Source: a virus. Taken from it: a DNA stretch of 64,000 bases. The notes under the pieces were generated by a model. That model was given only the letters and a program-made list of their open reading frames with translations, ran no database searches and was not told the DNA's origin. Shown here one piece after another: positions 1-64,000 of this stretch. Every line of letters begins with the position of its first letter. Position 1 is the first letter of the stretch. The stretch lies in the IMG/VR virus record IMGVR_UViG_3300044658_000058, positions 89,293 through 153,292 of that record; one strand, 5' to 3'. The position numbers and the translations under genes were made by a program.

Positions 1-3000
1 GAACGTGTAGGCCAAGCAGTCACGGTTACCGGTGGCCGAACCGTTGCCGCCACGGGAACCCGTATCTGTTGTCGAACGGTTTACGACCGGATTGACAATC
101 GTTGAATTACCCTGAACACCACCAGTCTGTGTAACGTCGTCTTGTGAAGTTACGACCACATTGGTTGAAAGGATAGTATCCTGCTTTTGCTGAATCAGAC
201 CGGAGGCAGTGAAATAGGCCAAAGCATATGTTGTCGAATCATCTTCGTTCGTCGGACTATCAGAAACACGAACTTTCTTTGTGCCTGTACGGAAACGCTT
301 TCCGGAATCAGGGAAGCGAAGTAATCCATAAGCCTTACCGTCTGAGCCGGAAACCCAATTCGAGCCTTCTGCACCAGTCGCCACATATGAGCTATTCGCT
401 GGCGTTGTATAGTCTGACATTAGTTCGTCATCGACATATACCCAAAGACGAGTGTTTGGCTTCACATCACGGGCTGACAAAAGAATCGTTTGTGGACGAA
501 TGTATGGGATAATCGAAACGTCAACCACCTTGTTTCCAAGATTTTCTGTTGTCGAGACAACGCTTGACGTTGTGGTCGTTCCTGTGCGAGTTTGAGAACC
601 GAACTGTTCAATTTTTGTGGATTGTCCAGTTCTATTGCTTGTAGTTTGCGCAGCCGACAAAGCCGCCGCTTCCGTGGTGTAAGTTCCAATCAGAGCGCCA
701 GTGCTGTTGTTGTATACTTTGTAACCGGTAATAGTTGTCTGCCACGAATCCCACGTGGTTTGCATAGGAGGAACATTAGTTGGTGTTGTTCCACCAACCA
801 TAGTATCCGGTAGCTGAACGGTATCGACCCAAACGTCCGAATCCGGAGTGAGTGTCAACAGACCAATGAAGCTATAAACCGCATTTGTCGAATTGCGAGT
901 TGTCGTTGCATATGGCTGTTGAATGAACGCTACTTCTGTGTATGGAAGTGTGATCAAATTATTTGATTGTTGAACGCCAGAACCGGAAATATATTGGTAT
1001 CCAACCGAGTCCATATCGAACTGTGGACGAATACTCTGTTCTTTCGGATCAACAACAATTGCGTAGTCTGGATTTGTGATAGCACCTTGTGAGTGATCAC
1101 GGAATGTATCGACAAAAATACCGTTCTTGAAGCGATCAAGACCGTTATCATCCAAGATAGACAAATCAGAAGCTTGTTTTTCCAGCAAGTTTAGCTGGTT
1201 ATAATATTCAAGATTAGAAATACGTTCATCTAGAACGCCGATATCACGCTTAGTATAGTTTCTAAACGCTGTCTTCTTGACCGTGCAAGCCAAATCTTGA
1301 CGATCCGACTCAATGGCGTAAGCTGGCGACAACGAAGGATATGGAGCGATGGTCAATGTGGCCAGAGCCATAGCGTTTGGAGGCGTAGCAGGCGTGATCG
1401 GAACGGTAGCAGGCTGACCTTCTACAATCGAGATGTTGCCCGACGAATCCATGATTACCAAGTCCTTTCGGGACATGTAATATGAATAGTCGTATGTTAC
1501 CTGACCGGAAGGCGAAGGAAGATGCAGGCCACCAGATGGCGACGTGAAGCTATTTGTCTTGGCCGGATTCGATGTTGCACCAGCAACCGTTGTCGAGCTA
1601 GTAGCAGTTGCCGCCTTCACTGGACGGAAATCGAGGCTATTGCGAAGATCGTAACGGATACCGCTTGTTGGTGACACATAGACCGGAATCTGTTGTGTCA
1701 AGATAGTGGTATCTGAAATCGTTGAATCATCTACAGGATATGAGTCTACAGAGAAGTATCCCAAGCCCTGTGTGAAGGAAGGTTCGAAGTGGTCAAGGCA
1801 TACCAAGAGATAATCACCCGAACCAATAGGTGAGATAGGAGTGATCGACGCATGATCATACATGTTGTCACGCTGGCCATTGTCGAAAATGAAATTGTCT
1901 GTTACATCAGTTCCATCGGTCGAAGCCGAGAAAGCAGAGCTTTTCAGGCGAACAGAACGAATTTTGTATACGTCTGCGATACCAAGGTTGAATGGGCCGG
2001 TTGTGCCAGATGTCGCACCATCGATCTTCACGTAACGTGATGGACGAAGCAACTTCGCTGTTTCACGGGCAGTTGTCTTAGTCAAACGCAATGTCGCTGT
2101 AGCGGCTGTTGTGCCGGAAAGCGTTTCCTTCATATCGAATGAGGCGCTTGTTGACGAATTGATAGTGATTGTTCTATCTGTTCCGGCGTCTGCCCCCTTG
2201 CCGGTGAAGTCTACAATATCACCGATTTTGTACTGTTTTGTAATGGTCTGACCGGTCACGGTTGGAACCGCAGCCGTCGTCTTCAACACAGTATCACTTA
2301 CGATTTGAGCGATATAGAACGTACCTGTAACGGTAGAAATAGAAATTTTATCACCGACATTCAAACGAGTGAAAAATGTCGATGTACCGTTTACAGTTGT
2401 ATTGGCATGAGTGGCAACTGTGCCCGGCAGTGTCTTGGTAGCAGCGGCGTCCAAAGAGATGATGATTTCTTCTTTGTCGTCATCAACCAAGCCGCCAATG
2501 CCATATGGGAAGATTTCATCAACCGCACCAGTATTGATGGTGAACGTACCGCCAGAGGCGATAGAAATTGGGAATGATTTGGTAAACGAATAAGAGGTAT
2601 CGACGTTACCGCCCGAATCTCTTACTGTTTTGACCGCACCAGCGCCTATGTCATAGATCGAAGCGTCCAGAGATGTTTCGAGAAGAACAGCCGTGTTTGA
2701 AATGGGATCAAGAACAACGTCGGCACCAAGGTCCGCAGTCGAAGCATTGTTTAGATACAAACTGCGAACAGAAGAGAATGCACCGTTCGACATTTGCACA
2801 TCAAACAAATAGATGTTATATTGAGCGGAAGGCGTTCCGGCAACACCAGAATGAAGTTCGATACCACGAATCTTTGCTTTGCCGATGGCAGCGCCAGTCT
2901 GTGCCGCAGAAGAGAAACCAAGACTTGTCAAGCGTGTCTGTGGAGTGTTGTATAGCCACACCACGGAAGCACTGTTCATGTCCCATGAGCCGCAAAGTTC

Positions 3001-4155
3001 CTGAACACGCAAATAGTTACCCATGCGAGTACGTGATACTTGGTTGCTGATATTCTGCGCATCGATAGCCTTGCGAACATCAGTGTACTTTGTCACCAAA
3101 GTTTCAATGTCATAACCCTTGACATACGCCAATCCGGGCTCTACACCGGCAACCAACAAAGAAGTGTTACCAGTTGTCGTGTATAGACCCTGATTTGTTC
3201 CGTTGTCCTTATGTTCACGGATACGAACGTTCAAACCGGTTGCATAGAAGTCACCGCAATCAGCGGCGGTTCTTCTAGCCAATTCATCACGTATGGCCGA
3301 ATATTGAGTTCTTTCGTATGTGACTTCCAAAATACCGTCACGAATACGGAACAATTCCACAAAGTTTGGTGGACCAGAGATATCGTCTAGATCGGTCTTG
3401 GCCAAAACGGCTTCAAGTTTGAAACGGTCGGCACCGGGAGCCGCATAGTTGTATGCGCCGAGCGCCGGATCATTCAGAGAAGGATCATCGACTGCCGTTA
3501 CGATGGATTCTAGAACATTGAAACCGATACGGGCGGAAGGTGTTTCCGAATATCTGTCGAGGATGATGGTCTGCTTTACGAATGTAACGAAGTGATCTTT
3601 CGAGAATACAATGCCATCGTCGATGGTAAAGGTCGAACCCTTACCGGTAGCGTCTGTTGCAAATACAACAGCATTACCAGATGTTGACGTTAGAATTTCG
3701 CCATCGGCAAAAACTTTCGTAACATTATCTGTACCAGATGAAAGATAGCGAACAAAGAGAGTTTTCTTGTCTGTAGCGGCCTGTGCACCATCGGCTACAG
3801 ACACAACATAAGCCTTGACACCGGTAGTCGCACCTGTCATTGTAGCACCGACAAGATTGTCAACGATCACGGCACCGCCACCTGATGTGGTATCGTTGAT
3901 TTTCACATAATCAATGTCAGTGTCGATGTGGAACTGTCCACCAGCTACCAATGAACCTTCTTTGAAGATATGTTCCGCAAATCTATCGATCTGCTTTTGT
4001 AGCATTGTTTGTAGCTGCGTTAGTTCACGGGCCTGAACAGCAATCGATGGCTTGAAAACAATACGATAAAAACCCTTGGTTTGATCGTAGTCGTCGTACC
4101 AAGGGTTTACGTTAAAGTCAGTATTGTAGGAAAAGCTGATAGTATTTGAAGCCAT
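1..4155 (-). CDS. VrlC/DUF4815-like large virion structural protein, 3' end outside window
   Basis: Absent from the ORF track because it has no stop in the window. ATG at 4155 gives MASNTISFSYNTDFNVNPWYDDYDQTKGFYRIVFKPSIAVQARELTQLQ, the typical N-terminus of this family. The same frame reads DCLAYTF at the window edge. Late promoter at 4186-4193. Confidence 0.85.
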   Translation of the reverse strand, partial: MASNTISFSYNTDFNVNPWYDDYDQTKGFYRIVFKPSIAVQARELTQLQTMLQKQIDRFAEHIFKEGSLVAGGQFHIDTDIDYVKINDTTSGGGAVIVDNLVGATMTGATTGVKAYVVSVADGAQAATDKKTLFVRYLSSGTDNVTKVFADGEILTSTSGNAVVFATDATGKGSTFTIDDGIVFSKDHFVTFVKQTIILDRYSETPSARIGFNVLESIVTAVDDPSLNDPALGAYNYAAPGADRFKLEAVLAKTDLDDISGPPNFVELFRIRDGILEVTYERTQYSAIRDELARRTAADCGDFYATGLNVRIREHKDNGTNQGLYTTTGNTSLLVAGVEPGLAYVKGYDIETLVTKYTDVRKAIDAQNISNQVSRTRMGNYLRVQELCGSWDMNSASVVWLYNTPQTRLTSLGFSSAAQTGAAIGKAKIRGIELHSGVAGTPSAQYNIYLFDVQMSNGAFSSVRSLYLNNASTADLGADVVLDPISNTAVLLETSLDASIYDIGAGAVKTVRDSGGNVDTSYSFTKSFPISIASGGTFTINTGAVDEIFPYGIGGLVDDDKEEIIISLDAAATKTLPGTVATHANTTVNGTSTFFTRLNVGDKISISTVTGTFYIAQIVSDTVLKTTAAVPTVTGQTITKQYKIGDIVDFTGKGADAGTDRTITINSSTSASFDMKETLSGTTAATATLRLTKTTARETAKLLRPSRYVKIDGATSGTTGPFNLGIADVYKIRSVRLKSSAFSASTDGTDVTDNFIFDNGQRDNMYDHASITPISPIGSGDYLLVCLDHFEPSFTQGLGYFSVDSYPVDDSTISDTTILTQQIPVYVSPTSGIRYDLRNSLDFRPVKAATATSSTTVAGATSNPAKTNSFTSPSGGLHLPSPSGQVTYDYSYYMSRKDLVIMDSSGNISIVEGQPATVPITPATPPNAMALATLTIAPYPSLSPAYAIESDRQDLACTVKKTAFRNYTKRDIGVLDERISNLEYYNQLNLLEKQASDLSILDDNGLDRFKNGIFVDTFRDHSQGAITNPDYAIVVDPKEQSIRPQFDMDSVGYQYISGSGVQQSNNLITLPYTEVAFIQQPYATTTRNSTNAVYSFIGLLTLTPDSDVWVDTVQLPDTMVGGTTPTNVPPMQTTWDSWQTTITGYKVYNNSTGALIGTYTTEAAALSAAQTTSNRTGQSTKIEQFGSQTRTGTTTTSSVVSTTENLGNKVVDVSIIPYIRPQTILLSARDVKPNTRLWVYVDDELMSDYTTPANSSYVATGAEGSNWVSGSDGKAYGLLRFPDSGKRFRTGTKKVRVSDSPTNEDDSTTYALAYFTASGLIQQKQDTILSTNVVVTSQDDVTQTGGVQGNSTIVNPVVNRSTTDTGSRGGNGSATGNRDCLAYTF

Positions 4156-4185
4156 CTTTGTCTTTAATTATGAGGAAATATCAAT

Positions 4186-4193
4186 TATTTATA
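4186..4193 (-). promoter_or_regulatory. T4-type late promoter TATAAATA
   Basis: Exact TATAAATA on the minus strand about 30 nt upstream of the VrlC-like ATG. Confidence 0.75.
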
Positions 4194-4200
4194 AGAGATA

Positions 4201-5709
4201 TTATAGATTGATTACGAGACGGAAGTTTTCTTCCTGATTCACCGAACGAACAATTGGCGATCTATTTTCGACATACAAAAGAGAGCCGGAATATTTCTTT
4301 AGCGGTGATGTCACGATAGAAGCTATTGTAGCTGTTGCCGCAGATGTTCCGCCTGTGATTGTTTCCGAAGTCGAGAATGAACCAACGACATTTGTTACGA
4401 TAATTGAAGAACTATTCGCATTTTCAACATACACGCCTGTCGCACCAGATGTTCCGCCTGTGATCGTTTCGTCGGGAAGGAACGTTCCGGATTGAGAAGT
4501 CAGGTTGAGTTTTGGAGCGACAAGATATGATGTGTCCGTGGCGATAGCGTTGTTCGCCAACAATGGGTTGGCCAAAACACCGATGATACGGAAATCGTTG
4601 TTTGAGAAAAACTTACCAGCTTCGTCACCAGAAAATTGAACGAACATCATCACATTATAGCCGTTCAATTCATAGACTGCATTAGAACCGTGTCCACCGT
4701 TTGGTGACAATTGCGCCACTACGGAAGCGCCAGAGCCCGTGTTGGCTGTAACCGCCAATGTTGCTCGTCTGTATCCCGAGCCTTCGTTAACAACTTCGAC
4801 GGTCGAAATTGAGCCATTCGAAACGGTCGAATAGGCAGAGAAACCAGTGCCATCACCAGATGTGACAGAGATGGTAGGCGATACCAGATATGCCGAACCG
4901 CCGTTTGGAGCGATAGAGAATGCAGGGGAAACGGTTGCGATCTTCGAAGCACCAGAATAGTTGGTGATCACACGCTTCTGACCAGCGCCCGTGCCGGACG
5001 TGATATAAATTGATGAACCCACATAGATGCCACCGGTTGAGTTAGCGGTAGGAGCGAGTGTAACTTTTGTGGTGTTAGCCGTCGTAACCGTGCCAGAATT
5101 CGTCTTGTAGTTGGCACCACCAGCCGCCACACGCACTGTCGAAATTGAACCATCAACGGCGGCGGCTTGAACGTCCCATTGGAAAGAACCATCATCGGAA
5201 GTCAATTTCTTCAATGGGACAAAGGTCGTTGTCACATATTTGACGGCATCCGGAGCGGAAACTTCGCCCATGAATTTCCATTTATAACCATCGCCAGTCG
5301 AGAAAACCGAAGTCAGACGGCCAGATGGCTTGACAGTAGATGGAGCGCCTTTGTTGTTGTACATGCACTTGTAAAGATTATATTCATCGGTTAGAACGAA
5401 GAATTGACTATCTTGAAATGCTGTATCGGTGTTATATTCAGTATAAACTTGCCCGCTTGTCCAATTATAACGTGGTCCCGCAAAAGTTACATCACCAGAA
5501 GCTACCTTCTTTGTCGAAATAATGTTATCCCAAATCTGGTATTCGGATGCATTCACCGAATCTACTGGTGCGGGAGGATTGTTGTCGTCAGTCCAAGGTT
5601 TTGGACGGCCAATAAACACATAGAGATTTTCTGACCCTACTTCATCGAACAGTTCTTTGAATTGTTCGGCTGCAAAAAGTCGAAATCTCTTGGTAATAGT
5701 TCCTGTCAT
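4201..5709 (-). CDS. gp8: baseplate wedge subunit gp8-like
   Basis: N-terminal ITKRFR..AAEQF..LYVFIGRPKPW, YKCMYN and DGYKWKFM motifs; C-terminal YVENRSPI.R...QEENFRLVI; synteny gp6-gp7-gp8. Confidence 0.85.
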   Translation of the reverse strand: MTGTITKRFRLFAAEQFKELFDEVGSENLYVFIGRPKPWTDDNNPPAPVDSVNASEYQIWDNIISTKKVASGDVTFAGPRYNWTSGQVYTEYNTDTAFQDSQFFVLTDEYNLYKCMYNNKGAPSTVKPSGRLTSVFSTGDGYKWKFMGEVSAPDAVKYVTTTFVPLKKLTSDDGSFQWDVQAAAVDGSISTVRVAAGGANYKTNSGTVTTANTTKVTLAPTANSTGGIYVGSSIYITSGTGAGQKRVITNYSGASKIATVSPAFSIAPNGGSAYLVSPTISVTSGDGTGFSAYSTVSNGSISTVEVVNEGSGYRRATLAVTANTGSGASVVAQLSPNGGHGSNAVYELNGYNVMMFVQFSGDEAGKFFSNNDFRIIGVLANPLLANNAIATDTSYLVAPKLNLTSQSGTFLPDETITGGTSGATGVYVENANSSSIIVTNVVGSFSTSETITGGTSAATATIASIVTSPLKKYSGSLLYVENRSPIVRSVNQEENFRLVINL

Positions 5710-5733
5710 TGTTTATCCTGAAAATGTTTCTTA

Positions 5734-5741
5734 TATTTATA
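5734..5741 (-). promoter_or_regulatory. T4-type late promoter TATAAATA
   Basis: Exact motif upstream of the gp8 start. Confidence 0.7.
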
Positions 5742-5758
5742 CTGTTTATTGGATTGAA

Positions 5759-8236
5759 TTATCCGATTCCGGGCAACTGGAAGCCTCGGAAATCACACAC
5801 AAAAAGGCTAACTGGACGTGACGGATTACCAGCACCACGCCATGTCGAAGCAAAGACCAGACGTTTACCGGTTGGCGACAGAGAACCATGCGGTTCGTTG
5901 TCATAGTCGGCGTTAACGCCACGCTGATTATGGCATAGGCGTCCCTTAGCAGAACCATCCTTGGCAATAATGATTTCTTCACCCACGTATGGGTCGCCAG
6001 AGTCATCAAAATAATCGTTGGCAATCCAAGCTCCGCCACGATAGTTCGTAGCGCTTGTGTGATAGCCATAAGGAATGGAGTTGATCGTCACCTGTGAACC
6101 ATCAGAAAGCTTACGTTTGATGATAACACCACCGGACATAGCACCATAAGCGTATTCTGTAGTTCCTTCCACACCCAAGCTATGGTGACGTGGTTGTCCA
6201 ACTTCTGACCAAGTGTTGATAATATTTGTGCCAGTGATATCGAGAACAACAGCCGTTTCATCGTCAAAATAAACAAGCATATAGTTTTTGAGAGGCGAGA
6301 TAGAAACCTGTCCAAGGTCCATTGTTTTTGTCGGCCAACGTGCTGCAACATCATTCACAGTTCCCATAGTGTCTGTTGAAATTGTGTATGGGAAGAATAT
6401 GTTGGCGCTGTCCGAAACTCTTTGGCCCTTAATCGGGAAGATATCGTTATCGTATGATTGTTCACCTTTAAGAGAACCGATATAGAGATTTTTGTACGTT
6501 CCTGCCCATGAGCGAATTAACGTGCTAACGTTTGTTCGTGGATAGTAGTAGTACAAGCTGTTATTTGTTACATAAACCATTCTATCGGGATCGTTTCTGT
6601 CCCAACGACCTTCAACCCAACCGGAAGGTCTTGGATGAACGTATGCAACTTCGTACGTTTCGCCATCCAAGAAAATAACGTCACTTTGACCGGTAGCCGG
6701 ACCACCAGAGTTCGTTTCAATGAACATGAGACTTTCGTCGGCGTTCCAAACTGGAAACTTCATGTATTGATGATGGACGATATCACCCCATACAGAGCCG
6801 CTTGAACCTGTTAGATAAGTGCCCGGATCACCAGAGATACGAGTGATTGTTGTTCCGAATGTCGGATCGATATAAGGATCAAGGTAATCTGGTTTTGGAT
6901 TGTCCGTAGGTGGCGGCAATGATGCCGTGTTGGTTATCAGATTTTGTAATGGTTCCTCGGAGATTTGGTAATGTAAATCGTTCGCTGCACCAAATTGATA
7001 TGGCTGCGAAAGCACCAAAACAGTATTATTCACAACCTTTTGCGCAAAATGATATGTGTTTGCGGAATTGTTTACGTCCAAGATTTTGATTGCTGTCCAG
7101 TCTTCCATATCAAATGTAGAAGCATTCGAGAGGAATACTGTGTAATCTTCGAAGGTAGAAAAAGCGGGCATATTTCCAAATGTTTGGAAAGCCGGTTGAC
7201 TTCCCCAAAATCCTATCGAATTTTGCTTTTCAACACTCTGGGTGCCAGATTGCGTAACCCACGTGCGAGGCTCAACATCATCGGTAATGTTGAGATGTGT
7301 TCTTTCATTAAGCAACAATTCGTAAGAAATTGTGATCTTTGCGACATCACCGACGTTATCAAGATTTGATAGAAGCGAAAGATTGATGGAAGAAAGATCG
7401 GCAGTCGCAAGCATATCGACGGCACCGAAGAGCTTCGTACCAGCCGGGTGAACCAATTGCGTGGCTACGGATTCATATTCGGACAATGCATGAGAAGAAC
7501 GAATTTGGTACGAATATTCTTGGTAGAAAAAGTTATCTTGAAGATATTTGTTAGAAGATAAGAAACCGTCAGTTCCGATCCAACCACCGGGATACGTGAC
7601 AAGCTCTGTAACAAACCCAATTTGTTCGCCTGTATTGTCATTAACAATACTTTCGTTTACTTCAAAAGTTCCAAAAATATTGTTGATGTAAAGTTCATTT
7701 GTTTGGACTTCATTCACAACATATGAAATAAATTTATCTTTTCTTGCTGTCGCATTGGATGAAGTGCCACGAATGACCACAATATCTTCCATTTTATCTA
7801 AGCTTGTGGTCAGTTTCAATTTCAGAGAACGCTCTATAACCCACTTACCATCCGAAGCTCTAAGAATGTCTTTGCCCGGATAGTAATAAGAAACTGTTTC
7901 GTCGCCATACAGAATGCGGAAAAGCATATTGTAAGCTTTTTCCGTGCCACGGGCACGATAGAAGTCTACAATATTTTTAATAAGCAAACGATCATCGACC
8001 AGCGTGACCGGTATGGACTTCATGAATTCATTGCGCATGAATTGGAAGTATTTTTCCGGAATCAAATCGGCGTCTTTGTAGTCTGCTAATTTGCGAGAGA
8101 CTTGTACAGGATTTTCAAATTGTTCAAGCCACTGATAGTAACATTTAATGAAGTTAACCAATTCTTCGCCATCCCGATTCCAGAAATCGGGCACTTGTGA
8201 TTTAACAAAGATGGAGATAGAATTGGACTGTGCCAT
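5759..8236 (-). CDS. gp7: baseplate wedge initiator gp7-like with C-terminal beta-propeller-like extension
   Basis: FYRARGTEKAY..LFRILY, YYPG..IL.ASDGKW, LQDNFFYQEYSYQI and LVHPAGTKLFG motifs; lies between gp6 and gp8. Confidence 0.75.
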   Translation of the reverse strand: MAQSNSISIFVKSQVPDFWNRDGEELVNFIKCYYQWLEQFENPVQVSRKLADYKDADLIPEKYFQFMRNEFMKSIPVTLVDDRLLIKNIVDFYRARGTEKAYNMLFRILYGDETVSYYYPGKDILRASDGKWVIERSLKLKLTTSLDKMEDIVVIRGTSSNATARKDKFISYVVNEVQTNELYINNIFGTFEVNESIVNDNTGEQIGFVTELVTYPGGWIGTDGFLSSNKYLQDNFFYQEYSYQIRSSHALSEYESVATQLVHPAGTKLFGAVDMLATADLSSINLSLLSNLDNVGDVAKITISYELLLNERTHLNITDDVEPRTWVTQSGTQSVEKQNSIGFWGSQPAFQTFGNMPAFSTFEDYTVFLSNASTFDMEDWTAIKILDVNNSANTYHFAQKVVNNTVLVLSQPYQFGAANDLHYQISEEPLQNLITNTASLPPPTDNPKPDYLDPYIDPTFGTTITRISGDPGTYLTGSSGSVWGDIVHHQYMKFPVWNADESLMFIETNSGGPATGQSDVIFLDGETYEVAYVHPRPSGWVEGRWDRNDPDRMVYVTNNSLYYYYPRTNVSTLIRSWAGTYKNLYIGSLKGEQSYDNDIFPIKGQRVSDSANIFFPYTISTDTMGTVNDVAARWPTKTMDLGQVSISPLKNYMLVYFDDETAVVLDITGTNIINTWSEVGQPRHHSLGVEGTTEYAYGAMSGGVIIKRKLSDGSQVTINSIPYGYHTSATNYRGGAWIANDYFDDSGDPYVGEEIIIAKDGSAKGRLCHNQRGVNADYDNEPHGSLSPTGKRLVFASTWRGAGNPSRPVSLFVCDFRGFQLPGIG

Positions 8237-10110
8237 TAAAGAGTTACCGTGTTCGAAATACCGTCAACATCGATTAGAGTTTCGTTGCCGATCACTTGCA
8301 CAATGTCGGTAAAGATCAATTTGTTCTGTGTAACATCGAACATGTTGAATGTAGGATGGGACAACAGAATGATTTGATTGTTCTGTGAGTATATATCTGT
8401 AGAATTCGGTTGTGCCGAAATAACCACTTCATCATCATAATCTGTGAAGATGAAGGATTTCATGCTCAATGTGCCGTTCAGATAATCGACGGTTCCAACG
8501 TTGCTATCGTAATAGTTCTTTGTGGAACCTACCATATAATAGAGGCGTAGGACGCCGTTTCCGTCGTCATCGAGATACATGGTTTGGTCAGAACCGGCGA
8601 TTTCAAAACCATTCGAAGAGATGCACCCTTGGTATCCGGCGAAAGGACAATATAGCCTGTTTTGAAAGTCCACATTGTAATTGAATTTAGAGTTGATGAC
8701 CGGTGCAAAACGTTTTTCAATGGTGATAGAGACTTGGTTAGATTCAATTGCGTTATCCGAATTGTCGATCATTGTTGCGAATTTAGACTGACGGAATCTA
8801 TTGCCGAAAACGCCAAGTTCTGTTGTTTCAAAGTTCTGAACATTTGTTGCGATCTTCGAAAAGAGTTCATCGACTGATAGAAGCGATGTGGTGGAATTGT
8901 AGTTTACCTGAACCACTGGCTTGACAAACAGGAACACGGGGTCGATAATAGCGGGATCAATCGACATTGGATTGAATTTTTTAATGTCGTTGATGATTTC
9001 CGATTTTCTGTTCTGTGTGATGACGAAGCCGGTCACTGGCTTCACGGCGATGATCGATTTTCCATACAATGGAGGATTATGTGTTTCGCCACCCCAAACG
9101 TTCACGGCTTCAATATCCGAATAATTTGAAAGGATGAAATTTTTATAGTCAGCCGCAGTGATCAATCGATTCTGAATTTCGAAGTTTCGAGGTGCATTGA
9201 ACTTGATCGAATCGATGGTTTCTTCGTCCTGTCCCTCACGGGCACGAAGATTAACATTCACAATGTTGCAAATGTACTTTACGGTTGGGCTGTCCTTGTT
9301 GTATCCTGTGTAGCCAATTTTGGAGAATGCATAGGCGTTGTTTGGGGCTTCACCATTGCAAGCACGGAAAGTGATCGTTACAATGTTATTCAGATCAAGA
9401 GCCTTGCCTAGAACACCGTCACCGAAGTAAATTTCATAGAAACCATTTGAATTCTTTTGCAAATAATAGACGGTTGAAGTTGCTGAAACTTCCGTAGCAT
9501 CCTTCACCAAGGTATATGTTGTCTTGGTTGTCGATGTTGAAGAAGCCTGAACTTCCACCTTCATGGTAGAAGTGTCCACACCGGCAACCGGAATTTCATA
9601 TAGCTTGCGAGAGGCGTTTACCGTGTATTTGTTCGAAAGAACAATGCCTTCATAGATATCAATGTTTTTTTGATAGACGCCACCATTTGATTGAACAGAA
9701 TAATCAGCAAGGGTTGAAAAGTAATAAATTACGCCATCAATAGTTGTAGAAAATTTTGTGTAGGCTGGAATGATGATTTCGGACGGAGAATCGTTTGGAC
9801 TAAAAGAAATAGCCAATTGTGCCGTTGCTGAACGGGCTGAACGTGGTGTGTAATTCAACATTTTTGAAATGGAGTAAACTGACTCCTTCATAATGGCAGA
9901 ATCGAGGAAGGTTTCGTTCGCCACCATATTCAAATAGAAAGAATTATAGTATGTATTGTATGCAAGCACGTCTAGCAATGTAGACATGGTTGAGCCTTCG
10001 AAGTCAAAGTCGGTAAATTCGGGTTTGGCTCTCAAAAAGTTTTTGAGATTATTCTTGATTTCAAAGAAACCAAGTTCAGAGACTTGAAGGTTTGTATTTG
10101 CTAATGCCAT
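8236..10110 (-). CDS. gp6: baseplate wedge subunit gp6
   Basis: FTDFDFEGS...LLDVLAYNTYYNSFYLNM..NETFLDSA and IKFNAPR....QNRLITAADY motifs. Confidence 0.92.
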   Translation of the reverse strand: MALANTNLQVSELGFFEIKNNLKNFLRAKPEFTDFDFEGSTMSTLLDVLAYNTYYNSFYLNMVANETFLDSAIMKESVYSISKMLNYTPRSARSATAQLAISFSPNDSPSEIIIPAYTKFSTTIDGVIYYFSTLADYSVQSNGGVYQKNIDIYEGIVLSNKYTVNASRKLYEIPVAGVDTSTMKVEVQASSTSTTKTTYTLVKDATEVSATSTVYYLQKNSNGFYEIYFGDGVLGKALDLNNIVTITFRACNGEAPNNAYAFSKIGYTGYNKDSPTVKYICNIVNVNLRAREGQDEETIDSIKFNAPRNFEIQNRLITAADYKNFILSNYSDIEAVNVWGGETHNPPLYGKSIIAVKPVTGFVITQNRKSEIINDIKKFNPMSIDPAIIDPVFLFVKPVVQVNYNSTTSLLSVDELFSKIATNVQNFETTELGVFGNRFRQSKFATMIDNSDNAIESNQVSITIEKRFAPVINSKFNYNVDFQNRLYCPFAGYQGCISSNGFEIAGSDQTMYLDDDGNGVLRLYYMVGSTKNYYDSNVGTVDYLNGTLSMKSFIFTDYDDEVVISAQPNSTDIYSQNNQIILLSHPTFNMFDVTQNKLIFTDIVQVIGNETLIDVDGISNTVTL

Positions 10111-10115
10111 TTATA

Positions 10116-10517
10116 TTAACGTGTTCTCTCTAGAAATAGGGAAATCTCAACCGGATGTTGAAAACTTAATGGTTTAATTGTCACTGTGACTTCGAAAGAA
10201 TTAGCGTCAAGATTGTCCGTCAATGTGATTGAGAGCAATTCTGCACGTTCCGCATAATTCGCAATCACATCAGATATGGCCGTTTTGACTGTCTGAATTG
10301 TTACAGGATCAAAATCTTCGAAAAGGGCTTCGTTTAGGCCACCATAGACTTGTGGACGAAACAAAGTTTCATAATGGTTTGTAAAAATCAGATTTTTGAC
10401 TTGCTGCTTGACCGCATTTTCATTACGAACAACGCTTACCGCTCCGGTTTCCGGATGGGGCACAAATTTCAGAGACAAATCCCTATAAACATCTTTTTTC
10501 GTAAGCTTTGTAACCAT
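10116..10517 (-). CDS. gp25: baseplate wedge/sheath initiator gp25
   Basis: YRDLSLKF..HP, NE.AVKQQVKNL..TN.YE..F.P, C-terminal LERTR. Confidence 0.9.
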   Translation of the reverse strand: MVTKLTKKDVYRDLSLKFVPHPETGAVSVVRNENAVKQQVKNLIFTNHYETLFRPQVYGGLNEALFEDFDPVTIQTVKTAISDVIANYAERAELLSITLTDNLDANSFEVTVTIKPLSFQHPVEISLFLERTR

Positions 10518-10799
10518 TTAAGCCCCTATTGTTATTTGGGTTTGCGACGATACCACTGTTGATGCTCCACAATATCGAGAGTCGCCATGTCGATGAATTG
10601 CCTTTCCGGCAACCGTCCACTTTCCGGAGCCGCTAGAGGAATTTGTAGTGCCGCTCGGATGAAACAAATTATCCGATGAAGCTACAGTATCCACCGTCGT
10701 TACCAGCTTTCCGCCGACTGTCCATTTTGTTTGTGGAGGAGTCTGCAATGCTCCACCACCATGCGAATTAAGATCGCCAATCAAAGCTAAAAGCGGAAT
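10518..10799 (-). CDS. PAAR-like spike tip protein (gp5.4-like), probable ATT start
   Basis: GD..SHGGG, V.GK..HR.GD...CGA motifs. GGAG lies 7 nt before an in-frame ATT at 10799, giving MPLLALIGD; the track start is TTG at 10784. Confidence 0.75.
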   Translation of the reverse strand: MPLLALIGDLNSHGGGALQTPPQTKWTVGGKLVTTVDTVASSDNLFHPSGTTNSSSGSGKWTVAGKAIHRHGDSRYCGASTVVSSQTQITIGA

Positions 10800-10823
10800 T
10801 TTATATCTCCTTTTTGATATTGA

Positions 10824-10831
10824 TATTTATA
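10824..10831 (-). promoter_or_regulatory. T4-type late promoter TATAAATA
   Basis: Exact motif upstream of the PAAR gene. Confidence 0.75.
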
Positions 10832-10859
10832 CTGAAATAGCCTTTCTGAAATTCCGCAC

Positions 10860-10888
10860 TTGACAAGTTTCAAGAGAATGATCATATT
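10860..10888 (+). promoter_or_regulatory. sigma70-type early promoter
   Basis: TTGACA-17nt-CATATT upstream of ORF 10914. Confidence 0.7.
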
Positions 10889-10913
10889 AGATTGGAATTG
10901 ACGGGAGTTTGGA

Positions 10914-11165
10914 ATGACGTTTGCAGAAGCCAAGGAACAGAAAGCAGCGCTAGAAAAGGCGGTTCATGAAACCGGAGCGGTGCTTAAGGCTTATCCGAGA
11001 AATGCGATGGGTCTTGTTCCCGAATCGGTGCGCATAACACCTGAATATCAGGCACAGAGAAAGGCGTATCAGGCGGCATTCTCTGAGCTACAGTCCTTCA
11101 ATCAGGTTTACGTCGTCCGTTTCGCAAAGGAAATCAAGGACGAACGGCGCAAGAGGTTTTCATGA
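10914..11165 (+). CDS. hypothetical early protein
   Basis: ORF with GGGAG RBS after its own promoter. Confidence 0.75.
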   Translation: MTFAEAKEQKAALEKAVHETGAVLKAYPRNAMGLVPESVRITPEYQAQRKAYQAAFSELQSFNQVYVVRFAKEIKDERRKRFS

Positions 11166-11398
11166 AAGATTGGAGCAAAATTAGCACTGACGATATCGCT
11201 CTTCGTATCTACAATCGTGCTATGCGATTGGCCCGTTTGATAGATATGAAGAATGCTCCACTTTGGGTGATCGCTAACGAAAAGAAAATTCTGGACGACG
11301 CCTATACGGCTTGGGCAAATCGAACTGGCGCTAAGCCAATAAGCTTAGAGGAACCCACGGATAGCGGACAAACCGGAAGTGGTGAGTCCAGACACTAA
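11162..11398 (+). CDS. hypothetical early protein
   Basis: ATGA overlap with the upstream gene. Confidence 0.7.
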   Translation: MKDWSKISTDDIALRIYNRAMRLARLIDMKNAPLWVIANEKKILDDAYTAWANRTGAKPISLEEPTDSGQTGSGESRH

Positions 11399-11941
11399 GT
11401 CTGACGTGAATATTTGTGGGTCCGGCAAAAGATTTGGTGCAACGCCAAGTTTATTCGGATTTATATCCACATGTACCCATGAATTTTGAATTCCATTTAC
11501 CAGATTGATGGAATCGGCCACTCTGGTAAATGGTTGAATTTCCTTCATGATATTATACATGTTGTCTTCGAAGTTTCGAATTTGCACGTCGAAGCCGAGG
11601 CCAATCAGATGCGAAATTTCGTTCGGCAATCCATTTTGCGGAATGTTGTTCATGAACGCCGCTTTGATGATCAAGTCAGGTCCAAAATTTCCTAGCAATC
11701 CTTCCAACATTCCTCTTGCACCAGCCTGTAAATTTGATACTATCTTCCATAGAGGCATGTTGTTGCCGCCAGTTAGATTGAGCGGCAGACTAGAATCCGG
11801 AATGAGAGTGGCAGAAAATTTGGGCATCCAAGTTGCGGTGACCGGATTGTATGCACCAGAAGTAAGATGCGAAAGGTTGAAATTGCGGCTTAGCTGAATT
11901 CCAACGTCTATAATTGTGTTTTCGGTAATATCGAACGGCAT
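11345..11941 (-). CDS. peptidase M15-like virion protein, possibly degenerate
   Basis: QLSRNFNL, SHLIGLGFD (H-x6-D) and WVHVD motifs; late promoter at 11966-11973. Confidence 0.6.
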   Translation of the reverse strand: MPFDITENTIIDVGIQLSRNFNLSHLTSGAYNPVTATWMPKFSATLIPDSSLPLNLTGGNNMPLWKIVSNLQAGARGMLEGLLGNFGPDLIIKAAFMNNIPQNGLPNEISHLIGLGFDVQIRNFEDNMYNIMKEIQPFTRVADSINLVNGIQNSWVHVDINPNKLGVAPNLLPDPQIFTSDLVSGLTTSGLSAIRGFL

Positions 11942-11965
11942 GGGTTAATTCCTGTGGTCTGAAAA

Positions 11966-11973
11966 TATTTATA
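11966..11973 (-). promoter_or_regulatory. T4-type late promoter TATAAATA
   Basis: Exact motif upstream of the ATG at 11941. Confidence 0.7.
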
Positions 11974-11982
11974 TTGTCCCTC

Positions 11983-12011
11983 TTGACTCCCGCCAAAATA
12001 GTGCGTATATG
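11983..12011 (+). promoter_or_regulatory. sigma70-type early promoter
   Basis: TTGACT-17nt-TATATG. Confidence 0.6.
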
Positions 12012-12051
12012 AGCGGCGAGATTGGTACTAACCAACAGAGGGTGAACTAAA

Positions 12052-12438
12052 GTGAAAAAGTTTCTTGTAGCCGCTGCGATGCTGCTTTCGAGTGCAGTAG
12101 CCGCCCACTCCATGACGAAGCTTGAAGATAGCTACATCAAGGACTATGTTCTTGCCAAAGCTGTCGTGATGCAGAATACTTTCTGTCATTTCAAGTCAGA
12201 CCAGAATATGTCGAATGTTGCGCAGCCGGTGATCGAAATTGGGGCGCAGATTCTCTCCAAGTATCCTGCAATCCAGAACGACATCAACAATGCCGCCAAG
12301 ACGAGCGCTGTTGATTTCTACAAGATGCAGCAGAACAACACGTTGAATGCCTATTGCAAGCAGCAGAAGGCATCATTCAACAAACATTTCAAGTATCTCT
12401 ACTCAACGCAGGACGAAAGCAACGAGAGCGCCGACTAA
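12052..12438 (+). CDS. secreted/periplasmic protein with signal peptide
   Basis: MKKFLVAAAMLLSSAVAAHS Sec-type signal, two Cys, GAGG RBS. Confidence 0.75.
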   Translation: MKKFLVAAAMLLSSAVAAHSMTKLEDSYIKDYVLAKAVVMQNTFCHFKSDQNMSNVAQPVIEIGAQILSKYPAIQNDINNAAKTSAVDFYKMQQNNTLNAYCKQQKASFNKHFKYLYSTQDESNESAD

Positions 12439-13094
12439 GAGCCGTATTTGTCTTTGCCCAAGTCCTGTAGAAACTGCATCTTACCGGCGAAGCCACAACG
12501 CTTGTAGAAGTAGTCATATACTTCCCGGTTGGTTCTTTTCTGGGTCTTTGTTCCTCTCTTCTTATTGAGGACCAAATCATCCTTTTGGGTTCCAACCGAT
12601 TGTGCTTCATCTTCTGGCGAATTGATGCTCTTGTCAAGGATTTCTTTGACCTTAGAAGCACCGTTTACCGCATAGGCCATGAACATTTCGGCTTTCATCG
12701 GATCACGACCAAGCGACTGGCGTAGTTGTGGTAGGTATTGGAGCATCTGATTCGCAATACCTTGTGCGTCCGAACCGTCAGAACGGGAAGTCATATCCTG
12801 TTTCCAGTCACATGCAAACAGAAGGATATCGTAGGGAACCTTCGTTTTCTTCGCTGCATCGGAAATATCTTCGAAAACTTTTTTCTGAATTTCCCCAGAA
12901 AGAAGCTGTTCCTTGGTGTTCGACAAATCTCTTGCTGTATTGATCACCTGAATCATGCCATTTGATGTGAAGTATGGATGTTCATGACCGACAACATTCG
13001 TCTTCAACGAAGCATCGACCGGTTCATCATGTGCCTCTTCACCGTCACCAAGTTTAAATTGTGGGTAGTTTGGGTCGTTATAATCTAGACTCAT
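12435..13094 (-). CDS. degenerate lytic-transglycosylase-like protein
   Basis: AAKKTKVPYDILL, LRQSLGRDP.KAEMFMAY and RTNREVY resemble alphaproteobacterial SLT proteins; the catalytic ES is absent; overlaps the gp5 stop. Confidence 0.5.
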   Translation of the reverse strand: MSLDYNDPNYPQFKLGDGEEAHDEPVDASLKTNVVGHEHPYFTSNGMIQVINTARDLSNTKEQLLSGEIQKKVFEDISDAAKKTKVPYDILLFACDWKQDMTSRSDGSDAQGIANQMLQYLPQLRQSLGRDPMKAEMFMAYAVNGASKVKEILDKSINSPEDEAQSVGTQKDDLVLNKKRGTKTQKRTNREVYDYFYKRCGFAGKMQFLQDLGKDKYGS

Positions 13095-15451
13095 ACTGAT
13101 GTTCTCTTGGTTGGGTCGTTTGGACCATAGGTTGTCATTGCGTCATCGGCGGTTGCTACGATATCTGGGTTCTTTCTCTGATATGGAGTTTTCAGAACCG
13201 TCGAACGCTTCTGTGGAGTTCCAAGATCGGTAGATTTACCGGTCATCTCTGGAATTTCCTTGGCTTGTCCTTCAAGCCACTTCAATGAACTAGCATCGGC
13301 ATGGAAGCCTCCGCTCGAAAATACGGTTGTGTCGCCGCCCGACGATGTTGCCATGTTACCACCAGAGCGCATTTTGATATCGCCGCCAGCTTCCATGGTG
13401 ATGTTGGAATGCGCCACAAAGTCTATATTTTCGGCTTCAATAATCAGACGATTGCATTTGATTTGTAGAGTTTCACCGACTAGCACATCCTTTTTGCCGG
13501 ATGTGTGTTCGACTGCATCATTACGAATAAGCATAGTCACTGTTCCATCAGAATGCATCGTGATATCAGAAGTCGAACGCATATCGATATCGTCTTTGAC
13601 CGATACTTTATAAGCGCCCATGGTCAAATGATATGAATCGCCAGATGTGATGTTGTACATGTTGCCTTGGCTTTTCAGAAGGGTCGTACCTTCCGCTCCC
13701 ATGGCCAAACGTGATCCTGAACGATGCTGTAGGTTCACACGTTCGACACCGGGAGTGTCGTCCATTTCCCACATATGGCCCGTCAAAGAGGCATAGACGA
13801 AATTGTACGGGTATTGTGGAGCTTCCGACATTTGGGGCTCGCCCACTGTTCCTTTGTCACCAGCGGTCGGAAATGTCGTCAAACGGGCATCATTGTTCTT
13901 CATAATTTCCGGTTGGAACATGTTGCCATTGAAACCAACGGCAGTATGATGAGTCGACGGCTTGCCTTGATAGCCACCATATGGCAAGGAACCGGATGGA
14001 TCACGAAAACCATTATTTCCATCGCCAGACGGATTTCCTGTATATTGGTTATAAAGTTCTGCATATTTTCCAACTGACATGCCGTTCACGTCGGTTGCGC
14101 CAGAATTTTTCATTCCACCTTCACCAGCAAACCATGCTTGTGCAGCGCCAGCGCCACCATATTTGGCCTTCAAACGTCCAAACTCGCCATCAAAAACGGC
14201 ATCCTGTGCAGCCGGATTGGCTAGAAATTCACTTGGTGTAAGTGTCTGGCCATAATATTGTTGAGTCCATGACGGAATATTTGCACCCATGACTTGGTAA
14301 GCACCATATGCACGGTCACCAGTTCTGGTTTCATTGCCAACGGCTGAATAATTACCGCCAGAGGATTCGATGTTTTTGATCGCCTGACGATCTTGTGGAG
14401 TAACCGCACCGTTGTTCGTGGTCGAACCGGTTGTGGTTGAATCTGTATTTGATGAAGCGGTGTTGGCGGTCGTTGCATTGGTCGTGCGAACGTCCTTTAA
14501 GCCCGGCTTGCCCGGATACCAACCCGCTTGCTTGATCGCATCAATGAACCATGATGCCGTCGCACCGCCCCATGTGCGACCAGAGCCCGTGTCTATATGG
14601 ATGAAGGTAGGATAGAGTCCAAAACCAACGAAACCACACTGTACGGCGGTCTGTGCGAATTTAGCAAGGTTTCCGTGTGAGTTGCCACCAATCGAGGAAT
14701 ACGGAATGTCGAAGGCACGACCATGCAAATGCTGCGAATGCTTTGCGGCACCGGGGAGAGTCGCATTATATGCGGGTGTTCTATAGGCCGAATTGATTTT
14801 TGGAGGCGTTCCCCAACGCTTAGCGAGTTCTTCAAGCGCCAATGCAGAGGCGTAGTGAATGAACAGAGACGAATCGGCATCTTTGCAGGCAAGACCATAA
14901 TCGCCACGTGCTGGCGTTGATTTGTAAATTTTCAGCGGCCAATTTGGAATATTCTGTTTGGTCAAATGCGAGCCGTCATCAGAAATGACAGAGCCGCCAC
15001 CCGGATTGATTTGCGGTGCAGGATAGAATTCCCCCGTTACCGAATTAGGGTTTGGAGGCGTGGCAGAGCCCGAATACAGAGAATCGTTTGTGTGATAGCC
15101 TGAACCCGAGTTGCCGATGTAAGAGCCCGGCGCTGATGCATCATGAACACGGGGAATAGACCCAAGCACCATCGGAAACTGTGCCGTGTCGCCATCCAAG
15201 AACATGACAAAAACCCACGAATCGGGTTTCAAATAATTTGGCGAAAATCCGACACCGGAAGTTGATGCCGATGACTGCAACACGGTTGCCCATGGAAGGT
15301 CAATGGTAGGAACTTTGTTGCGATCTACAGGGTGATGACCAAAACAACGAACCTTAACACGGCCAAGTGCGAGAGGGTCGGTAACGTCTTCCACAACTCC
15401 AATGGCAAATTCAAATTTACCTTTTCCTAGAAATTGTTCAATATCTTTCAA
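13091..15451 (-). CDS. gp5: baseplate hub/central spike gp5 with M15 peptidase and lysozyme-like domains
   Basis: OB-fold GVVED..DP..LGRVKVRCFG.H...DLPWA; SAYR..AYN...GAAKHSQHLHGRAFDI..FIHID; IESSGGNY...AYGAYQVM; YPYN...GH..E.DDTPG.ER and beta-helix repeats. Confidence 0.9.
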   Translation of the reverse strand: MKDIEQFLGKGKFEFAIGVVEDVTDPLALGRVKVRCFGHHPVDRNKVPTIDLPWATVLQSSASTSGVGFSPNYLKPDSWVFVMFLDGDTAQFPMVLGSIPRVHDASAPGSYIGNSGSGYHTNDSLYSGSATPPNPNSVTGEFYPAPQINPGGGSVISDDGSHLTKQNIPNWPLKIYKSTPARGDYGLACKDADSSLFIHYASALALEELAKRWGTPPKINSAYRTPAYNATLPGAAKHSQHLHGRAFDIPYSSIGGNSHGNLAKFAQTAVQCGFVGFGLYPTFIHIDTGSGRTWGGATASWFIDAIKQAGWYPGKPGLKDVRTTNATTANTASSNTDSTTTGSTTNNGAVTPQDRQAIKNIESSGGNYSAVGNETRTGDRAYGAYQVMGANIPSWTQQYYGQTLTPSEFLANPAAQDAVFDGEFGRLKAKYGGAGAAQAWFAGEGGMKNSGATDVNGMSVGKYAELYNQYTGNPSGDGNNGFRDPSGSLPYGGYQGKPSTHHTAVGFNGNMFQPEIMKNNDARLTTFPTAGDKGTVGEPQMSEAPQYPYNFVYASLTGHMWEMDDTPGVERVNLQHRSGSRLAMGAEGTTLLKSQGNMYNITSGDSYHLTMGAYKVSVKDDIDMRSTSDITMHSDGTVTMLIRNDAVEHTSGKKDVLVGETLQIKCNRLIIEAENIDFVAHSNITMEAGGDIKMRSGGNMATSSGGDTTVFSSGGFHADASSLKWLEGQAKEIPEMTGKSTDLGTPQKRSTVLKTPYQRKNPDIVATADDAMTTYGPNDPTKRTSV

Positions 15452-16906
15452 TTATACTTTCTCCCCGCCCGAGTTCGGCCATAGTGGACTCAGCGGTGTT
15501 GTTGTGTTTGTCGGAATCGACGGTCTAGCCGGGAAAGTAGCAATGTTTTCTGTGATAACACCTTCGTCCGCACCTTCTGTAGGATTGGATGGAAGAGCGT
15601 CTTGATCATATGTGTTCTTTGCACATTGCATCACACAAGCGTAACCATCTGCATTGTATATATGACGAATACCAAGTACCAAATACCATCCAGAAACATA
15701 ACGATTGATCTTTCCTTCAATATCGTCCGTTGCGCCAAATTCCGGAAACTGTAAGTCAATTATATCGCCAGCACGTCTATCTGTGTCCCCCGGTATTGTT
15801 ACTTCGACTAGAACATTATCGAGAACACCCAAGGAACCGGCTTTGATATGGAAGAAATCTGGTTTTTGATCCTTGTCCACACCGGAGCCCGATGCATTCG
15901 TCATGAAGAAATTTTCCATCGACGTTTTGGCCGAAATCAACGTAGTGTCCTGTGACATGAATTTTCCGCCGCCTTTGCCAGAGGTATGGCGAAGGTCCGA
16001 ATAGTTGGAAAAATAGTCGTAAGTGTGTGATGTAAATTCCGAGTAAATGGGATCGATGTAATATGCCGTATTTTCCCAACCGCCAGAAACGCCAGCACGG
16101 TCAGCATTGAACAACTGAATAAATTGGAAGTCGGTCATTTTCAGCATTTCATAAGGCTTGCTGGACTGTCTAGAACCGCCACCGGCACCGGTTCCTGCAT
16201 CATCACGGGGTGTTCGGTCCGGATTTTCCCAATCCTTCACTACCGCCCAATATTTTTCCTTAGTGGAATTGGAGCTAATCAATTCATCAATTGTCTTGAA
16301 GTTGAATTCACCATTGCAATCTTCATAAAAAACGTAATTGGAAGCCTTATAGGTGGCGCTCATGGCTTCCTGTGAGAGCCATTCGATGGCTCTCGTCGGC
16401 TTCATGGAAGGTATAACAATGGTTCGTTGGCCTTCTGTGTCGGAAGCGTTTAGAGTTTTCTTAGACACTAGGTAAGAAGAATGAATATCCTTAATCATAT
16501 CAGAAATGGTCTTCTGGCGATATGATTGTTCGATACGTGTCATAAAATTTTGGAAGTATTCGGTAGACGCCAAATGAACAATATAGTTTGTCATACGTGG
16601 TTTTGAACGAACGACATTTTCAATCGAGGCAATACGAAATTCCAAATCAATCGATTTTAGAACAGAATCGTGCGGCGTCTTGAATTTAATATGGACTGTT
16701 TCTTGTCCGACAAGCGGAATGATCGTAGTCAAGGATAGAGCATCCGAAAGCACCATGTCTGCCGTCAGAAACGGTTCCGTAATGGCTTCATAGATGCTAA
16801 ATTCTTGAACTAAGTTTTTGATTTCCCAAGGATCACCGCCAAGATCACTCTTAATAGTGATCGTGTCGATGACAATACTACCGGCAGGAAGTTTTTGATC
16901 AACCAT
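15452..16906 (-). CDS. baseplate hub protein gp27-like
   Basis: FSIYE.I..PFL.....L.D, IP...P..AI.WL, YVFYE, IPGD.....G.II, SG.YLV..IRH; directly upstream of gp5. Confidence 0.7.
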   Translation of the reverse strand: MVDQKLPAGSIVIDTITIKSDLGGDPWEIKNLVQEFSIYEAITEPFLTADMVLSDALSLTTIIPLVGQETVHIKFKTPHDSVLKSIDLEFRIASIENVVRSKPRMTNYIVHLASTEYFQNFMTRIEQSYRQKTISDMIKDIHSSYLVSKKTLNASDTEGQRTIVIPSMKPTRAIEWLSQEAMSATYKASNYVFYEDCNGEFNFKTIDELISSNSTKEKYWAVVKDWENPDRTPRDDAGTGAGGGSRQSSKPYEMLKMTDFQFIQLFNADRAGVSGGWENTAYYIDPIYSEFTSHTYDYFSNYSDLRHTSGKGGGKFMSQDTTLISAKTSMENFFMTNASGSGVDKDQKPDFFHIKAGSLGVLDNVLVEVTIPGDTDRRAGDIIDLQFPEFGATDDIEGKINRYVSGWYLVLGIRHIYNADGYACVMQCAKNTYDQDALPSNPTEGADEGVITENIATFPARPSIPTNTTTPLSPLWPNSGGEKV

Positions 16907-17472
16907 TACTTAAATATATTCTTCAATTCTTCTTCAATTTGTGGAATGTATGATGGTTTAATCAAAGAAATTTCACGTTTGCTTTCGTTTAGATCATGTT
17001 CATAGTCATAAGCGTAAACCAACTTGCGTTCATTATTCACCAATCCAAGGTATGTTGACTGGTCTACCCTAACAGAGCGCTCTTCAACAATTGTACCGTC
17101 ATAGTATTGAGTGCGAGGTTGAATAATTTGATAATAGGCATAAACAGTCTGTGTAGCGATGGGAACACTACCGTATTTAGTTTCGATATAGTCATCGAAT
17201 TCAGTTGACGATAGTGGCCAATCGAAATACGGATCAATAATTGAATTGGTAATCAGAATCAATTCTGAAAGTTCTGGACGACCATAGTAACGGTCAGCAA
17301 CTACAAATGGTTTCTCTCCGTCACGAACGACGTAATTGAATAGAGATTCTGTATAACTTAGAACAATATCTCTAATTTTATAACGAACCATAATGTTGGT
17401 TGAAGTGACTGGAACACCACTCTTGTTGATATCATATTGAATTTGTGGAAATACATCAAAAAATGCTGACAT
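16906..17472 (-). CDS. gp53: baseplate wedge component gp53
   Basis: FF..FP.I.Y, Y.V.DGE.P..VA..YYG, N.I.DPY.DWP, YE..LNE.KR.I.LIKP. Confidence 0.9.
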   Translation of the reverse strand: MSAFFDVFPQIQYDINKSGVPVTSTNIMVRYKIRDIVLSYTESLFNYVVRDGEKPFVVADRYYGRPELSELILITNSIIDPYFDWPLSSTEFDDYIETKYGSVPIATQTVYAYYQIIQPRTQYYDGTIVEERSVRVDQSTYLGLVNNERKLVYAYDYEHDLNESKREISLIKPSYIPQIEEELKNIFK

Positions 17473-18371
17473 TAATATCCAGCCTCAATATCTTCTTTTG
17501 TAAGAATAGAAATTTCTTGGAAACTCAAATTCATTGACAGAGACAATGGAATAGATTTATCTGCACGAAAGTATGATTTTGTGCCTTCTGCATGAAAATT
17601 GAATGTCGCATTGGTCAACACGCATGTAACGAACTTGAAAAGGTAATCGTCATCTGGGCCAAGTTCGATTCTCCACACATCAGGATACTTGAAGATGTTA
17701 TCCTGATATCCCTGTGCGAATTCCGGATGCATTCCGAGTTTGAATTCTTTTGAAATTTGGCGAAGAATATCGGCTTCTTGCAAATTTGACGGAATAAATT
17801 TATATGCGAAGTCGAATGTTCTGAAATTTGGCGATGAATACAGAACCGCCTTGTATGGATTGACCGACAATCCAGCGCCACGGGAGAAAGCTTCACCGAT
17901 CTTCGTATCCGCCGCAAAATCGAGAGCGAACGCCTGTGCAAAAGCTGATGCCTTATCTCCGGTGTTGGCTTTCGCATAATCGACCATCGAATCGAGAATC
18001 GCACCAACGCCGCCACCTTTCTTGTTGGCACCCTTCATGATATCGCCAGCCGCATTCACGACCAGATTCCCTACCAATCCAAGATCGACATTCTGCCAAT
18101 CGGCAGAATATTGGGCCTGCAAATCGAGCGGTACGGGCAAGGTTATCAAACTGCCGACACGGGATTCTACAGGAGGGGTTTTGGCGTCTGAACGGGAGTA
18201 TTTGTAGCGTTGAAAATGGATAATGTGCTTCCATTCCGACATGAGCGTTTTCGGAAACGTCAGCGGAGCGGACGTAGCTGACGTGCTAGCAGCATTCATC
18301 TTGTCTTCCGCAGTTTGGGAAGCTGATTTTTGAGTAATTGTAATTGTTGTCGGTGGAGTTTTTGTCGCCAT
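17472..18371 (-). CDS. gp48: baseplate tail tube cap gp48
   Basis: NP....LY.SP.FRTF.F.YKF.P, F.YPD, L.FQE...LT..DI..GY. Confidence 0.85.
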   Translation of the reverse strand: MATKTPPTTITITQKSASQTAEDKMNAASTSATSAPLTFPKTLMSEWKHIIHFQRYKYSRSDAKTPPVESRVGSLITLPVPLDLQAQYSADWQNVDLGLVGNLVVNAAGDIMKGANKKGGGVGAILDSMVDYAKANTGDKASAFAQAFALDFAADTKIGEAFSRGAGLSVNPYKAVLYSSPNFRTFDFAYKFIPSNLQEADILRQISKEFKLGMHPEFAQGYQDNIFKYPDVWRIELGPDDDYLFKFVTCVLTNATFNFHAEGTKSYFRADKSIPLSLSMNLSFQEISILTKEDIEAGY

Positions 18372-18375
18372 CAGT

Positions 18376-18421
18376 ATGCCCGTAAATAGTATGAAACTAT
18401 TTATACCCTAAATACGGGCAT
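18376..18421. promoter_or_regulatory. divergent late promoter region with inverted repeats
   Basis: TATAAATA on minus at 18398-18405, TAAATA on plus, and ATGCCCGTA/TACGGGCAT inverted repeat. Confidence 0.55.
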
Positions 18422-18917
18422 GACGAAATTTCTATTACCAGAAGAAGACGCTAAGAAGCGTCGAAAGGCAAAAAAGAAGTCGAAACTTCCGCAACCGAAG
18501 TATTTTGTGGCCGAAAATCCGCAAAAATACATGGGCGACCCTAATTGTATTATCGCCCGTTCAAATCTGGAAAGAAAATTTTACAAAATTTTTGATTCCA
18601 ACCCGGCAATTCTCAAATGGGGTTGTGAAGAGATGTTCATTCGTTACAAATCATCTATCGACGGAAGTATTCATCGTTACTTTCCGGATGCAGTTATCAA
18701 AATCAAGACACGTTCTGGCAAAACAATCGTGTGTATGATTGAAATCAAGCCAAAAAAACAGTGTTTTCCGCCAAAAAACACTAAATCCAAGCGTTTTTTG
18801 AACGAACAAATAACTTATCAGACGAATCAGGACAAATGGAAAGCAGCCAAAGACTTTTGTAAAGCCAATGGCATGGTCTTTCACGTACTAACCGAAGAGC
18901 ATGTAGGAGGGTTTTAG
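18420..18917 (+). CDS. gp4: head completion protein gp4 (TnsA-like nuclease fold)
   Basis: NP.KY.GD...I..RS..E, W..EE..I.Y.S.ID...HRYFPD, IEIKP..Q, N..KW.AA. Confidence 0.92.
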   Translation: MTKFLLPEEDAKKRRKAKKKSKLPQPKYFVAENPQKYMGDPNCIIARSNLERKFYKIFDSNPAILKWGCEEMFIRYKSSIDGSIHRYFPDAVIKIKTRSGKTIVCMIEIKPKKQCFPPKNTKSKRFLNEQITYQTNQDKWKAAKDFCKANGMVFHVLTEEHVGGF

Positions 18918-19198
18918 CCGTAATAGCCGAGATAGGCGACCGGGATTTGCGTCACTTCATAATTCGGGTCGGATCGATAAACGGTTTCCCACGTGTGCTT
19001 AACAATGTCTTCACTCGAATTGGCCAGAGGCGCACAACTGGAAAAATTTTTGGGAATTTTCCCCCATTCTTCCCGACGTTTTTGGAAAACAGCGCCCCGC
19101 TCTTTATGCACAAGCCAATATGCATTGACGATGCATTCGCCGTTCTTTGGGTTCTGTAGCTTGTCCAGAGGGATGAAATAAAGCCTATCGATATCCAT
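18914..19198 (-). CDS. hypothetical protein
   Basis: ORF in a tightly packed minus-strand run. Confidence 0.7.
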   Translation of the reverse strand: MDIDRLYFIPLDKLQNPKNGECIVNAYWLVHKERGAVFQKRREEWGKIPKNFSSCAPLANSSEDIVKHTWETVYRSDPNYEVTQIPVAYLGYYG

Positions 19199-19382
19199 GA
19201 GGGAACACCTTCTCTTTCACGAATTCTTCCATATTGCCGGGAAATTTCAGATAGGATGCGAACGTGTAGAGCGAGTCGAAGTCCTTTGAGCGAAGCCGAA
19301 TCGTTTCTTTATCGTAATCGATCACGGCTTTGACGATATGCCCGTCAAGATCATACTCTCTTTCGACGGGGTTGTCATTCAT
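19185..19382 (-). CDS. hypothetical protein
   Basis: Overlapping operon packing. Confidence 0.7.
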   Translation of the reverse strand: MNDNPVEREYDLDGHIVKAVIDYDKETIRLRSKDFDSLYTFASYLKFPGNMEEFVKEKVFPHGYR

Positions 19383-19849
19383 CCAATCCTACTCCCGTCC
19401 GGTCGCATTTTGACGCCTCCGTCAGCCGGATCACATGGATGGTGACCCATGACCGCAAAATATTTGTCCCGCATGAGTTTCTTGCCATTGAACCAGAAAC
19501 CCCAACGACGGGACGGTTTTCCGGTAATCAGGAAAGTCCAAGTACCGGGAATCACATTCTGGACGGAATGTCGAAATTCGGCTTCCCGAAATCGGACCAT
19601 GCCGGGTCGCAGTGTTTCCTTGAAAGTGAACCCTTCCTTCGGCGTGAGTGAAATATCGTCATAACCGCCCTTCAAGATGAAGGTGAGAAACCAGTACGGA
19701 TGATCGTGATAGGCCCGATGATCATCATCGCCAAGCCAATGATGGAGGCGAAGTGAAAACCAGCCGAAATCAAGAACATATTTGTAAAAATATGGACATT
19801 CTTTCAGACCGCCCGGCTGTTTCCATGTGAGTTTGGGGAGAAATCTCAT
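19379..19849 (-). CDS. cupin-like protein
   Basis: LRLHHW...D.HR.YHDHPYWF.TFIL.GGY, H.V, WT..ITG...R.WGF; start moved to ATG 19849 (GGAG RBS). Confidence 0.7.
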   Translation of the reverse strand: MRFLPKLTWKQPGGLKECPYFYKYVLDFGWFSLRLHHWLGDDDHRAYHDHPYWFLTFILKGGYDDISLTPKEGFTFKETLRPGMVRFREAEFRHSVQNVIPGTWTFLITGKPSRRWGFWFNGKKLMRDKYFAVMGHHPCDPADGGVKMRPDGSRIG

Positions 19850-20139
19850 TTGTAGTATCTCTCCGCAAATTCTTTGGCCGTTTGAACCCAATAGGGAGTA
19901 GCCATACCGAGTGTAGCGGAAAGGATATTTCCGAGAATTTCCACCTTCCCGTCAACGACCATCGTATCACGCTTTGAGACACGATGTGTTCTTGCCAGTT
20001 TTAAGAAGGTTTGGTGGGTCGTCATCATTTTGACCCAGACGACCGCTTGCGTCTTGTCAAATTTCCAACCTCCCGGCGCTGGAAATTCTTTAGCGCCGCC
20101 CGCCGTCGAAATTACTACCTTCTGTTCGCTCATAAACAA
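19846..20139 (-). CDS. hypothetical protein
   Basis: Operon packing. Confidence 0.65.
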   Translation of the reverse strand: MFMSEQKVVISTAGGAKEFPAPGGWKFDKTQAVVWVKMMTTHQTFLKLARTHRVSKRDTMVVDGKVEILGNILSATLGMATPYWVQTAKEFAERYYK

Positions 20140-20569
20140 TCAATCCCGATTCCACATGCTTTCCATCAATCTGGAACGTATCATAGGGGAGAGGATGAAA
20201 GTTGTCAATATATTTGTTAATATTTTCAGAATCTTTACGCACCAGTGCGACAAGCTTGCCGCCCGGTTTCAAAAATCTGATTGCATGATCAACGTGAGGG
20301 ATTGAATTTTTTGGCGGGCACATTAGAACGGCATCGAACTTCCGTGCGTAAGTCACGTTTGGATTGAGTGTGAGAAAATCGTGATTGAGACAACGAAAAC
20401 CCTTGGACTCAAGATACGAGGCGGCTTTCTTGTTCAATTCAACGCACTCTACATGAGCGCCTAATAATCTGGCAATTTTAGCCAGATTGCCATAACCGGC
20501 AGATGGTTCTAAAACACGGGAACCATCTTGAACACCAGCAAGATTGGCCATTTCAATAGCCAAGAACAT
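20090..20569 (-). CDS. class I SAM-dependent methyltransferase with atypical motif IV (MCPP)
   Basis: VLEPSAGYG, VELN, DFL, FDAVLMCPP and LKPGG.LV motifs; start moved to ATG 20569 because the track start lies inside the RNA gene. Confidence 0.75.
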   Translation of the reverse strand: MFLAIEMANLAGVQDGSRVLEPSAGYGNLAKIARLLGAHVECVELNKKAASYLESKGFRCLNHDFLTLNPNVTYARKFDAVLMCPPKNSIPHVDHAIRFLKPGGKLVALVRKDSENINKYIDNFHPLPYDTFQIDGKHVESGLIVYERTEGSNFDGGRR

Positions 20570-20592
20570 AGGTGTTTCTTTTGCAGGAAGAT

Positions 20593-20814
20593 TGGTCCGA
20601 GTGGACCGATTCGAACAGCCGACCCCTAAGTTTTCATCTGGGCTTTCATCCGGTTTGGTTTCTGTAGCGAACATATTACCCTATCGGAATCCCTGTAGAT
20701 TTCATTCGTCATTGTCGCTCTGTTCGTACCAGCCGTCGCCAGTCATCCCTTCGCTATCGTCCGAACTAATTTCTCCTACCAGCCTTAGTGCTCTACCAAC
20801 TGAGCTACACTCGG
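20593..20814 (-). ncRNA. tRNA-like RNA with 153-nt insertion in place of the anticodon loop
   Basis: CCGAGTG-TA-GCTC-AGTTGGTA-GAGC-A-CTAAG-[153 nt]-CTTAG-GGGTC-GGCTG-TTCGAAT-CGGTC-CACTCGG-A-CCA; own promoter. Confidence 0.85.
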
Positions 20815-20822
20815 ATAACCTC

Positions 20823-20851
20823 TAGATATGTGAACCCCATTTCGATGTCAA
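20823..20851 (-). promoter_or_regulatory. sigma70-type promoter of the tRNA-like RNA
   Basis: TTGACA-17nt-TATCTA, 8 nt upstream of the acceptor stem. Confidence 0.75.
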
Positions 20852-20889
20852 TGGACGATTTTTACTTTTTTTGTAGTTATCGTCTTCTC

Positions 20890-21062
20890 GTAGCGGTCTG
20901 TGAGAATTTTCAAAAACTGTCTAAGCTCTACATCGCTGCAAGCAAGGGTGAGAGTGGTAAACCCGTCCTTACAGGACGGAATGTACACTTCCCAAAGAGT
21001 GTGCATGGAACGTCCCTTCGTTGGCCGGATGACAAGCTTCTATACGAAGCATTGTCTTGCTA
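20890..21062 (+). ncRNA. candidate multi-hairpin structured RNA
   Basis: Stems GTAGCGGT/ATCGCTGC, and AGCAAG/CTTGCT enclosing CCGTCCT/AGGACGG, TGTACACT/AGTGTGCA and GACAAGCTTC/GAAGCATTGTC; G-U pairs favour the plus strand. Confidence 0.5.
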
Positions 21063-21127
21063 CAAGGCGAATCAACCAAAAAAAGTCCGGATTTTGCCCT
21101 TGACATCAACTTTCGTGACGATTCGCC

Positions 21128-21155
21128 TTGACGGTTTCAATATTTTGATTATATT
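21128..21155 (+). promoter_or_regulatory. sigma70-type early promoter
   Basis: TTGACG-16nt-TATATT. Confidence 0.65.
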
Positions 21156-21176
21156 GAATGTAAAAGAGGAATCGAC

Positions 21177-21389
21177 ATGACGAAGTTCAAAGACAAGAAA
21201 CTCCAATCGGTGTTCGAGCTTTTTAGCCAGAAACCGCCTTCCGAGCGTGGTTCCGGACTATCAAGGTTCTACTTCAACGGATTGGAGTTTCCAAATAAGG
21301 AAAACTTAAAGCCGGATCGGGGAACGTTTGCATATGCCGCATGGGCGGCGGGTAAGGCAGCTTCGAAGTTAAGAAAAGTCGCCCTTTAA
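21177..21389 (+). CDS. hypothetical early protein
   Basis: GAGG RBS, own promoter. Confidence 0.75.
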   Translation: MTKFKDKKLQSVFELFSQKPPSERGSGLSRFYFNGLEFPNKENLKPDRGTFAYAAWAAGKAASKLRKVAL

Positions 21390-21671
21390 GCGCCGGGTAG
21401 AGCTAATTTCTGTCGTTACCGTTCTGGTAAGAAGCTCAATATCACCGACAATATGATATTTGGATTGGCCATGCTTGATTTGAGCTATGGCCTTGTCTAC
21501 CTTATTTGCATCATCAAACCATAGCTGGTCGATTGTGTCTTCTACCCAACGAACCTCATTGGCCCATGGGCCTGTTCCAACAACGCCAAGTGGAAGATAG
21601 ATGTTGCCGTCATTGTCTCGGGCAAGAACCCGAGCGGAATGCTCCGTCTTAATCGTTCTTGAAATCAGCAT
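21369..21671 (-). CDS. hypothetical protein
   Basis: Operon packing. Confidence 0.65.
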   Translation of the reverse strand: MLISRTIKTEHSARVLARDNDGNIYLPLGVVGTGPWANEVRWVEDTIDQLWFDDANKVDKAIAQIKHGQSKYHIVGDIELLTRTVTTEISSTRRLKGDFS

Positions 21672-21874
21672 CGGGCAAGAAAATTTGTATTCGGTCCATT
21701 GTGTATATCGTTCAATGTCTTTTGCTGACCTTCCGGATAGCTTTTGTCGATATCATGAACGAACACCATATCCAGATGGCGCTTGATAAGTTCCGTTTGA
21801 TGAGCGTTCAAATCCTTTGGTTCTGATAACTCAAACATGCCCTGTAGCCAATAGCAAAATTCAACTGCCTTCAT
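21665..21874 (-). CDS. hypothetical protein (FCYWLQG.FE motif)
   Basis: Motif recurrent in phage hypotheticals; GGAG RBS. Confidence 0.75.
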   Translation of the reverse strand: MKAVEFCYWLQGMFELSEPKDLNAHQTELIKRHLDMVFVHDIDKSYPEGQQKTLNDIHNGPNTNFLARC

Positions 21875-22107
21875 TCTTTCTCCAATTTCTCGTAATATGA
21901 ACGATTTTTAAGTGTTTCGATATATTCGGTGTTGATCTTAAGACTCACTGTAAAATCTGGCGTGTCGGGAATTTTCCCGTTTATAGAAAGCATATGGTCA
22001 AACAGAAGGTCTACCTTTTCATCGGTCGTCAAAGAGCCGAGGCGGACTCGATATTTTTTCAGGGTGACCTTTGGTTGGGATTTTCTGAATGGCCACATCA
22101 TATCCAC
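21871..22107 (-). CDS. hypothetical protein
   Basis: Operon packing. Confidence 0.65.
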   Translation of the reverse strand: MDMMWPFRKSQPKVTLKKYRVRLGSLTTDEKVDLLFDHMLSINGKIPDTPDFTVSLKINTEYIETLKNRSYYEKLEKE

Positions 22108-22607
22108 CCTTCTAGATATTCGCTAATCATCTTGTAATGTGAAGGAAACGCTACCTCTTCCGGAAGAACATTTTGCCGCAGAGCCATTTCTGTGACTTCC
22201 GAATCATGCGGAAGCGTTAGATCAATGACTTTCGGCTGTACCTTGCAGAACAAAAGATTATGACCGTCAATGGTCACGACATCGATCAATTCCGGTTGCC
22301 AGATGGTCAGTCCGGTTTCTTCCTTGACTTCCCGAATGGCCGCTTCCTGCCACGTTTCGCCAAAATTCTGATATCCTCCCGGCAAAGCGAGCAAACCCGA
22401 ATCAGTCCTACGAACCAATAGCAAACATCCATCTTCGTCTGGAATCAATACGACAACGACCGGCAAAGGATTACGAAATTTTGGAAAGCGGCTTTTTAGC
22501 TCTTCCAAGGCATCAGAAATCCATTGTTCAAAGCCATGCTTAGCGTTGAACACTCTGAAAATCTCGTCTGTATCCATATCTTTCAATTGTTCAGTGTATT
22601 TTCCCAT
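22098..22607 (-). CDS. Nudix hydrolase
   Basis: Nudix box GGYQNFGETWQEAAIREVKEETGL, plus NPLPV and AFPSH. Confidence 0.9.
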   Translation of the reverse strand: MGKYTEQLKDMDTDEIFRVFNAKHGFEQWISDALEELKSRFPKFRNPLPVVVVLIPDEDGCLLLVRRTDSGLLALPGGYQNFGETWQEAAIREVKEETGLTIWQPELIDVVTIDGHNLLFCKVQPKVIDLTLPHDSEVTEMALRQNVLPEEVAFPSHYKMISEYLEGWI

Positions 22608-22633
22608 TGACGAATCTCTAATATTTTGTTGAT

Positions 22634-22819
22634 ATGAACGAGAAAGGAATCACGATGTTTCTCCCAAAGGGTGTCGTTCTCGAACGGCGTGGTGGAATGG
22701 TCATCTCTCGTCACATGAAGAAATTCTATGTGGAAGGGTATTATCAGAACCACTTTATTAGGCGAGTCTTCACCAACAAAGCAGAAGCATTCAAGTTTTT
22801 CCGTCAGTACCCAAAATGA
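22634..22819 (+). CDS. hypothetical protein
   Basis: Divergent small ORF; AGGA RBS before an internal ATG. Confidence 0.55.
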   Translation: MNEKGITMFLPKGVVLERRGGMVISRHMKKFYVEGYYQNHFIRRVFTNKAEAFKFFRQYPK

Positions 22820-22887
22820 ACCATGTCCCGATTTGACACACGTCGGATCACGGTTTATAACCGCTTGTAATACGAGGAAGGGCGGCA

Positions 22888-23106
22888 ATGCACAAGTCAA
22901 AAGCGTCTTTAAAAAAGGATTTCGGAACCAAACCGGCAGCAACGAAAGCTATCGAGAAAGCTGGTCTTCAACATCTTCCACATATGATTCAGATAAACAG
23001 AAACGGTTCCACTTATCGTTTCGAACCGGTGTTCTTCATCGACAATAGTCATAGTCACTACGATGAAGTTAGGTCATTCGGGTTTACTGTTCGACCTAAG
23101 CTGTAA
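22888..23106 (+). CDS. hypothetical protein
   Basis: GAGG RBS. Confidence 0.55.
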   Translation: MHKSKASLKKDFGTKPAATKAIEKAGLQHLPHMIQINRNGSTYRFEPVFFIDNSHSHYDEVRSFGFTVRPKL

Positions 23107-23258
23107 TCGATTGGAGGACCGCCATCGGGGAACTTATCAACGGTCTTATCCGTGTTCCCCGTGCGCTCCATCCAAGCCTCACATTCCCATTTGACGGTAA
23201 AGCAGGCCAGAATTGTTGTACCGTCTCTGACAATCCATATTGCGTGTGATCTAGCCAC
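23058..23258 (-). CDS. hypothetical protein
   Basis: GTG start coupled to the upstream micro-ORF. Confidence 0.55.
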   Translation of the reverse strand: MARSHAIWIVRDGTTILACFTVKWECEAWMERTGNTDKTVDKFPDGGPPIDYSLGRTVNPNDLTSS

Positions 23259-23331
23259 GTTTGGAAACCAGCTTCAATAGTTTCCAAATGCCATAGGCCA
23301 CAGCCGCTACAGCGACCACAAACCAAAACAT
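23251..23331 (-). CDS. 26-aa membrane micro-protein
   Basis: GGAG RBS; MFWFVVAVAAVAYGIWKLLKLVSKRG; below the track cutoff. Confidence 0.6.
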   Translation of the reverse strand: MFWFVVAVAAVAYGIWKLLKLVSKRG

Positions 23332-23385
23332 TTAATTCTCCATGATTTCAGTGAACGTACCACAAAAAAGTTTAAAGTCAATAGC

Positions 23386-23413
23386 TTGACTTCTTACACA
23401 AAATGATTATATT
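23386..23413 (+). promoter_or_regulatory. sigma70-type early promoter (back-to-back with a minus-strand TTGACT)
   Basis: TTGACT-16nt-TATATT. Confidence 0.65.
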
Positions 23414-23434
23414 ACGAATGAAAGGGAAGTATCA

Positions 23435-23536
23435 ATGCGATCTTTGAAAGAAATCTTAACAGATCGAGGTAACTGGATCACATTTATCGGTGGTCTTGTC
23501 GTCGGTCTGTTTCTGAAATGGTATTTTGGGATATGA
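23435..23536 (+). CDS. 33-aa membrane micro-protein
   Basis: MRSLKEILTDRGNWITFIGGLVVGLFLKWYFGI; ATGA overlap with the next gene. Confidence 0.6.
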   Translation: MRSLKEILTDRGNWITFIGGLVVGLFLKWYFGI

Positions 23537-24015
23537 CCGACTGGACAGAAAAACAAATCATGGCCGCAAGAGCGATTGCGCTTATCAAGCGCAAGCTTGA
23601 GCCAAAATGCGAAGCTTGCGGCGTCGGTGCGGATCGTCCGAAATGTTACAATGACCTTGGCGGCTATTGCCAGCGTCACGAACAGGACGACTATAACGCC
23701 TACCATTCAGTGATCGAATCCCTTACCAATGCGGCGTTCACAGGTGATGCCCGTTATCGGTGGGCGATAGACATGCCGATCTATCTCTACAACGATTTCT
23801 CGGAAGAAGAAATTGCGTTGTTGCGGGATTTGGCGGATGCTCCGAATCAGGAACTTAAGACTCGCAAGATCGATGAACGCTTCGCCAGTTTGCGTCGTAA
23901 AGGGGCATGTTCGCTGTCAGCCCAATACGACTTCTATTGGACAAGACTGGAAAAGAAGGGCCGTGAACTTCTGACATATGTCGATGAAAATAACTTGAAA
24001 TCATGTAGCGGCTAG
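23533..24015 (+). CDS. hypothetical protein with Cys cluster and possible C-terminal winged helix
   Basis: CEAC..C..C..H cluster; RL..KGRELL at the C-terminus. Confidence 0.7.
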   Translation: MTDWTEKQIMAARAIALIKRKLEPKCEACGVGADRPKCYNDLGGYCQRHEQDDYNAYHSVIESLTNAAFTGDARYRWAIDMPIYLYNDFSEEEIALLRDLADAPNQELKTRKIDERFASLRRKGACSLSAQYDFYWTRLEKKGRELLTYVDENNLKSCSG

Positions 24016-24121
24016 ACTACATGATGTGAAGCGAGAGGAATCAGTGAAATGATGATTCCTCCTCTAATCAGGCCACACCACAGTTCAGTCGAATGCTCTG
24101 TCGGATTTCCTCTCGCTTCCC

Positions 24122-24367
24122 TTATTCTTCTCCTTCGGCTTCCTCTTCAAAATCGTCATTTTCTGGACTGATGGCATAGCCGTCATACCCGTAGGCTTCT
24201 AATCCGGGGAAGCCGGACCAATCGATATCTTCATCTTCATTCCATAAAGGTTCATCTATTTCGACAGTTCCATCGAAATAGATCGTTTTGGTTTCATGGC
24301 AATTATCGACATATTTCGTTCCGTCTTCGTCGGTAATTATGCTTCGTTGGATGAATGGGATAAAGAT
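24122..24367 (-). CDS. very acidic hypothetical protein, probable non-canonical ATC start
   Basis: Open frame without ATG/GTG/TTG; GGAGG 7 nt before ATC; ends ENDDFEEEAEGEE. Confidence 0.55.
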   Translation of the reverse strand: MFIPFIQRSIITDEDGTKYVDNCHETKTIYFDGTVEIDEPLWNEDEDIDWSGFPGLEAYGYDGYAISPENDDFEEEAEGEE

Positions 24368-24573
24368 GGAACTTCCTCCACTAGCAGTTCTGGTGTTTCT
24401 CTTTTTTCACGTTTCAAGAGAACCACGGTATGCGGTTTCGAGGCTTTCTCACCATATTCCATGGTGATCATTTCCCAACCGTCTCGACCGAATTCGTTGA
24501 GCCTGTCCTGAAAAGCGGACGGACTTGTCGTAATAGTTTTGTCGATTGTTTCGACACGATATTCCCAAGTCAA
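24337..24573 (-). CDS. DUF4177-like protein
   Basis: WEYRV...LNEFGRDGWEM...LLKR. Confidence 0.7.
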   Translation of the reverse strand: MTWEYRVETIDKTITTSPSAFQDRLNEFGRDGWEMITMEYGEKASKPHTVVLLKREKRETPELLVEEVPSLSHSSNEA

Positions 24574-24600
24574 AATTTTTTCCTTCTGGTTACGTTATGA

Positions 24601-24810
24601 CTATGTAGTCATTCCGTGACCTATGGCATAAGCTATAACGATAACTACGATCATCACGGCACCGAACCCGAGAATAGGATACAGAGAAACCATGTCAGGA
24701 AGGCTTGCCGTTATGACCAGCACACAGAAAGCGATGAATAACATGCCGGTGCCAATTAGAAGTCTTTTCAAATGAACCATGATACAATCTTTAAAATTTC
24801 TGGGAGCCAT
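24601..24810 (-). CDS. small two-TM membrane protein
   Basis: Two hydrophobic segments. Confidence 0.6.
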   Translation of the reverse strand: MAPRNFKDCIMVHLKRLLIGTGMLFIAFCVLVITASLPDMVSLYPILGFGAVMIVVIVIAYAIGHGMTT

Positions 24811-24986
24811 GCTAGCATCAGCACACTAAGGGAAAAAGCCCAACATGAAGCAGCAAGAACATACCAGCGTTGTGTGAACGCAAACCATCCTTTGTACACA
24901 AAGTACAAACCGAAGAGAGTCACAAAAATATGAACGAAAATTTCTTGCATAATTTCTTGTATCGCATATTGTGAAAGAAATGTCAA
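24768..24986 (-). CDS. small membrane protein
   Basis: Hydrophobic segments; start uncertain. Confidence 0.55.
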   Translation of the reverse strand: MTFLSQYAIQEIMQEIFVHIFVTLFGLYFVYKGWFAFTQRWYVLAASCWAFSLSVLMLAWLPEILKIVSWFI

Positions 24987-25003
24987 GATGATAAGGAAGT
25001 GAC

Positions 25004-25264
25004 ATGAAACCAGAATATCGAATCGAGAAATGGTCCATCATTGATGGTTATTTCGGTCCCGGCAAACACTTGCTTGGACATATCCAAGGCCATCCAAGAT
25101 GCACACCCGGCAAACTTCATGTTACATCACGAATTGTTCGTATCATCGATGACGACGTGATGGAAACCGAAAACTCGATCTATCACCTAGGCGAAGTCGA
25201 TGGCTGGTTTAAGCAATTTGAGAGAATTAAGCGTGGCGAAATCAAAAACAATAGCGGCCAATGA
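25004..25264 (+). CDS. conserved phage hypothetical (L.G...GHP..TS....ET.NS.Y.LG)
   Basis: Motif; AGGA RBS. Confidence 0.75.
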   Translation: MKPEYRIEKWSIIDGYFGPGKHLLGHIQGHPRCTPGKLHVTSRIVRIIDDDVMETENSIYHLGEVDGWFKQFERIKRGEIKNNSGQ

Positions 25265-25460
25265 AGCATTGGAAAAATTGCGTGATGCCGGATATCTGGT
25301 GGAATACCACACACCGCCAAGGAAATCGCTGGCCATCCGCTTCTATTGCGATCTAAGCAAGAAGGATGTCCCGGTGTTGAACAATCAGGTCGATGCGGTC
25401 GTGATCAATGAGCTTTGCAAAGAAGGGCCGATAGAAAGTCTTATAACTTCAATGAAATAA
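25200..25460 (+). CDS. hypothetical protein
   Basis: Coupled to the upstream gene; probable GTG start near 25233. Confidence 0.6.
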   Translation: MAGLSNLRELSVAKSKTIAANEALEKLRDAGYLVEYHTPPRKSLAIRFYCDLSKKDVPVLNNQVDAVVINELCKEGPIESLITSMK

Positions 25461-25512
25461 AAAATGAGCCGGTCCCGTTGTTTCCTAACGGAAGGGGATG
25501 GGGACCGGCTCA
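25455..25512 (-). terminator. intrinsic terminator
   Basis: 12-bp stem TGAGCCGGTCCC/GGGACCGGCTCA with T-tract on the minus strand, between convergent genes. Confidence 0.7.
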
Positions 25513-25548
25513 CCGCCTGTTTACGTATGGCCCGCATAACAAGCATCC

Positions 25549-25935
25549 CTAGGTAACCAATTTCGGTTCCTTCGTCAAGAGAGTTTCGTACTTTTGACGA
25601 AGCTCGTCCAATTCTCGGGCTTTCATCACCATCTGTTCCAGAATTTTATTTTTCTGGTGTTCGAACACGATGATCGCCGGATGATTGAGATTTGGCGTTT
25701 GAACGAAATCATCCATGTTGGTGACGAAAATACTGCCGTTTCCATAGCTTTCCGAGCTACCCCGTTGACCATAGCCATAGGCAGTACAATCGAAGTGAGA
25801 ACCATTGTATTTCACGTCGAAAAAGATATCCAAATCGTCATCGCCTTTATATGGCCAACGAACAACTGAAAAATCCATAAACACCGACGCCCCAGATTTG
25901 ATCCGGGCCGAGAATTCTACAATAGTCTTATCCAT
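25549..25935 (-). CDS. hypothetical protein
   Basis: ORF track. Confidence 0.7.
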   Translation of the reverse strand: MDKTIVEFSARIKSGASVFMDFSVVRWPYKGDDDLDIFFDVKYNGSHFDCTAYGYGQRGSSESYGNGSIFVTNMDDFVQTPNLNHPAIIVFEHQKNKILEQMVMKARELDELRQKYETLLTKEPKLVT

Positions 25936-26096
25936 TTAATGTTTCGTTCCATAATGTTGAATAAGAATATTTGTCTTCACATACTCTGGAATGTCCGGCC
26001 TATTCTTTGTCATAACTACAGTTATTGGAGCAAACTTGTCATCCTTTGTCCAAGAATAGTATTTGTCGTTGTCAAGTTGGTCAGAAGATTTGGCTG

Positions 26097-26495
26097 TCAT
26101 GACGGTTTACCTTTCTTGATCTTGGGAGTATCACAACGAATATCCAATTTAGAATGTCCGGTGATGTGCTTTTCCGGATGCCGAAGAATACCATAGAAAA
26201 TTTCCATGGTCGACTCATAAACTTGTGGTCGAAATGCAGCCGGGGTGAACAATGGTTCTATCAACACACGGGTTCCATCTGGACCTATGCACCAGTGTTG
26301 GCGATTATGAATCTCCGCCAAGCGCAAACCAACACCAAAACTCTTCATTTGATCCGAGTAGGCTACTTCGATATCTCTAATCGTGTAGGTTTCCCGATAG
26401 GTAGGAACGGAGAGCCCAAATACGTCTGGGTTGAAATCTTTCCTAAAATCATAAATGCAAACGACTTTTTCGCCTGCCTTAAATTCATGCGTCAA
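26097..26495 (-). CDS. conserved phage hypothetical (G.KVVCI..YTIR.I..LRLAEI.N..FRP)
   Basis: Motif; probable TTG start at 26495. Confidence 0.65.
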   Translation of the reverse strand: MTHEFKAGEKVVCIYDFRKDFNPDVFGLSVPTYRETYTIRDIEVAYSDQMKSFGVGLRLAEIHNRQHWCIGPDGTRVLIEPLFTPAAFRPQVYESTMEIFYGILRHPEKHITGHSKLDIRCDTPKIKKGKPS

Positions 26496-26687
26496 GTGAT
26501 TCTTCCCATTGTTTTCTATGTTCTCTATTAAAAGTTTGCGTCCGACGATAGAGTGACATAGCTTCGTCCAAGCTTTGCGAAAGATCGGCATTTGACAATT
26601 TCTCCAAATTGGCTTTTGCCCGGTCCCTCAACCCGTGCGGAATGCATAGAGACATGATAATCTCTCGAATGGCGCTTTGTCTATCGA

Positions 26688-26927
26688 TCATGAGCCCAAT
26701 CGGTGTTGTGCCAACCATTCCGGAAGTGGAATTCTAGGAGCCCAAAACGCTTGTGTCGCTGGATTGCGTGTTCCGGGTACGTCGAAATATTCCCGGCTTT
26801 GTCGATTGTAGTCCTCTTGGACGTATTTGTCATAGGCGAGGCGTTCACCCGCTGTCATCGAGCGATAAAGTTCTTGCTGACCAGCCCGGTTTAGGTGAAC
26901 CCAAATTTGTGAATCGGGGATATTCAT
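26688..26927 (-). CDS. hypothetical protein
   Basis: ATGA-coupled. Confidence 0.65.
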   Translation of the reverse strand: MNIPDSQIWVHLNRAGQQELYRSMTAGERLAYDKYVQEDYNRQSREYFDVPGTRNPATQAFWAPRIPLPEWLAQHRLGS

Positions 26928-27556
26928 TCTTCAAATTTCCGAAATTTTTTTGATTTGCTGACGCCGGGGAAGCGGCGCTTCGACGGCTTTTTGATATTCG
27001 GGTCTGGCAAGGATTCGAAGGTCGCATTTGCCTTAAGTGCCCGGTTTTTGATCATGTCGTTGATCTTGTCGATGTTCAACCCCATCTCGGGAAAAGCGTT
27101 GGCAAGCGTCGTTGCTTCTTCCTGTGTCGGCAAATTTTGGGGTGGTGATATGCCGGGCATAAAAATTTTTGGCGGATTGTCAGCGATGTGTTTTTGTGCA
27201 GCTTCGATTTCCGCTAAACACTCCGCATCTTCAATCTGTTTCTTGCGGATGTACTCTTGTGCTTCCTCTAGTGTGACATTGTAGGCATGATTTTTGCGCT
27301 GTCTGCCCAATGTATCACGCATTTCATAAGTATTGGCGAAATGCCAATCATACTTTATCTTGTTGTAATAGTTGCCCACATACTCTTCAACATTGTAGTT
27401 GCCCTTGTCATTAGGCACAATGCGATAAGTCCTTTCCGGATACTCTGGAACATCGTCGGTGAGTTCTATTTTCTTCTTCGTTTCAGTTTCGGAATAAGAA
27501 ACGGCAAAAATAATACAACCAATAGCTATGGCTATAATCAATAGGTAAAAGATCAT
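26924..27556 (-). CDS. membrane-anchored hypothetical protein
   Basis: N-terminal TM helix. Confidence 0.75.
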   Translation of the reverse strand: MIFYLLIIAIAIGCIIFAVSYSETETKKKIELTDDVPEYPERTYRIVPNDKGNYNVEEYVGNYYNKIKYDWHFANTYEMRDTLGRQRKNHAYNVTLEEAQEYIRKKQIEDAECLAEIEAAQKHIADNPPKIFMPGISPPQNLPTQEEATTLANAFPEMGLNIDKINDMIKNRALKANATFESLPDPNIKKPSKRRFPGVSKSKKFRKFEE

Positions 27557-27867
27557 GCTTCTAATAGTTCTTCGAGTTTATCTGCTATTTGTGGAAATGT
27601 GAGCTTATCAACATCATTCCATTCCATGATTTGAGTAAGAACACCGGGCGGAAGCTCATAATATATAACAAGGTTAGGGATGGACCAAAAATCCTTGGGA
27701 CTGGCGATTTGACGCATTAGACCAAGCGCACAGTAAGAGTAGTCTTCGGCTCTTGGCTTTTTGATATCACTGGATTTCTCTCTGCGATGAATACCGGCTG
27801 TTTGTTCCCACTTGCCAGAGCGAAGTTCAGAAAGGAACAGTTTCATTTTCTCGGAAATCATCATCAA
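27553..27867 (-). CDS. CCLG/ND-family protein
   Basis: LRSG.W.Q, YCALG, WND...TF.QIAD.LE. Confidence 0.75.
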   Translation of the reverse strand: MMMISEKMKLFLSELRSGKWEQTAGIHRREKSSDIKKPRAEDYSYCALGLMRQIASPKDFWSIPNLVIYYELPPGVLTQIMEWNDVDKLTFPQIADKLEELLEA

Positions 27868-27886
27868 ACTCCATGTGAATTGTCAG

Positions 27887-27957
27887 AATATAGAATAACT
27901 CAAAGAGAAAAGTCAAGTTCTTTCTCGCTTGACTTTCTCCAATAGGCGTGTTATATT
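27887..27957. promoter_or_regulatory. back-to-back sigma70-type early promoters
   Basis: Minus TTGACT(27916)-18-TATATT; plus TTGACT(27929)-17-TATATT. Confidence 0.7.
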
Positions 27958-27988
27958 AATGAAGTTTATTAGAGATTGGATTTGATCA

Positions 27989-28201
27989 ATGCCACATGTC
28001 ACGTCTGGGATGATCCCCGCACCATCCGAACTTTACCAGATGAATCAATGCGTGGAGTTCATGGAAAAGGTGGAAACCACCTTACAGAAAATCGGGCAGA
28101 GGACGCAACATCCCCGGATCATGGCATTAGCCAGTAGCACGACCGGATTAAGATCGGCTATTCAAGATTTCGTTGAGGGAAAAAATACCCCGACTGAGTA
28201 G
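27989..28201 (+). CDS. hypothetical early protein
   Basis: Single plus-strand ORF after a promoter. Confidence 0.6.
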   Translation: MPHVTSGMIPAPSELYQMNQCVEFMEKVETTLQKIGQRTQHPRIMALASSTTGLRSAIQDFVEGKNTPTE

Positions 28202-28320
28202 CGGAGGGGGTTCCAAAATCGGCTTGATTGGAAACGCTACTAGCCGGGGCCGAAGGTCAGCCAAGTTCAGCCAGAATTTGAACTTGGCGATAAAATTCTA
28301 CCAACCTCTTTGGCAAAGTC

Positions 28321-28362
28321 AAGAAAGAAAAGACCGGTGGAAACGAGGGTAACCACCGGTCT
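28321..28362 (-). terminator. intrinsic terminator
   Basis: AGACCGGTGG/CCACCGGTCT stem with T-rich tail on the minus strand. Confidence 0.65.
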
Positions 28363-28447
28363 AACCCCTAGCCTCTGGAATGGGGGGGCAAACCGTTTGC
28401 GACTAGGGACCATGTTGTTACGAAATCTGATGGCTGGTGTCAAGGGA

Positions 28448-28630
28448 CTAAGAATGCGTGGACAAAAATATCTGCACCACGGCAAGTATCACGATGAAAG
28501 GTATCGTGATCTTGTATCCAAGGCTTGAACCAGCGGTAAAAGAGAACACCATGATCGAAGCCAGCACAAGTTGCAGGAATCCGATCAATGCAAATGTCGG
28601 TGCCATCAAACTAAACGAAACGTCACTCAC
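28448..28630 (-). CDS. small membrane protein
   Basis: Two hydrophobic segments. Confidence 0.6.
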   Translation of the reverse strand: MSDVSFSLMAPTFALIGFLQLVLASIMVFSFTAGSSLGYKITIPFIVILAVVQIFLSTHS

Positions 28631-28856
28631 CTTCTTTTTCTTCTTTCTTGTACCAGCCGAGGCGGTTCAGCATCTTTTCAATATCTTCCATGGACGAGCA
28701 CGGCCCGTCAAAATTTTCGTCGCCCAAAATGAGCGCCAGAAAAACTTTTTTCTTGTCGTTGTGCCTGAATTCTGCCCATGAGCGATCATCGCCATAATGC
28801 CGAAAATTGCGGAGGCGAACGACTGAACCGTTTCCAATTGTCAACAGATCGTTCAT
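28623..28856 (-). CDS. hypothetical protein
   Basis: Operon packing. Confidence 0.7.
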   Translation of the reverse strand: MNDLLTIGNGSVVRLRNFRHYGDDRSWAEFRHNDKKKVFLALILGDENFDGPCSSMEDIEKMLNRLGWYKKEEKEGE

Positions 28857-29134
28857 GAAAGTTTCCTCACAACGTCGGCAAAGGTAAACACATCTCTTTC
28901 GAACATCGCCACGACATCATGCTCATGGATTTTCAATCGAGCGATAGTCTTGTGCTTTAAATTTCTTGCCAGCACATAACCTTTCGTGTTGAAGGCCAAG
29001 GTACTTGCCGTATTGGGCTCTACCGAAGCCAGAAATTGCGTCAAGGCGCAAGTCTCTATGTTCCTTCTGTTGAATTTTTCATCGCCCTTAGTTTTGCAAA
29101 AGGCAATAAATTGTTCCGTGGAATACTCATTCAT
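28853..29134 (-). CDS. CALTQF-family protein
   Basis: FIAFCKTKG..TCALTQF..TF..VV..L. Confidence 0.75.
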   Translation of the reverse strand: MNEYSTEQFIAFCKTKGDEKFNRRNIETCALTQFLASVEPNTASTLAFNTKGYVLARNLKHKTIARLKIHEHDVVAMFERDVFTFADVVRKLS

Positions 29135-29447
29135 CGGTAAGCACCTTCACCACTTTCGAGAATGTCCGGCAAGAAAACACCCGTTCGATTTCATATGGTT
29201 CAAGCCGAAGATAACCAAGCGTCTTACCGAACCTTTCTTCCGCAAAGGGAAGGCCGGTAGCGATGCTGTATGAGACTGACGCATGGGTCGTCGGATAGAT
29301 CGACTTGAAGAACTGTGTCAATGCACAGGTGAATGGATTGGTCGGATCGAACCGCTTTGAACCCTTCGTCTTGCAAAAGGCAAGGAATTCTTCCTTTTCG
29401 TGAATCTTCGGACCAAGAACTTCCATAACATGTCCCTCACTGTTCAT
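29127..29447 (-). CDS. CALTQF-family protein
   Basis: FLAFCKTKG..TCALTQF; tandem paralogue. Confidence 0.75.
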   Translation of the reverse strand: MNSEGHVMEVLGPKIHEKEEFLAFCKTKGSKRFDPTNPFTCALTQFFKSIYPTTHASVSYSIATGLPFAEERFGKTLGYLRLEPYEIERVFSCRTFSKVVKVLTDE

Positions 29448-29465
29448 ATAACCATTATATAATGA

Positions 29466-29663
29466 TTAATCGGCAATTTGCAAGGGCAGACAATACAGTC
29501 CGGATGACGAATCGCCAGTCGCTTCCAATTCTTTTTGAGCGCCTTTGACGATTTCCATACATTCCGAATAGGTATCGAACGGCATATAGGTCATACCGTT
29601 CACATGTATCTGTTGCGACAATGGAAGATAGGACATGATAACCAAAACAAATATGGTATGCAA
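29466..29663 (-). CDS. small two-Cys membrane/secreted protein
   Basis: Hydrophobic N-terminus, FDTYSEC...YCLP. Confidence 0.65.
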   Translation of the reverse strand: MHTIFVLVIMSYLPLSQQIHVNGMTYMPFDTYSECMEIVKGAQKELEATGDSSSGLYCLPLQIAD

Positions 29664-29867
29664 TCAGAAGCTCCAATAATGTGTCGGCTGACCATTATCC
29701 GGATGACCATACCAGTCAGCCGTTCCATCCTCTTTCAGAACACATTTCTTGGGTTTGGGATTTTCCTTCGACTTCATGATCAGAACGAAGTTGAACAAAT
29801 CGAATTTTTCGTCGATTGGTATCCAGTGCGGTTCATGCTTGGGATACGTTTTGGAACCAACTTTCAT
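29664..29867 (-). CDS. hypothetical protein (W.P.....PTHYW)
   Basis: DUF551-like termini. Confidence 0.6.
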   Translation of the reverse strand: MKVGSKTYPKHEPHWIPIDEKFDLFNFVLIMKSKENPKPKKCVLKEDGTADWYGHPDNGQPTHYWSF

Positions 29868-30238
29868 AGCACCGTCTTTTCTTCCGAGCCTTCATAATGC
29901 GCAATGGCCCGATCAAATATGTTCATCACGTCGGTATGCGTGGTGGTTCGATGATCATTGTAGACGGACATGAAATTCATGCCTGTGAGAACGGAGAAAG
30001 TATTGCTGATATCCCTGAAAATTTCGACCGTTCCGGGCTTCGGATCGCCATGTTCATCAACACCACCAAGTTCATGGAAAGCACGATGCAGAGCGCCGGA
30101 CATGCACCATTTACAGGCTTGCGGGGAATTGAGTGGCGTCATGCGGCCATATTCATCCGTGGCCATATAGAACTTGGTCCAGTTTTCCGGATTGGCGATG
30201 ACGGCTTTGCCAGTTTTAAGAATGTCAATCGGTTTCAT
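29864..30238 (-). CDS. DUF6197-like protein
   Basis: PENWTK..A.D..ACKWCMSGA..YND..TTH.DV...FD.AI. Confidence 0.75.
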   Translation of the reverse strand: MKPIDILKTGKAVIANPENWTKFYMATDEYGRMTPLNSPQACKWCMSGALHRAFHELGGVDEHGDPKPGTVEIFRDISNTFSVLTGMNFMSVYNDHRTTTHTDVMNIFDRAIAHYEGSEEKTVL

Positions 30239-30246
30239 TGATTATC

Positions 30247-30633
30247 CTAAGCCTCATTGGTTTTTCCTTCCTGTTCACGGGCCTTCACGATGGCCTTGTC
30301 GAGTGCTTCGATCACTTCGGAATGCTGGCGTCCCGGCAGATCATTCCAAACGGCGACCGAGCCGTAAAAATCTCCGAAAACGGATGCCAGAGTTGCACGG
30401 GCCTTTGAATAGGCTTGATCCCATTCGTCCAAGGAAAGGCCATGGCGGTTGATGGTCTTCATGATGCCACCAACAAGGCACCAGCGACACGCAAGGGAGT
30501 CCAGAGCGCCAACCGGTTCACCATTGGCGTCTCTGCCGTTCGTGCCCTGTCCCCAATGATCGGGTTCAGACAAAAGCTCACGGGTTTCCGAGAGGACTTG
30601 TGAAGTCTTGATCATGGCATTCCCTTCGATCAC
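30247..30633 (-). CDS. DUF6197-like protein
   Basis: PDHWGQG..GRD..ACRWCLVGG..WND.PGR.HSEVI..LDKAI. Confidence 0.75.
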   Translation of the reverse strand: MIEGNAMIKTSQVLSETRELLSEPDHWGQGTNGRDANGEPVGALDSLACRWCLVGGIMKTINRHGLSLDEWDQAYSKARATLASVFGDFYGSVAVWNDLPGRQHSEVIEALDKAIVKAREQEGKTNEA

Positions 30634-30950
30634 AGTTCGATGGCCTTATCAATCAGTGCGATGACTTCGGAATGTTTGCGTTCAGGAAGGTCATTCCATT
30701 CAATGAGCGGCCCGGAATCGTCGTTATAATTTGACCCTTTGAGCGCCAAAAGCAGGCGATCACGAATCTGTCGATATTCGCCGTGATTATCACTCACCTT
30801 GCTGATGCCGCCGACAAGGCACCAACAAACACCGCTTTGAATGGATGCAGATGACCAGCCCGTACTATCCCGAGCAAAACAGCCCTTGGTCCAGTGTTCC
30901 GGGTTGGAAAAAAGCTTTTTCAGCTTTTCGAGTGATCTTTTGACATCCAT
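30630..30950 (-). CDS. DUF6197-like protein
   Basis: PEHWTKG..ARD..CWCLVGG..WND.PERKHSEVI..IDKAI; start moved to ATG 30950. Confidence 0.75.
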   Translation of the reverse strand: MDVKRSLEKLKKLFSNPEHWTKGCFARDSTGWSSASIQSGVCWCLVGGISKVSDNHGEYRQIRDRLLLALKGSNYNDDSGPLIEWNDLPERKHSEVIALIDKAIEL

Positions 30951-30954
30951 GATT

Positions 30955-31290
30955 TTATTCCGTCGGTTCCGGGTAGCGTTCGGGATGTGCCTTGAAAAGT
31001 TCGATGGCCTTGTCAAACACCGCCATGACATCTTCATGTTTGCGGTTATGTGCATCGTTCCAATGCACGATATCCCGGTGACCCAAGGCATCATAGACCG
31101 CCAAGCGAGCCGAATAGCTGGTGAAGTCGGACACTCTTTCCAAAGCACCGTTCATGCAGAATTTGCAGGCTTTTTCGCCAAGTAGTGTGGCGGTATGGCC
31201 ATTGGCATCACGGGCGTTTGAGCCTTGTGTCCACGTGTCCGGCGTGTTGATAAGCGCCTTGGCCTTGGTCAGAATTTCGAGCGTATTCAA
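30955..31290 (-). CDS. DUF6197-like protein
   Basis: PDTWTQG..ARD..ACKFCMNGA..WND..RKHEDV..VFDKAI. Confidence 0.75.
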   Translation of the reverse strand: MNTLEILTKAKALINTPDTWTQGSNARDANGHTATLLGEKACKFCMNGALERVSDFTSYSARLAVYDALGHRDIVHWNDAHNRKHEDVMAVFDKAIELFKAHPERYPEPTE

Positions 31291-31523
31291 GCGATTTCCT
31301 CCATCAGAGCCTTGGCGGCGACATAGGCACAGTCGGCCATATGCTGAATGTTTCCATCATGCCAATCGGACTGGAAACAATATTCGCATTTCCGGAACAC
31401 GTTGCGGCCCGTTTCATCGTCCTGAATGCCACGTTCTACCACGGTCTGACAGACCAGTTTCAGCTTTTTCGTTTCTTCATGGTTCAAAAGTGTCGATGCC
31501 ATTTTCATTCCCTCGCTTTTCAA
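31287..31523 (-). CDS. small Zn-finger-like hypothetical protein
   Basis: CEYC...H..DC. Confidence 0.65.
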   Translation of the reverse strand: MKSEGMKMASTLLNHEETKKLKLVCQTVVERGIQDDETGRNVFRKCEYCFQSDWHDGNIQHMADCAYVAAKALMEEIA

Positions 31524-31530
31524 GAATTTC

Positions 31531-31692
31531 GGGGCGTGGGGAGGAGTCGAACCTTGCCACTAACGAACACCACGGAAAGGGTTAACGACCTTTCTTGCAT
31601 CCGTTGCATAGACCTCTTGGGTACTCACTGGCTTCCGGAAGGGTAATGATCACTCCCCGACTTTCCACCGGCTTTCGCCTCACTATCACGCC
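31531..31692 (-). ncRNA. tRNA-like structured RNA (about 160 nt)
   Basis: Terminal stem GGCGTG/CACGCC, T-arm AGG-TTCGACT-CCT, GGC-GAAA-GCC, GAAAGG/CCTTTC; starts 6 nt after a promoter. Confidence 0.65.
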
Positions 31693-31698
31693 AACCAC

Positions 31699-31727
31699 AA
31701 GATAGGTGACGATCTGTAGAATGTCAA
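31699..31727 (-). promoter_or_regulatory. sigma70-type promoter
   Basis: TTGACA-17nt-TATCTT. Confidence 0.7.
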
Positions 31728-31737
31728 TAGTTAGATT

Positions 31738-31965
31738 CTATGTACCATGATATTCTAGCGAATAATAATATCGGATCACGAAATAGCCGGGATCGAATAT
31801 GCTCTTGGAATCCCACATGTGCCATTTCTCACGAACACGAACCCGCTCTAGCCATGCCCAACGCCGCTTGTCTTCAAGGAACACAGGACGCCATGCAAAC
31901 CACCAATCGGGTTTCTCGGGTATCCAGTCCCAAAGACGATGCCACCAATCCATTCTGAATTGCAT
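31738..31965 (-). CDS. Trp-rich hypothetical protein (WFAWRPV..W.WLE.V)
   Basis: Motif recurrent in phage hypotheticals; AGGA RBS. Confidence 0.7.
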   Translation of the reverse strand: MQFRMDWWHRLWDWIPEKPDWWFAWRPVFLEDKRRWAWLERVRVREKWHMWDSKSIFDPGYFVIRYYYSLEYHGT

Positions 31966-31986
31966 GATGTTCCTAATTAAAACTTT

Positions 31987-32030
31987 GCCGGGCTCACAGC
32001 TTCGCCGGGCTCACAGCTTCGCCGGGCTCA
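31987..32030. repeat. 17-bp tandem repeat, about 2.6 copies
   Basis: GCCGGGCTCACAGCTTC x2 plus GCCGGGCTCA. Confidence 0.9.
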
Positions 32031-32214
32031 TTCCATGACCACGAAATCCCGTGATCGGCTTCGGTTCATTGCGCCCATTGCGATAGACAAAATGCCCGTA
32101 CCAAGGGCGAGAATCGCACAGGCTCACGCTGGCTTCATTGCCCATGCCATAATGTTTCATTCCCCAATACCAGCGGGGAAGTTTAGAATCTTTTGGGGCT
32201 TTGAAGCACATCAT
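32011..32214 (-). CDS. hypothetical protein
   Basis: ORF ending in the tandem repeat. Confidence 0.55.
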   Translation of the reverse strand: MMCFKAPKDSKLPRWYWGMKHYGMGNEASVSLCDSRPWYGHFVYRNGRNEPKPITGFRGHGMSPAKL

Positions 32215-32217
32215 GAT

Positions 32218-32520
32218 TTAATGTTCGGTGTTATAGCGACTTTTGAACCGTGAGCCCATCGGGGTTGTTCCACAACCCATCAGAAACTCATTCCGTGTCG
32301 GTCGTGGCGAGGCGTCCACAAACTTTCCGCCACGATAAATTTGCAGCGGAATATACGGATGAAAAATTTCCAAGCCGGATTTGTAGCGAACATGTGTTCC
32401 AATAATCCGGTCTTCATGATCGAAATGTTCCGTTCGTTCTGCACCTTCGTTGATGCTTCGGAACAGTTCCAAAAGGTCGTCGGCATCATAGAAAGAGTTA
32501 TCGTTCATAGCTTCGGTCAT
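32218..32520 (-). CDS. hypothetical protein
   Basis: GAGG RBS. Confidence 0.7.
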   Translation of the reverse strand: MTEAMNDNSFYDADDLLELFRSINEGAERTEHFDHEDRIIGTHVRYKSGLEIFHPYIPLQIYRGGKFVDASPRPTRNEFLMGCGTTPMGSRFKSRYNTEH

Positions 32521-32570
32521 AGCCTCACTCCGGTTTCTCTCCCATTCATATAATCATTTATTGATTGAAA

Positions 32571-32645
32571 TCAATGTCTCGTTCCATCATATAGCAGACA
32601 AAGAATAATGGCAATCGGAAACCACAGATACCAGTAAGCTACCAT
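32571..32645 (-). CDS. 24-aa membrane micro-protein
   Basis: GGAG upstream; MVAYWYLWFPIAIILCLLYDGTRH. Confidence 0.5.
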   Translation of the reverse strand: MVAYWYLWFPIAIILCLLYDGTRH

Positions 32646-33051
32646 TTCAGGTTCTCCAATCAGGGGAAACTTACAAGTTTCCCTCAAAGATCGTCAATCG
32701 TCCAAGGTTGAGCCTTGTTCGAATATTCAAAATACGGTTCGCCCTTACCCCACTCACAAACAAATCATCGGTACTTTGGCTTGCCTAAAAACAATCGCAC
32801 ATACCATGGAGTCGGTTCCCACCAAAGCTTGGTGATAATCTTTTCGTTCACTTCGTTCATTGTGGTTTATCTTTTTCGGATGGTTCACACAGTCGGCAGC
32901 GAGTCGTCGGATCATATTCATTCTTATTGCCAAGCTGATGAAACAAGGCACAATCCGTATCGCAGCGATGACGCTTGTTATCAAACATTGGATTTTCAGG
33001 GAAGAGATTATTCAATTTCATTCGAATAATCCAATAGAGTGTTTTTAAACA

Positions 33052-33366
33052 TCAGCGAGCGTTCAAATACTTTTCGATTTGCCGTTGCACGTGACCAATA
33101 TCTTTCTCGACTTTGATAGAGAAATCATAGTCCCATGTCGGTTGATCATGATCGGATATGCGAAGCACAAAGTTCCTCTGTCCTATACGAAAGTACATAT
33201 AGATGGAATTGGAAGTCTTGGCTTTCTCTTGACGAAACTTAATGTTCTTCGCAGTCAGAAACTTCGTCATTATCAGTGAATATACGGCTATCAATTTCCA
33301 ATCTCCAAAGCGCCCATGCGGACGTTGCCATATAATAGATTTGTTTTGTTCGATGTTTATAGACAC
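33052..33366 (-). CDS. hypothetical protein (S.S.Y..LRISDH)
   Basis: Motif; start uncertain. Confidence 0.65.
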   Translation of the reverse strand: MSINIEQNKSIIWQRPHGRFGDWKLIAVYSLIMTKFLTAKNIKFRQEKAKTSNSIYMYFRIGQRNFVLRISDHDQPTWDYDFSIKVEKDIGHVQRQIEKYLNAR

Positions 33367-33470
33367 CCACCGACTCGCCTGTCACTCTCTATCGATAAAC
33401 AGGCAAGGATCGATACATTTCATCGGATAACCGAATATGGATAGCGGTTCAAATGCAGATAGGTTGAGCA

Positions 33471-33719
33471 TCAGCTTTTCCAGAATGGACTCGTCAGCAA
33501 CAAGATGATTGCATAGACGCCAAGCACCCATAGAAAAGCCTTTGTGCCTTCCCGTGGTGAGCCGGTGACAGTCTCACGATAGACCGCAGCACATAGTGCA
33601 CCAACTGGCACGACAAAGAATGAGATAGGAACGGCATAATGTAGGAGCGAAACAATGTTCGCCCAAAGCGTTGTGAAGTACCAAATCATTTCTTTTTTAT
33701 TTCCGCATAGATCGGCCAT
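33471..33719 (-). CDS. membrane protein
   Basis: Hydrophobic segments. Confidence 0.6.
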   Translation of the reverse strand: MADLCGNKKEMIWYFTTLWANIVSLLHYAVPISFFVVPVGALCAAVYRETVTGSPREGTKAFLWVLGVYAIILLLTSPFWKS

Positions 33720-33935
33720 GAATAGAATGGATTATCGAGATCGCCCCAGACATGCCAAAAGCCTTCATGGATTTCACCAGTTTGTGCTCGTCTTCGCAGA
33801 CTGGCACAGAAGCGATCTATATGGCATACATGCGATCATAGGTCCGATGCATGTATAGGGTCACGGACCAATCAGAGGCAACAAGCCCGCCAACGGATAC
33901 AAGCGGTTGCTGATAGAATTCTGACCAGTCTAACA

Positions 33936-34199
33936 TTATGGCCAGATAACCACGACTTTTCTTATGTCGTCGGCTTCGTATTCCGCCACGTCTTCTTCGG
34001 CCAGAACATCATCAATGAAATATGCTCCCGGTCTGGTAGACGTTGTGAAATATTCCCATGCACCATTGCAGAAGTTGAAACCATTGCCTTCGGCGTCACG
34101 GGCGACATAAACCTCTAGTTCAGGATCAAGGCCCTGTAGGCACTCAATCAGTTCTTTGACTTTCAATGATCTTCTGCTTTCACAGTGAAGGGAATGCAA
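33936..34199 (-). CDS. hypothetical protein (KVKELIE.L..DAEGNGF..VVIWP)
   Basis: Motif; probable TTG start near 34166. Confidence 0.7.
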   Translation of the reverse strand: MHSLHCESRRSLKVKELIECLQGLDPELEVYVARDAEGNGFNFCNGAWEYFTTSTRPGAYFIDDVLAEEDVAEYEADDIRKVVVIWP

Positions 34200-34414
34200 C
34201 GAAGTTCAGCCGTGATATCCTTGCCTGCAATGGCTTGGTCTAGAACCGGCTGATTTTTCTTTAGTTCGTTTGTGCATTCCAGTTCGGATGTAAAATAGCT
34301 CCGGGTTTGTGCGACTTGGGCCACATCGATATCCGGATTATACATCAGAGCGATTAAAATATAGATTGTTGTGGACATGTTCACATGTTCCCTGTGTTCA
34401 TCGTGTTTCACCAA
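34163..34414 (-). CDS. small two-Cys membrane/secreted protein
   Basis: IYILIALMY..FTSELEC..RCIP. Confidence 0.65.
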   Translation of the reverse strand: MVKHDEHREHVNMSTTIYILIALMYNPDIDVAQVAQTRSYFTSELECTNELKKNQPVLDQAIAGKDITAELRCIPFTVKAEDH

Positions 34415-34592
34415 TCAAACAGATATGGCTATGTGTGTATGTGTCCCGTTTATCGAACTGTTTCCCCACGGCTTCACACTTCTCTAGAGTCGAGAAATAG
34501 AAGCCACCATTGCCCCATGTATCGCCAATGTTCACATCGACCATCGATACACCTGTACCGGCATACATAATCAGGATAAGCTTAATGAACAT
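34398..34592 (-). CDS. small two-Cys membrane/secreted protein
   Basis: LILIMY..FSTLEKC..ICL. Confidence 0.65.
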   Translation of the reverse strand: MFIKLILIMYAGTGVSMVDVNIGDTWGNGGFYFSTLEKCEAVGKQFDKRDTYTHSHICLIGETR

Positions 34593-35041
34593 TACGCTTC
34601 GTCCAGAATTTCGCCCGGAATGCTAAGTCCATGAGAGGCAGCATAAGATCGCATGGCAGCTTCCACGTCATAGACACCTTCAATGCCTAGTTCATCATTA
34701 GGCACGACAAAATAATGATCATGGCAGCGCTGCAATTCCACCAAGTCGTCGGTATCGATATTGGAAAACAGGTCTTTCCATGTCCCTCTCCCATAGACCA
34801 GAGTCGATATGGAGCCGATTGCGTTGCAGACTTCCGTTCCGTTATCCTTCGTTCGAAAACCAATGAAGTCGTCCGGCACAATGTGACCAATGGCACATTT
34901 CAAGCCATCAGGTGTGTGATATTCGCAGCCCAAGCCATCGCTACCCGTGGCACGTTGCCAGTTCTGGCTTCTCATGCCTTCCCAAGCCTTGTCAAAGACT
35001 TGCTGCAAATTATCGAATGGCACAGCGTTCGTATCAGTCAT
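34592..35041 (-). CDS. KCAIGH/CHD-family protein
   Basis: LQQVFDKAW.G..Q, C.Y, KCAIGH.VPD, LQRCHD, HGL.IP. Confidence 0.8.
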   Translation of the reverse strand: MTDTNAVPFDNLQQVFDKAWEGMRSQNWQRATGSDGLGCEYHTPDGLKCAIGHIVPDDFIGFRTKDNGTEVCNAIGSISTLVYGRGTWKDLFSNIDTDDLVELQRCHDHYFVVPNDELGIEGVYDVEAAMRSYAASHGLSIPGEILDEA

Positions 35042-35562
35042 TAGATTCCTACCTCGTCGGGTGAAACAGCCGTTTCCGGAACAGGCAGCACAAGATTGTG
35101 TTGCTTGGCAAACGCTTCAAAACTTTTTTTGATCTTTTCGGCAATCACATCATTATCATTGTCATAGTGATGAATGACCGTAAAGTCATGGCAATCCTGC
35201 AAAGCCGATAGTTCATGCATAGGAATGTTCTTGAACAGTTCTTTCAGTTCATTGTAGGCAGAAGCTTTGTCAGAATCGGCAGCGTAATAGATGCCGGTCA
35301 TATAATCGACCTTGCCCGGATAATTGTCGCCAGATGCGACAGTGGCAGTCCAGCGGAGTGAGTTTATAGCGCCAGTAAATGGCATTCGATGGATGATGGA
35401 GTCAGGAATTGTGTGACCAATGGCACAACGCTTTTGCTTGTCGTGGGTCAGATAGACACAAGAGCCACCACCAAAGGCCGGTTGAAAGTTTTGCTTGGCC
35501 ATCCCGAGATAGGCAGCATTAAAAAGTTCTTGTAGGTCTTTATATGGATTAATCTTCGTCAT
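35041..35562 (-). CDS. KCAIGH/CHD-family protein
   Basis: LQELFNAAY.G, RCAIGH.IPD, LQDCHD; start moved to ATG 35562. Confidence 0.8.
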   Translation of the reverse strand: MTKINPYKDLQELFNAAYLGMAKQNFQPAFGGGSCVYLTHDKQKRCAIGHTIPDSIIHRMPFTGAINSLRWTATVASGDNYPGKVDYMTGIYYAADSDKASAYNELKELFKNIPMHELSALQDCHDFTVIHHYDNDNDVIAEKIKKSFEAFAKQHNLVLPVPETAVSPDEVGI

Positions 35563-35761
35563 AATCGTCCTCCACCAGTTCAGGCGGTTCACTAAATTTT
35601 ATGTTGTCGGTATCGATTGTATAGTCGCAAGCACCATCGACAATGTAGCCGAACAGCTTTTCATGATACTTTGCCACCCGCTCACGGTCTTCCCAAGTTC
35701 GATAATATCGCAGGGAATATGAGCCATCCCCACCATCGGCAATGTAAACATAAATTTTCAT
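35549..35761 (-). CDS. hypothetical protein (DGGDGSYS)
   Basis: Inserted between paralogues. Confidence 0.7.
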   Translation of the reverse strand: MKIYVYIADGGDGSYSLRYYRTWEDRERVAKYHEKLFGYIVDGACDYTIDTDNIKFSEPPELVEDDYDED

Positions 35762-35769
35762 GGGAAGAT

Positions 35770-36195
35770 TTATGCAGTTTCAGTTGCAGGCGAACAATCA
35801 GGGACAGTCAGCCCATATGCCCTAGCATATTCCTCTAGCCGCTCTTTCATCCTCTCCGGTTGAAAGCTTCGATCATGGCACGATTGCAATGACTCCAGAG
35901 CGGATACGCTGATTTTGGAAAACAGAGTCTTCCAATCTTCACTCTTCCGGATGCCGGTTGTTATCGAAAAGAGTTGACCACCATCCGGCCCAACATAGAC
36001 CAGTTCATCGGGAATACAGTGGCCAATGGCACATTTGGTTTCATTTGCGCCACGATAGGCACAATAGTTTCGGCCATCAGAAGCCTTTATGTTGGCTTGG
36101 ACAAAGCCTTGTGCAGCCAAGCCACGATAGGCGACGTTGAACACATCTTGCAATGTTTCAAAGGGTTTTATGGAGTTCGCAGAATTCGGTTCCAT
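35770..36195 (-). CDS. KCAIGH/CHD-family protein
   Basis: LQDVFN.AY.GL, CAYRG, KCAIGH.IPD, LQSCHD; start moved to ATG 36195. Confidence 0.8.
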   Translation of the reverse strand: MEPNSANSIKPFETLQDVFNVAYRGLAAQGFVQANIKASDGRNYCAYRGANETKCAIGHCIPDELVYVGPDGGQLFSITTGIRKSEDWKTLFSKISVSALESLQSCHDRSFQPERMKERLEEYARAYGLTVPDCSPATETA

Positions 36196-36214
36196 CAATT
36201 TATTCCTTTCTTCT

Positions 36215-36670
36215 TTAGGCCGCTTCCAACACGGGAATTGTAAGCTCGTATCGCTTGGCAAAGCTTTCCAACTGACGCTTCATGTGTTTGGGATTATCCA
36301 AATCCGTTATATCGGCATAATTGGTAGGAAGGCGAGCATTGTCATGGCAAGCCTGCAATGAACACAATGCACTTAGCGGAATGTTCTTGAATAGTTCGTT
36401 CCATTCCGGAAAATGTTTCTCTTGCTGTCCCGATGGATCATCATGTGTGTATCCAGTCAGAATGCGATAAAGACTTTTCGTGCCGATATCAGCCGTTACC
36501 ATTTCATCGGGAACAACATGGCCAATGGCACACTTCGTTCCATTCTCGCCCCGATAGGCACAGGCAACCTGACCGCCCGCAGTAATCGTTATGGCACGTC
36601 GCCAGTTCTGTTTTGCGAGTCCGACATAAGCCTTGTCGAAAATTTCTTGTAACGATTCGTAAGGTTTCAT
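36215..36670 (-). CDS. KCAIGH/CHD-family protein
   Basis: LQEIFDKAY.GL, CAYRG, KCAIGH.VPD, LQACHD. Confidence 0.8.
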   Translation of the reverse strand: MKPYESLQEIFDKAYVGLAKQNWRRAITITAGGQVACAYRGENGTKCAIGHVVPDEMVTADIGTKSLYRILTGYTHDDPSGQQEKHFPEWNELFKNIPLSALCSLQACHDNARLPTNYADITDLDNPKHMKRQLESFAKRYELTIPVLEAA

Positions 36671-36683
36671 TATTTTCCCTCAA

Positions 36684-37166
36684 TCAGATAGATGGTTTGC
36701 AGCCTTTGCCATCGGCAAAGATACGACGCCATGGCGTTTGAGAGCCACCAAGGATCATGGGTTCCAGAATGTCGGCAATCTCGGATGGTCGAATGTTCGA
36801 ATCGTCGTTCAGAGCCACCAATGAACTATATGGGTTCTTGCGAAACCAATGGTTTGCATCATCCAAACGAAAATAGTCCGGATATTCCTTCACGACCTTG
36901 AAATGGCCAGAATGCGAGAACATTCCAAGAGCATCTTTGATGGAGTCGGGCAATGAATAGGCATCGCCTTCATACTTCCATTGTTCATTGACATCATCAA
37001 AGACCGACGCAACACCCATCACATCGCACATATGACCGAGGCAGCATCGAGCCCTTCCACGACCACGCAAAACACCTTGTGCTTTGTGCAATCCCGGTTT
37101 TCGAAGATACGCAATGATCTTCTTTCGGTTCGCTAGAATTTCATCGTCTGTGTAATCAGTTTTCAT
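36684..37166 (-). CDS. CCLG/ND-family protein
   Basis: DDEILANRKK, RCCLGHMCD, L..LNDD, IADILE. Confidence 0.8.
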   Translation of the reverse strand: MKTDYTDDEILANRKKIIAYLRKPGLHKAQGVLRGRGRARCCLGHMCDVMGVASVFDDVNEQWKYEGDAYSLPDSIKDALGMFSHSGHFKVVKEYPDYFRLDDANHWFRKNPYSSLVALNDDSNIRPSEIADILEPMILGGSQTPWRRIFADGKGCKPSI

Positions 37167-37247
37167 TCAGTTCCCTCAATCTCATATATGGGTTTGCAGA
37201 CAGGAGCTAGAAGCGTGTTTATCAGTTCCCAATGATTTGGCTATAGC

Positions 37248-37712
37248 TCATTTCTTTTCGATCCGAGTCCATGGTGAAACATGACTGTCACCATAGATAA
37301 TTCCTTCGAGGAAATGGCCGATAGCATCCGGTTGGATTGTTGAGTCATCGTTCAGATTGGCCAGCGAGTCGAAGCAGCCATTTTCATAACGAAAATAGTT
37401 GATGTAGCTGTTTTCTTCCTTGGTGTTGTCATAGAATCGACCAGCGGAGTCATTCATGCCAAGGGCAGCGACCAGAGAGTCCGGCAAATTATATTTTTCG
37501 TTATCATAGAACCACTCACCAGATGCATTTTTCTTGCCATCTAGGCCCATTGCATCACACATATGACCGAGGCAACAGCGCCCGCCAACGGAGTTGCGCA
37601 ACTGGCCTTTGGCCTTCCGAAGTTCCGGATTTTTTAGATAGTCAACGACCTTCCGGCGATTGGCCAAAATTTCATCATCAGACCAAAATTTTCCGTCTGT
37701 CAGCATGACCAT
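37248..37712 (-). CDS. CCLG/ND-family protein
   Basis: DDEILANRRK, RCCLGHMCD, LANLNDD. Confidence 0.8.
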   Translation of the reverse strand: MVMLTDGKFWSDDEILANRRKVVDYLKNPELRKAKGQLRNSVGGRCCLGHMCDAMGLDGKKNASGEWFYDNEKYNLPDSLVAALGMNDSAGRFYDNTKEENSYINYFRYENGCFDSLANLNDDSTIQPDAIGHFLEGIIYGDSHVSPWTRIEKK

Positions 37713-37907
37713 CTTTTATTCCTCCGATGTAGTCGAAGCGACTTCGATTCGCTTCCATGGTGTTCCCGGTCCACCATCGTTTTTATCGATAGGCACGTTC
37801 AAGAATTCTACCATGGGAAACCTCCGGTTACATTTTCAAAAGCATAAACACTATCATCAACAGTGTCACGCATGGAATGGTTATGAATAGAATAAGTGTC
37901 CAGTCAA

Positions 37908-38126
37908 TCAACGGCGAGTACTCACATAATATTCCATGATACCAGCAACAAGGACAATCGCCATTCCCGTTACGATACCGAGTCCCCAACCATTACCAGA
38001 ATTGTTAACGGCCATGACGGTCGAGGCACCGACCACGACACCACCAATGGTGTACATTGCATTCAATAGAATTCTCCCACGCAAGAAATTTGCGTTAATA
38101 CTTTCAGATGTGCAAAAATCCATCAT
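37908..38126 (-). CDS. two-TM membrane protein
   Basis: Hydrophobic segments. Confidence 0.6.
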   Translation of the reverse strand: MMDFCTSESINANFLRGRILLNAMYTIGGVVVGASTVMAVNNSGNGWGLGIVTGMAIVLVAGIMEYYVSTRR

Positions 38127-38492
38127 TCACCCGAAGGCACAACGACGAATCTTTGCATGAGATTGGAAGAATACGCAAAAATCTTGCGTGAACGCCGAAT
38201 CATCAGTGGATAATGGCGTCTTTTCTATAGATGGCCGAAAGAAATGTCAAGAGAAAACTTCGTTTCTCCCAAGCAAAATTGTTCCCATGCGGAGCATTTT
38301 CCAAATGCTCACAAGAACATTGCATGAGTTCGATCTAACACGCAAAGATTCGTCATTGCACCGAAGGACAGACCGTGGATTCTTGCGTGTCAGGATGATT
38401 TGTTGCAATAATTGTGAGTCCCAGATAGATCGCCACCATCAGGACGAACACAGTCTTTTCCAATCGGTTCCAAGGTCTAAGAGATTTCATAT

Positions 38493-38729
38493 CTACCACG
38501 AAACATCTTCGTTCCCCGAGGCATAGTAATATGCCGTTGTCTTCTCCCGAGGATATGTTTTGATAAGCTGAATATGGGCTTCGGCAGCTTTCTTTGTGTC
38601 AAATGATTTCACAAATTCCCATTTCTGCCCCAGATGAATGAACCATGGAAACTTTGTTCTTTGATATAGATGATGAACAACTATTTCTGGTGCCAATTCT
38701 ACTGTGACAATCTTGTATTTGTAGCTCAT
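38493..38729 (-). CDS. hypothetical protein
   Basis: AGGA RBS. Confidence 0.7.
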   Translation of the reverse strand: MSYKYKIVTVELAPEIVVHHLYQRTKFPWFIHLGQKWEFVKSFDTKKAAEAHIQLIKTYPREKTTAYYYASGNEDVSW

Positions 38730-38762
38730 TGTAACATGTTTCCTAAAGGAAGTTTTAAAACT

Positions 38763-39152
38763 TCATGGAAGTTGTGCCCGATCTATCGAAAAGTAATGAT
38801 GATAGCAACCGGATTTGTTGAACACCATTGCATAGACAAAGTTCTGATTGAGTTCATCCTGATACAAATCGATGGCAACGAATGGTTCAGAGGCATTTAG
38901 ACGGGAAGCCAAGAGCTTTAGTTCTGGTCCAGTCATAGTTTTGATATATGAAAGCTTATATTGCCGATCTTTTATGATGGCTTTCAGTTCATCAGAATGA
39001 ACACAGGCAGCATCGGTGGCATTCAATACCTTGCCGGTTGGGTATTCTGTGAATACTTTTCCCGTAGCCCGTGCAGAAGCCACCATGAAGATTAGTGCGA
39101 ATAATGCGAGAATTGCGATTGCGATCACTAGAATTTTGCCGGGTGTGGTCAT
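38763..39152 (-). CDS. secreted/membrane-anchored protein
   Basis: Signal-like N-terminus ending ASA.A, two Cys. Confidence 0.7.
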   Translation of the reverse strand: MTTPGKILVIAIAILALFALIFMVASARATGKVFTEYPTGKVLNATDAACVHSDELKAIIKDRQYKLSYIKTMTGPELKLLASRLNASEPFVAIDLYQDELNQNFVYAMVFNKSGCYHHYFSIDRAQLP

Positions 39153-39445
39153 TGTGTTCCTTTGTGTTCAGCGGATTGCGATGTTTTCTTGCAAGGATGT
39201 TGTGTTGTGTGAGTGAGTCATAGAGATTGTTTGCATGATTTTCTTAGTGAATGCAAAAATGTTCGTTCGAACGGAATCCTGTTTTTCGGCCATTTGCGAA
39301 AAATGTCACGTATTGACATGTCCCATGTCCGATACTGTCTCAATATACTAACCGGTACTAATCTATAACCAGTTGCAAATCGAAACCAGTGGGGTTCATG
39401 GGAAACCAGTTCGGTTATAGATCGTCGATATCATGGAAATGGGCA

Positions 39446-39631
39446 TCATTTGCCTTTTATGGCACCTAGCAATTCGAACCACATGGCCCATAGAGCCGTA
39501 TAGATCGCCACAGGCATATTACCATGATAAGCGGAAATTAGCGACGATACAGTGAATGCAACGATAATGATTGCACGAATAAGTTTAATTATAATGTATG
39601 CTTTGGTGTTTGTTGTGTTCATCGGTTCCAT
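39446..39631 (-). CDS. small membrane protein
   Basis: Hydrophobic; coupled to the upstream stop. Confidence 0.6.
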   Translation of the reverse strand: MEPMNTTNTKAYIIIKLIRAIIIVAFTVSSLISAYHGNMPVAIYTALWAMWFELLGAIKGK

Positions 39632-39825
39632 TAAAAGTCCCCCTGATACTCAGTTCCCGGCTTCACCAGTTCGGCTTTGCAGACCGGACAGGCCACCACC
39701 ATTTCGGAACCACAATCGCCCTTTCTCCAATCCTTCTCTTCAATTTCGAGGACGGATTTACAGAGGTGACATGTCAGTTCAAGCGGTGCATATTGTGGTA
39801 ATGGAGAATGGACTTTGATTTTCAT
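39631..39825 (-). CDS. small zinc-ribbon protein
   Basis: CHLC...CPVC. Confidence 0.7.
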   Translation of the reverse strand: MKIKVHSPLPQYAPLELTCHLCKSVLEIEEKDWRKGDCGSEMVVACPVCKAELVKPGTEYQGDF

Positions 39826-39831
39826 TTTTTA

Positions 39832-40076
39832 GGATCAATCCTTTGATCATAATTCATTTCAATGGCGATATATCGAAACAGTCGATTTGACTTTCTGAAA
39901 AGACTTCATGCGGACCATGCCACAAGCCCGTGTAATGATACTTTGCCAGTATGCGAGTCTTGGCATTGATGCAGGCATCCATGGAGTCCATTGGAACAAT
40001 CGTCGGAACCGTATTGCCGCCATAGGTATAGGTGAAAATGATAAGTAAAACTTTGATCATGGGATCAATCCTTTGA
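39832..40076. repeat. 15-bp direct repeat flanking one gene
   Basis: GGATCAATCCTTTGA at 39832-39846 and 40062-40076 (RBS module on the minus strand). Confidence 0.8.
39854..40060 (-). CDS. small two-Cys membrane/secreted protein
   Basis: VLLIIFTY..MDSMDAC..DCF. Confidence 0.65.
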   Translation of the reverse strand: MIKVLLIIFTYTYGGNTVPTIVPMDSMDACINAKTRILAKYHYTGLWHGPHEVFSESQIDCFDISPLK

Positions 40077-40084
40077 CCTGATTG

Positions 40085-40588
40085 TTATGACTTCAAATTG
40101 TCCGGTAGCGGTTTAACGTCCCAATCTGATGGAGCCGCAAACGGTTCTGGATTGGTGCGTGGTGGCATATTTTCGGGTTTCATCTCGGGAATAATTAACC
40201 CATTGATTACTGCGAAATTGGCCAGAAGCGTTTTCATCTTCTCCGGATCGTCTTCAATTCCAATGCTTCCGTCTGTGTAAATCGTTGCCTTGTCATGGCA
40301 ATCCTGTAATTCGGCAAGTTTCGTTTTCGAAATATTCTGGAAAAGTTTCTTCCATCCTTTAGCACAGTCTAGTGCAGACCAAAACGGAATTGAGTTGACT
40401 TCCGGATCATACAATTCATCAGGTATCAGATGGCCCACGGCACATTTCTTTCCATCAGAGGCACGATAAAGACATGATGAGCCATAGCGACCCATGCCAA
40501 ATGAGCGGGTAAATCCTTGTGCAGCAAGCCCGAGATAGGCTTTGGTGAATGCCTCTTGTAGGTCTTTGTACGGAACAATTTCGTTCAT
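40085..40588 (-). CDS. KCAIGH/CHD-family protein
   Basis: LQEAF.KAY.GL, CLYR, KCAVGH.IPD, LQDCHD; start moved to ATG 40588. Confidence 0.8.
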   Translation of the reverse strand: MNEIVPYKDLQEAFTKAYLGLAAQGFTRSFGMGRYGSSCLYRASDGKKCAVGHLIPDELYDPEVNSIPFWSALDCAKGWKKLFQNISKTKLAELQDCHDKATIYTDGSIGIEDDPEKMKTLLANFAVINGLIIPEMKPENMPPRTNPEPFAAPSDWDVKPLPDNLKS

Positions 40589-40589
40589 T

Positions 40590-40943
40590 TTATTTTCCAA
40601 ATATTTTGGGTTGAAAGTTTTCATAGTTTCGAATGCGCTTTTCTTGCGCACGTTGTTCTGCTTGCTCTTGTTCACTCCGGATGATGGAATCCCCGAGGAA
40701 GAACGCCAGAAGCACGACAAGCGCTGCAATCATAACCCAGATAATGACCAGCGGATGCAGTGCGATATAGGGAAAGCCGGTTGTGACCAGCCATTGCCAG
40801 AGCAAAACCATAATCTGGAAAAGCCAGACAACGAGAAAAGCAAATGCGCACAAGGCAAAGGCGAAAAGAGTAAGAACAACAAGCCCGAGGAAAATGCGCT
40901 TGTTCACATCTTCAAAGCTTAGATTTTGATCACGAAATTTCAA
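40590..40943 (-). CDS. membrane protein
   Basis: Long hydrophobic segments. Confidence 0.7.
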   Translation of the reverse strand: MKFRDQNLSFEDVNKRIFLGLVVLTLFAFALCAFAFLVVWLFQIMVLLWQWLVTTGFPYIALHPLVIIWVMIAALVVLLAFFLGDSIIRSEQEQAEQRAQEKRIRNYENFQPKIFGK

Positions 40944-41557
40944 TGGGATTCACCTTCCTCCGGTTCCCAATCAAACCAGCGGTTGACGCTTCTCTTTTCA
41001 CCAAACGCCTTTTCAAGTTCCCATTGTTCGGCGGCCGTCAGTCCGTCGATGGCTTCGATGTCCTCTTGCGTGAACATATCGCCAGCCGTGCCTATGGAAA
41101 TGTCATCAGTCGGATCGAGAATGGCGTTGATCGGCTTGCCATGACCCTTGAACGTTTGTCTCAGGTCTTCCCGCTCTTGTTCAAGGCGCTGATTGTCGAT
41201 TACGTCATTTGCATAGATCGAGCTTTGCCGTTCGAATTCGCCCGGATAGAACCAAATCTTTTTCATGGCGTCTCTCTCATAGTAATCCTGTGTCAATTTT
41301 CGGATGTATGGGGATAGCCCTGCTATCCTTTCCGATGGCTGATTGAATGCCTCTCTTTCCCACACAGAAGGCCGTAGGAGAGCGTTTCCGAGTTTGTAGG
41401 ACAGGACCAGCACCCAAGATAAAATAGCGCTTAAAATGAGCGCAATTCCGATGTAGGGTACAAGGTAAAGCAGAGCGAAACAGACAGCGCCCGCCGATAT
41501 GATCAGGAGCCCGAGCCCGAGACTTGTAAAGAAATGGCGATCAAGCGGCGGCATCAA
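40940..41557 (-). CDS. membrane protein with acidic C-terminus
   Basis: Two N-terminal TM segments. Confidence 0.65.
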   Translation of the reverse strand: MMPPLDRHFFTSLGLGLLIISAGAVCFALLYLVPYIGIALILSAILSWVLVLSYKLGNALLRPSVWEREAFNQPSERIAGLSPYIRKLTQDYYERDAMKKIWFYPGEFERQSSIYANDVIDNQRLEQEREDLRQTFKGHGKPINAILDPTDDISIGTAGDMFTQEDIEAIDGLTAAEQWELEKAFGEKRSVNRWFDWEPEEGESH

Positions 41558-41788
41558 TCAGTCCTTTGGTGGATGCAGAATGTTCAAAACATTCATGACA
41601 CCAAACATTGTGGTGTGTTGTTGCGAAGTCATGGGTATTGAATGTGCTAGTCTCGCAAGACTGATAAGAGCTTCACGAACGGCAAACAGTTGTGCCGGTG
41701 AAAGCTGCTTTATGTGTTCGGCAACGATGGCGACTCGCTTGTCATGTGAAAGCAAATAACCTTGGCCGTTTTGATCATCGATATCCAT
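41558..41788 (-). CDS. hypothetical protein
   Basis: Operon packing. Confidence 0.65.
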   Translation of the reverse strand: MDIDDQNGQGYLLSHDKRVAIVAEHIKQLSPAQLFAVREALISLARLAHSIPMTSQQHTTMFGVMNVLNILHPPKD

Positions 41789-41791
41789 TGT

Positions 41792-42025
41792 TCAATGCTT
41801 CGTTGGCGTGTCGAATTCGCCCGTGTAATAGAGCGAGTTTTGCATATAGGCACGTTGTTCCAGTTCATCGACTCTTCGTTGAACAGCGTCGAGCATGATA
41901 CGAGTCCGCATGAGATTGATCGCAGCTTGTAAATCTGTCCGTCTCTTGCCGAACACGGTCCCGGCAGCAAAGCCTATCGAGCAACCAACACAAAGCATCA
42001 GAAACGACATGTCACGATTCCTCAT
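41792..42025 (-). CDS. membrane-anchored coiled-coil protein
   Basis: N-terminal TM. Confidence 0.6.
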   Translation of the reverse strand: MRNRDMSFLMLCVGCSIGFAAGTVFGKRRTDLQAAINLMRTRIMLDAVQRRVDELEQRAYMQNSLYYTGEFDTPTKH

Positions 42026-42446
42026 TTTTCAGACCCATATCCGGCGTTACACCGCCAAGCGCAAAGTCGATATCATTGTCCATTACTTTGATATCGTCGG
42101 CATCCAACTCGGGTTCGAACGAGGTTGTATCGACATCGATCACATCGCCCGTAAAGTTCGTGCCAAAGAAAGTGGCTTCGGTTCGTTCAAGCTCTTTCAA
42201 GCCCTTTTCAATATCAATTGAGCGGTTCGGATTGATGTAACATTCGCCCGTCAGTTCCGCATGGCGCAATCGATAGAATTCGATCAAGGCAATTTCCTTG
42301 GTACGAAATGGGCCGTGATGGAGCCCGGTTGTCGATGGAAAATACCAATCGCCTTCTGGCGTTCCTCGCAACATCAGCAATTCGGTGTGAACCATCGGCA
42401 AATCGATTTCTTCGATTTCACCTTGTTCATTTGTGCGATACGCCAT
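42012..42446 (-). CDS. hypothetical acidic protein
   Basis: AGGA RBS. Confidence 0.7.
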   Translation of the reverse strand: MAYRTNEQGEIEEIDLPMVHTELLMLRGTPEGDWYFPSTTGLHHGPFRTKEIALIEFYRLRHAELTGECYINPNRSIDIEKGLKELERTEATFFGTNFTGDVIDVDTTSFEPELDADDIKVMDNDIDFALGGVTPDMGLKNEES

Positions 42447-42534
42447 GGGCCATACATCCTATTTTTTCAGCTTGTTCACATTCGTCGCTCAATGAGCCAA
42501 AGCGCCTTCGACAATTCACCCCAAGTGCTTGATT

Positions 42535-42822
42535 TTAAAAGCGCATGTTCGAGTCGTGGCGGTTTTGAATCCCGTCCACAATATACACTCTCATGCTATC
42601 CTTTGTCAAAAAATATGACCAGCGAGCTTGGCCGAATCTTTTCTTACCAAACTTGGCCTTGGCAAATTGTGCAATCGGACAATTTTGCGTGTCATCCGGA
42701 TCATATAATTCGTCCCTTGGTTGTTCTTTCACGAATGCACGAAAGCGTGACCAAATGGTGTTCGGATGGTTAGGCGCATTGTCCGTCTTAGGATCAATCG
42801 TCTCTGTTGTCGAAAGCATCAT
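42535..42822 (-). CDS. CALTQF-family-related protein
   Basis: FRAFVKEQP...YD...NCPIAQF. Confidence 0.6.
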   Translation of the reverse strand: MMLSTTETIDPKTDNAPNHPNTIWSRFRAFVKEQPRDELYDPDDTQNCPIAQFAKAKFGKKRFGQARWSYFLTKDSMRVYIVDGIQNRHDSNMRF

Positions 42823-43054
42823 TGTAATTCCGTTCATTTTTGATTGCAGACGGAAGCGGTTTAGACCAAAAACGAGAGTCAAGTAGTTTGGTAATCCATG
42901 TCGCCAATAGCGCAAAGAAGCCGAGCAATGAACCAAGAACGATAGCGCCTATGGCATCTCCATATGTTCTTGGTTTCATCCAATACCAGATGCACCATAC
43001 CCCCGATACGGAATGTGCAGCGACTAGAAGAACAATCGGACCAATTTCCATCAT
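42794..43054 (-). CDS. membrane protein
   Basis: Two hydrophobic segments. Confidence 0.6.
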   Translation of the reverse strand: MMEIGPIVLLVAAHSVSGVWCIWYWMKPRTYGDAIGAIVLGSLLGFFALLATWITKLLDSRFWSKPLPSAIKNERNYNDAFDNRDD

Positions 43055-43356
43055 TGGAATGTCTCTTCTATCCAGTCGGCAATCATCGGAAATGTCGAAC
43101 CGGAATCATTCATGCGAACAATGTGACCTAAATCCAACAAATTCCACCCATAGTAATCCATCGATTGGCCACGAACGCCAGCTAGTGTTTTGAGATGCCA
43201 AGCAAGTCCGGATGCACAATAACAAATCGTGTCGTTTTCTTCATCGTACCATTCCGAAACATAGAATGTTTGCGTGTATTCTCCGCTTCTAAGAGCTTCG
43301 ATGAGAGTTTGCCGATGTTTCTTTTGTTCTTCGGCAGTGAAAATTGTGTCACTCAT
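43051..43356 (-). CDS. CCLG/ND-family protein
   Basis: ALRSGEY.Q, CYCASG, MND.G.TF..IAD.IE. Confidence 0.75.
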   Translation of the reverse strand: MSDTIFTAEEQKKHRQTLIEALRSGEYTQTFYVSEWYDEENDTICYCASGLAWHLKTLAGVRGQSMDYYGWNLLDLGHIVRMNDSGSTFPMIADWIEETFQ

Positions 43357-43711
43357 TAGGTGTATTTACATCTTTCTTAAAATTTTGATCGAGCCATACC
43401 CAAGGCGAGCCCGGCGACTTTGAAAGTAACTCACATTTCCATTGGGGTTCATGCGCCATACATTTTATCATCCATTTGAGATTGTCATTCTCATTGGACA
43501 GAGCAATCTCTTTTTCTGTAGGCGTTCCCGACATAATAGCAGAAAGCATTATGACGGTAACGAACAAATAACCAAACAGAATAAGCGAAATGAATTTATG
43601 TTTTGATCCAAAGCCTTCGATAAAATCAATAAGTATCGTCTCAAACATATTCCCCGATACGAGGTTTCTTTCTTGCTGGCTTGAGTCGGGCATCTTCGGT
43701 TTCCTGTACAT
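43349..43711 (-). CDS. membrane-anchored protein
   Basis: TM helix; start probably near 43648. Confidence 0.6.
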   Translation of the reverse strand: MYRKPKMPDSSQQERNLVSGNMFETILIDFIEGFGSKHKFISLILFGYLFVTVIMLSAIMSGTPTEKEIALSNENDNLKWMIKCMAHEPQWKCELLSKSPGSPWVWLDQNFKKDVNTPNE

Positions 43712-44117
43712 TGGTTAAGAACAAACGTCTTGGTTCACGGCGAATGATGCCAGCTATCTTGTTGAAGTTGAAACCGGCAGCATCATTGTCATACAGAATG
43801 GAGCGGTTCTCTTGCCGCTCCACATCAATATAATTGCCTTGCGATGATTGCAGACCTACCCACTTGCAAGCCTGCAATGAAATGTAGTCGAAAGACATAG
43901 AGCGAACGGCATAGAATTCGCTTTGATTGTCGCCTTGTTCGAATTCGCCACCAGACAGAAGCTCTAGAACGCCCATTGCGCAATAAAGCTTTCGCCCATT
44001 GATCAGTTTGCAGAGCGCACCAACACCTTTCCGAAATTTTCCGGATTCGAGAGCTTGCGCCCATTTTTCCCGATTTGCCTTTTGTTCGGCAAATGACAAT
44101 TCCCGTCTATCGACCAT
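43641..44117 (-). CDS. CCLG/ND-family protein
   Basis: ANREKW..ALESG, YCAMGV, DND..F.F..IA.II. Confidence 0.75.
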   Translation of the reverse strand: MVDRRELSFAEQKANREKWAQALESGKFRKGVGALCKLINGRKLYCAMGVLELLSGGEFEQGDNQSEFYAVRSMSFDYISLQACKWVGLQSSQGNYIDVERQENRSILYDNDAAGFNFNKIAGIIRREPRRLFLTNVQETEDARLKPARKKPRIGEYV

Positions 44118-44127
44118 GGTTGCCTCA

Positions 44128-44391
44128 CTAAAGCCAGATGACAGGTGTGTGTTGCTGATACTGCCCGAGCTTGCGCAAATGGTCTACCGCAGTCAAAGCA
44201 CAGTTGGCGGTCCTTAGAACACCATCAAATGCAATGAAGGAAACAGGCGGTAACACGCCATCTTTGCAGAGCCCGTCGATAGAGCCTCTATGTTGATCTT
44301 CTATGGCCGTTAGAATTCCTCGCTTTGCACAATCGGCTAGATATTGTGCCATGGTCATTTTCTCGACATTGCCGCCGCTCATGTCATTCAT
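44128..44391 (-). CDS. hypothetical protein
   Basis: GGAG RBS. Confidence 0.65.
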   Translation of the reverse strand: MNDMSGGNVEKMTMAQYLADCAKRGILTAIEDQHRGSIDGLCKDGVLPPVSFIAFDGVLRTANCALTAVDHLRKLGQYQQHTPVIWL

Positions 44392-44394
44392 CGA

Positions 44395-44823
44395 TCACTC
44401 CGGTTTCTTGGTTAGAAGTTCCTTCAAATTGCTTCCCAATGTGCCGTCTGGTGACATGTAACGATCAAGCACCGGCTTGGGTACAGAGGCAAAATTTTCC
44501 CGCACATTTTCATGACACTTTTGTAGTGTCGCCAATACTTCTGGCGAAATATCAACCGAATTGCTCCAATGGCCATCAATTTTGCCGTCTTGGTGCACGG
44601 TCAATTGGGTATTCAACATGCTGTTACAGGCTTGGATTGCCTGAACGAAATCCGGCGTTGAAAAATATGTTTTGGTGCAGGACGCAAGCTGAAAAAAGCA
44701 AAATGCACCAACGCCAGCGAGAGCGGCATAAAAACACATTTTGTTGATCGGAATGTCGTCCGAACGCTTGGACGTATCGAGCATTGGTGAAGCTTCTCTA
44801 TTTTCGTAAAAATTTCGTGGCAT
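44395..44823 (-). CDS. membrane-anchored or lipoprotein-like protein
   Basis: Hydrophobic segment ending LASC. Confidence 0.6.
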   Translation of the reverse strand: MPRNFYENREASPMLDTSKRSDDIPINKMCFYAALAGVGAFCFFQLASCTKTYFSTPDFVQAIQACNSMLNTQLTVHQDGKIDGHWSNSVDISPEVLATLQKCHENVRENFASVPKPVLDRYMSPDGTLGSNLKELLTKKPE

Positions 44824-44845
44824 TGTTCATACTTTTGGCAGAATG

Positions 44846-45346
44846 TCAAGCCACTAAAGGAATAGAATCGATAAAATCAATTTCCTCTTTGGTCAATTTT
44901 TCCAGATTGTCGATTGTTCCATGGAAGAACGTATCTTCCGCAATTTCCAACCCATCAACAAACCAATAACCTACTAGCTCTTGGTTTCGAACGCCACGAA
45001 ATGGACTGATATTATACATGTTATGGCTTCCATCGACATGATCGCATTGTTCTTGCGTCATCACATAGCAACCATAGACATGAACGCCGTTTAAATCACG
45101 ACATACCGAAAGGTATTCGTCGCCATTGGTGAGCGTGAACTGGAATTTTTCCCATTCACCAATCGATTCTATTAGGTCTTCTAGCCACGTGAAATAGCAG
45201 CGCCGACCATCCACCACGCAATGGCCATTGTATACGATGCCGTCCCAATAGAACAGTGTCTTACGGTCTTGTGGAATTTCGATGTGTGGTTGGAAATCAG
45301 CCCGAGTTTTCTCTGATACTTTGGCTCTAATCTTGTCTTTTCGCAT
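44846..45346 (-). CDS. hypothetical protein (YWDG...G.C.VDG)
   Basis: Start moved to ATG 45346. Confidence 0.65.
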   Translation of the reverse strand: MRKDKIRAKVSEKTRADFQPHIEIPQDRKTLFYWDGIVYNGHCVVDGRRCYFTWLEDLIESIGEWEKFQFTLTNGDEYLSVCRDLNGVHVYGCYVMTQEQCDHVDGSHNMYNISPFRGVRNQELVGYWFVDGLEIAEDTFFHGTIDNLEKLTKEEIDFIDSIPLVA

Positions 45347-45680
45347 TTTTCGTCCCGAGCTTGTATTTCTTAAGGAATTTTTTGCATTCCTTGACATGAT
45401 CTTTGACGATTTGGGCGACCGCCAGAGCATCGCCCGAGTCGCTTTCTTCAACATCCATCGTAAAGAATATCGAAGGTCCAAAATGACCGTTGAATTCGAT
45501 TTGAGATATACCCGGAAGCTTGGTAAGCTTTTGTTCCAAGTCGTCTGGAATATCCTTGTAGTGGTTCGAATTCAGGTTCTCACAATCTGTGATGGCGAGA
45601 AAATCATCGTCATCTTCCAGATCGATTGCGCAATTGAATGATGAAATGCGACACTTCATTTTCATGCGTTGTCCAGCCAT
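45327..45680 (-). CDS. hypothetical protein (FNGHFGPSIFF)
   Basis: Operon packing. Confidence 0.7.
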   Translation of the reverse strand: MAGQRMKMKCRISSFNCAIDLEDDDDFLAITDCENLNSNHYKDIPDDLEQKLTKLPGISQIEFNGHFGPSIFFTMDVEESDSGDALAVAQIVKDHVKECKKFLKKYKLGTKNAKRQD

Positions 45681-45892
45681 TGGTTAAGCGCCTCAACCAA
45701 TGTGTTGAACAGCCGCTTCGTTTCGTTGTCTTTGGCCACCATTTCGTAACCGGCTAGGCGATCAACGATAGATTGGACATAGTACGTGTCCAGTCGCACC
45801 ATCGCTAACACGCAATGATGCATCATTTCGCCAACTGTAACCGCTTCAATCAGTTGGCGATCATTTGGCCACTCTGGATATTTTTCACTCAT
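45662..45892 (-). CDS. hypothetical protein
   Basis: ATGA-coupled. Confidence 0.65.
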   Translation of the reverse strand: MSEKYPEWPNDRQLIEAVTVGEMMHHCVLAMVRLDTYYVQSIVDRLAGYEMVAKDNETKRLFNTLVEALNQWLDNA

Positions 45893-46221
45893 TCGAGCCC
45901 AAGCCTCTTTTCTTCCTTGGCCATTTCAGCCAATGCAGCCCTTTGTGCGGCTTCTTCGGCTTCATATTCGCTCTTTTCCTTGAAGGTCAGAACGCCATAA
46001 AGTTCTTCAAGCCGTCCGAATGAAAATTCCCACACATAGTGGTTGTCGGACAGTTTGAGAATGTCCGGAAAATCCCGCACATCCAAACCGGCTTCGGTGG
46101 CATCGATTTGAAATTGCAGATTGTTGTTCAGCCCGGAATTGTTGCGAATTTTCACGAATTTCCGCATACGAGCGATGTTCAGCTTGTCTCGGAATTCATC
46201 CTTTCTTGCCGCCTTCGTCAT
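45889..46221 (-). CDS. hypothetical protein
   Basis: GAGG RBS. Confidence 0.7.
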   Translation of the reverse strand: MTKAARKDEFRDKLNIARMRKFVKIRNNSGLNNNLQFQIDATEAGLDVRDFPDILKLSDNHYVWEFSFGRLEELYGVLTFKEKSEYEAEEAAQRAALAEMAKEEKRLGLE

Positions 46222-46402
46222 TGCCCAAGTTCCTCTTTACAATGTCAGCACATTTCGGATGAAAATAATCACGAAATGGCTTGCCGTTCTTGATCAACCG
46301 AAATGCCACAGTGCCTTTTGGTTTCCCGCAATGGCCGCATACACGTTCAACAAATTTTGGTCTTGGGTATGCGTCTGGCACGATTCGAGTCCTTTTCCCG
46401 AT

Positions 46403-46430
46403 CATATAATGAGAATGTAGAGAATGTCAA
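46403..46430 (-). promoter_or_regulatory. sigma70-type early promoter heading the long minus-strand accessory block
   Basis: TTGACATTCTCTACATTCTCATTATATG, nearly identical to 61894-61921. Confidence 0.75.
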
Positions 46431-46454
46431 GCCCGGTAGGGTTTAATGTTGGCA

Positions 46455-46462
46455 TATAAATA
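46455..46462 (+). promoter_or_regulatory. T4-type late promoter TATAAATA
   Basis: Exact motif upstream of gp54. Confidence 0.75.
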
Positions 46463-46493
46463 GATTCACATCAACCATGGAATCTATGTCGAA

Positions 46494-47045
46494 ATGCCTT
46501 TTAATATCAACGATTTCCTATCCAACCTGAACAAGGGCGGCGTTGCCAAGTCAGCCAATTATGAAGTCATGATTCAGCGGCCTTTCGGTAACACGTCAGG
46601 GCAAGAACGTGACATGATGTTCAGAGTATCAGCTTGCACAACTCCCGGCAGACGAATTGATACGACTGATATTCAAGATTATTCAATGCCTCGTTACGTC
46701 GGATATCAAACACAATTGGAAGATGTATCCATGCGTATCCTTCTTTCCGAGGATTTGCGTGAAAAGGAATATTTCGAGGAATGGCTAGACGCTATCGGCG
46801 GAAATTATCGTCTAGATCAATTGAATTCTCAAATGTTCGACATCGGGTTCTATGATGACTACGCTCTAAATACAGTGGTCCAAATCACTCAATTCGACGC
46901 CACAGGCGAACCAACACATATCCACACACTCAAAGAAGCTTACCCAATCTCCGTAGGATCATTGGACGGTTCATGGGACACCGATGAAGTAATGTATCTT
47001 GATGTAATCTGGAAATACAGATTTTATACTTCCCTTATACTTTAA
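46494..47045 (+). CDS. gp54: baseplate tail tube initiator gp54-like
   Basis: INDF...L..GG.A..A.YEV, PGR, FE.W, L.EAYP..V, V.W.YR tail-tube-fold motifs. Confidence 0.75.
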   Translation: MPFNINDFLSNLNKGGVAKSANYEVMIQRPFGNTSGQERDMMFRVSACTTPGRRIDTTDIQDYSMPRYVGYQTQLEDVSMRILLSEDLREKEYFEEWLDAIGGNYRLDQLNSQMFDIGFYDDYALNTVVQITQFDATGEPTHIHTLKEAYPISVGSLDGSWDTDEVMYLDVIWKYRFYTSLIL

Positions 47046-47058
47046 CAGAGGATAAATT

Positions 47059-47766
47059 TTGCTACCTACTATTTCTGTCGCTACTTATACGACAAATTTG
47101 ATCAGTGATAATAGAAAAGTTGAATTCAGACCATTTCTTGCGAAGGAACAGAAAGCTTTGCTTATGGCCATCGAAGGAAACGATATTCAGGAAATCATCC
47201 ATTCGGTTATGAACGTTTTGAAAGCTTGCATCATTACGCCCGGCATTGATGTCTTCAAGCTTCCATCATTCGACATTCAGCACTTGTTCCTAGAATTGCG
47301 CAAGCGTTCGGTGGAGGAAGTCATAGAGCTAAAAATGCGTCATCCGGAAAGCGATCATTCCGAATGTCAACATGCACAAAAGATCACACTGAACCTGAAT
47401 TCGGTTGTGGTTGAACGTGATCCGACACATACAAAGAAGATTAAGATTAATGATGATATTGGTGTGGTTATGAGATACCCAAATTCTAATATGTTTGAGA
47501 AATATGCGGGTGGAACAGTTCAGAATGTGTTTGGTTTAATTTCTGAATGCATCGAGTCTGTATTCGATAAGGAAAATGTGTACTCAGAGTTCACATTACC
47601 AGAGATTTCCAAATGGCTTGAACAACTAACACCAGAACAATTACAAATGATTACGAATTTCTTCCATACGATGCCTTCACTACGTTTTGATATCAAATAC
47701 AAATGTAAAGGATGTGGGGAAGATGTAGAACATCGTTTGGAGGGAATATCTGATTTTTTTATCTAG
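47059..47766 (+). CDS. gp26: baseplate hub subunit/tail chaperone gp26
   Basis: LP.I...Y, FRPFL.KE.K.LL.A, FD...LFL.LR..SV.E, MRYP, FF.TMP, LEG..DFF. Confidence 0.9.
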   Translation: MLPTISVATYTTNLISDNRKVEFRPFLAKEQKALLMAIEGNDIQEIIHSVMNVLKACIITPGIDVFKLPSFDIQHLFLELRKRSVEEVIELKMRHPESDHSECQHAQKITLNLNSVVVERDPTHTKKIKINDDIGVVMRYPNSNMFEKYAGGTVQNVFGLISECIESVFDKENVYSEFTLPEISKWLEQLTPEQLQMITNFFHTMPSLRFDIKYKCKGCGEDVEHRLEGISDFFI

Positions 47767-47768
47767 GG

Positions 47769-47945
47769 ATGTGTCATGATAGCCTAGAAAATCATTACAT
47801 GCAAAACTTCTATCTCATGTTCGATTATGATCAAAATATGGATTATTGGGATAACATGATACCTTTTGAGCGTGAAATTTACATGACCATCCTAGCCCAA
47901 CGAATTGAAGAGAGACAACAACAAGCGGCCCATGACAGACAATAA
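47769..47945 (+). CDS. gp51: baseplate hub assembly catalyst gp51-like
   Basis: Not in the track (58 aa): MCHDSLENHYMQNFYLM...DNMIPFEREIYM..L. Confidence 0.8.
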   Translation: MCHDSLENHYMQNFYLMFDYDQNMDYWDNMIPFEREIYMTILAQRIEERQQQAAHDRQ

Positions 47946-49839
47946 CGGAACAGCACAGACACCGCCGCAAGGCAAGCCACAGTTACCAACACCCCCAAAA
48001 ACAGATATTTGGGGACGGGAATTGCCATTGCCTGTCGTCAATCCCAATCAGAAACAAGATGATGAAAAGCGTGACAAGGCGCTTGCAAATTCTATTGAAA
48101 AGGTCGTGTCTGAAAATTCCGAAATCATGTCGGATATCGTCAAGCAGTTCAAGGTTTACACGGACTCCATTCGAGCATCCAACCAAAACTTTCTATTGAA
48201 ACAAGGCCGTCTCATGCTGGCCGAAATGCGCAAGTCGTTCTTGGCTACCATGGCTGATGAGGCCGCTAAGTCTGGTGACGATGCTAAGGCCGGAACGGTA
48301 AACTATACTTTGCGTGTAGTCACCAACAATCTCGACCGTTTGATTAAAGAACAGGAAGAAAACAACAAAGCTGTTCAGGAGAAAATGGACAAGGCGAACC
48401 AAATCGCCTCTGAAAATTTACAGAATGCACAGGCCGAATCAAAGGAAGACGCCAAGGCCCGCAAAGCCAAGGAAAAAGCCGATCAAAAGGCTGAAATCCT
48501 TCGCAAAAAGAAGGAGGCCGAGGAAAAGGAAAATTTCAAAGAAGGCGCATTCATTAAAAATATTAGAAAATTTTTGATAGGGCAGACAGCCGCAGAGCGC
48601 CGTGAAGAAGCCAAGAAAAATCCTAAGCGCAGTGGCGGCATATTGGATTTGGACTTCTCAATTGGTGGCCTTGCTAATCTATTGATGAAAATCACATTTG
48701 GTGCAGCCGGTTTATTCGCAGTTCTTGGCACCAAAGGTGTGGATCAGTTGATAACAAAGCTCATTCCGTCATTGGTCGAAATAGCAACTGTCATCAATGA
48801 CAAAGTTATCGACCCTATGATGAATACTTTGTTCAAAACTTTGAAAGACGTTGTTATTCTTCCTGCTTTAAAACAACTTGGTTTGAAGGACGAAAATACT
48901 CCCGTAACTGATTTGTTGTTCGATAAGAGCAAAGGTCAGAAGCCTAAAACCATGCCGGACTATAATCCTATGGAACCCGATGGCTCATTCAATCCTTTTG
49001 ATCTTAAGCATTCAAAGAAAGTACTAAGCGACGTTTGGGACGCTGCAACCAATTGGTATCATGAAATGGTGAAAAAGCAGGATATCATTAATGGTGCCGT
49101 GTCGCAGCCTAACCCTCCGGTTATCCTGAATTCCAATGAATATGCAATGCAACAGCAAGCGGAAAATGGTCCAAGAGCCTTGGCCGCAGGCGAGCGTAAA
49201 GCACGTTCATTAGACGAAACACCACTTCCATACAGTAAGCCAGAAATCGACAAAAATCCTTTGTCGAAACAGGACATGCTCGTCGCCAAGATGGCACAGG
49301 AAGACGAGGACAAAGCCCGTGCTTCTCGCATATCTAGCGCAATGGAAATCAAATCGGCACGTGAAGATGCTTTGCCTCAATCGTTCAAGGATTCCGTGAA
49401 TAATTTCTTCGGAACAGTCGCCAAGAAATTGGATGATGAACGTAAAAAGGAAAAGAAAGATATTGCCGAAAAGAAGACACAGATTGGCAATGCGTTCGGG
49501 TCATGGGTTTCCGGTTTGGAAAGCGCTATGCAAGATACTTTCAAAAGCTTTGTCGATAGTGTGTCCAATTCTAGCAAAACCAATGATTTTCAGATGATGT
49601 TGAATGGCATGGATGCCATCGGCAACGGCAATTCCTTCAACAATTTGCTTGATAGTATGGATAAATACAAAGCTACAACTGACAAAATGAAAGCGGACAC
49701 AAGAGTTAAACCTACACAACCCGCTCCAATCATTGTTCAAGCACCAAGCACGGTTAACCAATCGACCAATGTTTCAAATGGAACAACGATTAATGCCGGT
49801 GTTGGTGTTGGCAATAGAAGAAAATTCCTTGGAAGATAA
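47932..49839 (+). CDS. gp29-like tape measure/baseplate hub protein
   Basis: Long helical, charged protein after gp26/gp51; C-terminal PIIV.AP..VN..TN typical of gp29; start ATG 47932. Confidence 0.6.
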   Translation: MTDNNGTAQTPPQGKPQLPTPPKTDIWGRELPLPVVNPNQKQDDEKRDKALANSIEKVVSENSEIMSDIVKQFKVYTDSIRASNQNFLLKQGRLMLAEMRKSFLATMADEAAKSGDDAKAGTVNYTLRVVTNNLDRLIKEQEENNKAVQEKMDKANQIASENLQNAQAESKEDAKARKAKEKADQKAEILRKKKEAEEKENFKEGAFIKNIRKFLIGQTAAERREEAKKNPKRSGGILDLDFSIGGLANLLMKITFGAAGLFAVLGTKGVDQLITKLIPSLVEIATVINDKVIDPMMNTLFKTLKDVVILPALKQLGLKDENTPVTDLLFDKSKGQKPKTMPDYNPMEPDGSFNPFDLKHSKKVLSDVWDAATNWYHEMVKKQDIINGAVSQPNPPVILNSNEYAMQQQAENGPRALAAGERKARSLDETPLPYSKPEIDKNPLSKQDMLVAKMAQEDEDKARASRISSAMEIKSAREDALPQSFKDSVNNFFGTVAKKLDDERKKEKKDIAEKKTQIGNAFGSWVSGLESAMQDTFKSFVDSVSNSSKTNDFQMMLNGMDAIGNGNSFNNLLDSMDKYKATTDKMKADTRVKPTQPAPIIVQAPSTVNQSTNVSNGTTINAGVGVGNRRKFLGR

Positions 49840-50558
49840 TGCCAGCTTTTACCATACAACGCATTCTTGAAGACGCTGCAAAGAAAAACCAGATTTTCCA
49901 GAAAAATGAAGAATCACACAAATGGTTCTATGAAAGGGCTAGAAGAACATTCGTAAGTTCTTCTAGCCTTATTCGTGAGTACTCACAATCTGATTTGAGA
50001 ACGACAACACAACTTCAAATTGGATGCCTGTATTTTTTCTTCTATGACCCAAAATGGAAGGATGAGCTACCATATTATGATCGCTTCCCGTGTGTGTTTC
50101 TAACTGATGTGTGGAAGGATGCAGGCGGGCGCACACAATATGCCGGTCTGAACCTTCACTATCTTCCATATAAACAACGTGCATTGCTTATGGATGCACT
50201 GCTTGATCTAGAGAATAACGCCACTCTCACGAAAGATAAGAAGCTCAAAATTTCGTATGGAATTTTAAAAAAGGCAGCAGCGAACAAGTGGTTTCGCCCC
50301 ACATATAAGCGCTATCTAAAATCTCACATTCGCTCTCGTCTCGTTAAGGTTCCATATGAAGAATGGACAGTAGCGACATTCTTACCAGTTCAGGAATTCG
50401 AGAAAGCCACAGTGCGTGATGTGTGGGCCGACTCTATTCGTCGCATTCAAGGCAAGCCACGAAAGCCTAGAAACAAGTCGGGCAAATCTAGTTCTGTAAA
50501 GCCTACATCGGTTAAGGCAGTGAAACCAAGACGTAACCGAAATACACCAACAAAATAA
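49839..50558 (+). CDS. gp2: DNA end protector gp2
   Basis: G.LYFF.YDPK.KD.LPYYDRFP, GLNLHYLP, KRYL..H.RS, W..A.FLP. Confidence 0.92.
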   Translation: MPAFTIQRILEDAAKKNQIFQKNEESHKWFYERARRTFVSSSSLIREYSQSDLRTTTQLQIGCLYFFFYDPKWKDELPYYDRFPCVFLTDVWKDAGGRTQYAGLNLHYLPYKQRALLMDALLDLENNATLTKDKKLKISYGILKKAAANKWFRPTYKRYLKSHIRSRLVKVPYEEWTVATFLPVQEFEKATVRDVWADSIRRIQGKPRKPRNKSGKSSSVKPTSVKAVKPRRNRNTPTK

Positions 50559-50577
50559 GGGATTTTTGAACTAACTT

Positions 50578-50931
50578 ATGAATTTATTTACTAAAGACGA
50601 AACCAAAGCATTTATTAAGTACTTCGCCATTAAATATATGACTGACACTTACTTTGAATTTAATGAGGAAGTGACAAGGAAAACTTTCGAAAGAAAACTT
50701 AACGCTAAGCTAGAAAAGCTTAAGTATGTAACGCCGATTGAAAAATGGGTTGTAGCATGTGATGAAAACAATAACACACAATCGATTATCGATGGTAATC
50801 TATTCGTTGCTGATATCTACATGAAGTTCGAAGGCGATGCAGATTTCGAAATCTTCAATTTAGTTGCTACTCACACAGGAATAGATATGTCAGAAATACA
50901 TGGAAATATTCTGATGCCAAAGGAAGAATAA
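50578..50931 (+). CDS. stand-alone tail sheath C-terminal-domain-like protein
   Basis: FEFNE..TR..F, V.CDE.NNT...ID.N.FVADIY.K, N.VAT.TG....EI match the gp18 C-terminus. Confidence 0.7.
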   Translation: MNLFTKDETKAFIKYFAIKYMTDTYFEFNEEVTRKTFERKLNAKLEKLKYVTPIEKWVVACDENNNTQSIIDGNLFVADIYMKFEGDADFEIFNLVATHTGIDMSEIHGNILMPKEE

Positions 50932-50941
50932 AAAAGACTAA

Positions 50942-52525
50942 ATGTATAACGGGTTGGAATACCTCCGGGGCACGGGCGAGCAAATCGACTATACCCCGGA
51001 GATGCAGGCAGAAATCGTAAAGTGCTATAAGAGCTACGAATACTTTGTAGAAAACTACATTAAGATTGACGACAACTCCGGTAATCTCAATCTAATCAAG
51101 CTATACGATTATCAGAAGCGTCTACTTAATCTTATTCACTCAAACAGATTCGTTATTTGTAAGTTCCCTCGCCAATGTGGCAAGACTACTTCGATGGCGA
51201 CCTATATTGTTTGGTGTATCATCTTCAAAAAGCGTTTCAAGGTAGGTGTTGCCGCCGACAAGGACGAAACGGCGACAGAAATTATGGATCGTGTGAAGAC
51301 CGCCTATGAAAATCTGCCATATTGGATGCAGCAAGGCGTTAAGAAATGGGATGCTCACAAAGTCGTGCTGGAAAATGGTTCCCGTGTTGACGCTTCTGCT
51401 ACCACCAAAAAGACCATGCGTGGTAAGACCTACAACCTTGTTTTGCTTGACGAATTTGCCTTCGTTGACCAGAACATTGCCGACCCATTCTATACCGCTA
51501 TTTACCCCGTTATTTCGAAGTTCAATCCTGCCCTTCGTATCGAGGACCAGACAAAGCTTGTGATCATCTCGACGCCGAACGGCATGAATCACTATCACAA
51601 GCTCTATGTGGAAGCGGAAAAGAAACAGAATACTTTTAAGAACATCGAAATTCGCTGGTATGAAGTTCCGGGCCGTGATGAAAAGTTCAAGGAAGAAACG
51701 CTTCGAAACATCGGTGAAGACCGTTGGGAACAAGAATATGATGGCTCATTCCTTGGTGCCTCTACCAGCTTGATTCCACCTAAGAAGCTCAAAACGCTTA
51801 CTTGGGAAACGCCATTTGAAACATTCGAGGATATGGAGTTTTATCGCCAGCCCGAGCCCGGCCACACTTACTTCATTTCTGTTGACGTGTGCCGTGGTCG
51901 TGGTTTGGACTATCACGCTATGTCGATTATAGATATCACTCAGCTACCATATGTTGTGTGCGCTACGTATCACAACAACGTATTGGACACGATGCTTTAT
52001 CCAACTCTGATTGTGAATATGGCCAAGAGATACAATGATGCTTTTGTGCTTATCGAGTTGAATGATATCGGTAAGCAAGTCGCTGATATCTGTGTGGAAT
52101 TAGAATATGAAAATTTGCTCTCGACTGCTTCGAAAGGCCGTTCAGGACAGGTCTTGACGGTTGAAACTGGTAATGCCATGGGTCTTACCATGACGAAGCC
52201 GGTCAAATCGACAGGCTGCTCTAACCTTAAATCATTGATTATTAACGACCAATTGATCCTGAACGATTACAAATATATTCAGGAATTGACCACATTCGAA
52301 ATCGCCTCTGGTCAATATAAGGCAGCGCCCGGTGCGCATGACGATATGGTCATGTCTTTGGTAACGTTCGCATGGGCGACAACAGAAGTTTACTTCCAAG
52401 ATTTGTTGGATGCTAACATTCGTGAAATGTTGTTCACAAAGCGCATCCAACAAATGGAGGAAGATTTAGTGCCAGTTGGATTCCTAGGTGAAATGGCTGG
52501 CGAAGACGATATAGTTGATTTCTAA
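50942..52525 (+). CDS. gp17: terminase large subunit gp17
   Basis: YDYQ, PRQCGKTT Walker A, LLDEFAFV Walker B, ISTPNGMNH, HDDMVM. Confidence 0.97.
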   Translation: MYNGLEYLRGTGEQIDYTPEMQAEIVKCYKSYEYFVENYIKIDDNSGNLNLIKLYDYQKRLLNLIHSNRFVICKFPRQCGKTTSMATYIVWCIIFKKRFKVGVAADKDETATEIMDRVKTAYENLPYWMQQGVKKWDAHKVVLENGSRVDASATTKKTMRGKTYNLVLLDEFAFVDQNIADPFYTAIYPVISKFNPALRIEDQTKLVIISTPNGMNHYHKLYVEAEKKQNTFKNIEIRWYEVPGRDEKFKEETLRNIGEDRWEQEYDGSFLGASTSLIPPKKLKTLTWETPFETFEDMEFYRQPEPGHTYFISVDVCRGRGLDYHAMSIIDITQLPYVVCATYHNNVLDTMLYPTLIVNMAKRYNDAFVLIELNDIGKQVADICVELEYENLLSTASKGRSGQVLTVETGNAMGLTMTKPVKSTGCSNLKSLIINDQLILNDYKYIQELTTFEIASGQYKAAPGAHDDMVMSLVTFAWATTEVYFQDLLDANIREMLFTKRIQQMEEDLVPVGFLGEMAGEDDIVDF

Positions 52526-52935
52526 TCGGTGAACTTGATCAATTCGCCTTCAACGGAGTCGATGATTAAAAGACCTTTCTTGGTTCCCATTTTTAGGAAA
52601 GTTCGAAACCAATAATCTTTTGACGTTGGTATGAAAAGGCTATCGCAGATAATCCAATCGTACTTCTTTTCGGCATACACCAACAAATGTAGCCAGTACT
52701 GATAACCGCCTGTAGCAGGCATGGCTTTCACACCTTCATGAAGCTTGAAAGCCTTTAATGCATCGATCTTGTTTTCAAGATAGAGAACACGTTCCCCGCA
52801 CATCGCCCGCTGATTGGCAAAATTGACCATGAATGTGGTTGCGCCACACCCCCGAGGAAGTCTGTATTCAAATATGCGTCTACAGTCATTGTCGGTTTTT
52901 TCGATGTCTTCCTTGATCGACTCAAATGTGTCCAT
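52522..52935 (-). CDS. small degenerate P-loop-like protein
   Basis: LPRGCGATT and WIICD. Confidence 0.55.
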   Translation of the reverse strand: MDTFESIKEDIEKTDNDCRRIFEYRLPRGCGATTFMVNFANQRAMCGERVLYLENKIDALKAFKLHEGVKAMPATGGYQYWLHLLVYAEKKYDWIICDSLFIPTSKDYWFRTFLKMGTKKGLLIIDSVEGELIKFTD

Positions 52936-53233
52936 TGATCGAAAAATGCCTTTTCACGTTGTCAGGAATTTCATTCCATTGCGAAGTTCGCATTGAAATG
53001 TGGTTCAGATAGCGGCTGTTCATGAAACCATTGTGAAAGTAGCCGATAATCAGTGCCAGTTCGTATGTGGTGATATCTTCCTTTGGTTCATAAGAAAGGT
53101 TGATGCTTCTGTCCCACGTTTCTTTGGCTTGCATATTGAAATTCAGAGAAACAATATCGGGAATATTAACCAAACCAACAAATCTCCACCAAAGGCAGCT
53201 TTGCAGGATCAAACGGTTTGCCTTGTGCTGCAA
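52922..53233 (-). CDS. hypothetical protein (YEPKEDITTYELA)
   Basis: Operon packing; start probably near 53134. Confidence 0.6.
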   Translation of the reverse strand: MQHKANRLILQSCLWWRFVGLVNIPDIVSLNFNMQAKETWDRSINLSYEPKEDITTYELALIIGYFHNGFMNSRYLNHISMRTSQWNEIPDNVKRHFSINGHI

Positions 53234-53423
53234 ACTTCTTACGGCGCAATTCGACTTGCTTGTCAGTCAGCCCAATCCAATGAGCCGTATATTCGATTTC
53301 GTTTGAAGAAAGATATTTAATGAGCTTATCGAGTTTGTCGAAATTAGCTTCGTTGAAGAATCTTGTTTGCATCTTCTTTGTTGTCGTCCTTTCCGATGAA
53401 GAATAAACCAGACATGGTTGCAA
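53166..53423 (-). CDS. hypothetical protein
   Basis: Start probably MQTRFF. Confidence 0.55.
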   Translation of the reverse strand: MQPCLVYSSSERTTTKKMQTRFFNEANFDKLDKLIKYLSSNEIEYTAHWIGLTDKQVELRRKKFAAQGKPFDPAKLPLVEICWFG

Positions 53424-53691
53424 GTTGCGTAATGAAAAACATTTTCACCGTTTCTTCTTCAAATGGTGAAGTATATTCATCATACATTAAACCGAAAATC
53501 TGAACACCATTGTCATCTAGGTGATACAGTTCAAAGTATACATCATGTTGAATAGAGTTACAACAAAGAATAGTTCCCTCAAACCCTCTTCGAATTGTTG
53601 TTATCACATCTTCATCAGTACCGGTAAACCTTGAAATTTCTATGATCCGTTTGTTGTTATAGCGTCCAATCAGATCGTGTATTTTTGACAT
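53344..53691 (-). CDS. hypothetical protein
   Basis: GAGG RBS. Confidence 0.65.
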   Translation of the reverse strand: MSKIHDLIGRYNNKRIIEISRFTGTDEDVITTIRRGFEGTILCCNSIQHDVYFELYHLDDNGVQIFGLMYDEYTSPFEEETVKMFFITQLATMSGLFFIGKDDNKEDANKILQRS

Positions 53692-53723
53692 GTGATAGCC
53701 TCTTCTTTGGTTGTTATAGGGCC

Positions 53724-54365
53724 TTAGATGCCAAACTCTTCCTTGAATTGATGACGGAGCTTGGCAAATTCTAACAGTCGATCCTTTGTATGCCCTTGAA
53801 AAACTTGAAGAGTTCCAAATTCATCCACAACTAGAATTCGATACTTATTTATGGAAATGCCTGTGCGCTCCCTAAACATTTCGGAATAGACGTTGACTTG
53901 CATTCGATAGCCTTCAACGTATTCTTCTTTTTTCTCTTTCGTGGTGCCCTTGAAGTCCACAATTTCAGGTTCTTCAAATTGGCCGATTAGATCGGTTCGA
54001 CCAGCGGTCTTGAATCGTGTCGAATAGAGAGGCGTTTCGATGCACCAAGCCTCTTTCATGTTGTCGTCCAGATGCTTGCGCAACGTGTTGAACAACGAAC
54101 GATGAAATGGTGTTGGCGGTGACACAGGTAGACCGGAGATATAGTCTTCCATCATCTTATGGATGATGTTGCCACGTTCAGCCGCCCGATTACGCTGGAA
54201 TTCGGCTTTCTCTTCGCCTAGTCGCTTTTTCCATCTTTCGAGCCCTTCCTTGGCCCGCAATGAAAGCACAGTGGTTACGCTTGGAAATTTCCCCTCTGGC
54301 GTGAGATAGAAGCGCATATTATTTTCATTTACCGTCTCAATGTCCGGTAGATCGAAATCTCTCAA
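53724..54365 (-). CDS. PD-(D/E)XK exonuclease
   Basis: R.Y.TP.G.FPSVTTVL, RG..IH...E, E..LYS, AGR.D, VDFK, Q...Y..M. Confidence 0.85.
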   Translation of the reverse strand: MRDFDLPDIETVNENNMRFYLTPEGKFPSVTTVLSLRAKEGLERWKKRLGEEKAEFQRNRAAERGNIIHKMMEDYISGLPVSPPTPFHRSLFNTLRKHLDDNMKEAWCIETPLYSTRFKTAGRTDLIGQFEEPEIVDFKGTTKEKKEEYVEGYRMQVNVYSEMFRERTGISINKYRILVVDEFGTLQVFQGHTKDRLLEFAKLRHQFKEEFGI

Positions 54366-54520
54366 TTCTCTTCGGAGTCCGGATGATCTTCCCGGTGGAT
54401 TTCATGAGCATAGGAAATGCCTTCCCAATTATCGACGCCAGCGGCTTCAAGAGAGTCCAACCAAGCATCACGGCGGAGCAATCTATTATATTCTTCAAGT
54501 GTAATTGTAATATTTTCCAT
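54362..54520 (-). CDS. small protein with LEAAGVDNWEG motif
   Basis: Not in the track (52 aa); fills the gap and overlaps the exonuclease start. Confidence 0.65.
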   Translation of the reverse strand: MENITITLEEYNRLLRRDAWLDSLEAAGVDNWEGISYAHEIHREDHPDSEEN

Positions 54521-54526
54521 TAATTT

Positions 54527-54910
54527 TTACCAGCTAAAATCGAGTGTATGACTTGTATATCCACTATCAGTATATTCTACAGAATAATAATTTTGTTTAA
54601 CTTTCACACCCGGCAATTCTTCTTCTAAGAGACGTGTCAAATCATCCCAATCATAATTGAAATAAACTCCATTGTCACCATTACGAATATAACACGATGG
54701 CTTATCTTGGTCAGCCGCAGCTTTCAACTTTGCTTTGATGGTTTCTATATGTGTTTTGACCCATTCCACTTGATGATTGTAGCGGTCTTGGGCCTCTTTT
54801 TCTTTTCTCTTTTCTTCAAGTTCAGATAGCAAAGCATTTTCTTCTTCAATTCTTTTGCGAGCCTCTTGTTGGGCTTGCCTTAGTTCTTCTGCGAAACTAT
54901 ATGCAGACAT
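54527..54910 (-). CDS. hypothetical protein
   Basis: Operon packing. Confidence 0.7.
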   Translation of the reverse strand: MSAYSFAEELRQAQQEARKRIEEENALLSELEEKRKEKEAQDRYNHQVEWVKTHIETIKAKLKAAADQDKPSCYIRNGDNGVYFNYDWDDLTRLLEEELPGVKVKQNYYSVEYTDSGYTSHTLDFSW

Positions 54911-55326
54911 TATTCTTCCTTTTCATATAGGCATTCGCCGTCTATTTCCTCTTGCGTAGCATATCGCAATGTGGCGAATTCAAATTCTTCATCGTCATCA
55001 GTGGTCCAGCCATCGCCACGGTAATAATGACCGATGACTCCTTCCATGACATACCAACCGGGCTGTAGGTCTTCACAAAGCAGATATGTGTTCAACCAAT
55101 AATCGATGCCGCAACCCTCTGCCATCCAAAAAGCAGAGCCGGTGAACATGAAGACTTCAATATCGTACTCTGGATTACCACGCCAATCATCAACAAGGCC
55201 ATGGATTCTAAACAGAATTTCGCCGGGCTCTTTGTAGGAAGGCGGATCATATTCATCGCCTTCGTAATTGGCTTCGATTTCGACGAAAAATTTATCTAAT
55301 TCATCATTCATGGAATTATTATGCAA
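54910..55326 (-). CDS. acidic hypothetical protein
   Basis: D/E-rich ORF. Confidence 0.7.
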   Translation of the reverse strand: MHNNSMNDELDKFFVEIEANYEGDEYDPPSYKEPGEILFRIHGLVDDWRGNPEYDIEVFMFTGSAFWMAEGCGIDYWLNTYLLCEDLQPGWYVMEGVIGHYYRGDGWTTDDDEEFEFATLRYATQEEIDGECLYEKEE

Positions 55327-55378
55327 TCAAGAATCATAATCCCAACTATCAACCCGATACAAATATAATCGATGGTGG

Positions 55379-55606
55379 TCATTTCTTCTCCCATTGAAAA
55401 AGAAGCTGATTATTCTTCATACACTTATACACAACCTTTAGGTCATCTGGATTTGGCATAGAATAATCAATGACAATTTTACCGTCACTTTCAAGACAGG
55501 AAAGACGTTGGTTTATTTGGTTGATTTCTTTATCGTAATGACTGGTGATGCCGATGATAAGGCCCACAAACATACCCATTACCGCAAGGATAAATCCGTT
55601 TATCAC
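55379..55606 (-). CDS. membrane-anchored small protein
   Basis: N-terminal TM, two Cys. Confidence 0.6.
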   Translation of the reverse strand: MINGFILAVMGMFVGLIIGITSHYDKEINQINQRLSCLESDGKIVIDYSMPNPDDLKVVYKCMKNNQLLFQWEKK

Positions 55607-56250
55607 ATTGTGTCCAATATTGTTTTAACACGGGAAGCATCAATCTTACCCGCACATTTCTTCATGACTTGCCCGACAAACCAGTTCCGAAGTGCTGGCT
55701 TAGTTTGGGTATTTGCCCATTGTTCTGGATTCGCTTCGATAGCGTCTTTGAGTGCCGCCGTTATGTCATCATCCGAGATTTCAGCGAAGGCATGACGTGA
55801 CCGAACGATGTCGTAATCTTCGGACAGTTCAGGCAGCATGGCCTTTTTCTGGTTAAAGGTGAGCTTATCGTTTACCAGACGAATGAAAACTTCTCGCTTG
55901 GTCACTTTGAGAGCCGCAACACCAGTTTCCTTGGCAATAGCGGCAACCGGGCCGATAAAGAGCTTGATTGCGTCTTCCTTGTTCTCACAGGCGCTCAGCA
56001 TGTGACAGAAATCAACCCAACTGGACTCGCATAGGTTCACAAGCGCATCGGAAGTCTTTAGATCGATATCGATCCCATAGCGTTTTAGATAGGCGATTGG
56101 CGGTTCGATGAACCAAAATTTGGTCAAATAGGCTTCGTCTGTTAGTTTTGACCAAGACCAGACGAAGCCGCTTTTTTCGTTTCTGGATTTTCCGGTAATC
56201 CAGTCACCATTCACAATCACGTCGAAATGCGTGATTACATCGTCAGACAT
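55603..56250 (-). CDS. protein with C-terminal GatB/Yqey-like domain
   Basis: ISDDDI...L..AIEANP.Q......K..L.NWFVGQVMK...GK.D...V..IL. Confidence 0.7.
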   Translation of the reverse strand: MSDDVITHFDVIVNGDWITGKSRNEKSGFVWSWSKLTDEAYLTKFWFIEPPIAYLKRYGIDIDLKTSDALVNLCESSWVDFCHMLSACENKEDAIKLFIGPVAAIAKETGVAALKVTKREVFIRLVNDKLTFNQKKAMLPELSEDYDIVRSRHAFAEISDDDITAALKDAIEANPEQWANTQTKPALRNWFVGQVMKKCAGKIDASRVKTILDTM

Positions 56251-56253
56251 TGA

Positions 56254-57036
56254 TTAAAGGTCCAATTCGTCTCTAGATAGAATCCACTCACGGACCACGC
56301 CACTTCTTATTACGTCATCCACATCGAATTCAACAGATTTGAACGAAGGCATATTTTCAAGAATTCTAATGGCCGCAGGACCACCAGAAACTTCATACTT
56401 TTTCGTCAAATCGTTTTGTTTTGTATCGCCTGATACGATAACTCGACTGTTCTCACCAACACGGGTGATGACAGTGTGAATTTCCATCATTTGTGCATTT
56501 TGGAATTCATCGAGTATAACGATAGAATCCCGCATTGTCAAGCCTCTTAGGTAAGATGTGGTCGTAAATTCGATAACGCCCATTTTCTTTAAGGTTTCAT
56601 ATGCGTTTTCACGATTGAACAATTCCGCACAAATTCCAACATATGGAAGTTCATAGATTTTCGCTTTTTCAGCAAGCGAGCCCGGCAAGAAACCAGAATC
56701 TTTTGAAGGCGTCATGGAGCGGATGATCACGACCTTTTTCAATTCAGAGCCGGGAGTTAGAACCGCTTTCAAGGCCAGATAGAGCGAGCAAAAGCTTTTA
56801 CCCGTTCCGGCTGTACCATACATCAAAAGGTGATAGTCTTTTTTGAAGGCATCGAAAGCCTTTTTCTGGTTAACTGTTTTTGGCTGAACATCGATAAGGT
56901 TCAGCGGCGATCTTTGTTCAGAATAATGTTGATTGGGTTCTTTATCGACCTTGGCCCCACGCCCACGTTTTACTGTTTTGTTATATTTCTTCTTTGAAGG
57001 TGCCGTGTCAAAGAAATCGTCTAAGAAGTTGTCCAA
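56254..57036 (-). CDS. phoH: PhoH family ATPase
   Basis: PKT.NQ, GTAGTGKS, GFLPG.L.EK, YLRG.T, ILDEFQN, ITRVG, GD..Q.DL, D.IRSG.V. Confidence 0.95.
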   Translation of the reverse strand: MDNFLDDFFDTAPSKKKYNKTVKRGRGAKVDKEPNQHYSEQRSPLNLIDVQPKTVNQKKAFDAFKKDYHLLMYGTAGTGKSFCSLYLALKAVLTPGSELKKVVIIRSMTPSKDSGFLPGSLAEKAKIYELPYVGICAELFNRENAYETLKKMGVIEFTTTSYLRGLTMRDSIVILDEFQNAQMMEIHTVITRVGENSRVIVSGDTKQNDLTKKYEVSGGPAAIRILENMPSFKSVEFDVDDVIRSGVVREWILSRDELDL

Positions 57037-57090
57037 TTTATTTTCCTGTTATTGTTGTTATTATGGGACACATGACGAAAGGTCTGGAAA

Positions 57091-57333
57091 CTAAATCTCC
57101 CCCAAATTTCCAGAGTTGATAGTAGAACCGTGATTGTTCTTTTTGATACGATTGAGCAGGCTTTTCCAACCATTGTCGGTTTTGATGCCGCCAATATCAT
57201 GCACCATCGAAGCATTGGTGATGATTTGAAATTTGTCTGGATTGTTCTTTAGATATTCTTCACGCTCTGCCATGGTCATTTCAAGCGTGATTTCTTCTTG
57301 TGTATTACGGTCTTCGAATGTGTAGAAAGGCAT
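57091..57333 (-). CDS. FmdB-like small protein of T4-like phages
   Basis: MPFYTF, M...ERE.YL..NP, G.K.D.GW...L.RIK. Confidence 0.7.
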   Translation of the reverse strand: MPFYTFEDRNTQEEITLEMTMAEREEYLKNNPDKFQIITNASMVHDIGGIKTDNGWKSLLNRIKKNNHGSTINSGNLGEI

Positions 57334-57354
57334 TAAGTCCTTGTTTTCCTTCGT

Positions 57355-57408
57355 AAAAATGCATATGCCCCTGCATCACCTTTGGAAAGGCAATGGTAAG
57401 GGGCATAT
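57355..57408 (-). terminator. probable terminator hairpin
   Basis: ATATGCCCC/GGGGCATAT stem followed by T-run on the minus strand. Confidence 0.5.
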
Positions 57409-57460
57409 TGTCAATATTCTGTTTTCATAACGATATTTATCAAAACTCGCATTATGACAC

Positions 57461-58021
57461 TTATATGTCATCCGGATCGGCCCGCCATGATGGTCGTTTG
57501 AAATTCACAAATTCCCGTCGTGAGGCATTGTAAAAATAATTGCGGATTGTGTTTTCCAAAATTTCCCATTCAAAAACAGCACATTCATTAACCCTCATAC
57601 GAGCCGGTATAGAATTGTGCATAGTTATGTTTTTATTATTTACGTCCGTGAACAGCGCAGCGCTTGCGCCTTGTTGGTAACCACGAAATTTTAGATTTAC
57701 CAACAATCTGAATGAAGGCCAGAGAATTTCATCAATATTTTGATCCCTTACATAGGCTTTGCACTGTTTTCTAACAAGTTCCATCCGTTCTACCGAATTG
57801 ACTGCGATCATCTTGACAGAATGAGCGTGAACATAGGAGTCGATCCCGTCACCGGAAAAATTGCAATAAACGTTGTTTTCCAGCGATGTGTTTTCCAACA
57901 TCTGCTTTCTGGCTTCCATAAACTTCACCGGAGCCGAACCTTCATCCCAAGCAAAGACAGTGAATGTCTCTTTGTCGTTCAGAAGCCAGCTTTTTATGGT
58001 CGAGGTTACTCTTGAAGCCAA
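57461..58021 (-). CDS. hypothetical protein, paralogue of neighbour
   Basis: LLVNLKFR..FTDVNN..IP..CAVFEWE. Confidence 0.7.
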   Translation of the reverse strand: MASRVTSTIKSWLLNDKETFTVFAWDEGSAPVKFMEARKQMLENTSLENNVYCNFSGDGIDSYVHAHSVKMIAVNSVERMELVRKQCKAYVRDQNIDEILWPSFRLLVNLKFRGYQQGASAALFTDVNNKNITMHNSIPARMRVNECAVFEWEILENTIRNYFYNASRREFVNFKRPSWRADPDDI

Positions 58022-58581
58022 GATGGTTTCCCCATGCGTTTTGAGGCAGTGGTATCAGCCAAAAGTTTGGCGTAGCTCACAATGCCACGTGTATATTCAA
58101 GCTCAAACACGTAACAATGATCGACCAACATAGATTGGAAACGTCTAATATCGGCCGCATCGGTGAGATTTTCCACAACGTCAGGAATGGTTATTCTGAT
58201 TGGACGATTGTTCACATCAGAAAATTTATAGGAGCGACTTGATATAGTTGTTGAGTAGCTATTTGATTTGTACTTTAAATGAACAAGAATGGTGACGTAA
58301 GACTCATTCTTCCATCGATCTATTGTTCTATTCAACACATCCTTGTTCTGAATAACTTGAAGCAGAACACATTCCCGAGTGTAAAATTTTAGATAATTTG
58401 TTCCAAAACAAAGCAATGTGTTGGATTTGGGCAAATCTTCCACCCCAGAAAATGTAACTTCCTGTTCTCGCACATGGATGAGCGAGTCGTAGGTTAATGC
58501 TCTGAATTTACGGAAGGACGGCACCACGAAATCGGATGGTGTCTTCATAGAATCTCGAAAGTTTGAAAGTATAAATAACAT
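58006..58581 (-). CDS. hypothetical protein, paralogue of neighbour
   Basis: ILVHLKYK..FSDVNN..IP..CYVFELE. Confidence 0.7.
   Translation of the reverse strand: MLFILSNFRDSMKTPSDFVVPSFRKFRALTYDSLIHVREQEVTFSGVEDLPKSNTLLCFGTNYLKFYTRECVLLQVIQNKDVLNRTIDRWKNESYVTILVHLKYKSNSYSTTISSRSYKFSDVNNRPIRITIPDVVENLTDAADIRRFQSMLVDHCYVFELEYTRGIVSYAKLLADTTASKRMGKPSWLQE
58570..58577 (+). promoter_or_regulatory. T4-type late promoter TATAAATA
   Basis: Exact motif upstream of the hydrolase gene. Confidence 0.75.
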
Positions 58582-58601
58582 ACTAACATAGGAGATTCAA
58601 T

Positions 58602-59081
58602 TTGTCAACACTCACACCAGAACAGCGTGACGCTATCATCAAAACGATCTATGGCGAAGCCAGAGGCGAACCTGAAAAGGGTATGCGAGCCGTTGCGCAT
58701 GTCATCAAAAACAGAACAGCGGATTACCGTTGGCCAAAAGACCCCGAGGAAGTGGTAAAGCAGCGTCTACAATTCTCGTCATGGAACACAAATGATCCGA
58801 ATTATGCCAAAATTCAGGCCCTTTCTCCAAACAACACATTCTATCAGACAATCGGCCATATTGTGGATGAAGTATGGGCAGGCGAAGCCGATTTGACCAA
58901 GGGTGCAGTATATTACTATGCGCCAGCGGGTATGCCGGGCCGCAAGGCACCAAGTTGGTGGCCTACAGCGGTTGCCGAATCTGGTGGACAGATTCAGATC
59001 GGTGGCCAGTTCTTTGCTGGTAAGGTTCACACAACAAAGCCATCAGTGGTCATCAGAACGAAAACTTCAAAGAAAGCCTAA
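58602..59081 (+). CDS. SleB-like cell wall hydrolase (Hydrolase_2)
   Basis: TIYGEARGE..G..AVAHVI.NR, QFS.WN, D.T.GA.YYY, IGG..F. Confidence 0.9.
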   Translation: MSTLTPEQRDAIIKTIYGEARGEPEKGMRAVAHVIKNRTADYRWPKDPEEVVKQRLQFSSWNTNDPNYAKIQALSPNNTFYQTIGHIVDEVWAGEADLTKGAVYYYAPAGMPGRKAPSWWPTAVAESGGQIQIGGQFFAGKVHTTKPSVVIRTKTSKKA

Positions 59082-59087
59082 GCCATA

Positions 59088-59837
59088 ATGAGCTTTAAAA
59101 ATTTCTTGATTGAATCCGCAACCGCAGAGGCAGCAAGAAGTCTTGGATTGACGTATTTTGGTTTCGGAAAATACGGCAAAGATGGTCGTGTGGAATATAT
59201 CGTGCATGATGGAAGACTTATTCCATTCAATGCAAAGGTTAAGAACGAAATCGGGGATACTGTGCCAACCCACAAGTCCCTGAAACCAGTCAATGATGGA
59301 ACAAGGGTTTTCAACGGAGAACCTAGAGCTATTCAGACACAAATTTCCAAACAAACATCGGGCGCAATTGGTGAACACATTGCAGTTGCCTATCTTAAAT
59401 CGATAGGCATCTCTGATGCTGAACCCTTGAATATGCGTACTTCCAATTTTCCGGTCGATTTGATTGGCGATCACATGCTTTGTGAAGTGAAGACGGGTCT
59501 TGTTTCAAACCAGAAAGGCGCTCAACATTGGAGAGCAACTATTGGACAGCCGGGTAAGGCCGAAACAGAATGGCTTAAGACGGCTTCCAAGGAAGATAAG
59601 GCGGCTTGGAACAAGCGCAAAAGCCAAGAAATCATGGATAGGAAGAATGCAGTTCTGAAAGATATGTCAAAGAAATATGGAACGCCCATGAAAGCCCGTA
59701 CTTTGACAACGATCCTGAATCCTGATACACATACGGTTGATGTGTATCTGTTCGAAGGCTTCCATTCGGCTATCAAATGGAATTCAGATGAAGCAAAAAG
59801 GGCATATGTGGGGACGTTCAAATACCATGCAGAATGA
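59088..59837 (+). CDS. putative internal head protein with PD-(D/E)XK-like domain
   Basis: MSFKNFLIE-S T4-type prohead leader; G..GE..A..YL, PVDL, EVKT. Confidence 0.6.
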   Translation: MSFKNFLIESATAEAARSLGLTYFGFGKYGKDGRVEYIVHDGRLIPFNAKVKNEIGDTVPTHKSLKPVNDGTRVFNGEPRAIQTQISKQTSGAIGEHIAVAYLKSIGISDAEPLNMRTSNFPVDLIGDHMLCEVKTGLVSNQKGAQHWRATIGQPGKAETEWLKTASKEDKAAWNKRKSQEIMDRKNAVLKDMSKKYGTPMKARTLTTILNPDTHTVDVYLFEGFHSAIKWNSDEAKRAYVGTFKYHAE

Positions 59838-60024
59838 AAACAATAATGTGCCCAAAGACGTGGTGGATGAATTCACCAACGCTTTGAACGATCATGAAAA
59901 AGAGTTGCGCACACAGATGACGCATCATCTCGACGGCTTGGAAGGCAAAGACAAGCCCGAGCCGGAACAAAAAATCCATCACATCGACGTTTCCGATTCC
60001 GGAATGGAAAATTCCCAAAAGTAA
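59827..60024 (+). CDS. hypothetical protein
   Basis: ATG 59827 overlaps the upstream stop. Confidence 0.55.
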   Translation: MQNENNNVPKDVVDEFTNALNDHEKELRTQMTHHLDGLEGKDKPEPEQKIHHIDVSDSGMENSQK

Positions 60025-60037
60025 CGAAAAATCCCGG

Positions 60038-60065
60038 TTGACATTCTCAATATTCCAATTATATT
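60038..60065 (+). promoter_or_regulatory. sigma70-type early promoter
   Basis: TTGACATTCTC...TATATT, 16-nt spacer. Confidence 0.75.
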
Positions 60066-60091
60066 AATGGACGAATTGAGAGGAATGCCGA

Positions 60092-60265
60092 ATGTTCAAG
60101 GTCGTCGCAGCTAACGGTTGGGTTCTCAAGAACACTTGGCTGGTGCAGAATCAGCCTGCCCAAGAATTCAAGACTGAAAAGGCCGCACGGAAGGCCATTG
60201 AACGTGTCGCCGGTCGTTACATTAGTTTCGATCTAATGCGCACTGCCAAAATCATCCCGGTTTGA
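60092..60265 (+). CDS. hypothetical early protein (57 aa)
   Basis: Not in the track; GAGG RBS; MFKVVAANGW... Confidence 0.65.
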   Translation: MFKVVAANGWVLKNTWLVQNQPAQEFKTEKAARKAIERVAGRYISFDLMRTAKIIPV

Positions 60266-60278
60266 AAGGAACAATCCT

Positions 60279-60473
60279 TTGTCAATGTCCTACATCACCT
60301 ACCAGACAGTCGATGAAAACGAAATCAAGGTCTTTCTTGAAGGTAAGCGAGTCGGCACGATCTATCGCCGTGTGAATGGTATGTTCGCCTATAAGCCGAG
60401 TCGTGGTGCGGCTGGTGAACAGTTCGCCACGGTCGAAGCCGTGAAGAAGTCAATTGAAGGGGACGACGAATGA
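60279..60473 (+). CDS. hypothetical early protein
   Basis: AGGA RBS. Confidence 0.7.
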   Translation: MSMSYITYQTVDENEIKVFLEGKRVGTIYRRVNGMFAYKPSRGAAGEQFATVEAVKKSIEGDDE

Positions 60474-60709
60474 AGACCTATCCCGGCATTACCATGGTTC
60501 GTATGGGCCTTAAGGGCTCTGGCATTCCGCCCATCAACGTGGTCGAATGGATGGCTTCACGTGGCATTTGGAGCTACAAGCAGCGCATCGAAGCCGCCGA
60601 AGAAGCCTTGGAAACCGCCACGGGTGCGGAAGCTGAACGACTCAAGGCCGAAATCGAGGAAGAAATTCAGGCGGCAACCGACCGCTTCGAAGATTGGGCG
60701 AGTGACTGA
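60470..60709 (+). CDS. hypothetical early protein
   Basis: ATGA-coupled. Confidence 0.7.
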   Translation: MKTYPGITMVRMGLKGSGIPPINVVEWMASRGIWSYKQRIEAAEEALETATGAEAERLKAEIEEEIQAATDRFEDWASD

Positions 60710-60711
60710 CA

Positions 60712-60920
60712 TGGATGCCGTCAAATTTCAAGCCTTCGCTAATTCGTTGCCGAACGGATTTTTGAAGACATGGAAGGCCAATTCCATGTTGGAAGAAATT
60801 CGGATGTTCGGCGGCGTGGAAAATCTCGGCTTGAAGTGGGTTGAAGACTGCCTTCTTATGGAAGGTTTCACCAACGCCAATTGCATCGAAATCTACAAGT
60901 TTTTGAGGGACACGAAATGA
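60712..60920 (+). CDS. hypothetical early protein
   Basis: Probable start MDAVKF within track ORF 60561..60920; coordinate approximate. Confidence 0.55.
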
Positions 60921-61104
60921 CCAAGGCACAAAAGGCCAAGCGAATCTCGGAAATCACTCGACAGCTTTCCGAACTTTCCCGCAACGGTTGGGCCGGCGCA
61001 CTCGAATGCGACTACAAGCCGCTGGAAAAAGAGCTTGCGGAATTGATGTCGTGACCAGCAAATGAAATTCACTTCGTAGTACATGCGACATTGGGGTATT
61101 AAAC

Positions 61105-61437
61105 ATGCATATTATCGTTTCCGATGAATGGCTTAGCTCATGCGGAATGCAGCGCTATTGCGGCGTCAAACTGAAAGTCATCAAGCACACGCCAATGTGG
61201 TCGCCGGGCGAATCGATGTATGAAGTCGAATTGCCGGAAGGTCGTCCATGGGTTGTGTGGTCAATCCGTGGCGTGACCGAAGTCGATGAACCCGAGCCGG
61301 TTACAATCGAACCGACACCGGTTCCTGAACAGTTGATTAAGCAGGGATTGGCGAAGCCTGCAACCGACTATCTGTCAGTTCAGAGCAAGAGGAAGATCAA
61401 GAGGAAGCGGCATGGCACAGAAACCGCTCAAAGCTAA
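61105..61437 (+). CDS. hypothetical protein
   Basis: ORF track. Confidence 0.65.
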   Translation: MHIIVSDEWLSSCGMQRYCGVKLKVIKHTPMWSPGESMYEVELPEGRPWVVWSIRGVTEVDEPEPVTIEPTPVPEQLIKQGLAKPATDYLSVQSKRKIKRKRHGTETAQS

Positions 61438-61888
61438 GCTTTACGACAAGCCACGCTATCCGTTTGACGAAGAACAACTTTTTCATCATTTCGATTCGGA
61501 CAAGGAACGTGCAGCAAGCGAAAGCAGCACGTTCCCGTGGTTCAAGGCAATCTGGCTTTACGACAGAAATACGTGGTCGCTACAGCGATCCGATGGAAAA
61601 TTTTTCAATTTCTGGGATTTCGATGTCCACAATTTCGGCGGCATGTTTCCTGAATACCGCATGAACCTCTCGGATGTGACTCGCTACGGTGGGACTCCAG
61701 TGTTCTTTATCCATTGGATGAAGGCCGTGACCTATGATCGATCTATCGTTCTTTGGAACAAAACAGCCAAGGCGATTCTGGAATCCGAACCGGAAAAGAA
61801 ACCGGACCAAGTTGCAAAGCTCTGTGACCAGACAGTCGCTAAGTGGTTCGAATCCTTGAAGGATTGCATCACAGAAGAAAGACCATGA
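61412..61888 (+). CDS. hypothetical protein
   Basis: GAGG RBS. Confidence 0.7.
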   Translation: MAQKPLKAKLYDKPRYPFDEEQLFHHFDSDKERAASESSTFPWFKAIWLYDRNTWSLQRSDGKFFNFWDFDVHNFGGMFPEYRMNLSDVTRYGGTPVFFIHWMKAVTYDRSIVLWNKTAKAILESEPEKKPDQVAKLCDQTVAKWFESLKDCITEERP

Positions 61889-61893
61889 AGCTG

Positions 61894-61921
61894 TTGACAT
61901 TCTCTACATTTTCATTATATT
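61894..61921 (+). promoter_or_regulatory. sigma70-type early promoter
   Basis: TTGACATTCTCTACATTTTCATTATATT. Confidence 0.75.
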
Positions 61922-61950
61922 GATGAATGTAGAGACAAAGAGGGTTCGTT

Positions 61951-62163
61951 GTGAGCTACGTCGAACAGGTTCAGAAGTCAATTTCTTCCATGACCTATAA
62001 GCAGATTGAAAAGGCGATCATCGCTGCCAATCGTTCTGGTGAATTTCGTCTTGTTGACATGCTCGAAACAGAAGCTCACTTCCGGCGTTCTTCCTATCGT
62101 GAACATCTGGAACGCCAGAAGGAAAAGACGTTTGACCAGTCTCGCCGTTCTTTCAGAGGATAA
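61951..62163 (+). CDS. hypothetical early protein
   Basis: GAGG RBS, GTG start. Confidence 0.7.
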   Translation: MSYVEQVQKSISSMTYKQIEKAIIAANRSGEFRLVDMLETEAHFRRSSYREHLERQKEKTFDQSRRSFRG

Positions 62164-62166
62164 AAG

Positions 62167-62436
62167 ATGGAAAAGATGCCAACCTATATCGAACACATCA
62201 ACCGCTATCGCATTCTTCGCCATGAAGAGCTTCCGGAGGCGCATAAGGCCGAATATCGTTTGAGTGGCATCGAACCAGACGATCTTTGGTCGCTGATTTG
62301 GAGCTTCAATGACGAAGCCGAAGCGATCAAGTGCCTTGCCGAATACAATGATCGCCCCGACAAGCCTTCGTTTTACACCTACAAGATGGTGGACGCTGGC
62401 AAGGAAGAAGACGTGGAACGAGTCGCTTGGTTGTAG
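62167..62436 (+). CDS. hypothetical early protein
   Basis: GAGG RBS. Confidence 0.7.
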   Translation: MEKMPTYIEHINRYRILRHEELPEAHKAEYRLSGIEPDDLWSLIWSFNDEAEAIKCLAEYNDRPDKPSFYTYKMVDAGKEEDVERVAWL

Positions 62437-62765
62437 TCGGCAAGCATTACAAAATCATTGTTCCCGCCCATTACGATGCCAATGATCGATTAGTGCGGGA
62501 ACATGTTGTTCGTTTTCAGTTGATTGCTCTTCATGGTGATACAGCCGTGGTGAAGTACAAGAACGGCAAGACCGATACTTTGCCAGTCAAAGGCTTCAAG
62601 GCCGATCCGGAGCATCACATTTTCGACAAGCGAGGGAACAAATACGCCACGCAAAAGAAAGCGGCGAAAAAGCTACAGGAAAAGAAACGTCAACTGAAAC
62701 AAAAAACCAAGTTGCCTTTATATGATGACCATGATAATGGTTTCTATGAAAGGTATGGGAAATGA
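62427..62765 (+). CDS. hypothetical protein
   Basis: Operon packing. Confidence 0.6.
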   Translation: MVVVGKHYKIIVPAHYDANDRLVREHVVRFQLIALHGDTAVVKYKNGKTDTLPVKGFKADPEHHIFDKRGNKYATQKKAAKKLQEKKRQLKQKTKLPLYDDHDNGFYERYGK

Positions 62766-63022
62766 CGTTTTCGATACAGATGTTCGATGACTTTGTTGCC
62801 GTCTTCAATACGGCGGCACGTGGTCATGTTCAGGTGCGAGGCAAGCCCAATTATGCAACCGATTGGGACGCCAGCGACCCCCTGCATCAATTTCTGGATT
62901 CGCTGGACCCTATGGTTGTTTCGATGCTGTTCGCAAACGGACATGCAACCGTCAATCCGAACAACCAGCGCTCAACTCCATCAGTGGTCGCTTGTGGCAA
63001 GCTGTTTCAGGATAACCCCTAG
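62762..63022 (+). CDS. hypothetical protein
   Basis: ATGA-coupled. Confidence 0.6.
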   Translation: MTFSIQMFDDFVAVFNTAARGHVQVRGKPNYATDWDASDPLHQFLDSLDPMVVSMLFANGHATVNPNNQRSTPSVVACGKLFQDNP

Positions 63023-63034
63023 AAGAGGATAAGC

Positions 63035-63229
63035 ATGGTGTGGAATTGTAATGCGAAGATTGAATCCCGAAAGCTGACTGGATTGGCACGATATGCGTTC
63101 CAAGGCGGCTATTCGGACGGTTATTTCGAAAAACCGAAATGGACGGACAAAACCCATCCACAACATTACGATGCTGGATACCGTGAAGGTCAGAAAGATC
63201 GGCAAGAGAACGCTAAATTAAAGGCGTAA
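63035..63229 (+). CDS. hypothetical protein (GY.DG / YDAGY.EG)
   Basis: GAGG RBS. Confidence 0.65.
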   Translation: MVWNCNAKIESRKLTGLARYAFQGGYSDGYFEKPKWTDKTHPQHYDAGYREGQKDRQENAKLKA

Positions 63230-63779
63230 TGAATGCCGTTTTCAGATTGAGTGCAGTCGCCGGGCGAAATTTTCTGTTTCGTTCGGCGTCTGGGTACATA
63301 AAAATAAATTCCACATCCGGATGTTGATTGGCAAACCAGTCGAGATAAAGCATTCGATTGGCGCAATCGGCCACAGACGCACGAGTCTCCGGACCATAAC
63401 CATTGGTTGAATCATAGATATTCGCCATGTTCAATTCGGCATCTTCGAATAGGAAGTCGAAGCCGATGCAATAGAGCGCCGTGTGACCAGCCTTGATTGC
63501 CTCACGCATTGCAACCATGCCTGCATTCTCACGCCGCCTGTAGGGCGAGTATGCGAGTGGTTCATATTGTTCATCTTCTGGCGGCACAATGAATCGTTCC
63601 TTTGGGAACGATGATTCCAGAATTTCCCCGATGATTTTGTCATCGATAGCGACCAGCCAATCCGGTTTGAAATCTCTATGGGCCGCATTGCAGGCATAGA
63701 TCGGACCAAACGACTTGAAATGGTCCAAAACTATCTGTTTGCGTGTTTTTCCATTACCAACGATTATTGCAGTCGTCAT
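63213..63779 (-). CDS. glycosyltransferase-like Rossmann protein (GT42/DUF115-like)
   Basis: AIIVGNG.TR, YACNA..RDF.PD.LVAID, NAG..A, LY.IGFD. Confidence 0.6.
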   Translation of the reverse strand: MTTAIIVGNGKTRKQIVLDHFKSFGPIYACNAAHRDFKPDWLVAIDDKIIGEILESSFPKERFIVPPEDEQYEPLAYSPYRRRENAGMVAMREAIKAGHTALYCIGFDFLFEDAELNMANIYDSTNGYGPETRASVADCANRMLYLDWFANQHPDVEFIFMYPDAERNRKFRPATALNLKTAFITPLI

Positions 63780-63946
63780 TCATCTTCTCTGTAGGTGTAG
63801 TCTCGGGAACTATCAGGCAGATTTTCATCGTGCTCTTGCTGTTTTCGTTTACGCTTTTCTCTGATTTCATCCTTCGATGGTTTCTTATAATCAGAATAAT
63901 CGGAGTCGTCAAAGTCCATCCGATGGCGTTTGTAGCTCTTACCCAT
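63776..63946 (-). CDS. small charged protein (MGKSYKR...)
   Basis: Not in the track (56 aa); ATGA overlap with the downstream gene. Confidence 0.55.
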   Translation of the reverse strand: MGKSYKRHRMDFDDSDYSDYKKPSKDEIREKRKRKQQEHDENLPDSSRDYTYREDE

Positions 63947-64000
63947 TAGGCAGTCTTCTTTGGTCCCTTTGGACGGCCAGCCCGTTTCGCAGGAGTAGCA

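Follow-up and report, generated by a model that had tools for sequence, protein, structure and literature searches.

A conserved tRNA-Phe-shaped phage RNA with a domain inserted next to its anticodon stem, linked to and partly overlapping a small amino-methyltransferase gene

A soil T4-like phage encodes an RNA that has a complete tRNA-Phe(GAA) cloverleaf and encoded CCA, carries a large domain inserted between tRNA positions 31 and 32, and is conserved in its structure among metagenomic and cultured phages. The insert belongs to no known intron class, and the gene of a small amino-methyltransferase starts within it and runs through the entire 3′ half of the tRNA; RNA and methyltransferase gene are linked also where they do not overlap. 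The phage record (IMG/VR, 153 kb, 85% complete) contains the T4-type baseplate genes gp5 and gp53, and the window, i.e. the whole stretch of DNA analysed here, is a 64-kb part of it. With about even confidence we favour the view that the insert is not removed and that the locus gives rise to an unspliced tRNA-Phe-scaffolded RNA, which in the lineage of the window would also be the 5′ end of the methyltransferase mRNA.

The surroundings of the tRNA-shaped RNA are a minus-strand run of small early-type genes. The RNA itself is composed of the following elements, given in window coordinates:

20593..20814, minus strand: whole tRNA-Phe(GAA)-shaped RNA, 222 nt, with encoded CCA (ARAGORN with introns allowed; covariation in 18 relatives)
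20784..20814, minus strand: 5′ half, i.e. 5′ strand of the acceptor stem, U8 A9, D arm, A26 and 5′ strand of the anticodon stem (from the sequence)
20638..20783, minus strand: purine-rich insert of 146 nt between tRNA positions 31 and 32 (ARAGORN; 114-200 nt at the same site in relatives)
20779..20782, minus strand: 5′ strand of the closing helix, CUGG, one purine past the anticodon stem (pairs with 20638..20641; covaries)
20638..20641, minus strand: 3′ strand of the closing helix, CCAG (covaries)
20631..20637, minus strand: unpaired AUGAAAA, 7 nt, reaching from the closing helix to the anticodon stem (GAA at 20635..20633)
20593..20630, minus strand: 3′ half, i.e. 3′ strand of the anticodon stem, variable loop, T arm, 3′ strand of the acceptor stem, A73 and CCA (identical with methyltransferase codons 15-27)

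All stems of the cloverleaf at 20814..20593 can be read directly from the sequence, which confirms the full tRNA body with encoded CCA that the initial annotation had described. The acceptor stem has 7 bp (CCGAGTG/CACTCGG, with C1:G72), the D arm is GCTC-AGTTGGTA-GAGC, the anticodon stem has 5 bp (CTAAG/CTTAG), the variable loop consists of the 5 nt GGGTC, and the T arm is GGCTG-TTCGAAT-CGGTC. Stems of 7, 4, 5 and 5 bp together with the nucleotides of the tertiary interactions, i.e. U8, A14, G18 G19, T54 T55 C56 and A58, are those of a decoding tRNA-Phe. Within the family, AGTTGGTA forms the D loop in 15 of 21 members, the T loop reads TTCRANY in every collected member (a pattern that was also a parser criterion for collection), and all 18 cleanly parsed members end in an ACCA tail, CCA likewise being a parser criterion. 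The outcome of ARAGORN, suggested earlier as a check, depends on the mode: no tRNA was called in the window by default, whereas a tRNA-Phe(GAA) with a 146-nt intron at 31/32 was called when introns were permitted.

The 153 nt that had been taken to replace the anticodon loop are real, but they are made up of two parts, the 146-nt insert and the 7-nt AUGAAAA. The insert is indeed rich in purines, which account for 64% of its nucleotides vs. 50% in the surrounding strand, and the fold energy of the whole RNA is no better than that of shuffled sequences (z = -1.25). Two pairings had been proposed within the 153 nt. CTGG/CCAG is real and covaries across the family; it constitutes the closing helix, which is present with 4-7 bp in every member and occurs in several variants, namely CUGG/CCAG in the window and CCGG/CCGG, CCGU/ACGG, CCCC/GGGG, UCCA/UGGA and CGAC/GUCG in relatives. 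Its mean length is 4.7 bp as compared with 3.4 bp for shuffled partners (maximum 3.95 in 300 trials). TAGCGAA/TTCGCTA can be found in the window, but it is absent from the minimum-energy fold and was not seen by eye in the inserts of the two closest relatives. The junction usually has one purine on its 5′ side and seven unpaired nucleotides, A-N-GAA-R-N, on its 3′ side, exactly seven being found in most, not all, members. A short acidic reading frame of the insert was considered as a tmRNA-like tag and rejected, as no matching frame was recognized by eye in the inserts of relatives.

Altogether, 21 related RNAs from metagenomic phages and four cultured phages were parsed; all have their insert at the same site, and its length ranges from 114 to 200 nt. 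Three IMG/VR contigs whose gp53 is 96% identical carry the same split tRNA with a 172-nt insert beside gp53, and further members came to light in assemblies from JGI, ENA and Logan through homologues of the protein encoded downstream. The cultured carriers, reached by the same route, are Rhizobium phage RHph_Y1_11, the Caulobacter phages CcrColossus and CcrPW, and Brevundimonas phage Bajun; the GenBank records of all four have no RNA annotation at the site, and in RHph_Y1_11 the annotated methyltransferase gene contains the whole tRNA. CcrColossus, CcrPW and Bajun each possess two tandem copies of the RNA, and their methyltransferase-proximal copies each contain one extra nucleotide between T stem and acceptor stem. 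Two ARAGORN 'intron' calls at 108.7-109.5 kb of CcrColossus were discarded as artefacts of permuted tRNA-like sequences. An exhaustive profile search revealed dozens of protein clusters (at most 50% mutual identity) with a translated tRNA 3′ half at the N-terminus, a few of which also have the translated 5′ half. Thus, the family is large.

Other searches yielded little. A DNA search of a phage collection with the locus and a search with the exact 19-mer of the 5′ junction both gave zero matches, and an exact-peptide search of IMG/VR with the methyltransferase gave zero relatives. The pattern of T loop plus trailer matched 55 times in IMG/VR, almost always in ordinary tRNAs or att-site fragments, and the composite pattern T loop ... 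ACCA ... LEPSAG, applied to metagenomes, added the new members L087 and L090 among the matches listed, which were mostly due to chance. The sequencing runs listed for the window sequence are soil and rhizosphere DNA runs, with no RNA run among them.

Covariation was evaluated by counting pairs in 18 aligned members, with 500 shuffles and slid partners as controls. Standard pairs occupy 95.8% of the stem cells vs. 70.4% in shuffles and at most 49% with slid partners, and both sides change in 21 of 25 pairs, among them every pair of the acceptor stem (7) and of the anticodon stem (5); none of the 500 shuffles reaches any observed measure. All four tRNA stems covary strongly, in keeping with the tRNA-scaffolded RNA postulated in the initial annotation, whose proposed covariation check is borne out by this pair count of our own over 18 members. 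The amino acids encoded by the 3′ half vary freely (G/C/R, R/P, S/L, T/H/A), whereas base pairing is kept, i.e. the constraint acts on the RNA and not on the peptide. This is clear evidence that the RNA structure is under selection, its shape being selected while the rules for the decoding loop are relaxed.

These data also bear on the possibility that an insertion has inactivated a former tRNA gene, that the methyltransferase frame now overprints it and that no RNA function is left. The interruption itself, the failure of tRNA finders at default settings and the GenBank entry of RHph_Y1_11, where the site is read as coding sequence, would all suit a relic. A decayed gene, also considered at the outset, is nevertheless hardly credible, as it is contradicted by the compensatory changes, which keep every stem among loci whose methyltransferases share 34-76% identity with that of the window, and by the free change of the encoded amino acids.

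The identity elements of the RNA are those of tRNA-Phe. A Pro-like identity had been suggested from C1:G72, A73 and a TGG at the start of the insert; this reading fails because the TGG is not conserved, relatives having CCG, CCC and others instead, whereas GAA is invariant in 21 of 21 members. C1:G72 and A73 are features of the family. GAA is even kept in genomes whose high GC content would lead one to expect GAG as Glu codon, and in the CcrColossus-type copies that have no overlapping frame, which points to selection on the RNA. Moreover, U20, G44 and A73 are kept across the family, as are a D arm and a variable loop that we take to be Phe-like from our knowledge of E. coli tRNA-Phe.

The positions flanking GAA are less constrained. 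Among the 21 members, two rows being mis-registered, U (9), A (6) or C (4) is found at position 33 and A (14), G (6) or C (1) at position 37. Position 33 switches between close relatives (L025 vs. L026; L003 vs. L029, L030 and L031) and varies in the manner of the free third base of an Asp or Glu codon. C37 marks a clade comprising L219 and the proteins P0025 and P0028, the latter being present on 13 contigs. Hence U33 combined with a purine at position 37, as in a decoding tRNA-Phe, is not kept family-wide. The window's own loop, A-U-GAA-A-A, has U33 and A37, and after splicing the window copy could decode. CcrColossus and Bajun contain an additional, uninterrupted tRNA-Phe(GAA) with U33 and A37, which is odd-looking and located at the site of the normal tRNA-Phe of phiCbK. 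The idea that the insert-bearing copies replace a missing tRNA-Phe was rejected on account of these genes; thus, replacement is no longer an argument for splicing, and the insert-bearing RNA is not needed for decoding.

A true tRNA-Phe intron is a possible, though less probable, explanation. It would require an unknown structure-specific endonuclease, supplied by host or phage, that cleaves at the two ends of the closing helix, and a ligase that seals nucleotide 31 to nucleotide 32 to yield a decoding tRNA-Phe(GAA); the methyltransferase start would merely happen to be intronic, as is the case for some intron reading frames. Several features count for this and against an unspliced RNA: the fixed insertion site, the covarying closing helix and the mostly exact 7-nt 3′ side suit a splicing enzyme that measures structure, removal of the insert restores a 7-nt loop with GAA in the anticodon position, and the fully conserved elbow, A73 and CCA exceed what is found in most tRNA mimics. 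The conservation of the tertiary-interaction nucleotides, U20 and GAA, the intron model returned by ARAGORN, and U33 and A37 in the window loop are in line with splicing as well. On the other hand, U33 occurs in only 9 of 21 members and C37 in one clade, the proximal copies of CcrColossus, CcrPW and Bajun each have the extra nucleotide between T stem and acceptor stem, two of these phages have the separate uninterrupted tRNA-Phe, and the overlapping message for the methyltransferase would not survive either splicing or processing of the 3′ end. Furthermore, there is neither a ribozyme match nor a ligase or endonuclease gene found in the 85%-complete phage record, where the EndA, RtcB and Rnl2 families (PF01974, PF01139, PF09414) had no match; the search of the record for Rnl1 (PF09511) ran without a working control.

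The closest counterpart in the literature is found in Lak megaphages, which have 'enigmatic' introns of no known class in tRNA genes including tRNA-Phe(GAA) (Devoto et al., bioRxiv 10.1101/356790; later Nat Microbiol 2019). As far as the accessible part of that report goes, these inserts resemble ours in that they split the anticodon region of a phage tRNA gene, fit no recognized intron class and have no known route of removal, a grouping by description only, and as non-ribozyme tRNA introns they favour the intron explanation (10.1101/356790). They differ in that the same part describes them only as introns and mentions no linked methyltransferase, internal gene start, loss of U33 or translation of the 3′ half.

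Comparison with established RNA classes gave no match for the window. At gathering scores no Rfam family matched either the window or CcrColossus, and relaxing the limit to E = 10 brought up nothing relevant in the window. The group I covariance model had no match up to E = 10 in either the window or CcrColossus, in agreement with the earlier remarks that no P7 core was seen and that the insert is short for a group I intron. The group I introns of tRNA-Leu(UAA), tRNA-fMet, tRNA-Ile and tRNA-Arg are also inserted in the anticodon region and sometimes contain an open reading frame, but they are self-splicing ribozymes, at least ~200 nt long, whose 5′ splice site follows a U. The window insert, in contrast, has 146 nt, no Rfam match and a fold like that of shuffles, and lies at 31/32; the 5′ exon ends with G31 instead of U, whereas the final G of the intron is present. 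Nor is there a bulge-helix-bulge: archaeal and eukaryal tRNA introns have 3-nt bulges around a 4-bp helix, usually at 37/38, whereas here the junction lies at 31/32 and comprises a single nucleotide on its 5′ side and seven on its 3′ side.

In tmRNA (SsrA), tRNA-like acceptor/T-arm halves with a CCA end also enclose a large domain with translated sequence, but tmRNA lacks D stem and anticodon stem, has Ala identity (G3:U70) and depends on SmpB. The window RNA has a full cloverleaf with Phe features, and its translated frame leaves the RNA to continue into a normal gene. The distinction from tmRNA drawn in the initial annotation thus holds, pair 3:70 being G:C, D arm and anticodon stem being complete, and neither ARAGORN nor Rfam calling a tmRNA. 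YrlA (RF02553) is a non-coding RNA with a tRNA-like elbow and a functional helix in the place of the anticodon arm, and some YrlA or bacterial Y RNA-like RNAs are encoded by phages. It differs from the RNA described here in being circularly permuted, with the T arm before the D arm, and in pairing with Rsr/Ro; RF02553 had no match in the window and only a sub-threshold one in CcrColossus, which scored 25 bits vs. a gathering score of 69 and spanned the boundary between the tandem copies.

The initial annotation missed that the insert holds the ribosome binding site and start of the methyltransferase gene and that the RNA always accompanies a methyltransferase-cupin operon. Promoter and operon consist of the following elements:

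20846..20851, minus strand: perfect -35 hexamer TTGACA (from the sequence; at the same place in L003, L025, L030 and L031)
20823..20828, minus strand: -10-like hexamer TATCTA, 17 nt past the -35 hexamer (from the sequence)
20679..20682, minus strand: Shine-Dalgarno-like AGGG within the insert, 4 nt before the methyltransferase ATG (from the sequence)
20090..20674, minus strand: small amino-methyltransferase gene, 194 aa, with its ATG (20674) within the insert (motif IV CPPK)
19846..20139, minus strand: 97-aa gene of the same operon (conserved in L003 and L005)
19379..19891, minus strand: cupin protein (phrog_4786, 'cysteine dioxygenase'), downstream of the methyltransferase (E = 1e-34)

The dedicated promoter noted at the outset is thus supported in one half, the -35 hexamer being perfect and conserved in four T4-like relatives, whereas the -10 hexamer is weak, for which reason a simple consensus scan did not call the promoter. 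In relatives, TATAT(A/C/G) is found as -10 at equal spacing. With the usual σ70 geometry, transcription would begin 1-4 nt upstream of the first tRNA nucleotide.

The methyltransferase frame passes through the 7-mer and then through the entire tRNA 3′ half. Judged by its sequence context, the start within the insert is real and not an artefact of gene calling, because the ATG at 20674 is the sole in-frame start past the preceding stop, because the TP motif (motif X, where the alignment with M.TaqI begins) is located upstream of the next Met, because four homologues have no Met at the later position, and because a one-base deletion in L031 relative to L003 coincides with another upstream ATG, so that the frame stays open. 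Wherever RNA and gene overlap, an in-frame start is available within the insert or ahead of it, often with a Shine-Dalgarno-like sequence.

Amino-methyltransferases of the γ class (M.TaqI-like) are characterized by motifs X (TP), I (LEPSAGxG) and IV ((N/D)PP(Y/F)). The window protein matches the M.TaqI profile (E = 7e-8) and contains TP and LEPSAG; motif IV, which is CPPK in the window and (N/C)PPx family-wide, lacks the usual aromatic residue. AlphaFold2 predicts the core of the enzyme with pLDDT >90 and residues 1-27, i.e. those encoded by insert and tRNA, as disordered (pLDDT ~50). The folds closest to the prediction are those of TrmN, M.TaqI, PH1948 and Trm11, all of them tRNA or DNA amino-methyltransferases.

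RNA and methyltransferase occur together in every locus with enough upstream DNA, and in the related phage L005, whose gp53 is 73% identical, both are missing, which argues that the module is an accessory cassette. The CcrColossus methyltransferase has its own GGAGG and an ATG 29 nt past the CCA, with two insert-bearing tRNA-Phe-like genes upstream. Thus, the insert is not just a carrier of the start codon, and the RNA with its insert is a gene of its own; the constant feature is the linkage of RNA and methyltransferase and not their overlap. A clear cupin homologue follows the methyltransferase in L003 and CcrColossus, and genes of similar size occupy this place in the other loci.

This constant arrangement could be taken to mean that the RNA is a purely cis-acting leader. 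As a mimic of tRNA-Phe it would then serve as operator or processing element of the methyltransferase operon, either in autoregulation, the methyltransferase binding this copy of its tRNA substrate beside its own start codon, or as a tRNA-like 5′ cap that RNase P would trim and whose CCA would keep RNase Z away, and it would have no function in trans. In E. coli, tRNAs or tRNA-like elements share a transcript with protein genes in the thrU-tyrU-glyT-thrT-tufB operon and in the thrS operator, where they affect processing or translation, and the tRNA-like operator of thrS is an established precedent. The tRNAs of the tufB operon are intact and do not overlap coding sequence, however, and the thrS operator mimics an anticodon arm only. 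The operon always begins with the RNA, the start codon being located in the insert or 29 nt past the CCA, and the nearest folds of the predicted methyltransferase structure include the tRNA amino-methyltransferases TrmN and Trm11, which may fit such a role. A complete elbow, A73 and CCA are, by contrast, rarely needed by an operator, and tandem copies, the distal one lying far from the start codon, better fit a stable RNA that is released, so that we consider a leader of this kind unlikely.

Based on these findings, we envisage the unspliced, tRNA-scaffolded RNA as follows. An early promoter of its own would transcribe the RNA at the head of the methyltransferase and cupin operon. The tRNA body would carry the 114-200-nt domain at 31/32, closed off by its helix, which would leave GAA exposed in a 7-nt bulge beside the anticodon stem. 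The insert would be kept, the product being a stable RNA of ~222 nt with the tRNA body as scaffold, which may be recognized via its tRNA-Phe identity, most likely by PheRS or the co-encoded methyltransferase. As part of the message, the tRNA 3′ half would be translated into a disordered N-terminal tail of the methyltransferase. Folding of the tRNA and end-processing at the CCA would cut the message after codon 27, whereas a ribosome reading through would unfold the cloverleaf; under the established rules of tRNA processing the two fates of the transcript should be mutually exclusive.

More far-reaching is the idea that the tRNA-Phe scaffold keeps GAA and A73-CCA for PheRS or for the methyltransferase, which is devoid of a recognition domain, and at the same time carries a variable domain. 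The RNA would then be substrate, cofactor or targeting subunit of the enzyme in addition to its mRNA and would represent a new class of non-coding RNA. We put this forward as speculation with a rather low chance of being correct.

The exposed, invariant GAA on an otherwise perfect tRNA body might also suggest that the RNA acts as a decoy or sponge and draws off a host factor directed against tRNA-Phe. This factor could be an anticodon nuclease or belong to a different tRNA-directed defence; the domain would make the mimic uncleavable, and methyltransferase and cupin would travel along as cargo. We know of no defence that targets tRNA-Phe, and a decoy would leave the tight link to a single methyltransferase family across distant phages unexplained, which makes this explanation quite improbable, even though the module comes and goes as a whole in the variable early region and phage tRNAs are documented, in the part of the source accessible to us, to evade anticodon-directed defences (PMC10264068).

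The literature searches revealed nothing relevant on a tRNA-like leader of a phage methyltransferase, no CcrColossus paper in connection with tRNA, intron or RNA-seq among the papers listed, and, within the literature searched, no description of the overlap with the methyltransferase. To our knowledge, unexplained inserts in phage tRNA genes have been on record since 2019, with no mechanism known. To these the family described here adds a selected RNA shape with relaxed rules for the anticodon loop, a protein gene that starts in the insert and is translated through a tRNA half, and the constant partnership of an RNA with a small amino-methyltransferase and a cupin. Gene callers currently label these tRNA-shaped RNAs as protein-coding sequence, and as members of the family are present, albeit unannotated, in cultured phages, the question whether they are spliced tRNAs or tRNA-scaffolded RNAs is open to ordinary bench work.

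In each of the cultured Dolichocephalovirinae CcrColossus, CcrPW, and Bajun a tandem pair of insert-bearing tRNA-Phe-like genes precedes the methyltransferase gene, and neither copy is annotated in the GenBank records of the three phages. In all three, the methyltransferase-proximal copy has one additional nucleotide at the junction of T stem and acceptor stem. CcrColossus and Bajun additionally encode an uninterrupted tRNA-Phe(GAA) with a normal anticodon loop, located where phiCbK has its normal tRNA-Phe. Both its D loop, which is devoid of GG, and its T loop (TGCGARC) are non-canonical, and ARAGORN with default settings called it in neither phage. The genes concerned are:

CcrColossus (JX100810) 1011-1286 and 1299-1547, tandem insert-bearing tRNA-Phe-like genes, 5' of the methyltransferase gene
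CcrColossus (JX100810) 68452-68526, uninterrupted tRNA-Phe(GAA)
Bajun (ON529858) 137351-137425, uninterrupted tRNA-Phe(GAA)

Candidate permuted RNAs occur as well:

CcrColossus (JX100810) about 108700-109460, minus strand, permuted tRNA-like pieces
G000:C1:66376-66720, same phage record as the window but outside it, permuted (two-piece type) tmRNA called by ARAGORN, tag DNDNFVPLAVAA

In the CcrColossus pieces the T arm and the 3' strand of the acceptor stem come first, followed by the acceptor 5' strand and the D arm, an architecture that recalls YrlA, i.e. the Y RNA-like RNAs; the "tRNAs with introns" reported here by ARAGORN are a misreading of these pieces. Permuted tmRNAs are typical of alphaproteobacteria, and the one called in the phage record would fit the hosts of the cultured relatives.

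In the window, the surroundings of the RNA comprise three further reading frames:

18420-18917, plus strand, TnsA-like endonuclease-fold protein, 165 aa (PF08722, E = 2e-18; PHROG label 'head closure')
19379-19891, minus strand, cupin protein (phrog_4786, 'cysteine dioxygenase')
20848-21006, minus strand, 52-aa reading frame conserved in the T4-like relative L003

Encoded on the opposite strand, the TnsA-like gene has the cassette on one side and the baseplate genes on the other, and is kept by all relatives linked via gp53. The cupin gene is located downstream of the methyltransferase gene and clearly has homologues in both L003 and CcrColossus; a Pfam search with its product gave no match. 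The 52-aa frame terminates within the -35 region of the promoter of the RNA, and its L003 homologue is 56% identical over 39 aa (E = 3e-11). This region is probably a minus-strand small protein gene and not a plus-strand multibranch ncRNA.

Between L003 and the window phage, gp53 is 96% identical, whereas the methyltransferase shows only 65-68% identity and the insert is hardly alignable; the cassette thus evolves, or is swapped, at a much higher rate than the structural genes.

What the first reader, a model, noticed from the sequence alone, without database searches (positions are those of the whole stretch)
27553..44117. About 17 small proteins in four paralogue families sharing a Cys..G and (N/H)D architecture
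Seen: KCAIGH/CHD x5 (34592, 35041, 35770, 36215, 40085), CCLG/ND x5 (27553, 36684, 37248, 43051, 43641), DUF6197-like WC..G/WND x4 (29864-31290) and CALTQF x3 (28853, 29127, 42535). The first three share the order N-helix, W/F.Q/K, C-x-x-G, variable middle, ND/HD, C-terminal helix; the fourth shares only the Cys-helix start. Inference: one superfamily, heavily expanded and diversified in the early region, with a conserved pocket and variable inserts. This pattern would suit a bank of ligand sponges or anti-defence effectors.
Basis: partly seen in the sequence, partly recalled or inferred. Interest (0 to 1): 0.75.

Follow-up and report, generated by a model that had tools for sequence, protein, structure and literature searches.

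The report
Phage bank of Cys-motif paralogues
A 153-kb T4-like soil phage spends about 4% of its genome on 17 small genes from four families of unknown function, two of them catalogued, one very large and uncatalogued, and one tiny; these families multiply repeatedly in big phages, so they look like host-interaction proteins, but their function is untested.

Summary
The 17 genes are real and all lie on the minus strand. No further copy exists in the 153,292-bp genome.

- **Family A (5 genes):** PHROG 17693, no Pfam or NCBIfam model. Its profile finds 26,525 protein clusters.
- **Family B (5 genes):** DUF8296 (PF26948).
- **Family C (4 genes):** DUF6197 (PF19698).
- **Family D (2 firm, 1 marginal):** a rare neighbour of DUF6197 arrays.

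In each of A, B and C the fully (C: nearly) invariant set includes Cys-x-x-Gly and, 26-95 residues later, (Asn/His)-Asp.

- **B and C:** distant homologues, shown by profile comparison, a bridging gene and decoy-controlled cross-scores.
- **A:** same element order and the same weak structural neighbours, but homology is not shown.
- **D:** not shown to belong.

Neither AlphaFold model (pLDDT 90 and 95) matches a solved fold.

Trees show that the window's copies are old paralogues with orthologues in related phages. Other phages expanded the same families independently.

The "one superfamily" reading is therefore partly supported. The pocket, the early timing and the sponge or anti-defence role are untested. 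This scan has met DUF6197, DUF8296 and CAIGH-type arrays before on other DNA.

The parts
34592..35041 (-). A1, family A (149 aa; LKCAIGH ... CHD)
   Evidence: phrog_17693 E 5e-13. BLASTP to other A copies E 4e-16 to 3e-25. Orthologue L001:5995-6435, support 99/98.
35041..35562 (-). A2, family A (173 aa, longest insert). Its stop overlaps the A1 start by 1 nt.
   Evidence: phrog_17693 E 4e-4. BLASTP E 1e-17 to 1e-24. Groups with L001:6838-7353, support 99/84.
35770..36195 (-). A3, family A (141 aa)
   Evidence: phrog_17693 E 3e-18. BLASTP to A4 E 6e-34.
36215..36670 (-). A4, family A (151 aa). This is the modelled member.
   Evidence: phrog_17693 E 1e-19. AF2 pLDDT 90.4, pTM 0.87. No Pfam or NCBIfam hit.
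40085..40588 (-). A5, family A (167 aa from MNEIV; KCAVGH ... CHD), 3.4 kb away from the main block
   Evidence: phrog_17693 E 1e-15. BLASTP E 1e-17 to 5e-25.
27553..27867 (-). B1, short DUF8296-type member (102-104 aa; YCALG ... WND). It bridges to DUF6197.
   Evidence: Deep B HMM E 2e-16. Deep C (DUF6197) HMM E 0.002 over HMM positions 21-104, the only non-C hit in the genome.
36684..37166 (-). B2, DUF8296-type (160 aa; CCLGHMC ... LND), directly upstream of A4
   Evidence: BLASTP to B3 E 2e-38. Deep B HMM E 6e-31.
37248..37712 (-). B3, DUF8296-type (154 aa)
   Evidence: Nearest Atlas clusters carry PF26948 on 44-96% of their members. The profile search finds 1260 relatives, and nearly all of those listed are annotated PF26948.
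43051..43356 (-). B4, minimal DUF8296-type core (101 aa). This is the modelled member.
   Evidence: phrog_18067 E 6e-7. AF2 pLDDT 95.0, pTM 0.86.
43641..44117 (-). B5, DUF8296-type (158 aa; YCAMG ... DND)
   Evidence: phrog_18067 E 5e-5. Deep B HMM E 2e-30.
29864..30238 (-). C1, DUF6197 (124 aa)
   Evidence: PF19698 46.9 bits against a cut-off of 24.6. Orthologue L004:7250-7648, support 100/99.
30247..30633 (-). C2, DUF6197 (128 aa from GTG, or 122 aa from ATG at 30615)
   Evidence: PF19698 66 bits. Orthologue L001:10465-10812, support 96/89.
30630..30950 (-). C3, DUF6197 (106 aa)
   Evidence: PF19698 54.4 bits. Pairs with L004:8742-9059, support 88/91.
30955..31290 (-). C4, DUF6197 (111 aa, TTG start)
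   Evidence: PF19698 64.1 bits. phrog_762 E 1e-18.
29127..29447 (-). D2, family D (106 aa; TCALTQF), just downstream of the DUF6197 array
   Evidence: BLASTP to D1 E 6e-16. No Pfam, PHROG or NCBIfam hit. Homologues lie beside DUF6197 genes in L004 and in Rhizobium phage RHph_I1_18.
28853..29134 (-). D1, family D (93 aa). Its start overlaps the D2 end by 8 nt.
   Evidence: BLASTP to D2 E 6e-16.
42535..42822 (-). D3, marginal family D member (95 aa from MLSTT; CPIAQF). Only the N-terminal half resembles D1 and D2.
   Evidence: E 0.016 against an HMM of the four other D proteins. It is the top non-self hit among 1629 ORFs.

Best explanation
**Shown**
- The region is the small-ORF accessory part of a T4-like myophage of a soil or rhizosphere alphaproteobacterium-type host.
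- It encodes 17 soluble one-domain proteins of four sequence families.
- B (DUF8296) and C (DUF6197) share one alpha+beta fold: a long N-helix, a beta-hairpin, then four helices.
- A is a separate, very large and uncatalogued family with the same layout.
- The copies are old paralogues. Each is kept as an orthologue in related phages.
- The same families have expanded independently in other large phages, and they also occur as fused two- and three-domain proteins.

**Inferred**
- Each protein holds one fixed polar centre. It is built from the invariant Cys-x-x-Gly that follows the hairpin and the invariant (Asn/His)-Asp that ends the penultimate helix.
- This centre is most likely a thiol-based site that binds a metal or a small ligand.
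- The 26-95-residue insert between the two motifs differs in every copy and gives each its own partner.
- The bank acts on host factors during infection, in takeover or counter-defence.
For: **Phage type**
- Baseplate, tail and terminase PHROG hits.
- Relatives are Caulobacter phage Cr30, Sinorhizobium phage phiM7, Ochrobactrum phage ORM_20 and Agrobacterium phage OLIVR5.
- The sequence is held in soil and rhizosphere metagenome runs.

**Family assignments**
-.

**Invariant residues**
- A: Q, C, C, G, H, D in 157 of 157 sequences.
- B: L, C, G, N, D in 127 of 127.
- C: W, C, G in 46 of 46, with N in 44 and D in 45.
- The Cys-to-Asp spacing varies: 40-87 residues in A, 36-95 in B, 26-56 in C.

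**Structure**
- The models are confident.
- They share the order helix, hairpin, Cys, helices, a helix ending in HD or ND, then a C-terminal helix.

**B-C homology**
-.

**A-B likeness**
- Six PDB entries appear in both top-50 lists out of 48,161 chains, aligned over the same chain ranges: 4zeo, 5dbo, 5b04, 6i3m, 6cpy, 4u5b.
- Four BFVD entries are shared.
- The B HMM scores A sequences above reversed decoys, p 1.6e-10.

**Age and expansion**
- Window copies pair with copies of the 256-kb and 196-kb relatives G001 and G002.
- Arrays in loci L014, L019, L013 and L009 and in phage Motura are phage-specific clades.

**Copy numbers and placement**
- 17 here, against 1-6 in five cultured relatives and 6-13 in five uncultured large phages.
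- A, B and C are interleaved within 14 kb in G001 and 4 kb in G002.

**Fusions**
- Architectures AA x40, AAA x1 and BB x4.
- A two-domain DUF6197 protein is reported in Gordonia phages (PMC10586128).

**Source**
- Nearest Atlas clusters are 63-100% viral.
Against: - No experiment or described member exists for any of the four families.
- The adjacency of Cys and ND/HD could not be measured.
- A is not linked to B or C by any significant score.
- In the A model, C-x-x-G is in a loop, whereas in B it starts a helix.
- The number of possible metal ligands differs between members. B1 and B5 have a single Cys in the motif.
- Strict invariance of Cys, Gly and (Asn/His)-Asp fits catalysis as well as it fits binding.
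- Sigma-70-like sites are not enriched overall: 36 found against 31.3 +/- 5.7 in shuffles. Early timing is therefore unproven.
- Co-location could simply reflect a shared dumping ground for accessory genes.
Confidence: 0.4

Rival explanations
1. They are enzymes. The invariant Cys is a nucleophile or redox thiol, assisted by Asn/His-Asp. The variable insert sets substrate specificity, so the bank modifies or cleaves a range of host or phage molecules.
For: - Cys, Gly and (Asn/His)-Asp are 100% (C: 96-98%) conserved across 330 diverged sequences in three families. That is more typical of chemistry than of a binding scaffold.
- In the B model the Cys sits at a helix N-terminus.
- Extra nearby Cys residues are common: C-x-x-C or C-x-C in C, CC plus a third Cys in about 90% of B, and a second invariant Cys in A.
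Against: - His and Asp adjacent in sequence is not a usual catalytic-triad geometry.
- B and C have no invariant His.
- Enzymes seldom need 4-8 diverged copies per genome.
Confidence: 0.25
2. They are a bank of ligand sponges. Each paralogue would sequester a different immune signalling nucleotide (CBASS, Thoeris, Pycsar, type III CRISPR) in a conserved pocket.
For: - They are small, soluble and phage-restricted. They have multiplied, and they occur as fused multi-domain forms that hint at oligomers.
- From general knowledge, the known sponges Tad1, Tad2 and Acb2 are likewise small oligomeric phage proteins.
Against: - No known sponge appeared among the structural neighbours. This is inconclusive, not an exclusion.
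- The variable part is a surface insert rather than the conserved centre. That suits different macromolecular partners better than different small ligands.
- There are far more diverged copies per genome than there are known signal types.
Confidence: 0.1
3. They are not one superfamily. A (and D) are unrelated to B and C. The C-x-x-G ... (N/H)D pattern is convergent or coincidental, and the families merely share the same accessory region, with unrelated functions.
For: - A-B and A-C profile comparisons are not significant, at P 0.05-0.11.
- The A HMM does not beat decoys on B or C sequences.
- The Atlas structural neighbours of A include no DUF6197 or DUF8296 cluster.
- The local structure at the Cys motif differs between the A and B models.
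Against: - The fully (C: nearly) invariant residues of all three families include the same set, in the same order, at equivalent secondary-structure positions.
- The two models share unusually many weak neighbours in PDB and BFVD.
- The families are interleaved in several phages.
Confidence: 0.2

Closest known systems
Pfam DUF6197 (PF19698) / PHROG 762
   Same: - The four C genes are members above the curated cut-off.
- The motifs are the same: W-x-Q/K-G, C-x-x-G-A, W-N-D and a C-terminal D-K-A-I-E helix.
- The family also occurs in duplicated and two-domain forms in Gordonia phages (PMC10586128).
   Different: - The family has no known function or solved structure.
- A, B and D do not hit the Pfam model.
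- Here the family is one of several interleaved families.
Pfam DUF8296 (PF26948) / PHROG 18067
   Same: - The B profile retrieves 1260 proteins, and nearly all of those listed carry PF26948.
- The consensus ALRSGKYKQT...CCLGV...LND...F..IAD.IE matches B1-B5.
   Different: - The model is absent from the local Pfam copy, so the curated cut-off could not be applied.
- B2, B3 and B5 carry a 40-50-residue insert.
- B1, B4 and B5 lack the usual CC and third Cys.
PHROG 17693 (unknown function)
   Same: All five A genes hit it, at E 4e-4 to 1e-19.
   Different: - The PHROG profile is 259 positions long, and the A genes match only about positions 13-134, so it looks like a two-domain model.
- The family has no Pfam or NCBIfam model, and 0 of 81 diverse members hit Pfam-A above chance.
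- It is very large, with 26,525 clusters at E 1e-3 or better.
Phage immune-signal sponges (Tad1, Tad2, Acb2), as a functional analogy only
   Same: They are small soluble phage accessory proteins, and multi-domain or oligomer hints exist for both.
   Different: - No sequence or fold match was seen.
- Known sponges are not reported as multi-copy diverged arrays or as having an invariant Cys (from general knowledge).
Virus multigene families that expand in host conflict (for example poxvirus K3L gene accordions), as an evolutionary analogy
   Same: There are tandem copies, and different lineages expanded independently.
   Different: - The window's copies are old (30-48% identity) and are kept as orthologues across phages.
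- They are not recent, near-identical amplifications.

Membership tests
DUF6197 (PF19698) | Score above Pfam gathering cut-off (24.6 bits) | tested here: met
   C1-C4 score 46.9, 66.0, 54.4 and 64.1 bits. This holds for the four C genes only.
DUF6197 (PF19698) | The same cut-off applied to the A, B and D genes | tested here: not met
   No A, B or D protein matches PF19698 even at E up to 1. B1 reaches only 14.9 bits, E 0.002, against a home-made DUF6197 HMM.
DUF8296 (PF26948) | Match to the Pfam model above its cut-off | not testable with these tools
   PF26948 is not in the local Pfam copy.
DUF8296 (PF26948) | Significant profile-level similarity to proteins annotated PF26948 | tested here: met
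   - The B profile finds 1260 proteins at E 1e-3 or better, and nearly all of those listed are annotated PF26948.1.
- An HMM built from them hits B1-B5 at E 2e-16 to 6e-31.
- Atlas neighbours carry PF26948 on 44-96% of their members.
PHROG 17693 | HMM match to the PHROG profile | tested here: met
   A1 5e-13, A2 4e-4, A3 3e-18, A4 1e-19, A5 1e-15.
One DUF6197/DUF8296 superfamily (B and C) | Significant colinear profile-profile match with both motifs in register | tested here: met
   - hhalign P 5e-4 over 83 columns.
- Decoy-controlled cross-scores, p 1e-9 and 1e-31.
- Bridging gene B1.
- TM 0.45/0.52.
- The hhalign probability is only 31%, so this is moderate support, not proof.
The same superfamily extended to A | Significant profile-profile or structure match of A to B or C | tested here: inconclusive
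   - hhalign P 0.05-0.11.
- The B HMM beats decoys on A sequences, but the reverse does not hold.
- Weak PDB and BFVD neighbours are shared.
- No direct model-to-model comparison is available.
The same superfamily extended to D | C-x-x-G and ND motifs, or a significant profile match | tested here: not met
   D has C-A-L-T-Q-F, with no Gly at +3, and it has no ND. hhalign P is 0.014 against B, 0.021 against C and 0.14-0.2 against A.
Nucleotide-signal sponges (Tad1/Tad2/Acb2) | Fold or sequence match to a known sponge | tested here: inconclusive
   None is listed among the BFVD or PDB neighbours of the A and B models. Absence from these lists does not exclude a match.
   Structure prediction returns confidence and secondary structure only. 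No coordinates are laid in /data.

The most novel reading that the evidence does not exclude
A, DUF8296 and DUF6197 (perhaps with D as a degenerate offshoot) form one vast, phage-specific superfamily. It would be built around a single thiol/(Asn|His)-Asp centre, a new fold with tens of thousands of members. Large phages would keep banks of these proteins as a modular counter-defence repertoire, with each paralogue neutralising a different host immune protein or signal.
Probability: 0.15. Interest if true: 0.8.

Novelty: new member of a known kind. Interest (0 to 1): 0.45.

Why it matters
These families are among the commonest unexplained genes of large phages. Family A alone has 26,525 clusters at 50% identity and no Pfam entry. 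Their repeated, independent multiplication marks them as likely players in phage-host conflict.

This window shows all of them side by side in one genome. It supplies a bridging sequence (B1) that ties DUF8296 to DUF6197. It also points to cultured phages in which deletion and expression tests are feasible: Pseudomonas phage pf16, Caulobacter phage Cr30, Sinorhizobium phage phiM7, Achromobacter phage Motura, Rhizobium phage RHph_I1_18 and Ochrobactrum phage ORM_20.

A function for one member would annotate tens of thousands of proteins.

Tried and rejected
**Profile and family searches**
- Shallow hhalign of the window paralogues alone was uninformative.
- Adding AF2-derived secondary structure to the A-B hhalign did not help; the secondary-structure score was -1.0.
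- NCBIfam found nothing.
- PF26948 is absent from the local library.

**Structure searches**
- PDB by sequence found nothing at E 0.001 or better for the A, B or C profiles (best 0.07, chance-level).

**Related sequences elsewhere**
- Megablast of the region against the phage collection found no match.
- tblastn of C4 and A4 against plasmids found no match.
- The search for related loci failed on the B alignment, which had no conserved stretch, and found no D relatives.

**Literature**
- Searches for DUF8296, the PHROG and Pfam accessions, and tandem paralogs with anti-defense found nothing. For DUF6197 there is only one genome announcement.

**Expression and RNA features**
- No RNA holder was listed for the region in public sequencing runs.
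- No tRNA or Rfam family lies in the region.

**Other**
- Sigma-70-like promoter counts are not above the shuffles overall.

Full report
**What is there**

The window is bases 89,293-153,292 of a single 153,292-bp phage contig. PHROG hits to baseplate wedge and hub, tail proteins and large terminase mark it as a T4-like myovirus. The nearest cultured relatives of the genes studied are Caulobacter phage Cr30, Sinorhizobium phages phiM7, phiM12 and phiN3, Pseudomonas phage pf16, Ochrobactrum phage ORM_20 and Agrobacterium/Rhizobium phages. The DNA is held in soil and rhizosphere metagenome runs.

Between about 27.5 and 45.7 kb lies a stretch of small minus-strand ORFs. Apart from the 17 genes of the finding, ten other ORFs tested there have no meaningful PHROG match (also for 26924 and 40940).

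**The four families**

Pairwise BLASTP separates four groups cleanly.

| Family | Genes (start coordinate) | Assignment | Evidence |
|---|---|---|---|
| A | 34592, 35041, 35770, 36215, 40085 | PHROG 17693; no Pfam or NCBIfam model | |
| B | 27553, 36684, 37248, 43051, 43641 | PHROG 18067; DUF8296 (PF26948) | |
| C | 29864, 30247, 30630, 30955 | DUF6197 (PF19698); PHROG 762 | |
| D | 28853, 29127, and marginally 42535 | no hit in any library | |

- **Family B.** A profile of the B genes finds 1260 proteins, and nearly all of those listed are pre-annotated PF26948. The nearest Atlas clusters carry PF26948. The model is missing from the local Pfam copy.
- **Family C.** All four genes pass the DUF6197 cut-off, at 47-66 bits against 24.6.
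- **Family D.** D3 scores E 0.016 against an HMM of the other four known D proteins.
- **Totals.** HMMs of all four families find no further copy in the genome. Together the 17 genes take about 6.7 kb, or 4.4% of the genome.

**Family A is large and uncatalogued**

- An exhaustive profile search over 1.84 billion cluster representatives gives 26,525 proteins at E 1e-3 or better and 18,302 at 1e-10 or better. Many carry two or three tandem domains.
- Ten of these that were looked up are all named 'hypothetical' or unnamed.
- Of 81 diverse members, none has a credible Pfam-A match.
- Atlas neighbours are viral clusters with no common Pfam family.

**Conserved and variable parts**

| Family | Sequences | Residues invariant | Residues between Cys and Asp |
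|---|---|---|---|
| A | 157 | Q, C, C, G, H, D (all 157) | 40-87 |
| B | 127 | L, C, G, N, D (all 127) | 36-95 |
| C | 46 | W, C, G (all 46); N in 44, D in 45 | 26-56 |

So the fully (in C, nearly) invariant residues of all three families include the same set, Cys-x-x-Gly followed by (Asn/His)-Asp. Length and sequence variation sit between them (alignments).

D has Cys-Ala-Leu-Thr-Gln-Phe, with no Gly, and it has no ND.

**Is it one superfamily?**

*B and C: moderately well supported.*
- Deep profiles align over 83 colinear columns at P 5e-4, with the aromatic-x-Q motif, C-x-x-G, ND and the C-terminal helix all in register.
- C-HMM scores on B sequences and B-HMM scores on C sequences exceed reversed-sequence decoys, p 1e-31 and 1e-9.
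- Gene B1 is the only non-C ORF of the genome that a DUF6197-type HMM hits. It scores E 0.002, aligned over HMM positions 21-104. Two other DUF8296 proteins behave the same way.
- The Atlas model of B3 matches a DUF6197 cluster at TM 0.45/0.52.

*A: not demonstrated.*
- hhalign gives colinear alignments with both motifs matched, but only P 0.05 against B and 0.07-0.11 against C. Adding 106 more A sequences or secondary structure does not help.
- The A HMM does not beat decoys on B or C sequences. The B HMM does beat decoys on A sequences, p 1.6e-10.

*D: not supported.* P is 0.014 against B, 0.021 against C and 0.14-0.2 against A.

**Structure**

| Model | pLDDT | pTM | Elements in order |
|---|---|---|---|
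| A4 | 90.4 | 0.87 | H7-20, E27-29, E35-37, Cys47 in a loop, H67-72, H88-93, H99-110 ending in His-Asp, H127-140 |
| B4 | 95.0 | 0.86 | H8-24, E35-38, E43-46, Cys47 starting H48-58, H65-69, H73-84 ending in Asn-Asp, H89-100 |

The order of elements is the same in both. The local structure at the Cys differs.

The two models share an unusual number of weak neighbours:
- Six PDB entries appear in both top-50 lists: 4zeo, 5dbo, 5b04, 6i3m, 6cpy and 4u5b. They cover the same chain ranges. About 0.05 shared entries would be expected from independent lists of 50 out of 48,161 chains.
- Four BFVD entries are shared. One is a 118-aa protein of phage Motura.
- Motura carries four tandem DUF6197 genes, two of them 118 aa long.

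This argues for a similar architecture, but generic helical proteins attract common neighbours. No coordinates are given out, so the adjacency of Cys and ND/HD could not be measured.

**Evolution and distribution**

*Trees.*
- In the family A tree, the five window copies, the four copies of a 256-kb relative (G001; loci L001-L003) and a few others form one clade, support 99/95. A1 and A2 pair with G001 copies, support 99/98 and 99/84.
- Arrays in L014 (5 copies), L019 (6), L013 (3) and L009 (3) each form phage-specific clades.
- In the DUF6197 tree, each window copy pairs with a copy from G001 or G002. C1 has support 100/99, C2 96/89, C3 88/91, and C4 lies in a 90/95 clade. Motura's four copies form their own clade, support 94/97.
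- So the window's paralogues are old and individually retained, and the families have expanded repeatedly and independently elsewhere.

*Whole-record counts (D).*

| Phage or record | A | B | C | D |
|---|---|---|---|---|
| This phage | 5 | 5 | 4 | 3 |
| Cr30 | 1 | 0 | 0 | not searched |
| phiM7 | 1 | 0 | 0 | not searched |
| pf16 | 4 | 0 | 2 | not searched |
| ORM_20 | 0 | 2 | 0 | not searched |
| RHph_I1_18 | 0 | 0 | 3 | 1 |
| G001 (256 kb) | 4 | about 3 | 6 | not searched |
| G002 (196 kb) | 1 | 1 | 5 | 1 |
| G003 | 4 | 2 | 0 | not searched |
| G004 (350 kb) | 5 | 3 | 0 | not searched |
| G005 (350 kb) | 8 | 0 | 0 | not searched |

- In G001 all copies lie within 14 kb, and in G002 within 4 kb.
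- Two of pf16's four A domains lie in one 267-aa ORF.
- D homologues are known only from the window, G002 and RHph_I1_18. Each time they lie near (within about 0.3-1.6 kb of) DUF6197 genes.
- No plasmid matches were found.

**Function**

Nothing is known for any of the families. The only paper found notes DUF6197 duplicates and a two-domain form in Gordonia phages.

My best inference, at confidence about 0.4, has three parts:
- Each protein has a fixed core with one thiol-centred polar site.
- A variable insert gives each paralogue its own partner.
- The proteins are used against host factors.

The rivals are a Cys-dependent enzyme family (0.25), unrelated families sharing a neighbourhood (0.2) and nucleotide-signal sponges (0.1).

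Early expression is unproven. Eight of the nine best sigma-70-like sites (10 or more of 12 positions matched) are on the coding strand. Several lie just upstream of gene blocks, for example at 27916, 29483, 31727, 32614, 33758 and 44849. The total count is not above the shuffles, and no RNA run was listed.

**Relation to earlier notes of this scan**

Earlier follow-ups on other genomes described DUF8296 and DUF6197 tandem arrays and reached the same 'real, catalogued, function unknown' verdict. First-reader notes on another genome saw the CAIGH...LQxxHD family, also in tandem.

This report adds five things:
- the size and uncatalogued status of family A;
- the B1 bridge between DUF8296 and DUF6197;
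- the orthologue-versus-expansion trees;
- the copy-number survey;
- the finding that A's membership in the superfamily is not shown.

Noticed in passing
window 39631-39825 (-): A 64-aa ORF has C-x-x-C near residue 19 and C-x-x-C near residue 46, so it looks like a small zinc ribbon. It lies between the A block and A5.
   Followed up: no
window 44395-44823 (-): A 142-aa ORF has a hydrophobic segment and an 'LQKCHEN' stretch. It gives a weak hit to the family A HMMs, at E 0.12-0.14. This is probably chance.
   Followed up: partly
window 27500-45700: Twelve other ORFs tested in this stretch have no meaningful PHROG match (weak or domain-less hits only, E about 7e-4 to 9e-4). The whole block is an ORFan-rich accessory region beside baseplate and tail genes, which are also on the minus strand.
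   Followed up: partly
window 27000-46000: Eight of the nine best sigma-70-like sites (10 or more of 12 matched) are on the coding (minus) strand. Several lie just upstream of ORF starts: 27916, 29483, 31727, 32614, 33758 and 44849. The total count is not above the shuffles.
   Followed up: partly
G001 (locus L003 record) about 74.8-89.2 kb: A 256-kb uncultured phage holds about 13 interleaved A, B and C copies in 14 kb. Several are one-to-one orthologues of the window's genes, so the bank is syntenic across phages of very different genome size.
   Followed up: partly
Pseudomonas phage pf16 KU873925.1 153644-154375: Two family A domains lie in one 267-aa open frame. This is a natural two-domain fusion in a cultured phage, and it probably corresponds to the best BFVD hit of the A model (258 aa).
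   Followed up: no
window genes C2, C4 and B1: The protein searches list these window proteins as also seen on a 13,690-bp contig. The region therefore exists in a second assembly or sample.
   Followed up: no
L026 (Rhizobium phage RHph_I1_18) 5007-6357 and 8648-8986: A family D homologue lies about 300 bp upstream of two tandem DUF6197 genes, and a third DUF6197 copy is 2.3 kb further on. All are annotated as hypothetical proteins.
   Followed up: partly

Follow-up and report, generated by a model that had tools for sequence, protein, structure and literature searches.

A conserved structured RNA with a partly tRNA-like 3' end ahead of a DUF6197 operon in an uncultured T4-like phage

Does a gap between two protein genes of a T4-like phage encode a structured RNA whose ends resemble those of a tRNA, and, if so, is this RNA released as a separate molecule or retained as the leader of the operon behind it? 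The gap lies within the final 64 kb of a 153-kb IMG/VR record; this 64-kb stretch, analysed as a whole, is hereafter referred to as the window. Baseplate proteins of gp5, gp6 and gp7 type, together with a large terminase, identify the source as an uncultured T4-like myovirus, for which the closest cultured relative is the Ochrobactrum phage vB_OspM_OC (43.5% by baseplate protein). From the letters alone, the original prediction had proposed an RNA of about 160 nt, transcribed from its own promoter, that ends in a T-loop arm and an acceptor-like strand and encloses unrelated stems. The analyses below indicate that this observation was largely right and that the RNA is very probably real.

Promoter, RNA and downstream genes in three related phages

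The element is encoded on the minus strand, from window position 31692 to 31533 (~160 nt), behind an upstream gene that ends at 31738. As proposed, a sigma-70-like promoter is predicted immediately ahead of it, scoring 10/12 and representing the sole minus-strand promoter call within 2 kb. The sequence GGCGTG (31692-31687) begins 7 nt past the -10 box, at the predicted transcription start, and its complement CACGCC is found at 31538-31533. The features of the locus are as follows:

31699-31727, minus strand: predicted sigma-70-type early promoter, with TTGACA at 31727-31722, a 17-nt spacer and TATCTT at 31704-31699
31533-31692, minus strand: structured RNA, from first to last base of its terminal helix (160 nt), as given by the homologue and the consensus fold
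31503-31532, minus strand: A/U-rich linker with a conserved GAAAUU, then the ribosome-binding site GAGGGA (31514-31509), homologous in a sister phage
31287-31502, minus strand: open reading frame behind GAGGGA for a 71-aa Cys/His protein, the first gene of the operon, starting at 31502
29864-31290, minus strand: four tandem DUF6197 genes in the same transcription unit as the Cys/His gene

Anchoring a homologue search on the flanking proteins failed because these are orphans; for the Cys/His protein, a search of 5.8 billion proteins returned no homologue beyond this phage clade, and the only other contig carrying it was 100% identical in DNA. Homologues were instead sought through the baseplate wedge protein, identifying a sister phage (95% amino-acid identity, three contigs) and a 77% relative. 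BLAST of the locus against these records matched query positions 274-450 at 71% identity, a stretch that starts with the first base of GGCGTG and ends shortly after CACGCC. The three IMG/VR contigs of the sister phage carry identical copies and hence amount to one distinct homologue, which is 66% identical to the window RNA over 162 aligned columns. The RNA is single-copy in each genome, and the family consists of two known sequences; as both derive from uncultured phages, the RNA is for now a candidate. A covariance model built for the family (R1) detected nothing in the complete 77% relative, in 41 other T4-like or DUF6197-bearing records, or in the T4 tRNA region. Exact scans with the conserved blocks returned the sister phage and chance matches from viral collections, and chance matches (coding-like sequence or a non-tRNA site) from metagenome and genome collections. 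Among cultured phages, neither blastn with the RNA nor tblastn with the downstream protein gave anything past 23-nt matches to the T-loop region, while the upstream protein led to an unrelated high-GC contig lacking the RNA, and none of ten DUF6197 loci in other phages had an upstream tRNA-like element. Also identified in these scans was an intergenic-looking stretch of two further contigs (L114:2024-2039, IMG/VR 3300037195_001010; L115:4385-4400, 3300035205_000287) that contains TAGTGGCAAGGTTCGATACCTTG, a perfect 5-bp T arm (CAAGG/CCTTG), and has 16 nt in common with the invariant block of the RNA; neither an ARAGORN tRNA nor an R1 match was obtained there.

Comparison of gene order around the locus revealed rearrangement among the three phages:

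Window phage: upstream gene, promoter, RNA, Cys/His gene, four DUF6197 genes
Sister phage (95%): homologue of the upstream gene, two extra genes, promoter, RNA, three DUF6197 genes, Cys/His homologue
77% relative: Cys/His homologue, five DUF6197 genes; the RNA is absent, and the cluster directly adjoins the gene before it

The Cys/His gene comes first in two of the three phages and follows three DUF6197 genes in the sister phage, and the number of DUF6197 copies is four, six and five in the window phage, the sister phage and the 77% relative, respectively (window 29864-31502 compared with L106:1666-2976 and L117). Homology between the window and sister phages continues through the linker up to the ribosome-binding site, though the next gene differs. 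Judged by these gene orders, the unit of promoter, RNA and ribosome-binding site holds its place at the head of the cluster while the surrounding genes move, and it is dispensable in a relative. Since the 77% relative has the same genes without the RNA, the latter is not simply part of the expression signals of those genes. The sister-phage promoter (L099:1440-1500) retains an invariant TTGACA at -35; its aligned -10, TTAAAT, is missing the A at the second position, and a perfect TATAAT is positioned 8 nt after the -35, upstream of the aligned -10. Transcription in the sister phage may consequently start ~20 nt upstream of the terminal helix.

A strand-specific structure conserved between two phages

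Alignment of the two sequences yielded an RNAalifold consensus of 42 base pairs, all of which are kept in both phages, with 9 of the 42 changed on both sides. These double changes comprise one in the terminal helix (C:G to U:A), one in hairpin H4 and seven in a long hairpin, compared with 4.0 +/- 1.7 expected from column shuffles, of which 3 out of 300 reached nine. The consensus energy of -31.7 kcal/mol corresponds to z = -4.35, with none of 300 column shuffles as low, for a structure derived from the same two sequences on which it was tested. On the reverse strand the consensus reaches -22.8 kcal/mol, ~9 kcal/mol worse, and sliding the 3' partners by one to three columns reduces pairing to 40-49% and double changes to none or one. 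Folded singly, the two sequences are no more stable than dinucleotide shuffles (z = 0.02 and -0.18). The structural elements, ordered from the 5' end of the RNA, are:

31687-31692, minus strand: 5' strand of terminal helix P1, GGCGUG (acceptor-like); its third pair is C:G here and U:A in the homologue
31670-31679, minus strand: small hairpin GGC-GAAA-GCC, which competes with a GUGAGG:CCUCC pairing
31641-31658, minus strand: hairpin H4, GGGGAGU-GAUC-AUUACCC, six pairs with one G:C to A:U double change
31619-31636, minus strand: hairpin H5, four pairs with two one-sided changes that keep pairing; weakly supported
31610-31620, minus strand: invariant junction CCAAGAGGUCU, identical in both phages and within a near-invariant block of ~26 nt
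31556-31613, minus strand: long hairpin (helices 6 and 7), 17 pairs with seven two-sided changes
31542-31554, minus strand: T-loop-like hairpin AGG-UUCGACU-CCU, 5+7 nt before the 3' end, in tRNA register
31536-31563, minus strand: invariant 3' block of 28 nt, UUAGUGGCAAGGUUCGACUCCUCCCCAC, the longest identical run in the alignment
31533-31538, minus strand: 3' strand of terminal helix P1, CACGCC

Terminal helix P1 forms with a pair probability of 0.92-1.0 in both sequences. The long hairpin is the least conserved part of the RNA in sequence and contributes most of the two-sided changes, such that the internal stems anticipated by the original prediction are present and one of them covaries. 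Conversely, the 28-nt run of UUAGUGGCAAGGUUCGACUCCUCCCCAC was not reached in any of 20000 permutations (p < 5e-5). The GNRA hairpin noted at the outset is present in the window copy (GGC-GAAA-GCC); in the homologue the corresponding hairpin is GGU-CAAA-GCU, where the pairs survive only as wobbles and the loop, CAAA, shows that a GNRA loop is not conserved. Together, the double changes, the consensus energy and the strand preference show a conserved strand-specific structure beyond chance.

The conserved unit is also non-coding. A GTG-initiated frame of 38 codons is open in the window phage (31698-31582), so a small protein might be imagined; this frame begins upstream of the predicted transcription start, and because the homologue has stops in all three frames and the alignment a 4-nt indel, the element does not encode a protein, a reading we regard as essentially excluded.

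tRNA likeness, known RNA families and T4 species 1 RNA

How tRNA-like is this structure? Counted as in a tRNA, its 3' end comprises a UUCGACU T loop, CCUCC as the 3' strand of the T stem, CCACGCC as the 3' strand of the acceptor, and a discriminator base, after which CCA is absent. The T-loop sequence occurs within GGTTCGACTCC (31553-31543, minus strand), and the other T-loop-like 11-mers of the window are all inside reading frames. The T stem consists of 3 pairs only (A-G-G/C-C-U), with A.C and C.C mismatches at 50-64 and 49-65 that belong to a run of three consecutive mismatches at the junction (7.66, 49.65 and 50.64). Although a T arm can be imposed on the consensus fold for only 1.35 kcal/mol, this stem has an ensemble probability of 0.01-0.09. 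Furthermore, CCUCC pairs at least as well with an invariant 5' GUGAGG; as the bases of the T stem and of the GUGAGG:CCUCC pairing are all invariant, covariation cannot choose between these pairings. Of the T-loop arm and acceptor end originally described, the loop, the register and CACGCC are therefore upheld, whereas the arm as a stable helix is doubtful.

The significance of this arrangement depends on how it is assessed. A loose-geometry scan of the whole genome, which required a T loop, three or more T-stem pairs, and a closing stem (six or more pairs) within 40-320 nt, returned 15 matches against 4.5 +/- 3.2 in Markov shuffles; with several chance configurations per shuffled genome, geometry alone is not evidence. 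Given P1, however, a T-loop motif in register (+/-1) arose in 0.14% of interior shuffles (p ~0.001), a value conditional on P1 being accepted independently, from its thermodynamics, its compensatory change and its position at the predicted start.

Searches against known families were uniformly negative. With Rfam 15, nothing in the whole window reached the gathering score, and at E up to 10 the locus gave only a chance rteR match over the promoter; the homologue produced a sub-threshold match to tRNA-Sec (16.8 bits, E 1.1). ARAGORN called neither a tRNA nor a tmRNA at the locus, with introns allowed or not, consistent with the reported lack of a D arm, an anticodon arm and an exact CCA. As a control, the same intron settings recovered four phage tRNAs, a permuted tmRNA and an intron-like tRNA-Phe at 20.6 kb; without introns, no tRNA was called in the 64-kb window. 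The RNA accordingly belongs to no curated RNA family, riboswitches included. With a T stem of three pairs, no Rfam tRNA match for the window copy and only a sub-threshold one for the homologue, any mimicry of tRNA is putative and weaker than the original prediction had it.

Particular relatives of tRNA were considered individually. With tmRNA and canonical tRNA the RNA has in common an acceptor-like helix at its ends and a T-loop consensus close to the 3' end; unlike these, it has no tag frame, D arm, anticodon arm or CCA, and its 3-70 pair, C:G in the window copy and U:A in the homologue, is not the G3:U70 of tmRNA. YrlA RNAs are tRNA-mimicking bacterial Y RNAs bound by Ro/Rsr (PMC4201824). 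They too are non-coding, modular in build and equipped with a T-arm-like element, and phages encode some of them. In YrlA, however, the tRNA-like part is reportedly internal and it is the RNA ends that make up the Ro-binding stem, whereas here the ends make up the acceptor-like stem. No Rfam YrlA match was obtained, and the phage genome has no TROVE/Ro gene, although control genomes do match; nor was a gene for a CCA-adding enzyme found in it.

A closer parallel is provided by species 1 RNA of T4 (rnaC). No function is known to have been assigned since the 1970s to species 1 and 2 RNAs of T4, whose ends are tRNA-like. In rnaC, CCGGG-UUCGAAU-CCCGG is followed directly by a 7-nt strand complementary to the 5' end with two U.U mismatches, and two unrelated hairpins are located between the ends. 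Both RNAs thus derive from T4-like phages, measure about 140-160 nt and have paired 5' and 3' ends; both carry a T loop (UUCGAAU in T4, UUCGACU here) with 5 nt of T stem and 7 nt of acceptor to the 3' end; and both combine an imperfect acceptor stem with unrelated hairpins in place of the D and anticodon arms. They differ in that rnaC has a full 5-bp T stem and is encoded at the end of a tRNA cluster, whereas the RNA described here has a 3-bp T stem and its own promoter, lies ~70 kb from the tRNA cluster of the phage and has protein genes directly after it. Location in a tRNA operon is hence not shared, and no homology of sequence or structure was detected, with R1 scoring <= 5 bits across the T4 tRNA region. 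The comparison with T4 species 1 RNA is nevertheless apt with respect to the arrangement of acceptor strand, T arm and internal hairpins, although the T stem here is shorter and predicted to be weak.

The original prediction had further placed the RNA in a set with a second element at 20.6 kb. The latter proved to be a tRNA-Phe(GAA), as called by ARAGORN with introns (window 20593-20814, minus strand; G000 109885-110106). Its tRNA body is full and its CCA encoded, 146 nt are inserted in its anticodon loop, and it shares no sequence with the 31.5-kb RNA. In favour of a set, a third element of the same design as the 31.5-kb RNA was found in the tRNA cluster of the phage, 5 nt after tRNA-Met (G000:C1:49446-49529, plus strand; locus L122:645-732). 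Its 84 nt are closed by a perfect 7-bp stem (CUCCGUU/AACGGAG), which is in tRNA register with a UUCAAUU loop on a T stem of 3 pairs; neither ARAGORN nor Rfam calls it a tRNA. The stretch aligned over it is ~92% identical in the sister phage, and the element is absent beside the tRNA-Met of the 77% relative. We consider it a candidate counterpart of T4 species 1 RNA.

Released RNA or operon leader

The reading that we tentatively favour, while rating it as not quite probable, is that of an RNA of T4 species 1 type, capped by a tRNA minihelix, which forms the 5' part of an early operon transcript and is probably cut off. Transcription from its own early sigma-70-type promoter would make the RNA the first part of the transcript for the Cys/His protein and DUF6197. 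P1 would close a multi-hairpin body containing the 17-pair covarying hairpin, and the 28-nt invariant 3' side would place the T-loop sequence in exact tRNA register with P1, such that an acceptor-like stem stacked on a short T arm forms a cap that carries unrelated internal hairpins, as in the rnaC design. Host enzymes that process tRNA or mRNA ends would then cut after the terminal helix, candidates being RNase Z, after the discriminator base, and RNase E, in the GAAAUU linker. RNase E has a loose preference for R-N-W-U-U, which GAAAUU fits, and this sequence after P1 is kept in both phages. Such cleavage would separate a stable small RNA from the downstream mRNA. Folding of the T loop, the cut itself, any addition of CCA and a binding target for the released RNA are all inferred. 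This reading is supported by the conservation, covariation and T-loop register described above, by the occurrence of the same cap in T4 rnaC and of the same design in the 84-nt element, and by the fixed place of the module among rearranged genes. Counting against it are the size of the family (two distinct sequences), the weak 3-pair T stem, the sub-threshold Rfam match, the frequency of such geometry by chance, the absence of a CCA or terminator, single folds at the level of shuffles, and the possibility that the -10 of the homologue is ~20 nt upstream.

Nearly as likely as the favoured reading, and in our view a possibility of real weight, is a 5' leader that acts only in cis and is never cut from the mRNA, either as a riboswitch-like aptamer closed by P1 or as an element that sequesters the 5' end to influence stability or translation of whichever gene comes next, with the T loop serving as a tertiary motif. 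No intrinsic terminator was called across 30500-32500, and hence none within 1 kb of the RNA, so that, as transcribed, the element is a ~190-nt 5' leader of the Cys-protein/DUF6197 operon, located between promoter and ribosome-binding site, with ~15-25 nt from the end of P1 to the ribosome-binding site of the first gene. That homology extends to this site ahead of a different gene suggests that promoter, leader and ribosome-binding site act as one cassette, and aptamers typically combine a P1-closed multi-stem junction with covarying stems and invariant bases at the junction, the pattern seen here. In addition, when downstream sequence is included, an alternative GUGG...CCAC hairpin, extending the T hairpin, competes with P1 in both phages. 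Conversely, no riboswitch or leader family of Rfam matched at E up to 10, an attenuator terminator is lacking, and the ribosome-binding site is predicted to pair with different partners in the two phages, such that no conserved expression platform or conserved sequestration of this site is seen. By eye, CsrA-type GGA motifs and pairing against the ribosome-binding site were neither enriched nor conserved. A cis-acting role also sits uneasily with the 77% relative, in which the same gene cluster does without the element, and leaves the register of the T loop with P1 unexplained.

A broader extension of the minihelix-cap reading is that T4-like phages harbour an unrecognised class of RNAs with such caps and unrelated internal domains, matured by host tRNA processing and acting in trans, e.g. 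as decoys or sponges for host factors that bind or cleave tRNA. T4 species 1 would be its founding member, and the 31.5-kb RNA, the 84-nt element and the tRNA-Phe with its insert would be three members in this phage. We consider a class of this scope rather doubtful. More modestly, the recurrence of the cap in a second, unrelated RNA that heads an early accessory operon in a distant T4-like phage suggests that it may be a reusable handle for processing or stability, for which the RNA offers a compact test construct; if it is a cis-acting leader instead, it would represent a new structured regulatory element for the uncharacterised DUF6197 family. Either would add to the poorly catalogued non-coding RNAs of phages.

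It is unlikely that the element is what is left of a decaying tRNA or tRNA-like gene, or a promoter cassette with a passenger, conserved through recent divergence and lacking function at the RNA level. Such an origin would account for two members in one narrow clade, for absence from the next relative, and for the tRNA likeness of both ends, in the first 10 nt (the 7-nt stem strand, UA and G) and in the last 25 nt. In T4-like phages, hyperplastic regions are also known to shuffle cassettes running from promoter to ribosome-binding site, termed PeSLs (PMC4122927), and the locus resembles these in having a conserved unit from the -35 to the ribosome-binding site in a hyperplastic region flanked by rearranged small genes (PMC4122927, PMC2839356). 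Divergence to 66% identity is, however, far from recent, and it has left every predicted pair intact, nine of them by double change, along with an invariant block of 28 nt. PeSLs, furthermore, are short repeats present in many copies with the stem-loop upstream of the promoter, whereas this is a single-copy, covarying RNA of 160 nt between the -10 and the ribosome-binding site; the extended -35 motif is not significantly repeated either (13 matches against 8.2 +/- 2.9 expected).

Finally, integrating phages often bear a tRNA fragment from T loop to 3' end at their attachment site, and only the 3' strand side is fully tRNA-like here, so the T-loop hairpin sequence in question, GGUUCGACU, could in principle have been copied with the acceptor strand from a host tRNA gene; this is essentially excluded, since the 21-mer GGTTCGANTCCTCCCCACGCC occurs once in the genomes of 185,579 species, at a non-tRNA site, the phage is a T4-like myovirus of lytic type, and the 5' strand covaries with the 3' strand.

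The phage's own tmRNA, as called by ARAGORN, is a permuted, two-piece molecule (G000:C1:66376-66720) with the tag peptide DNDNFVPLAVAA. Because permuted tmRNAs occur typically in alphaproteobacteria, along with some other groups, this gene may provide a hint at the host.
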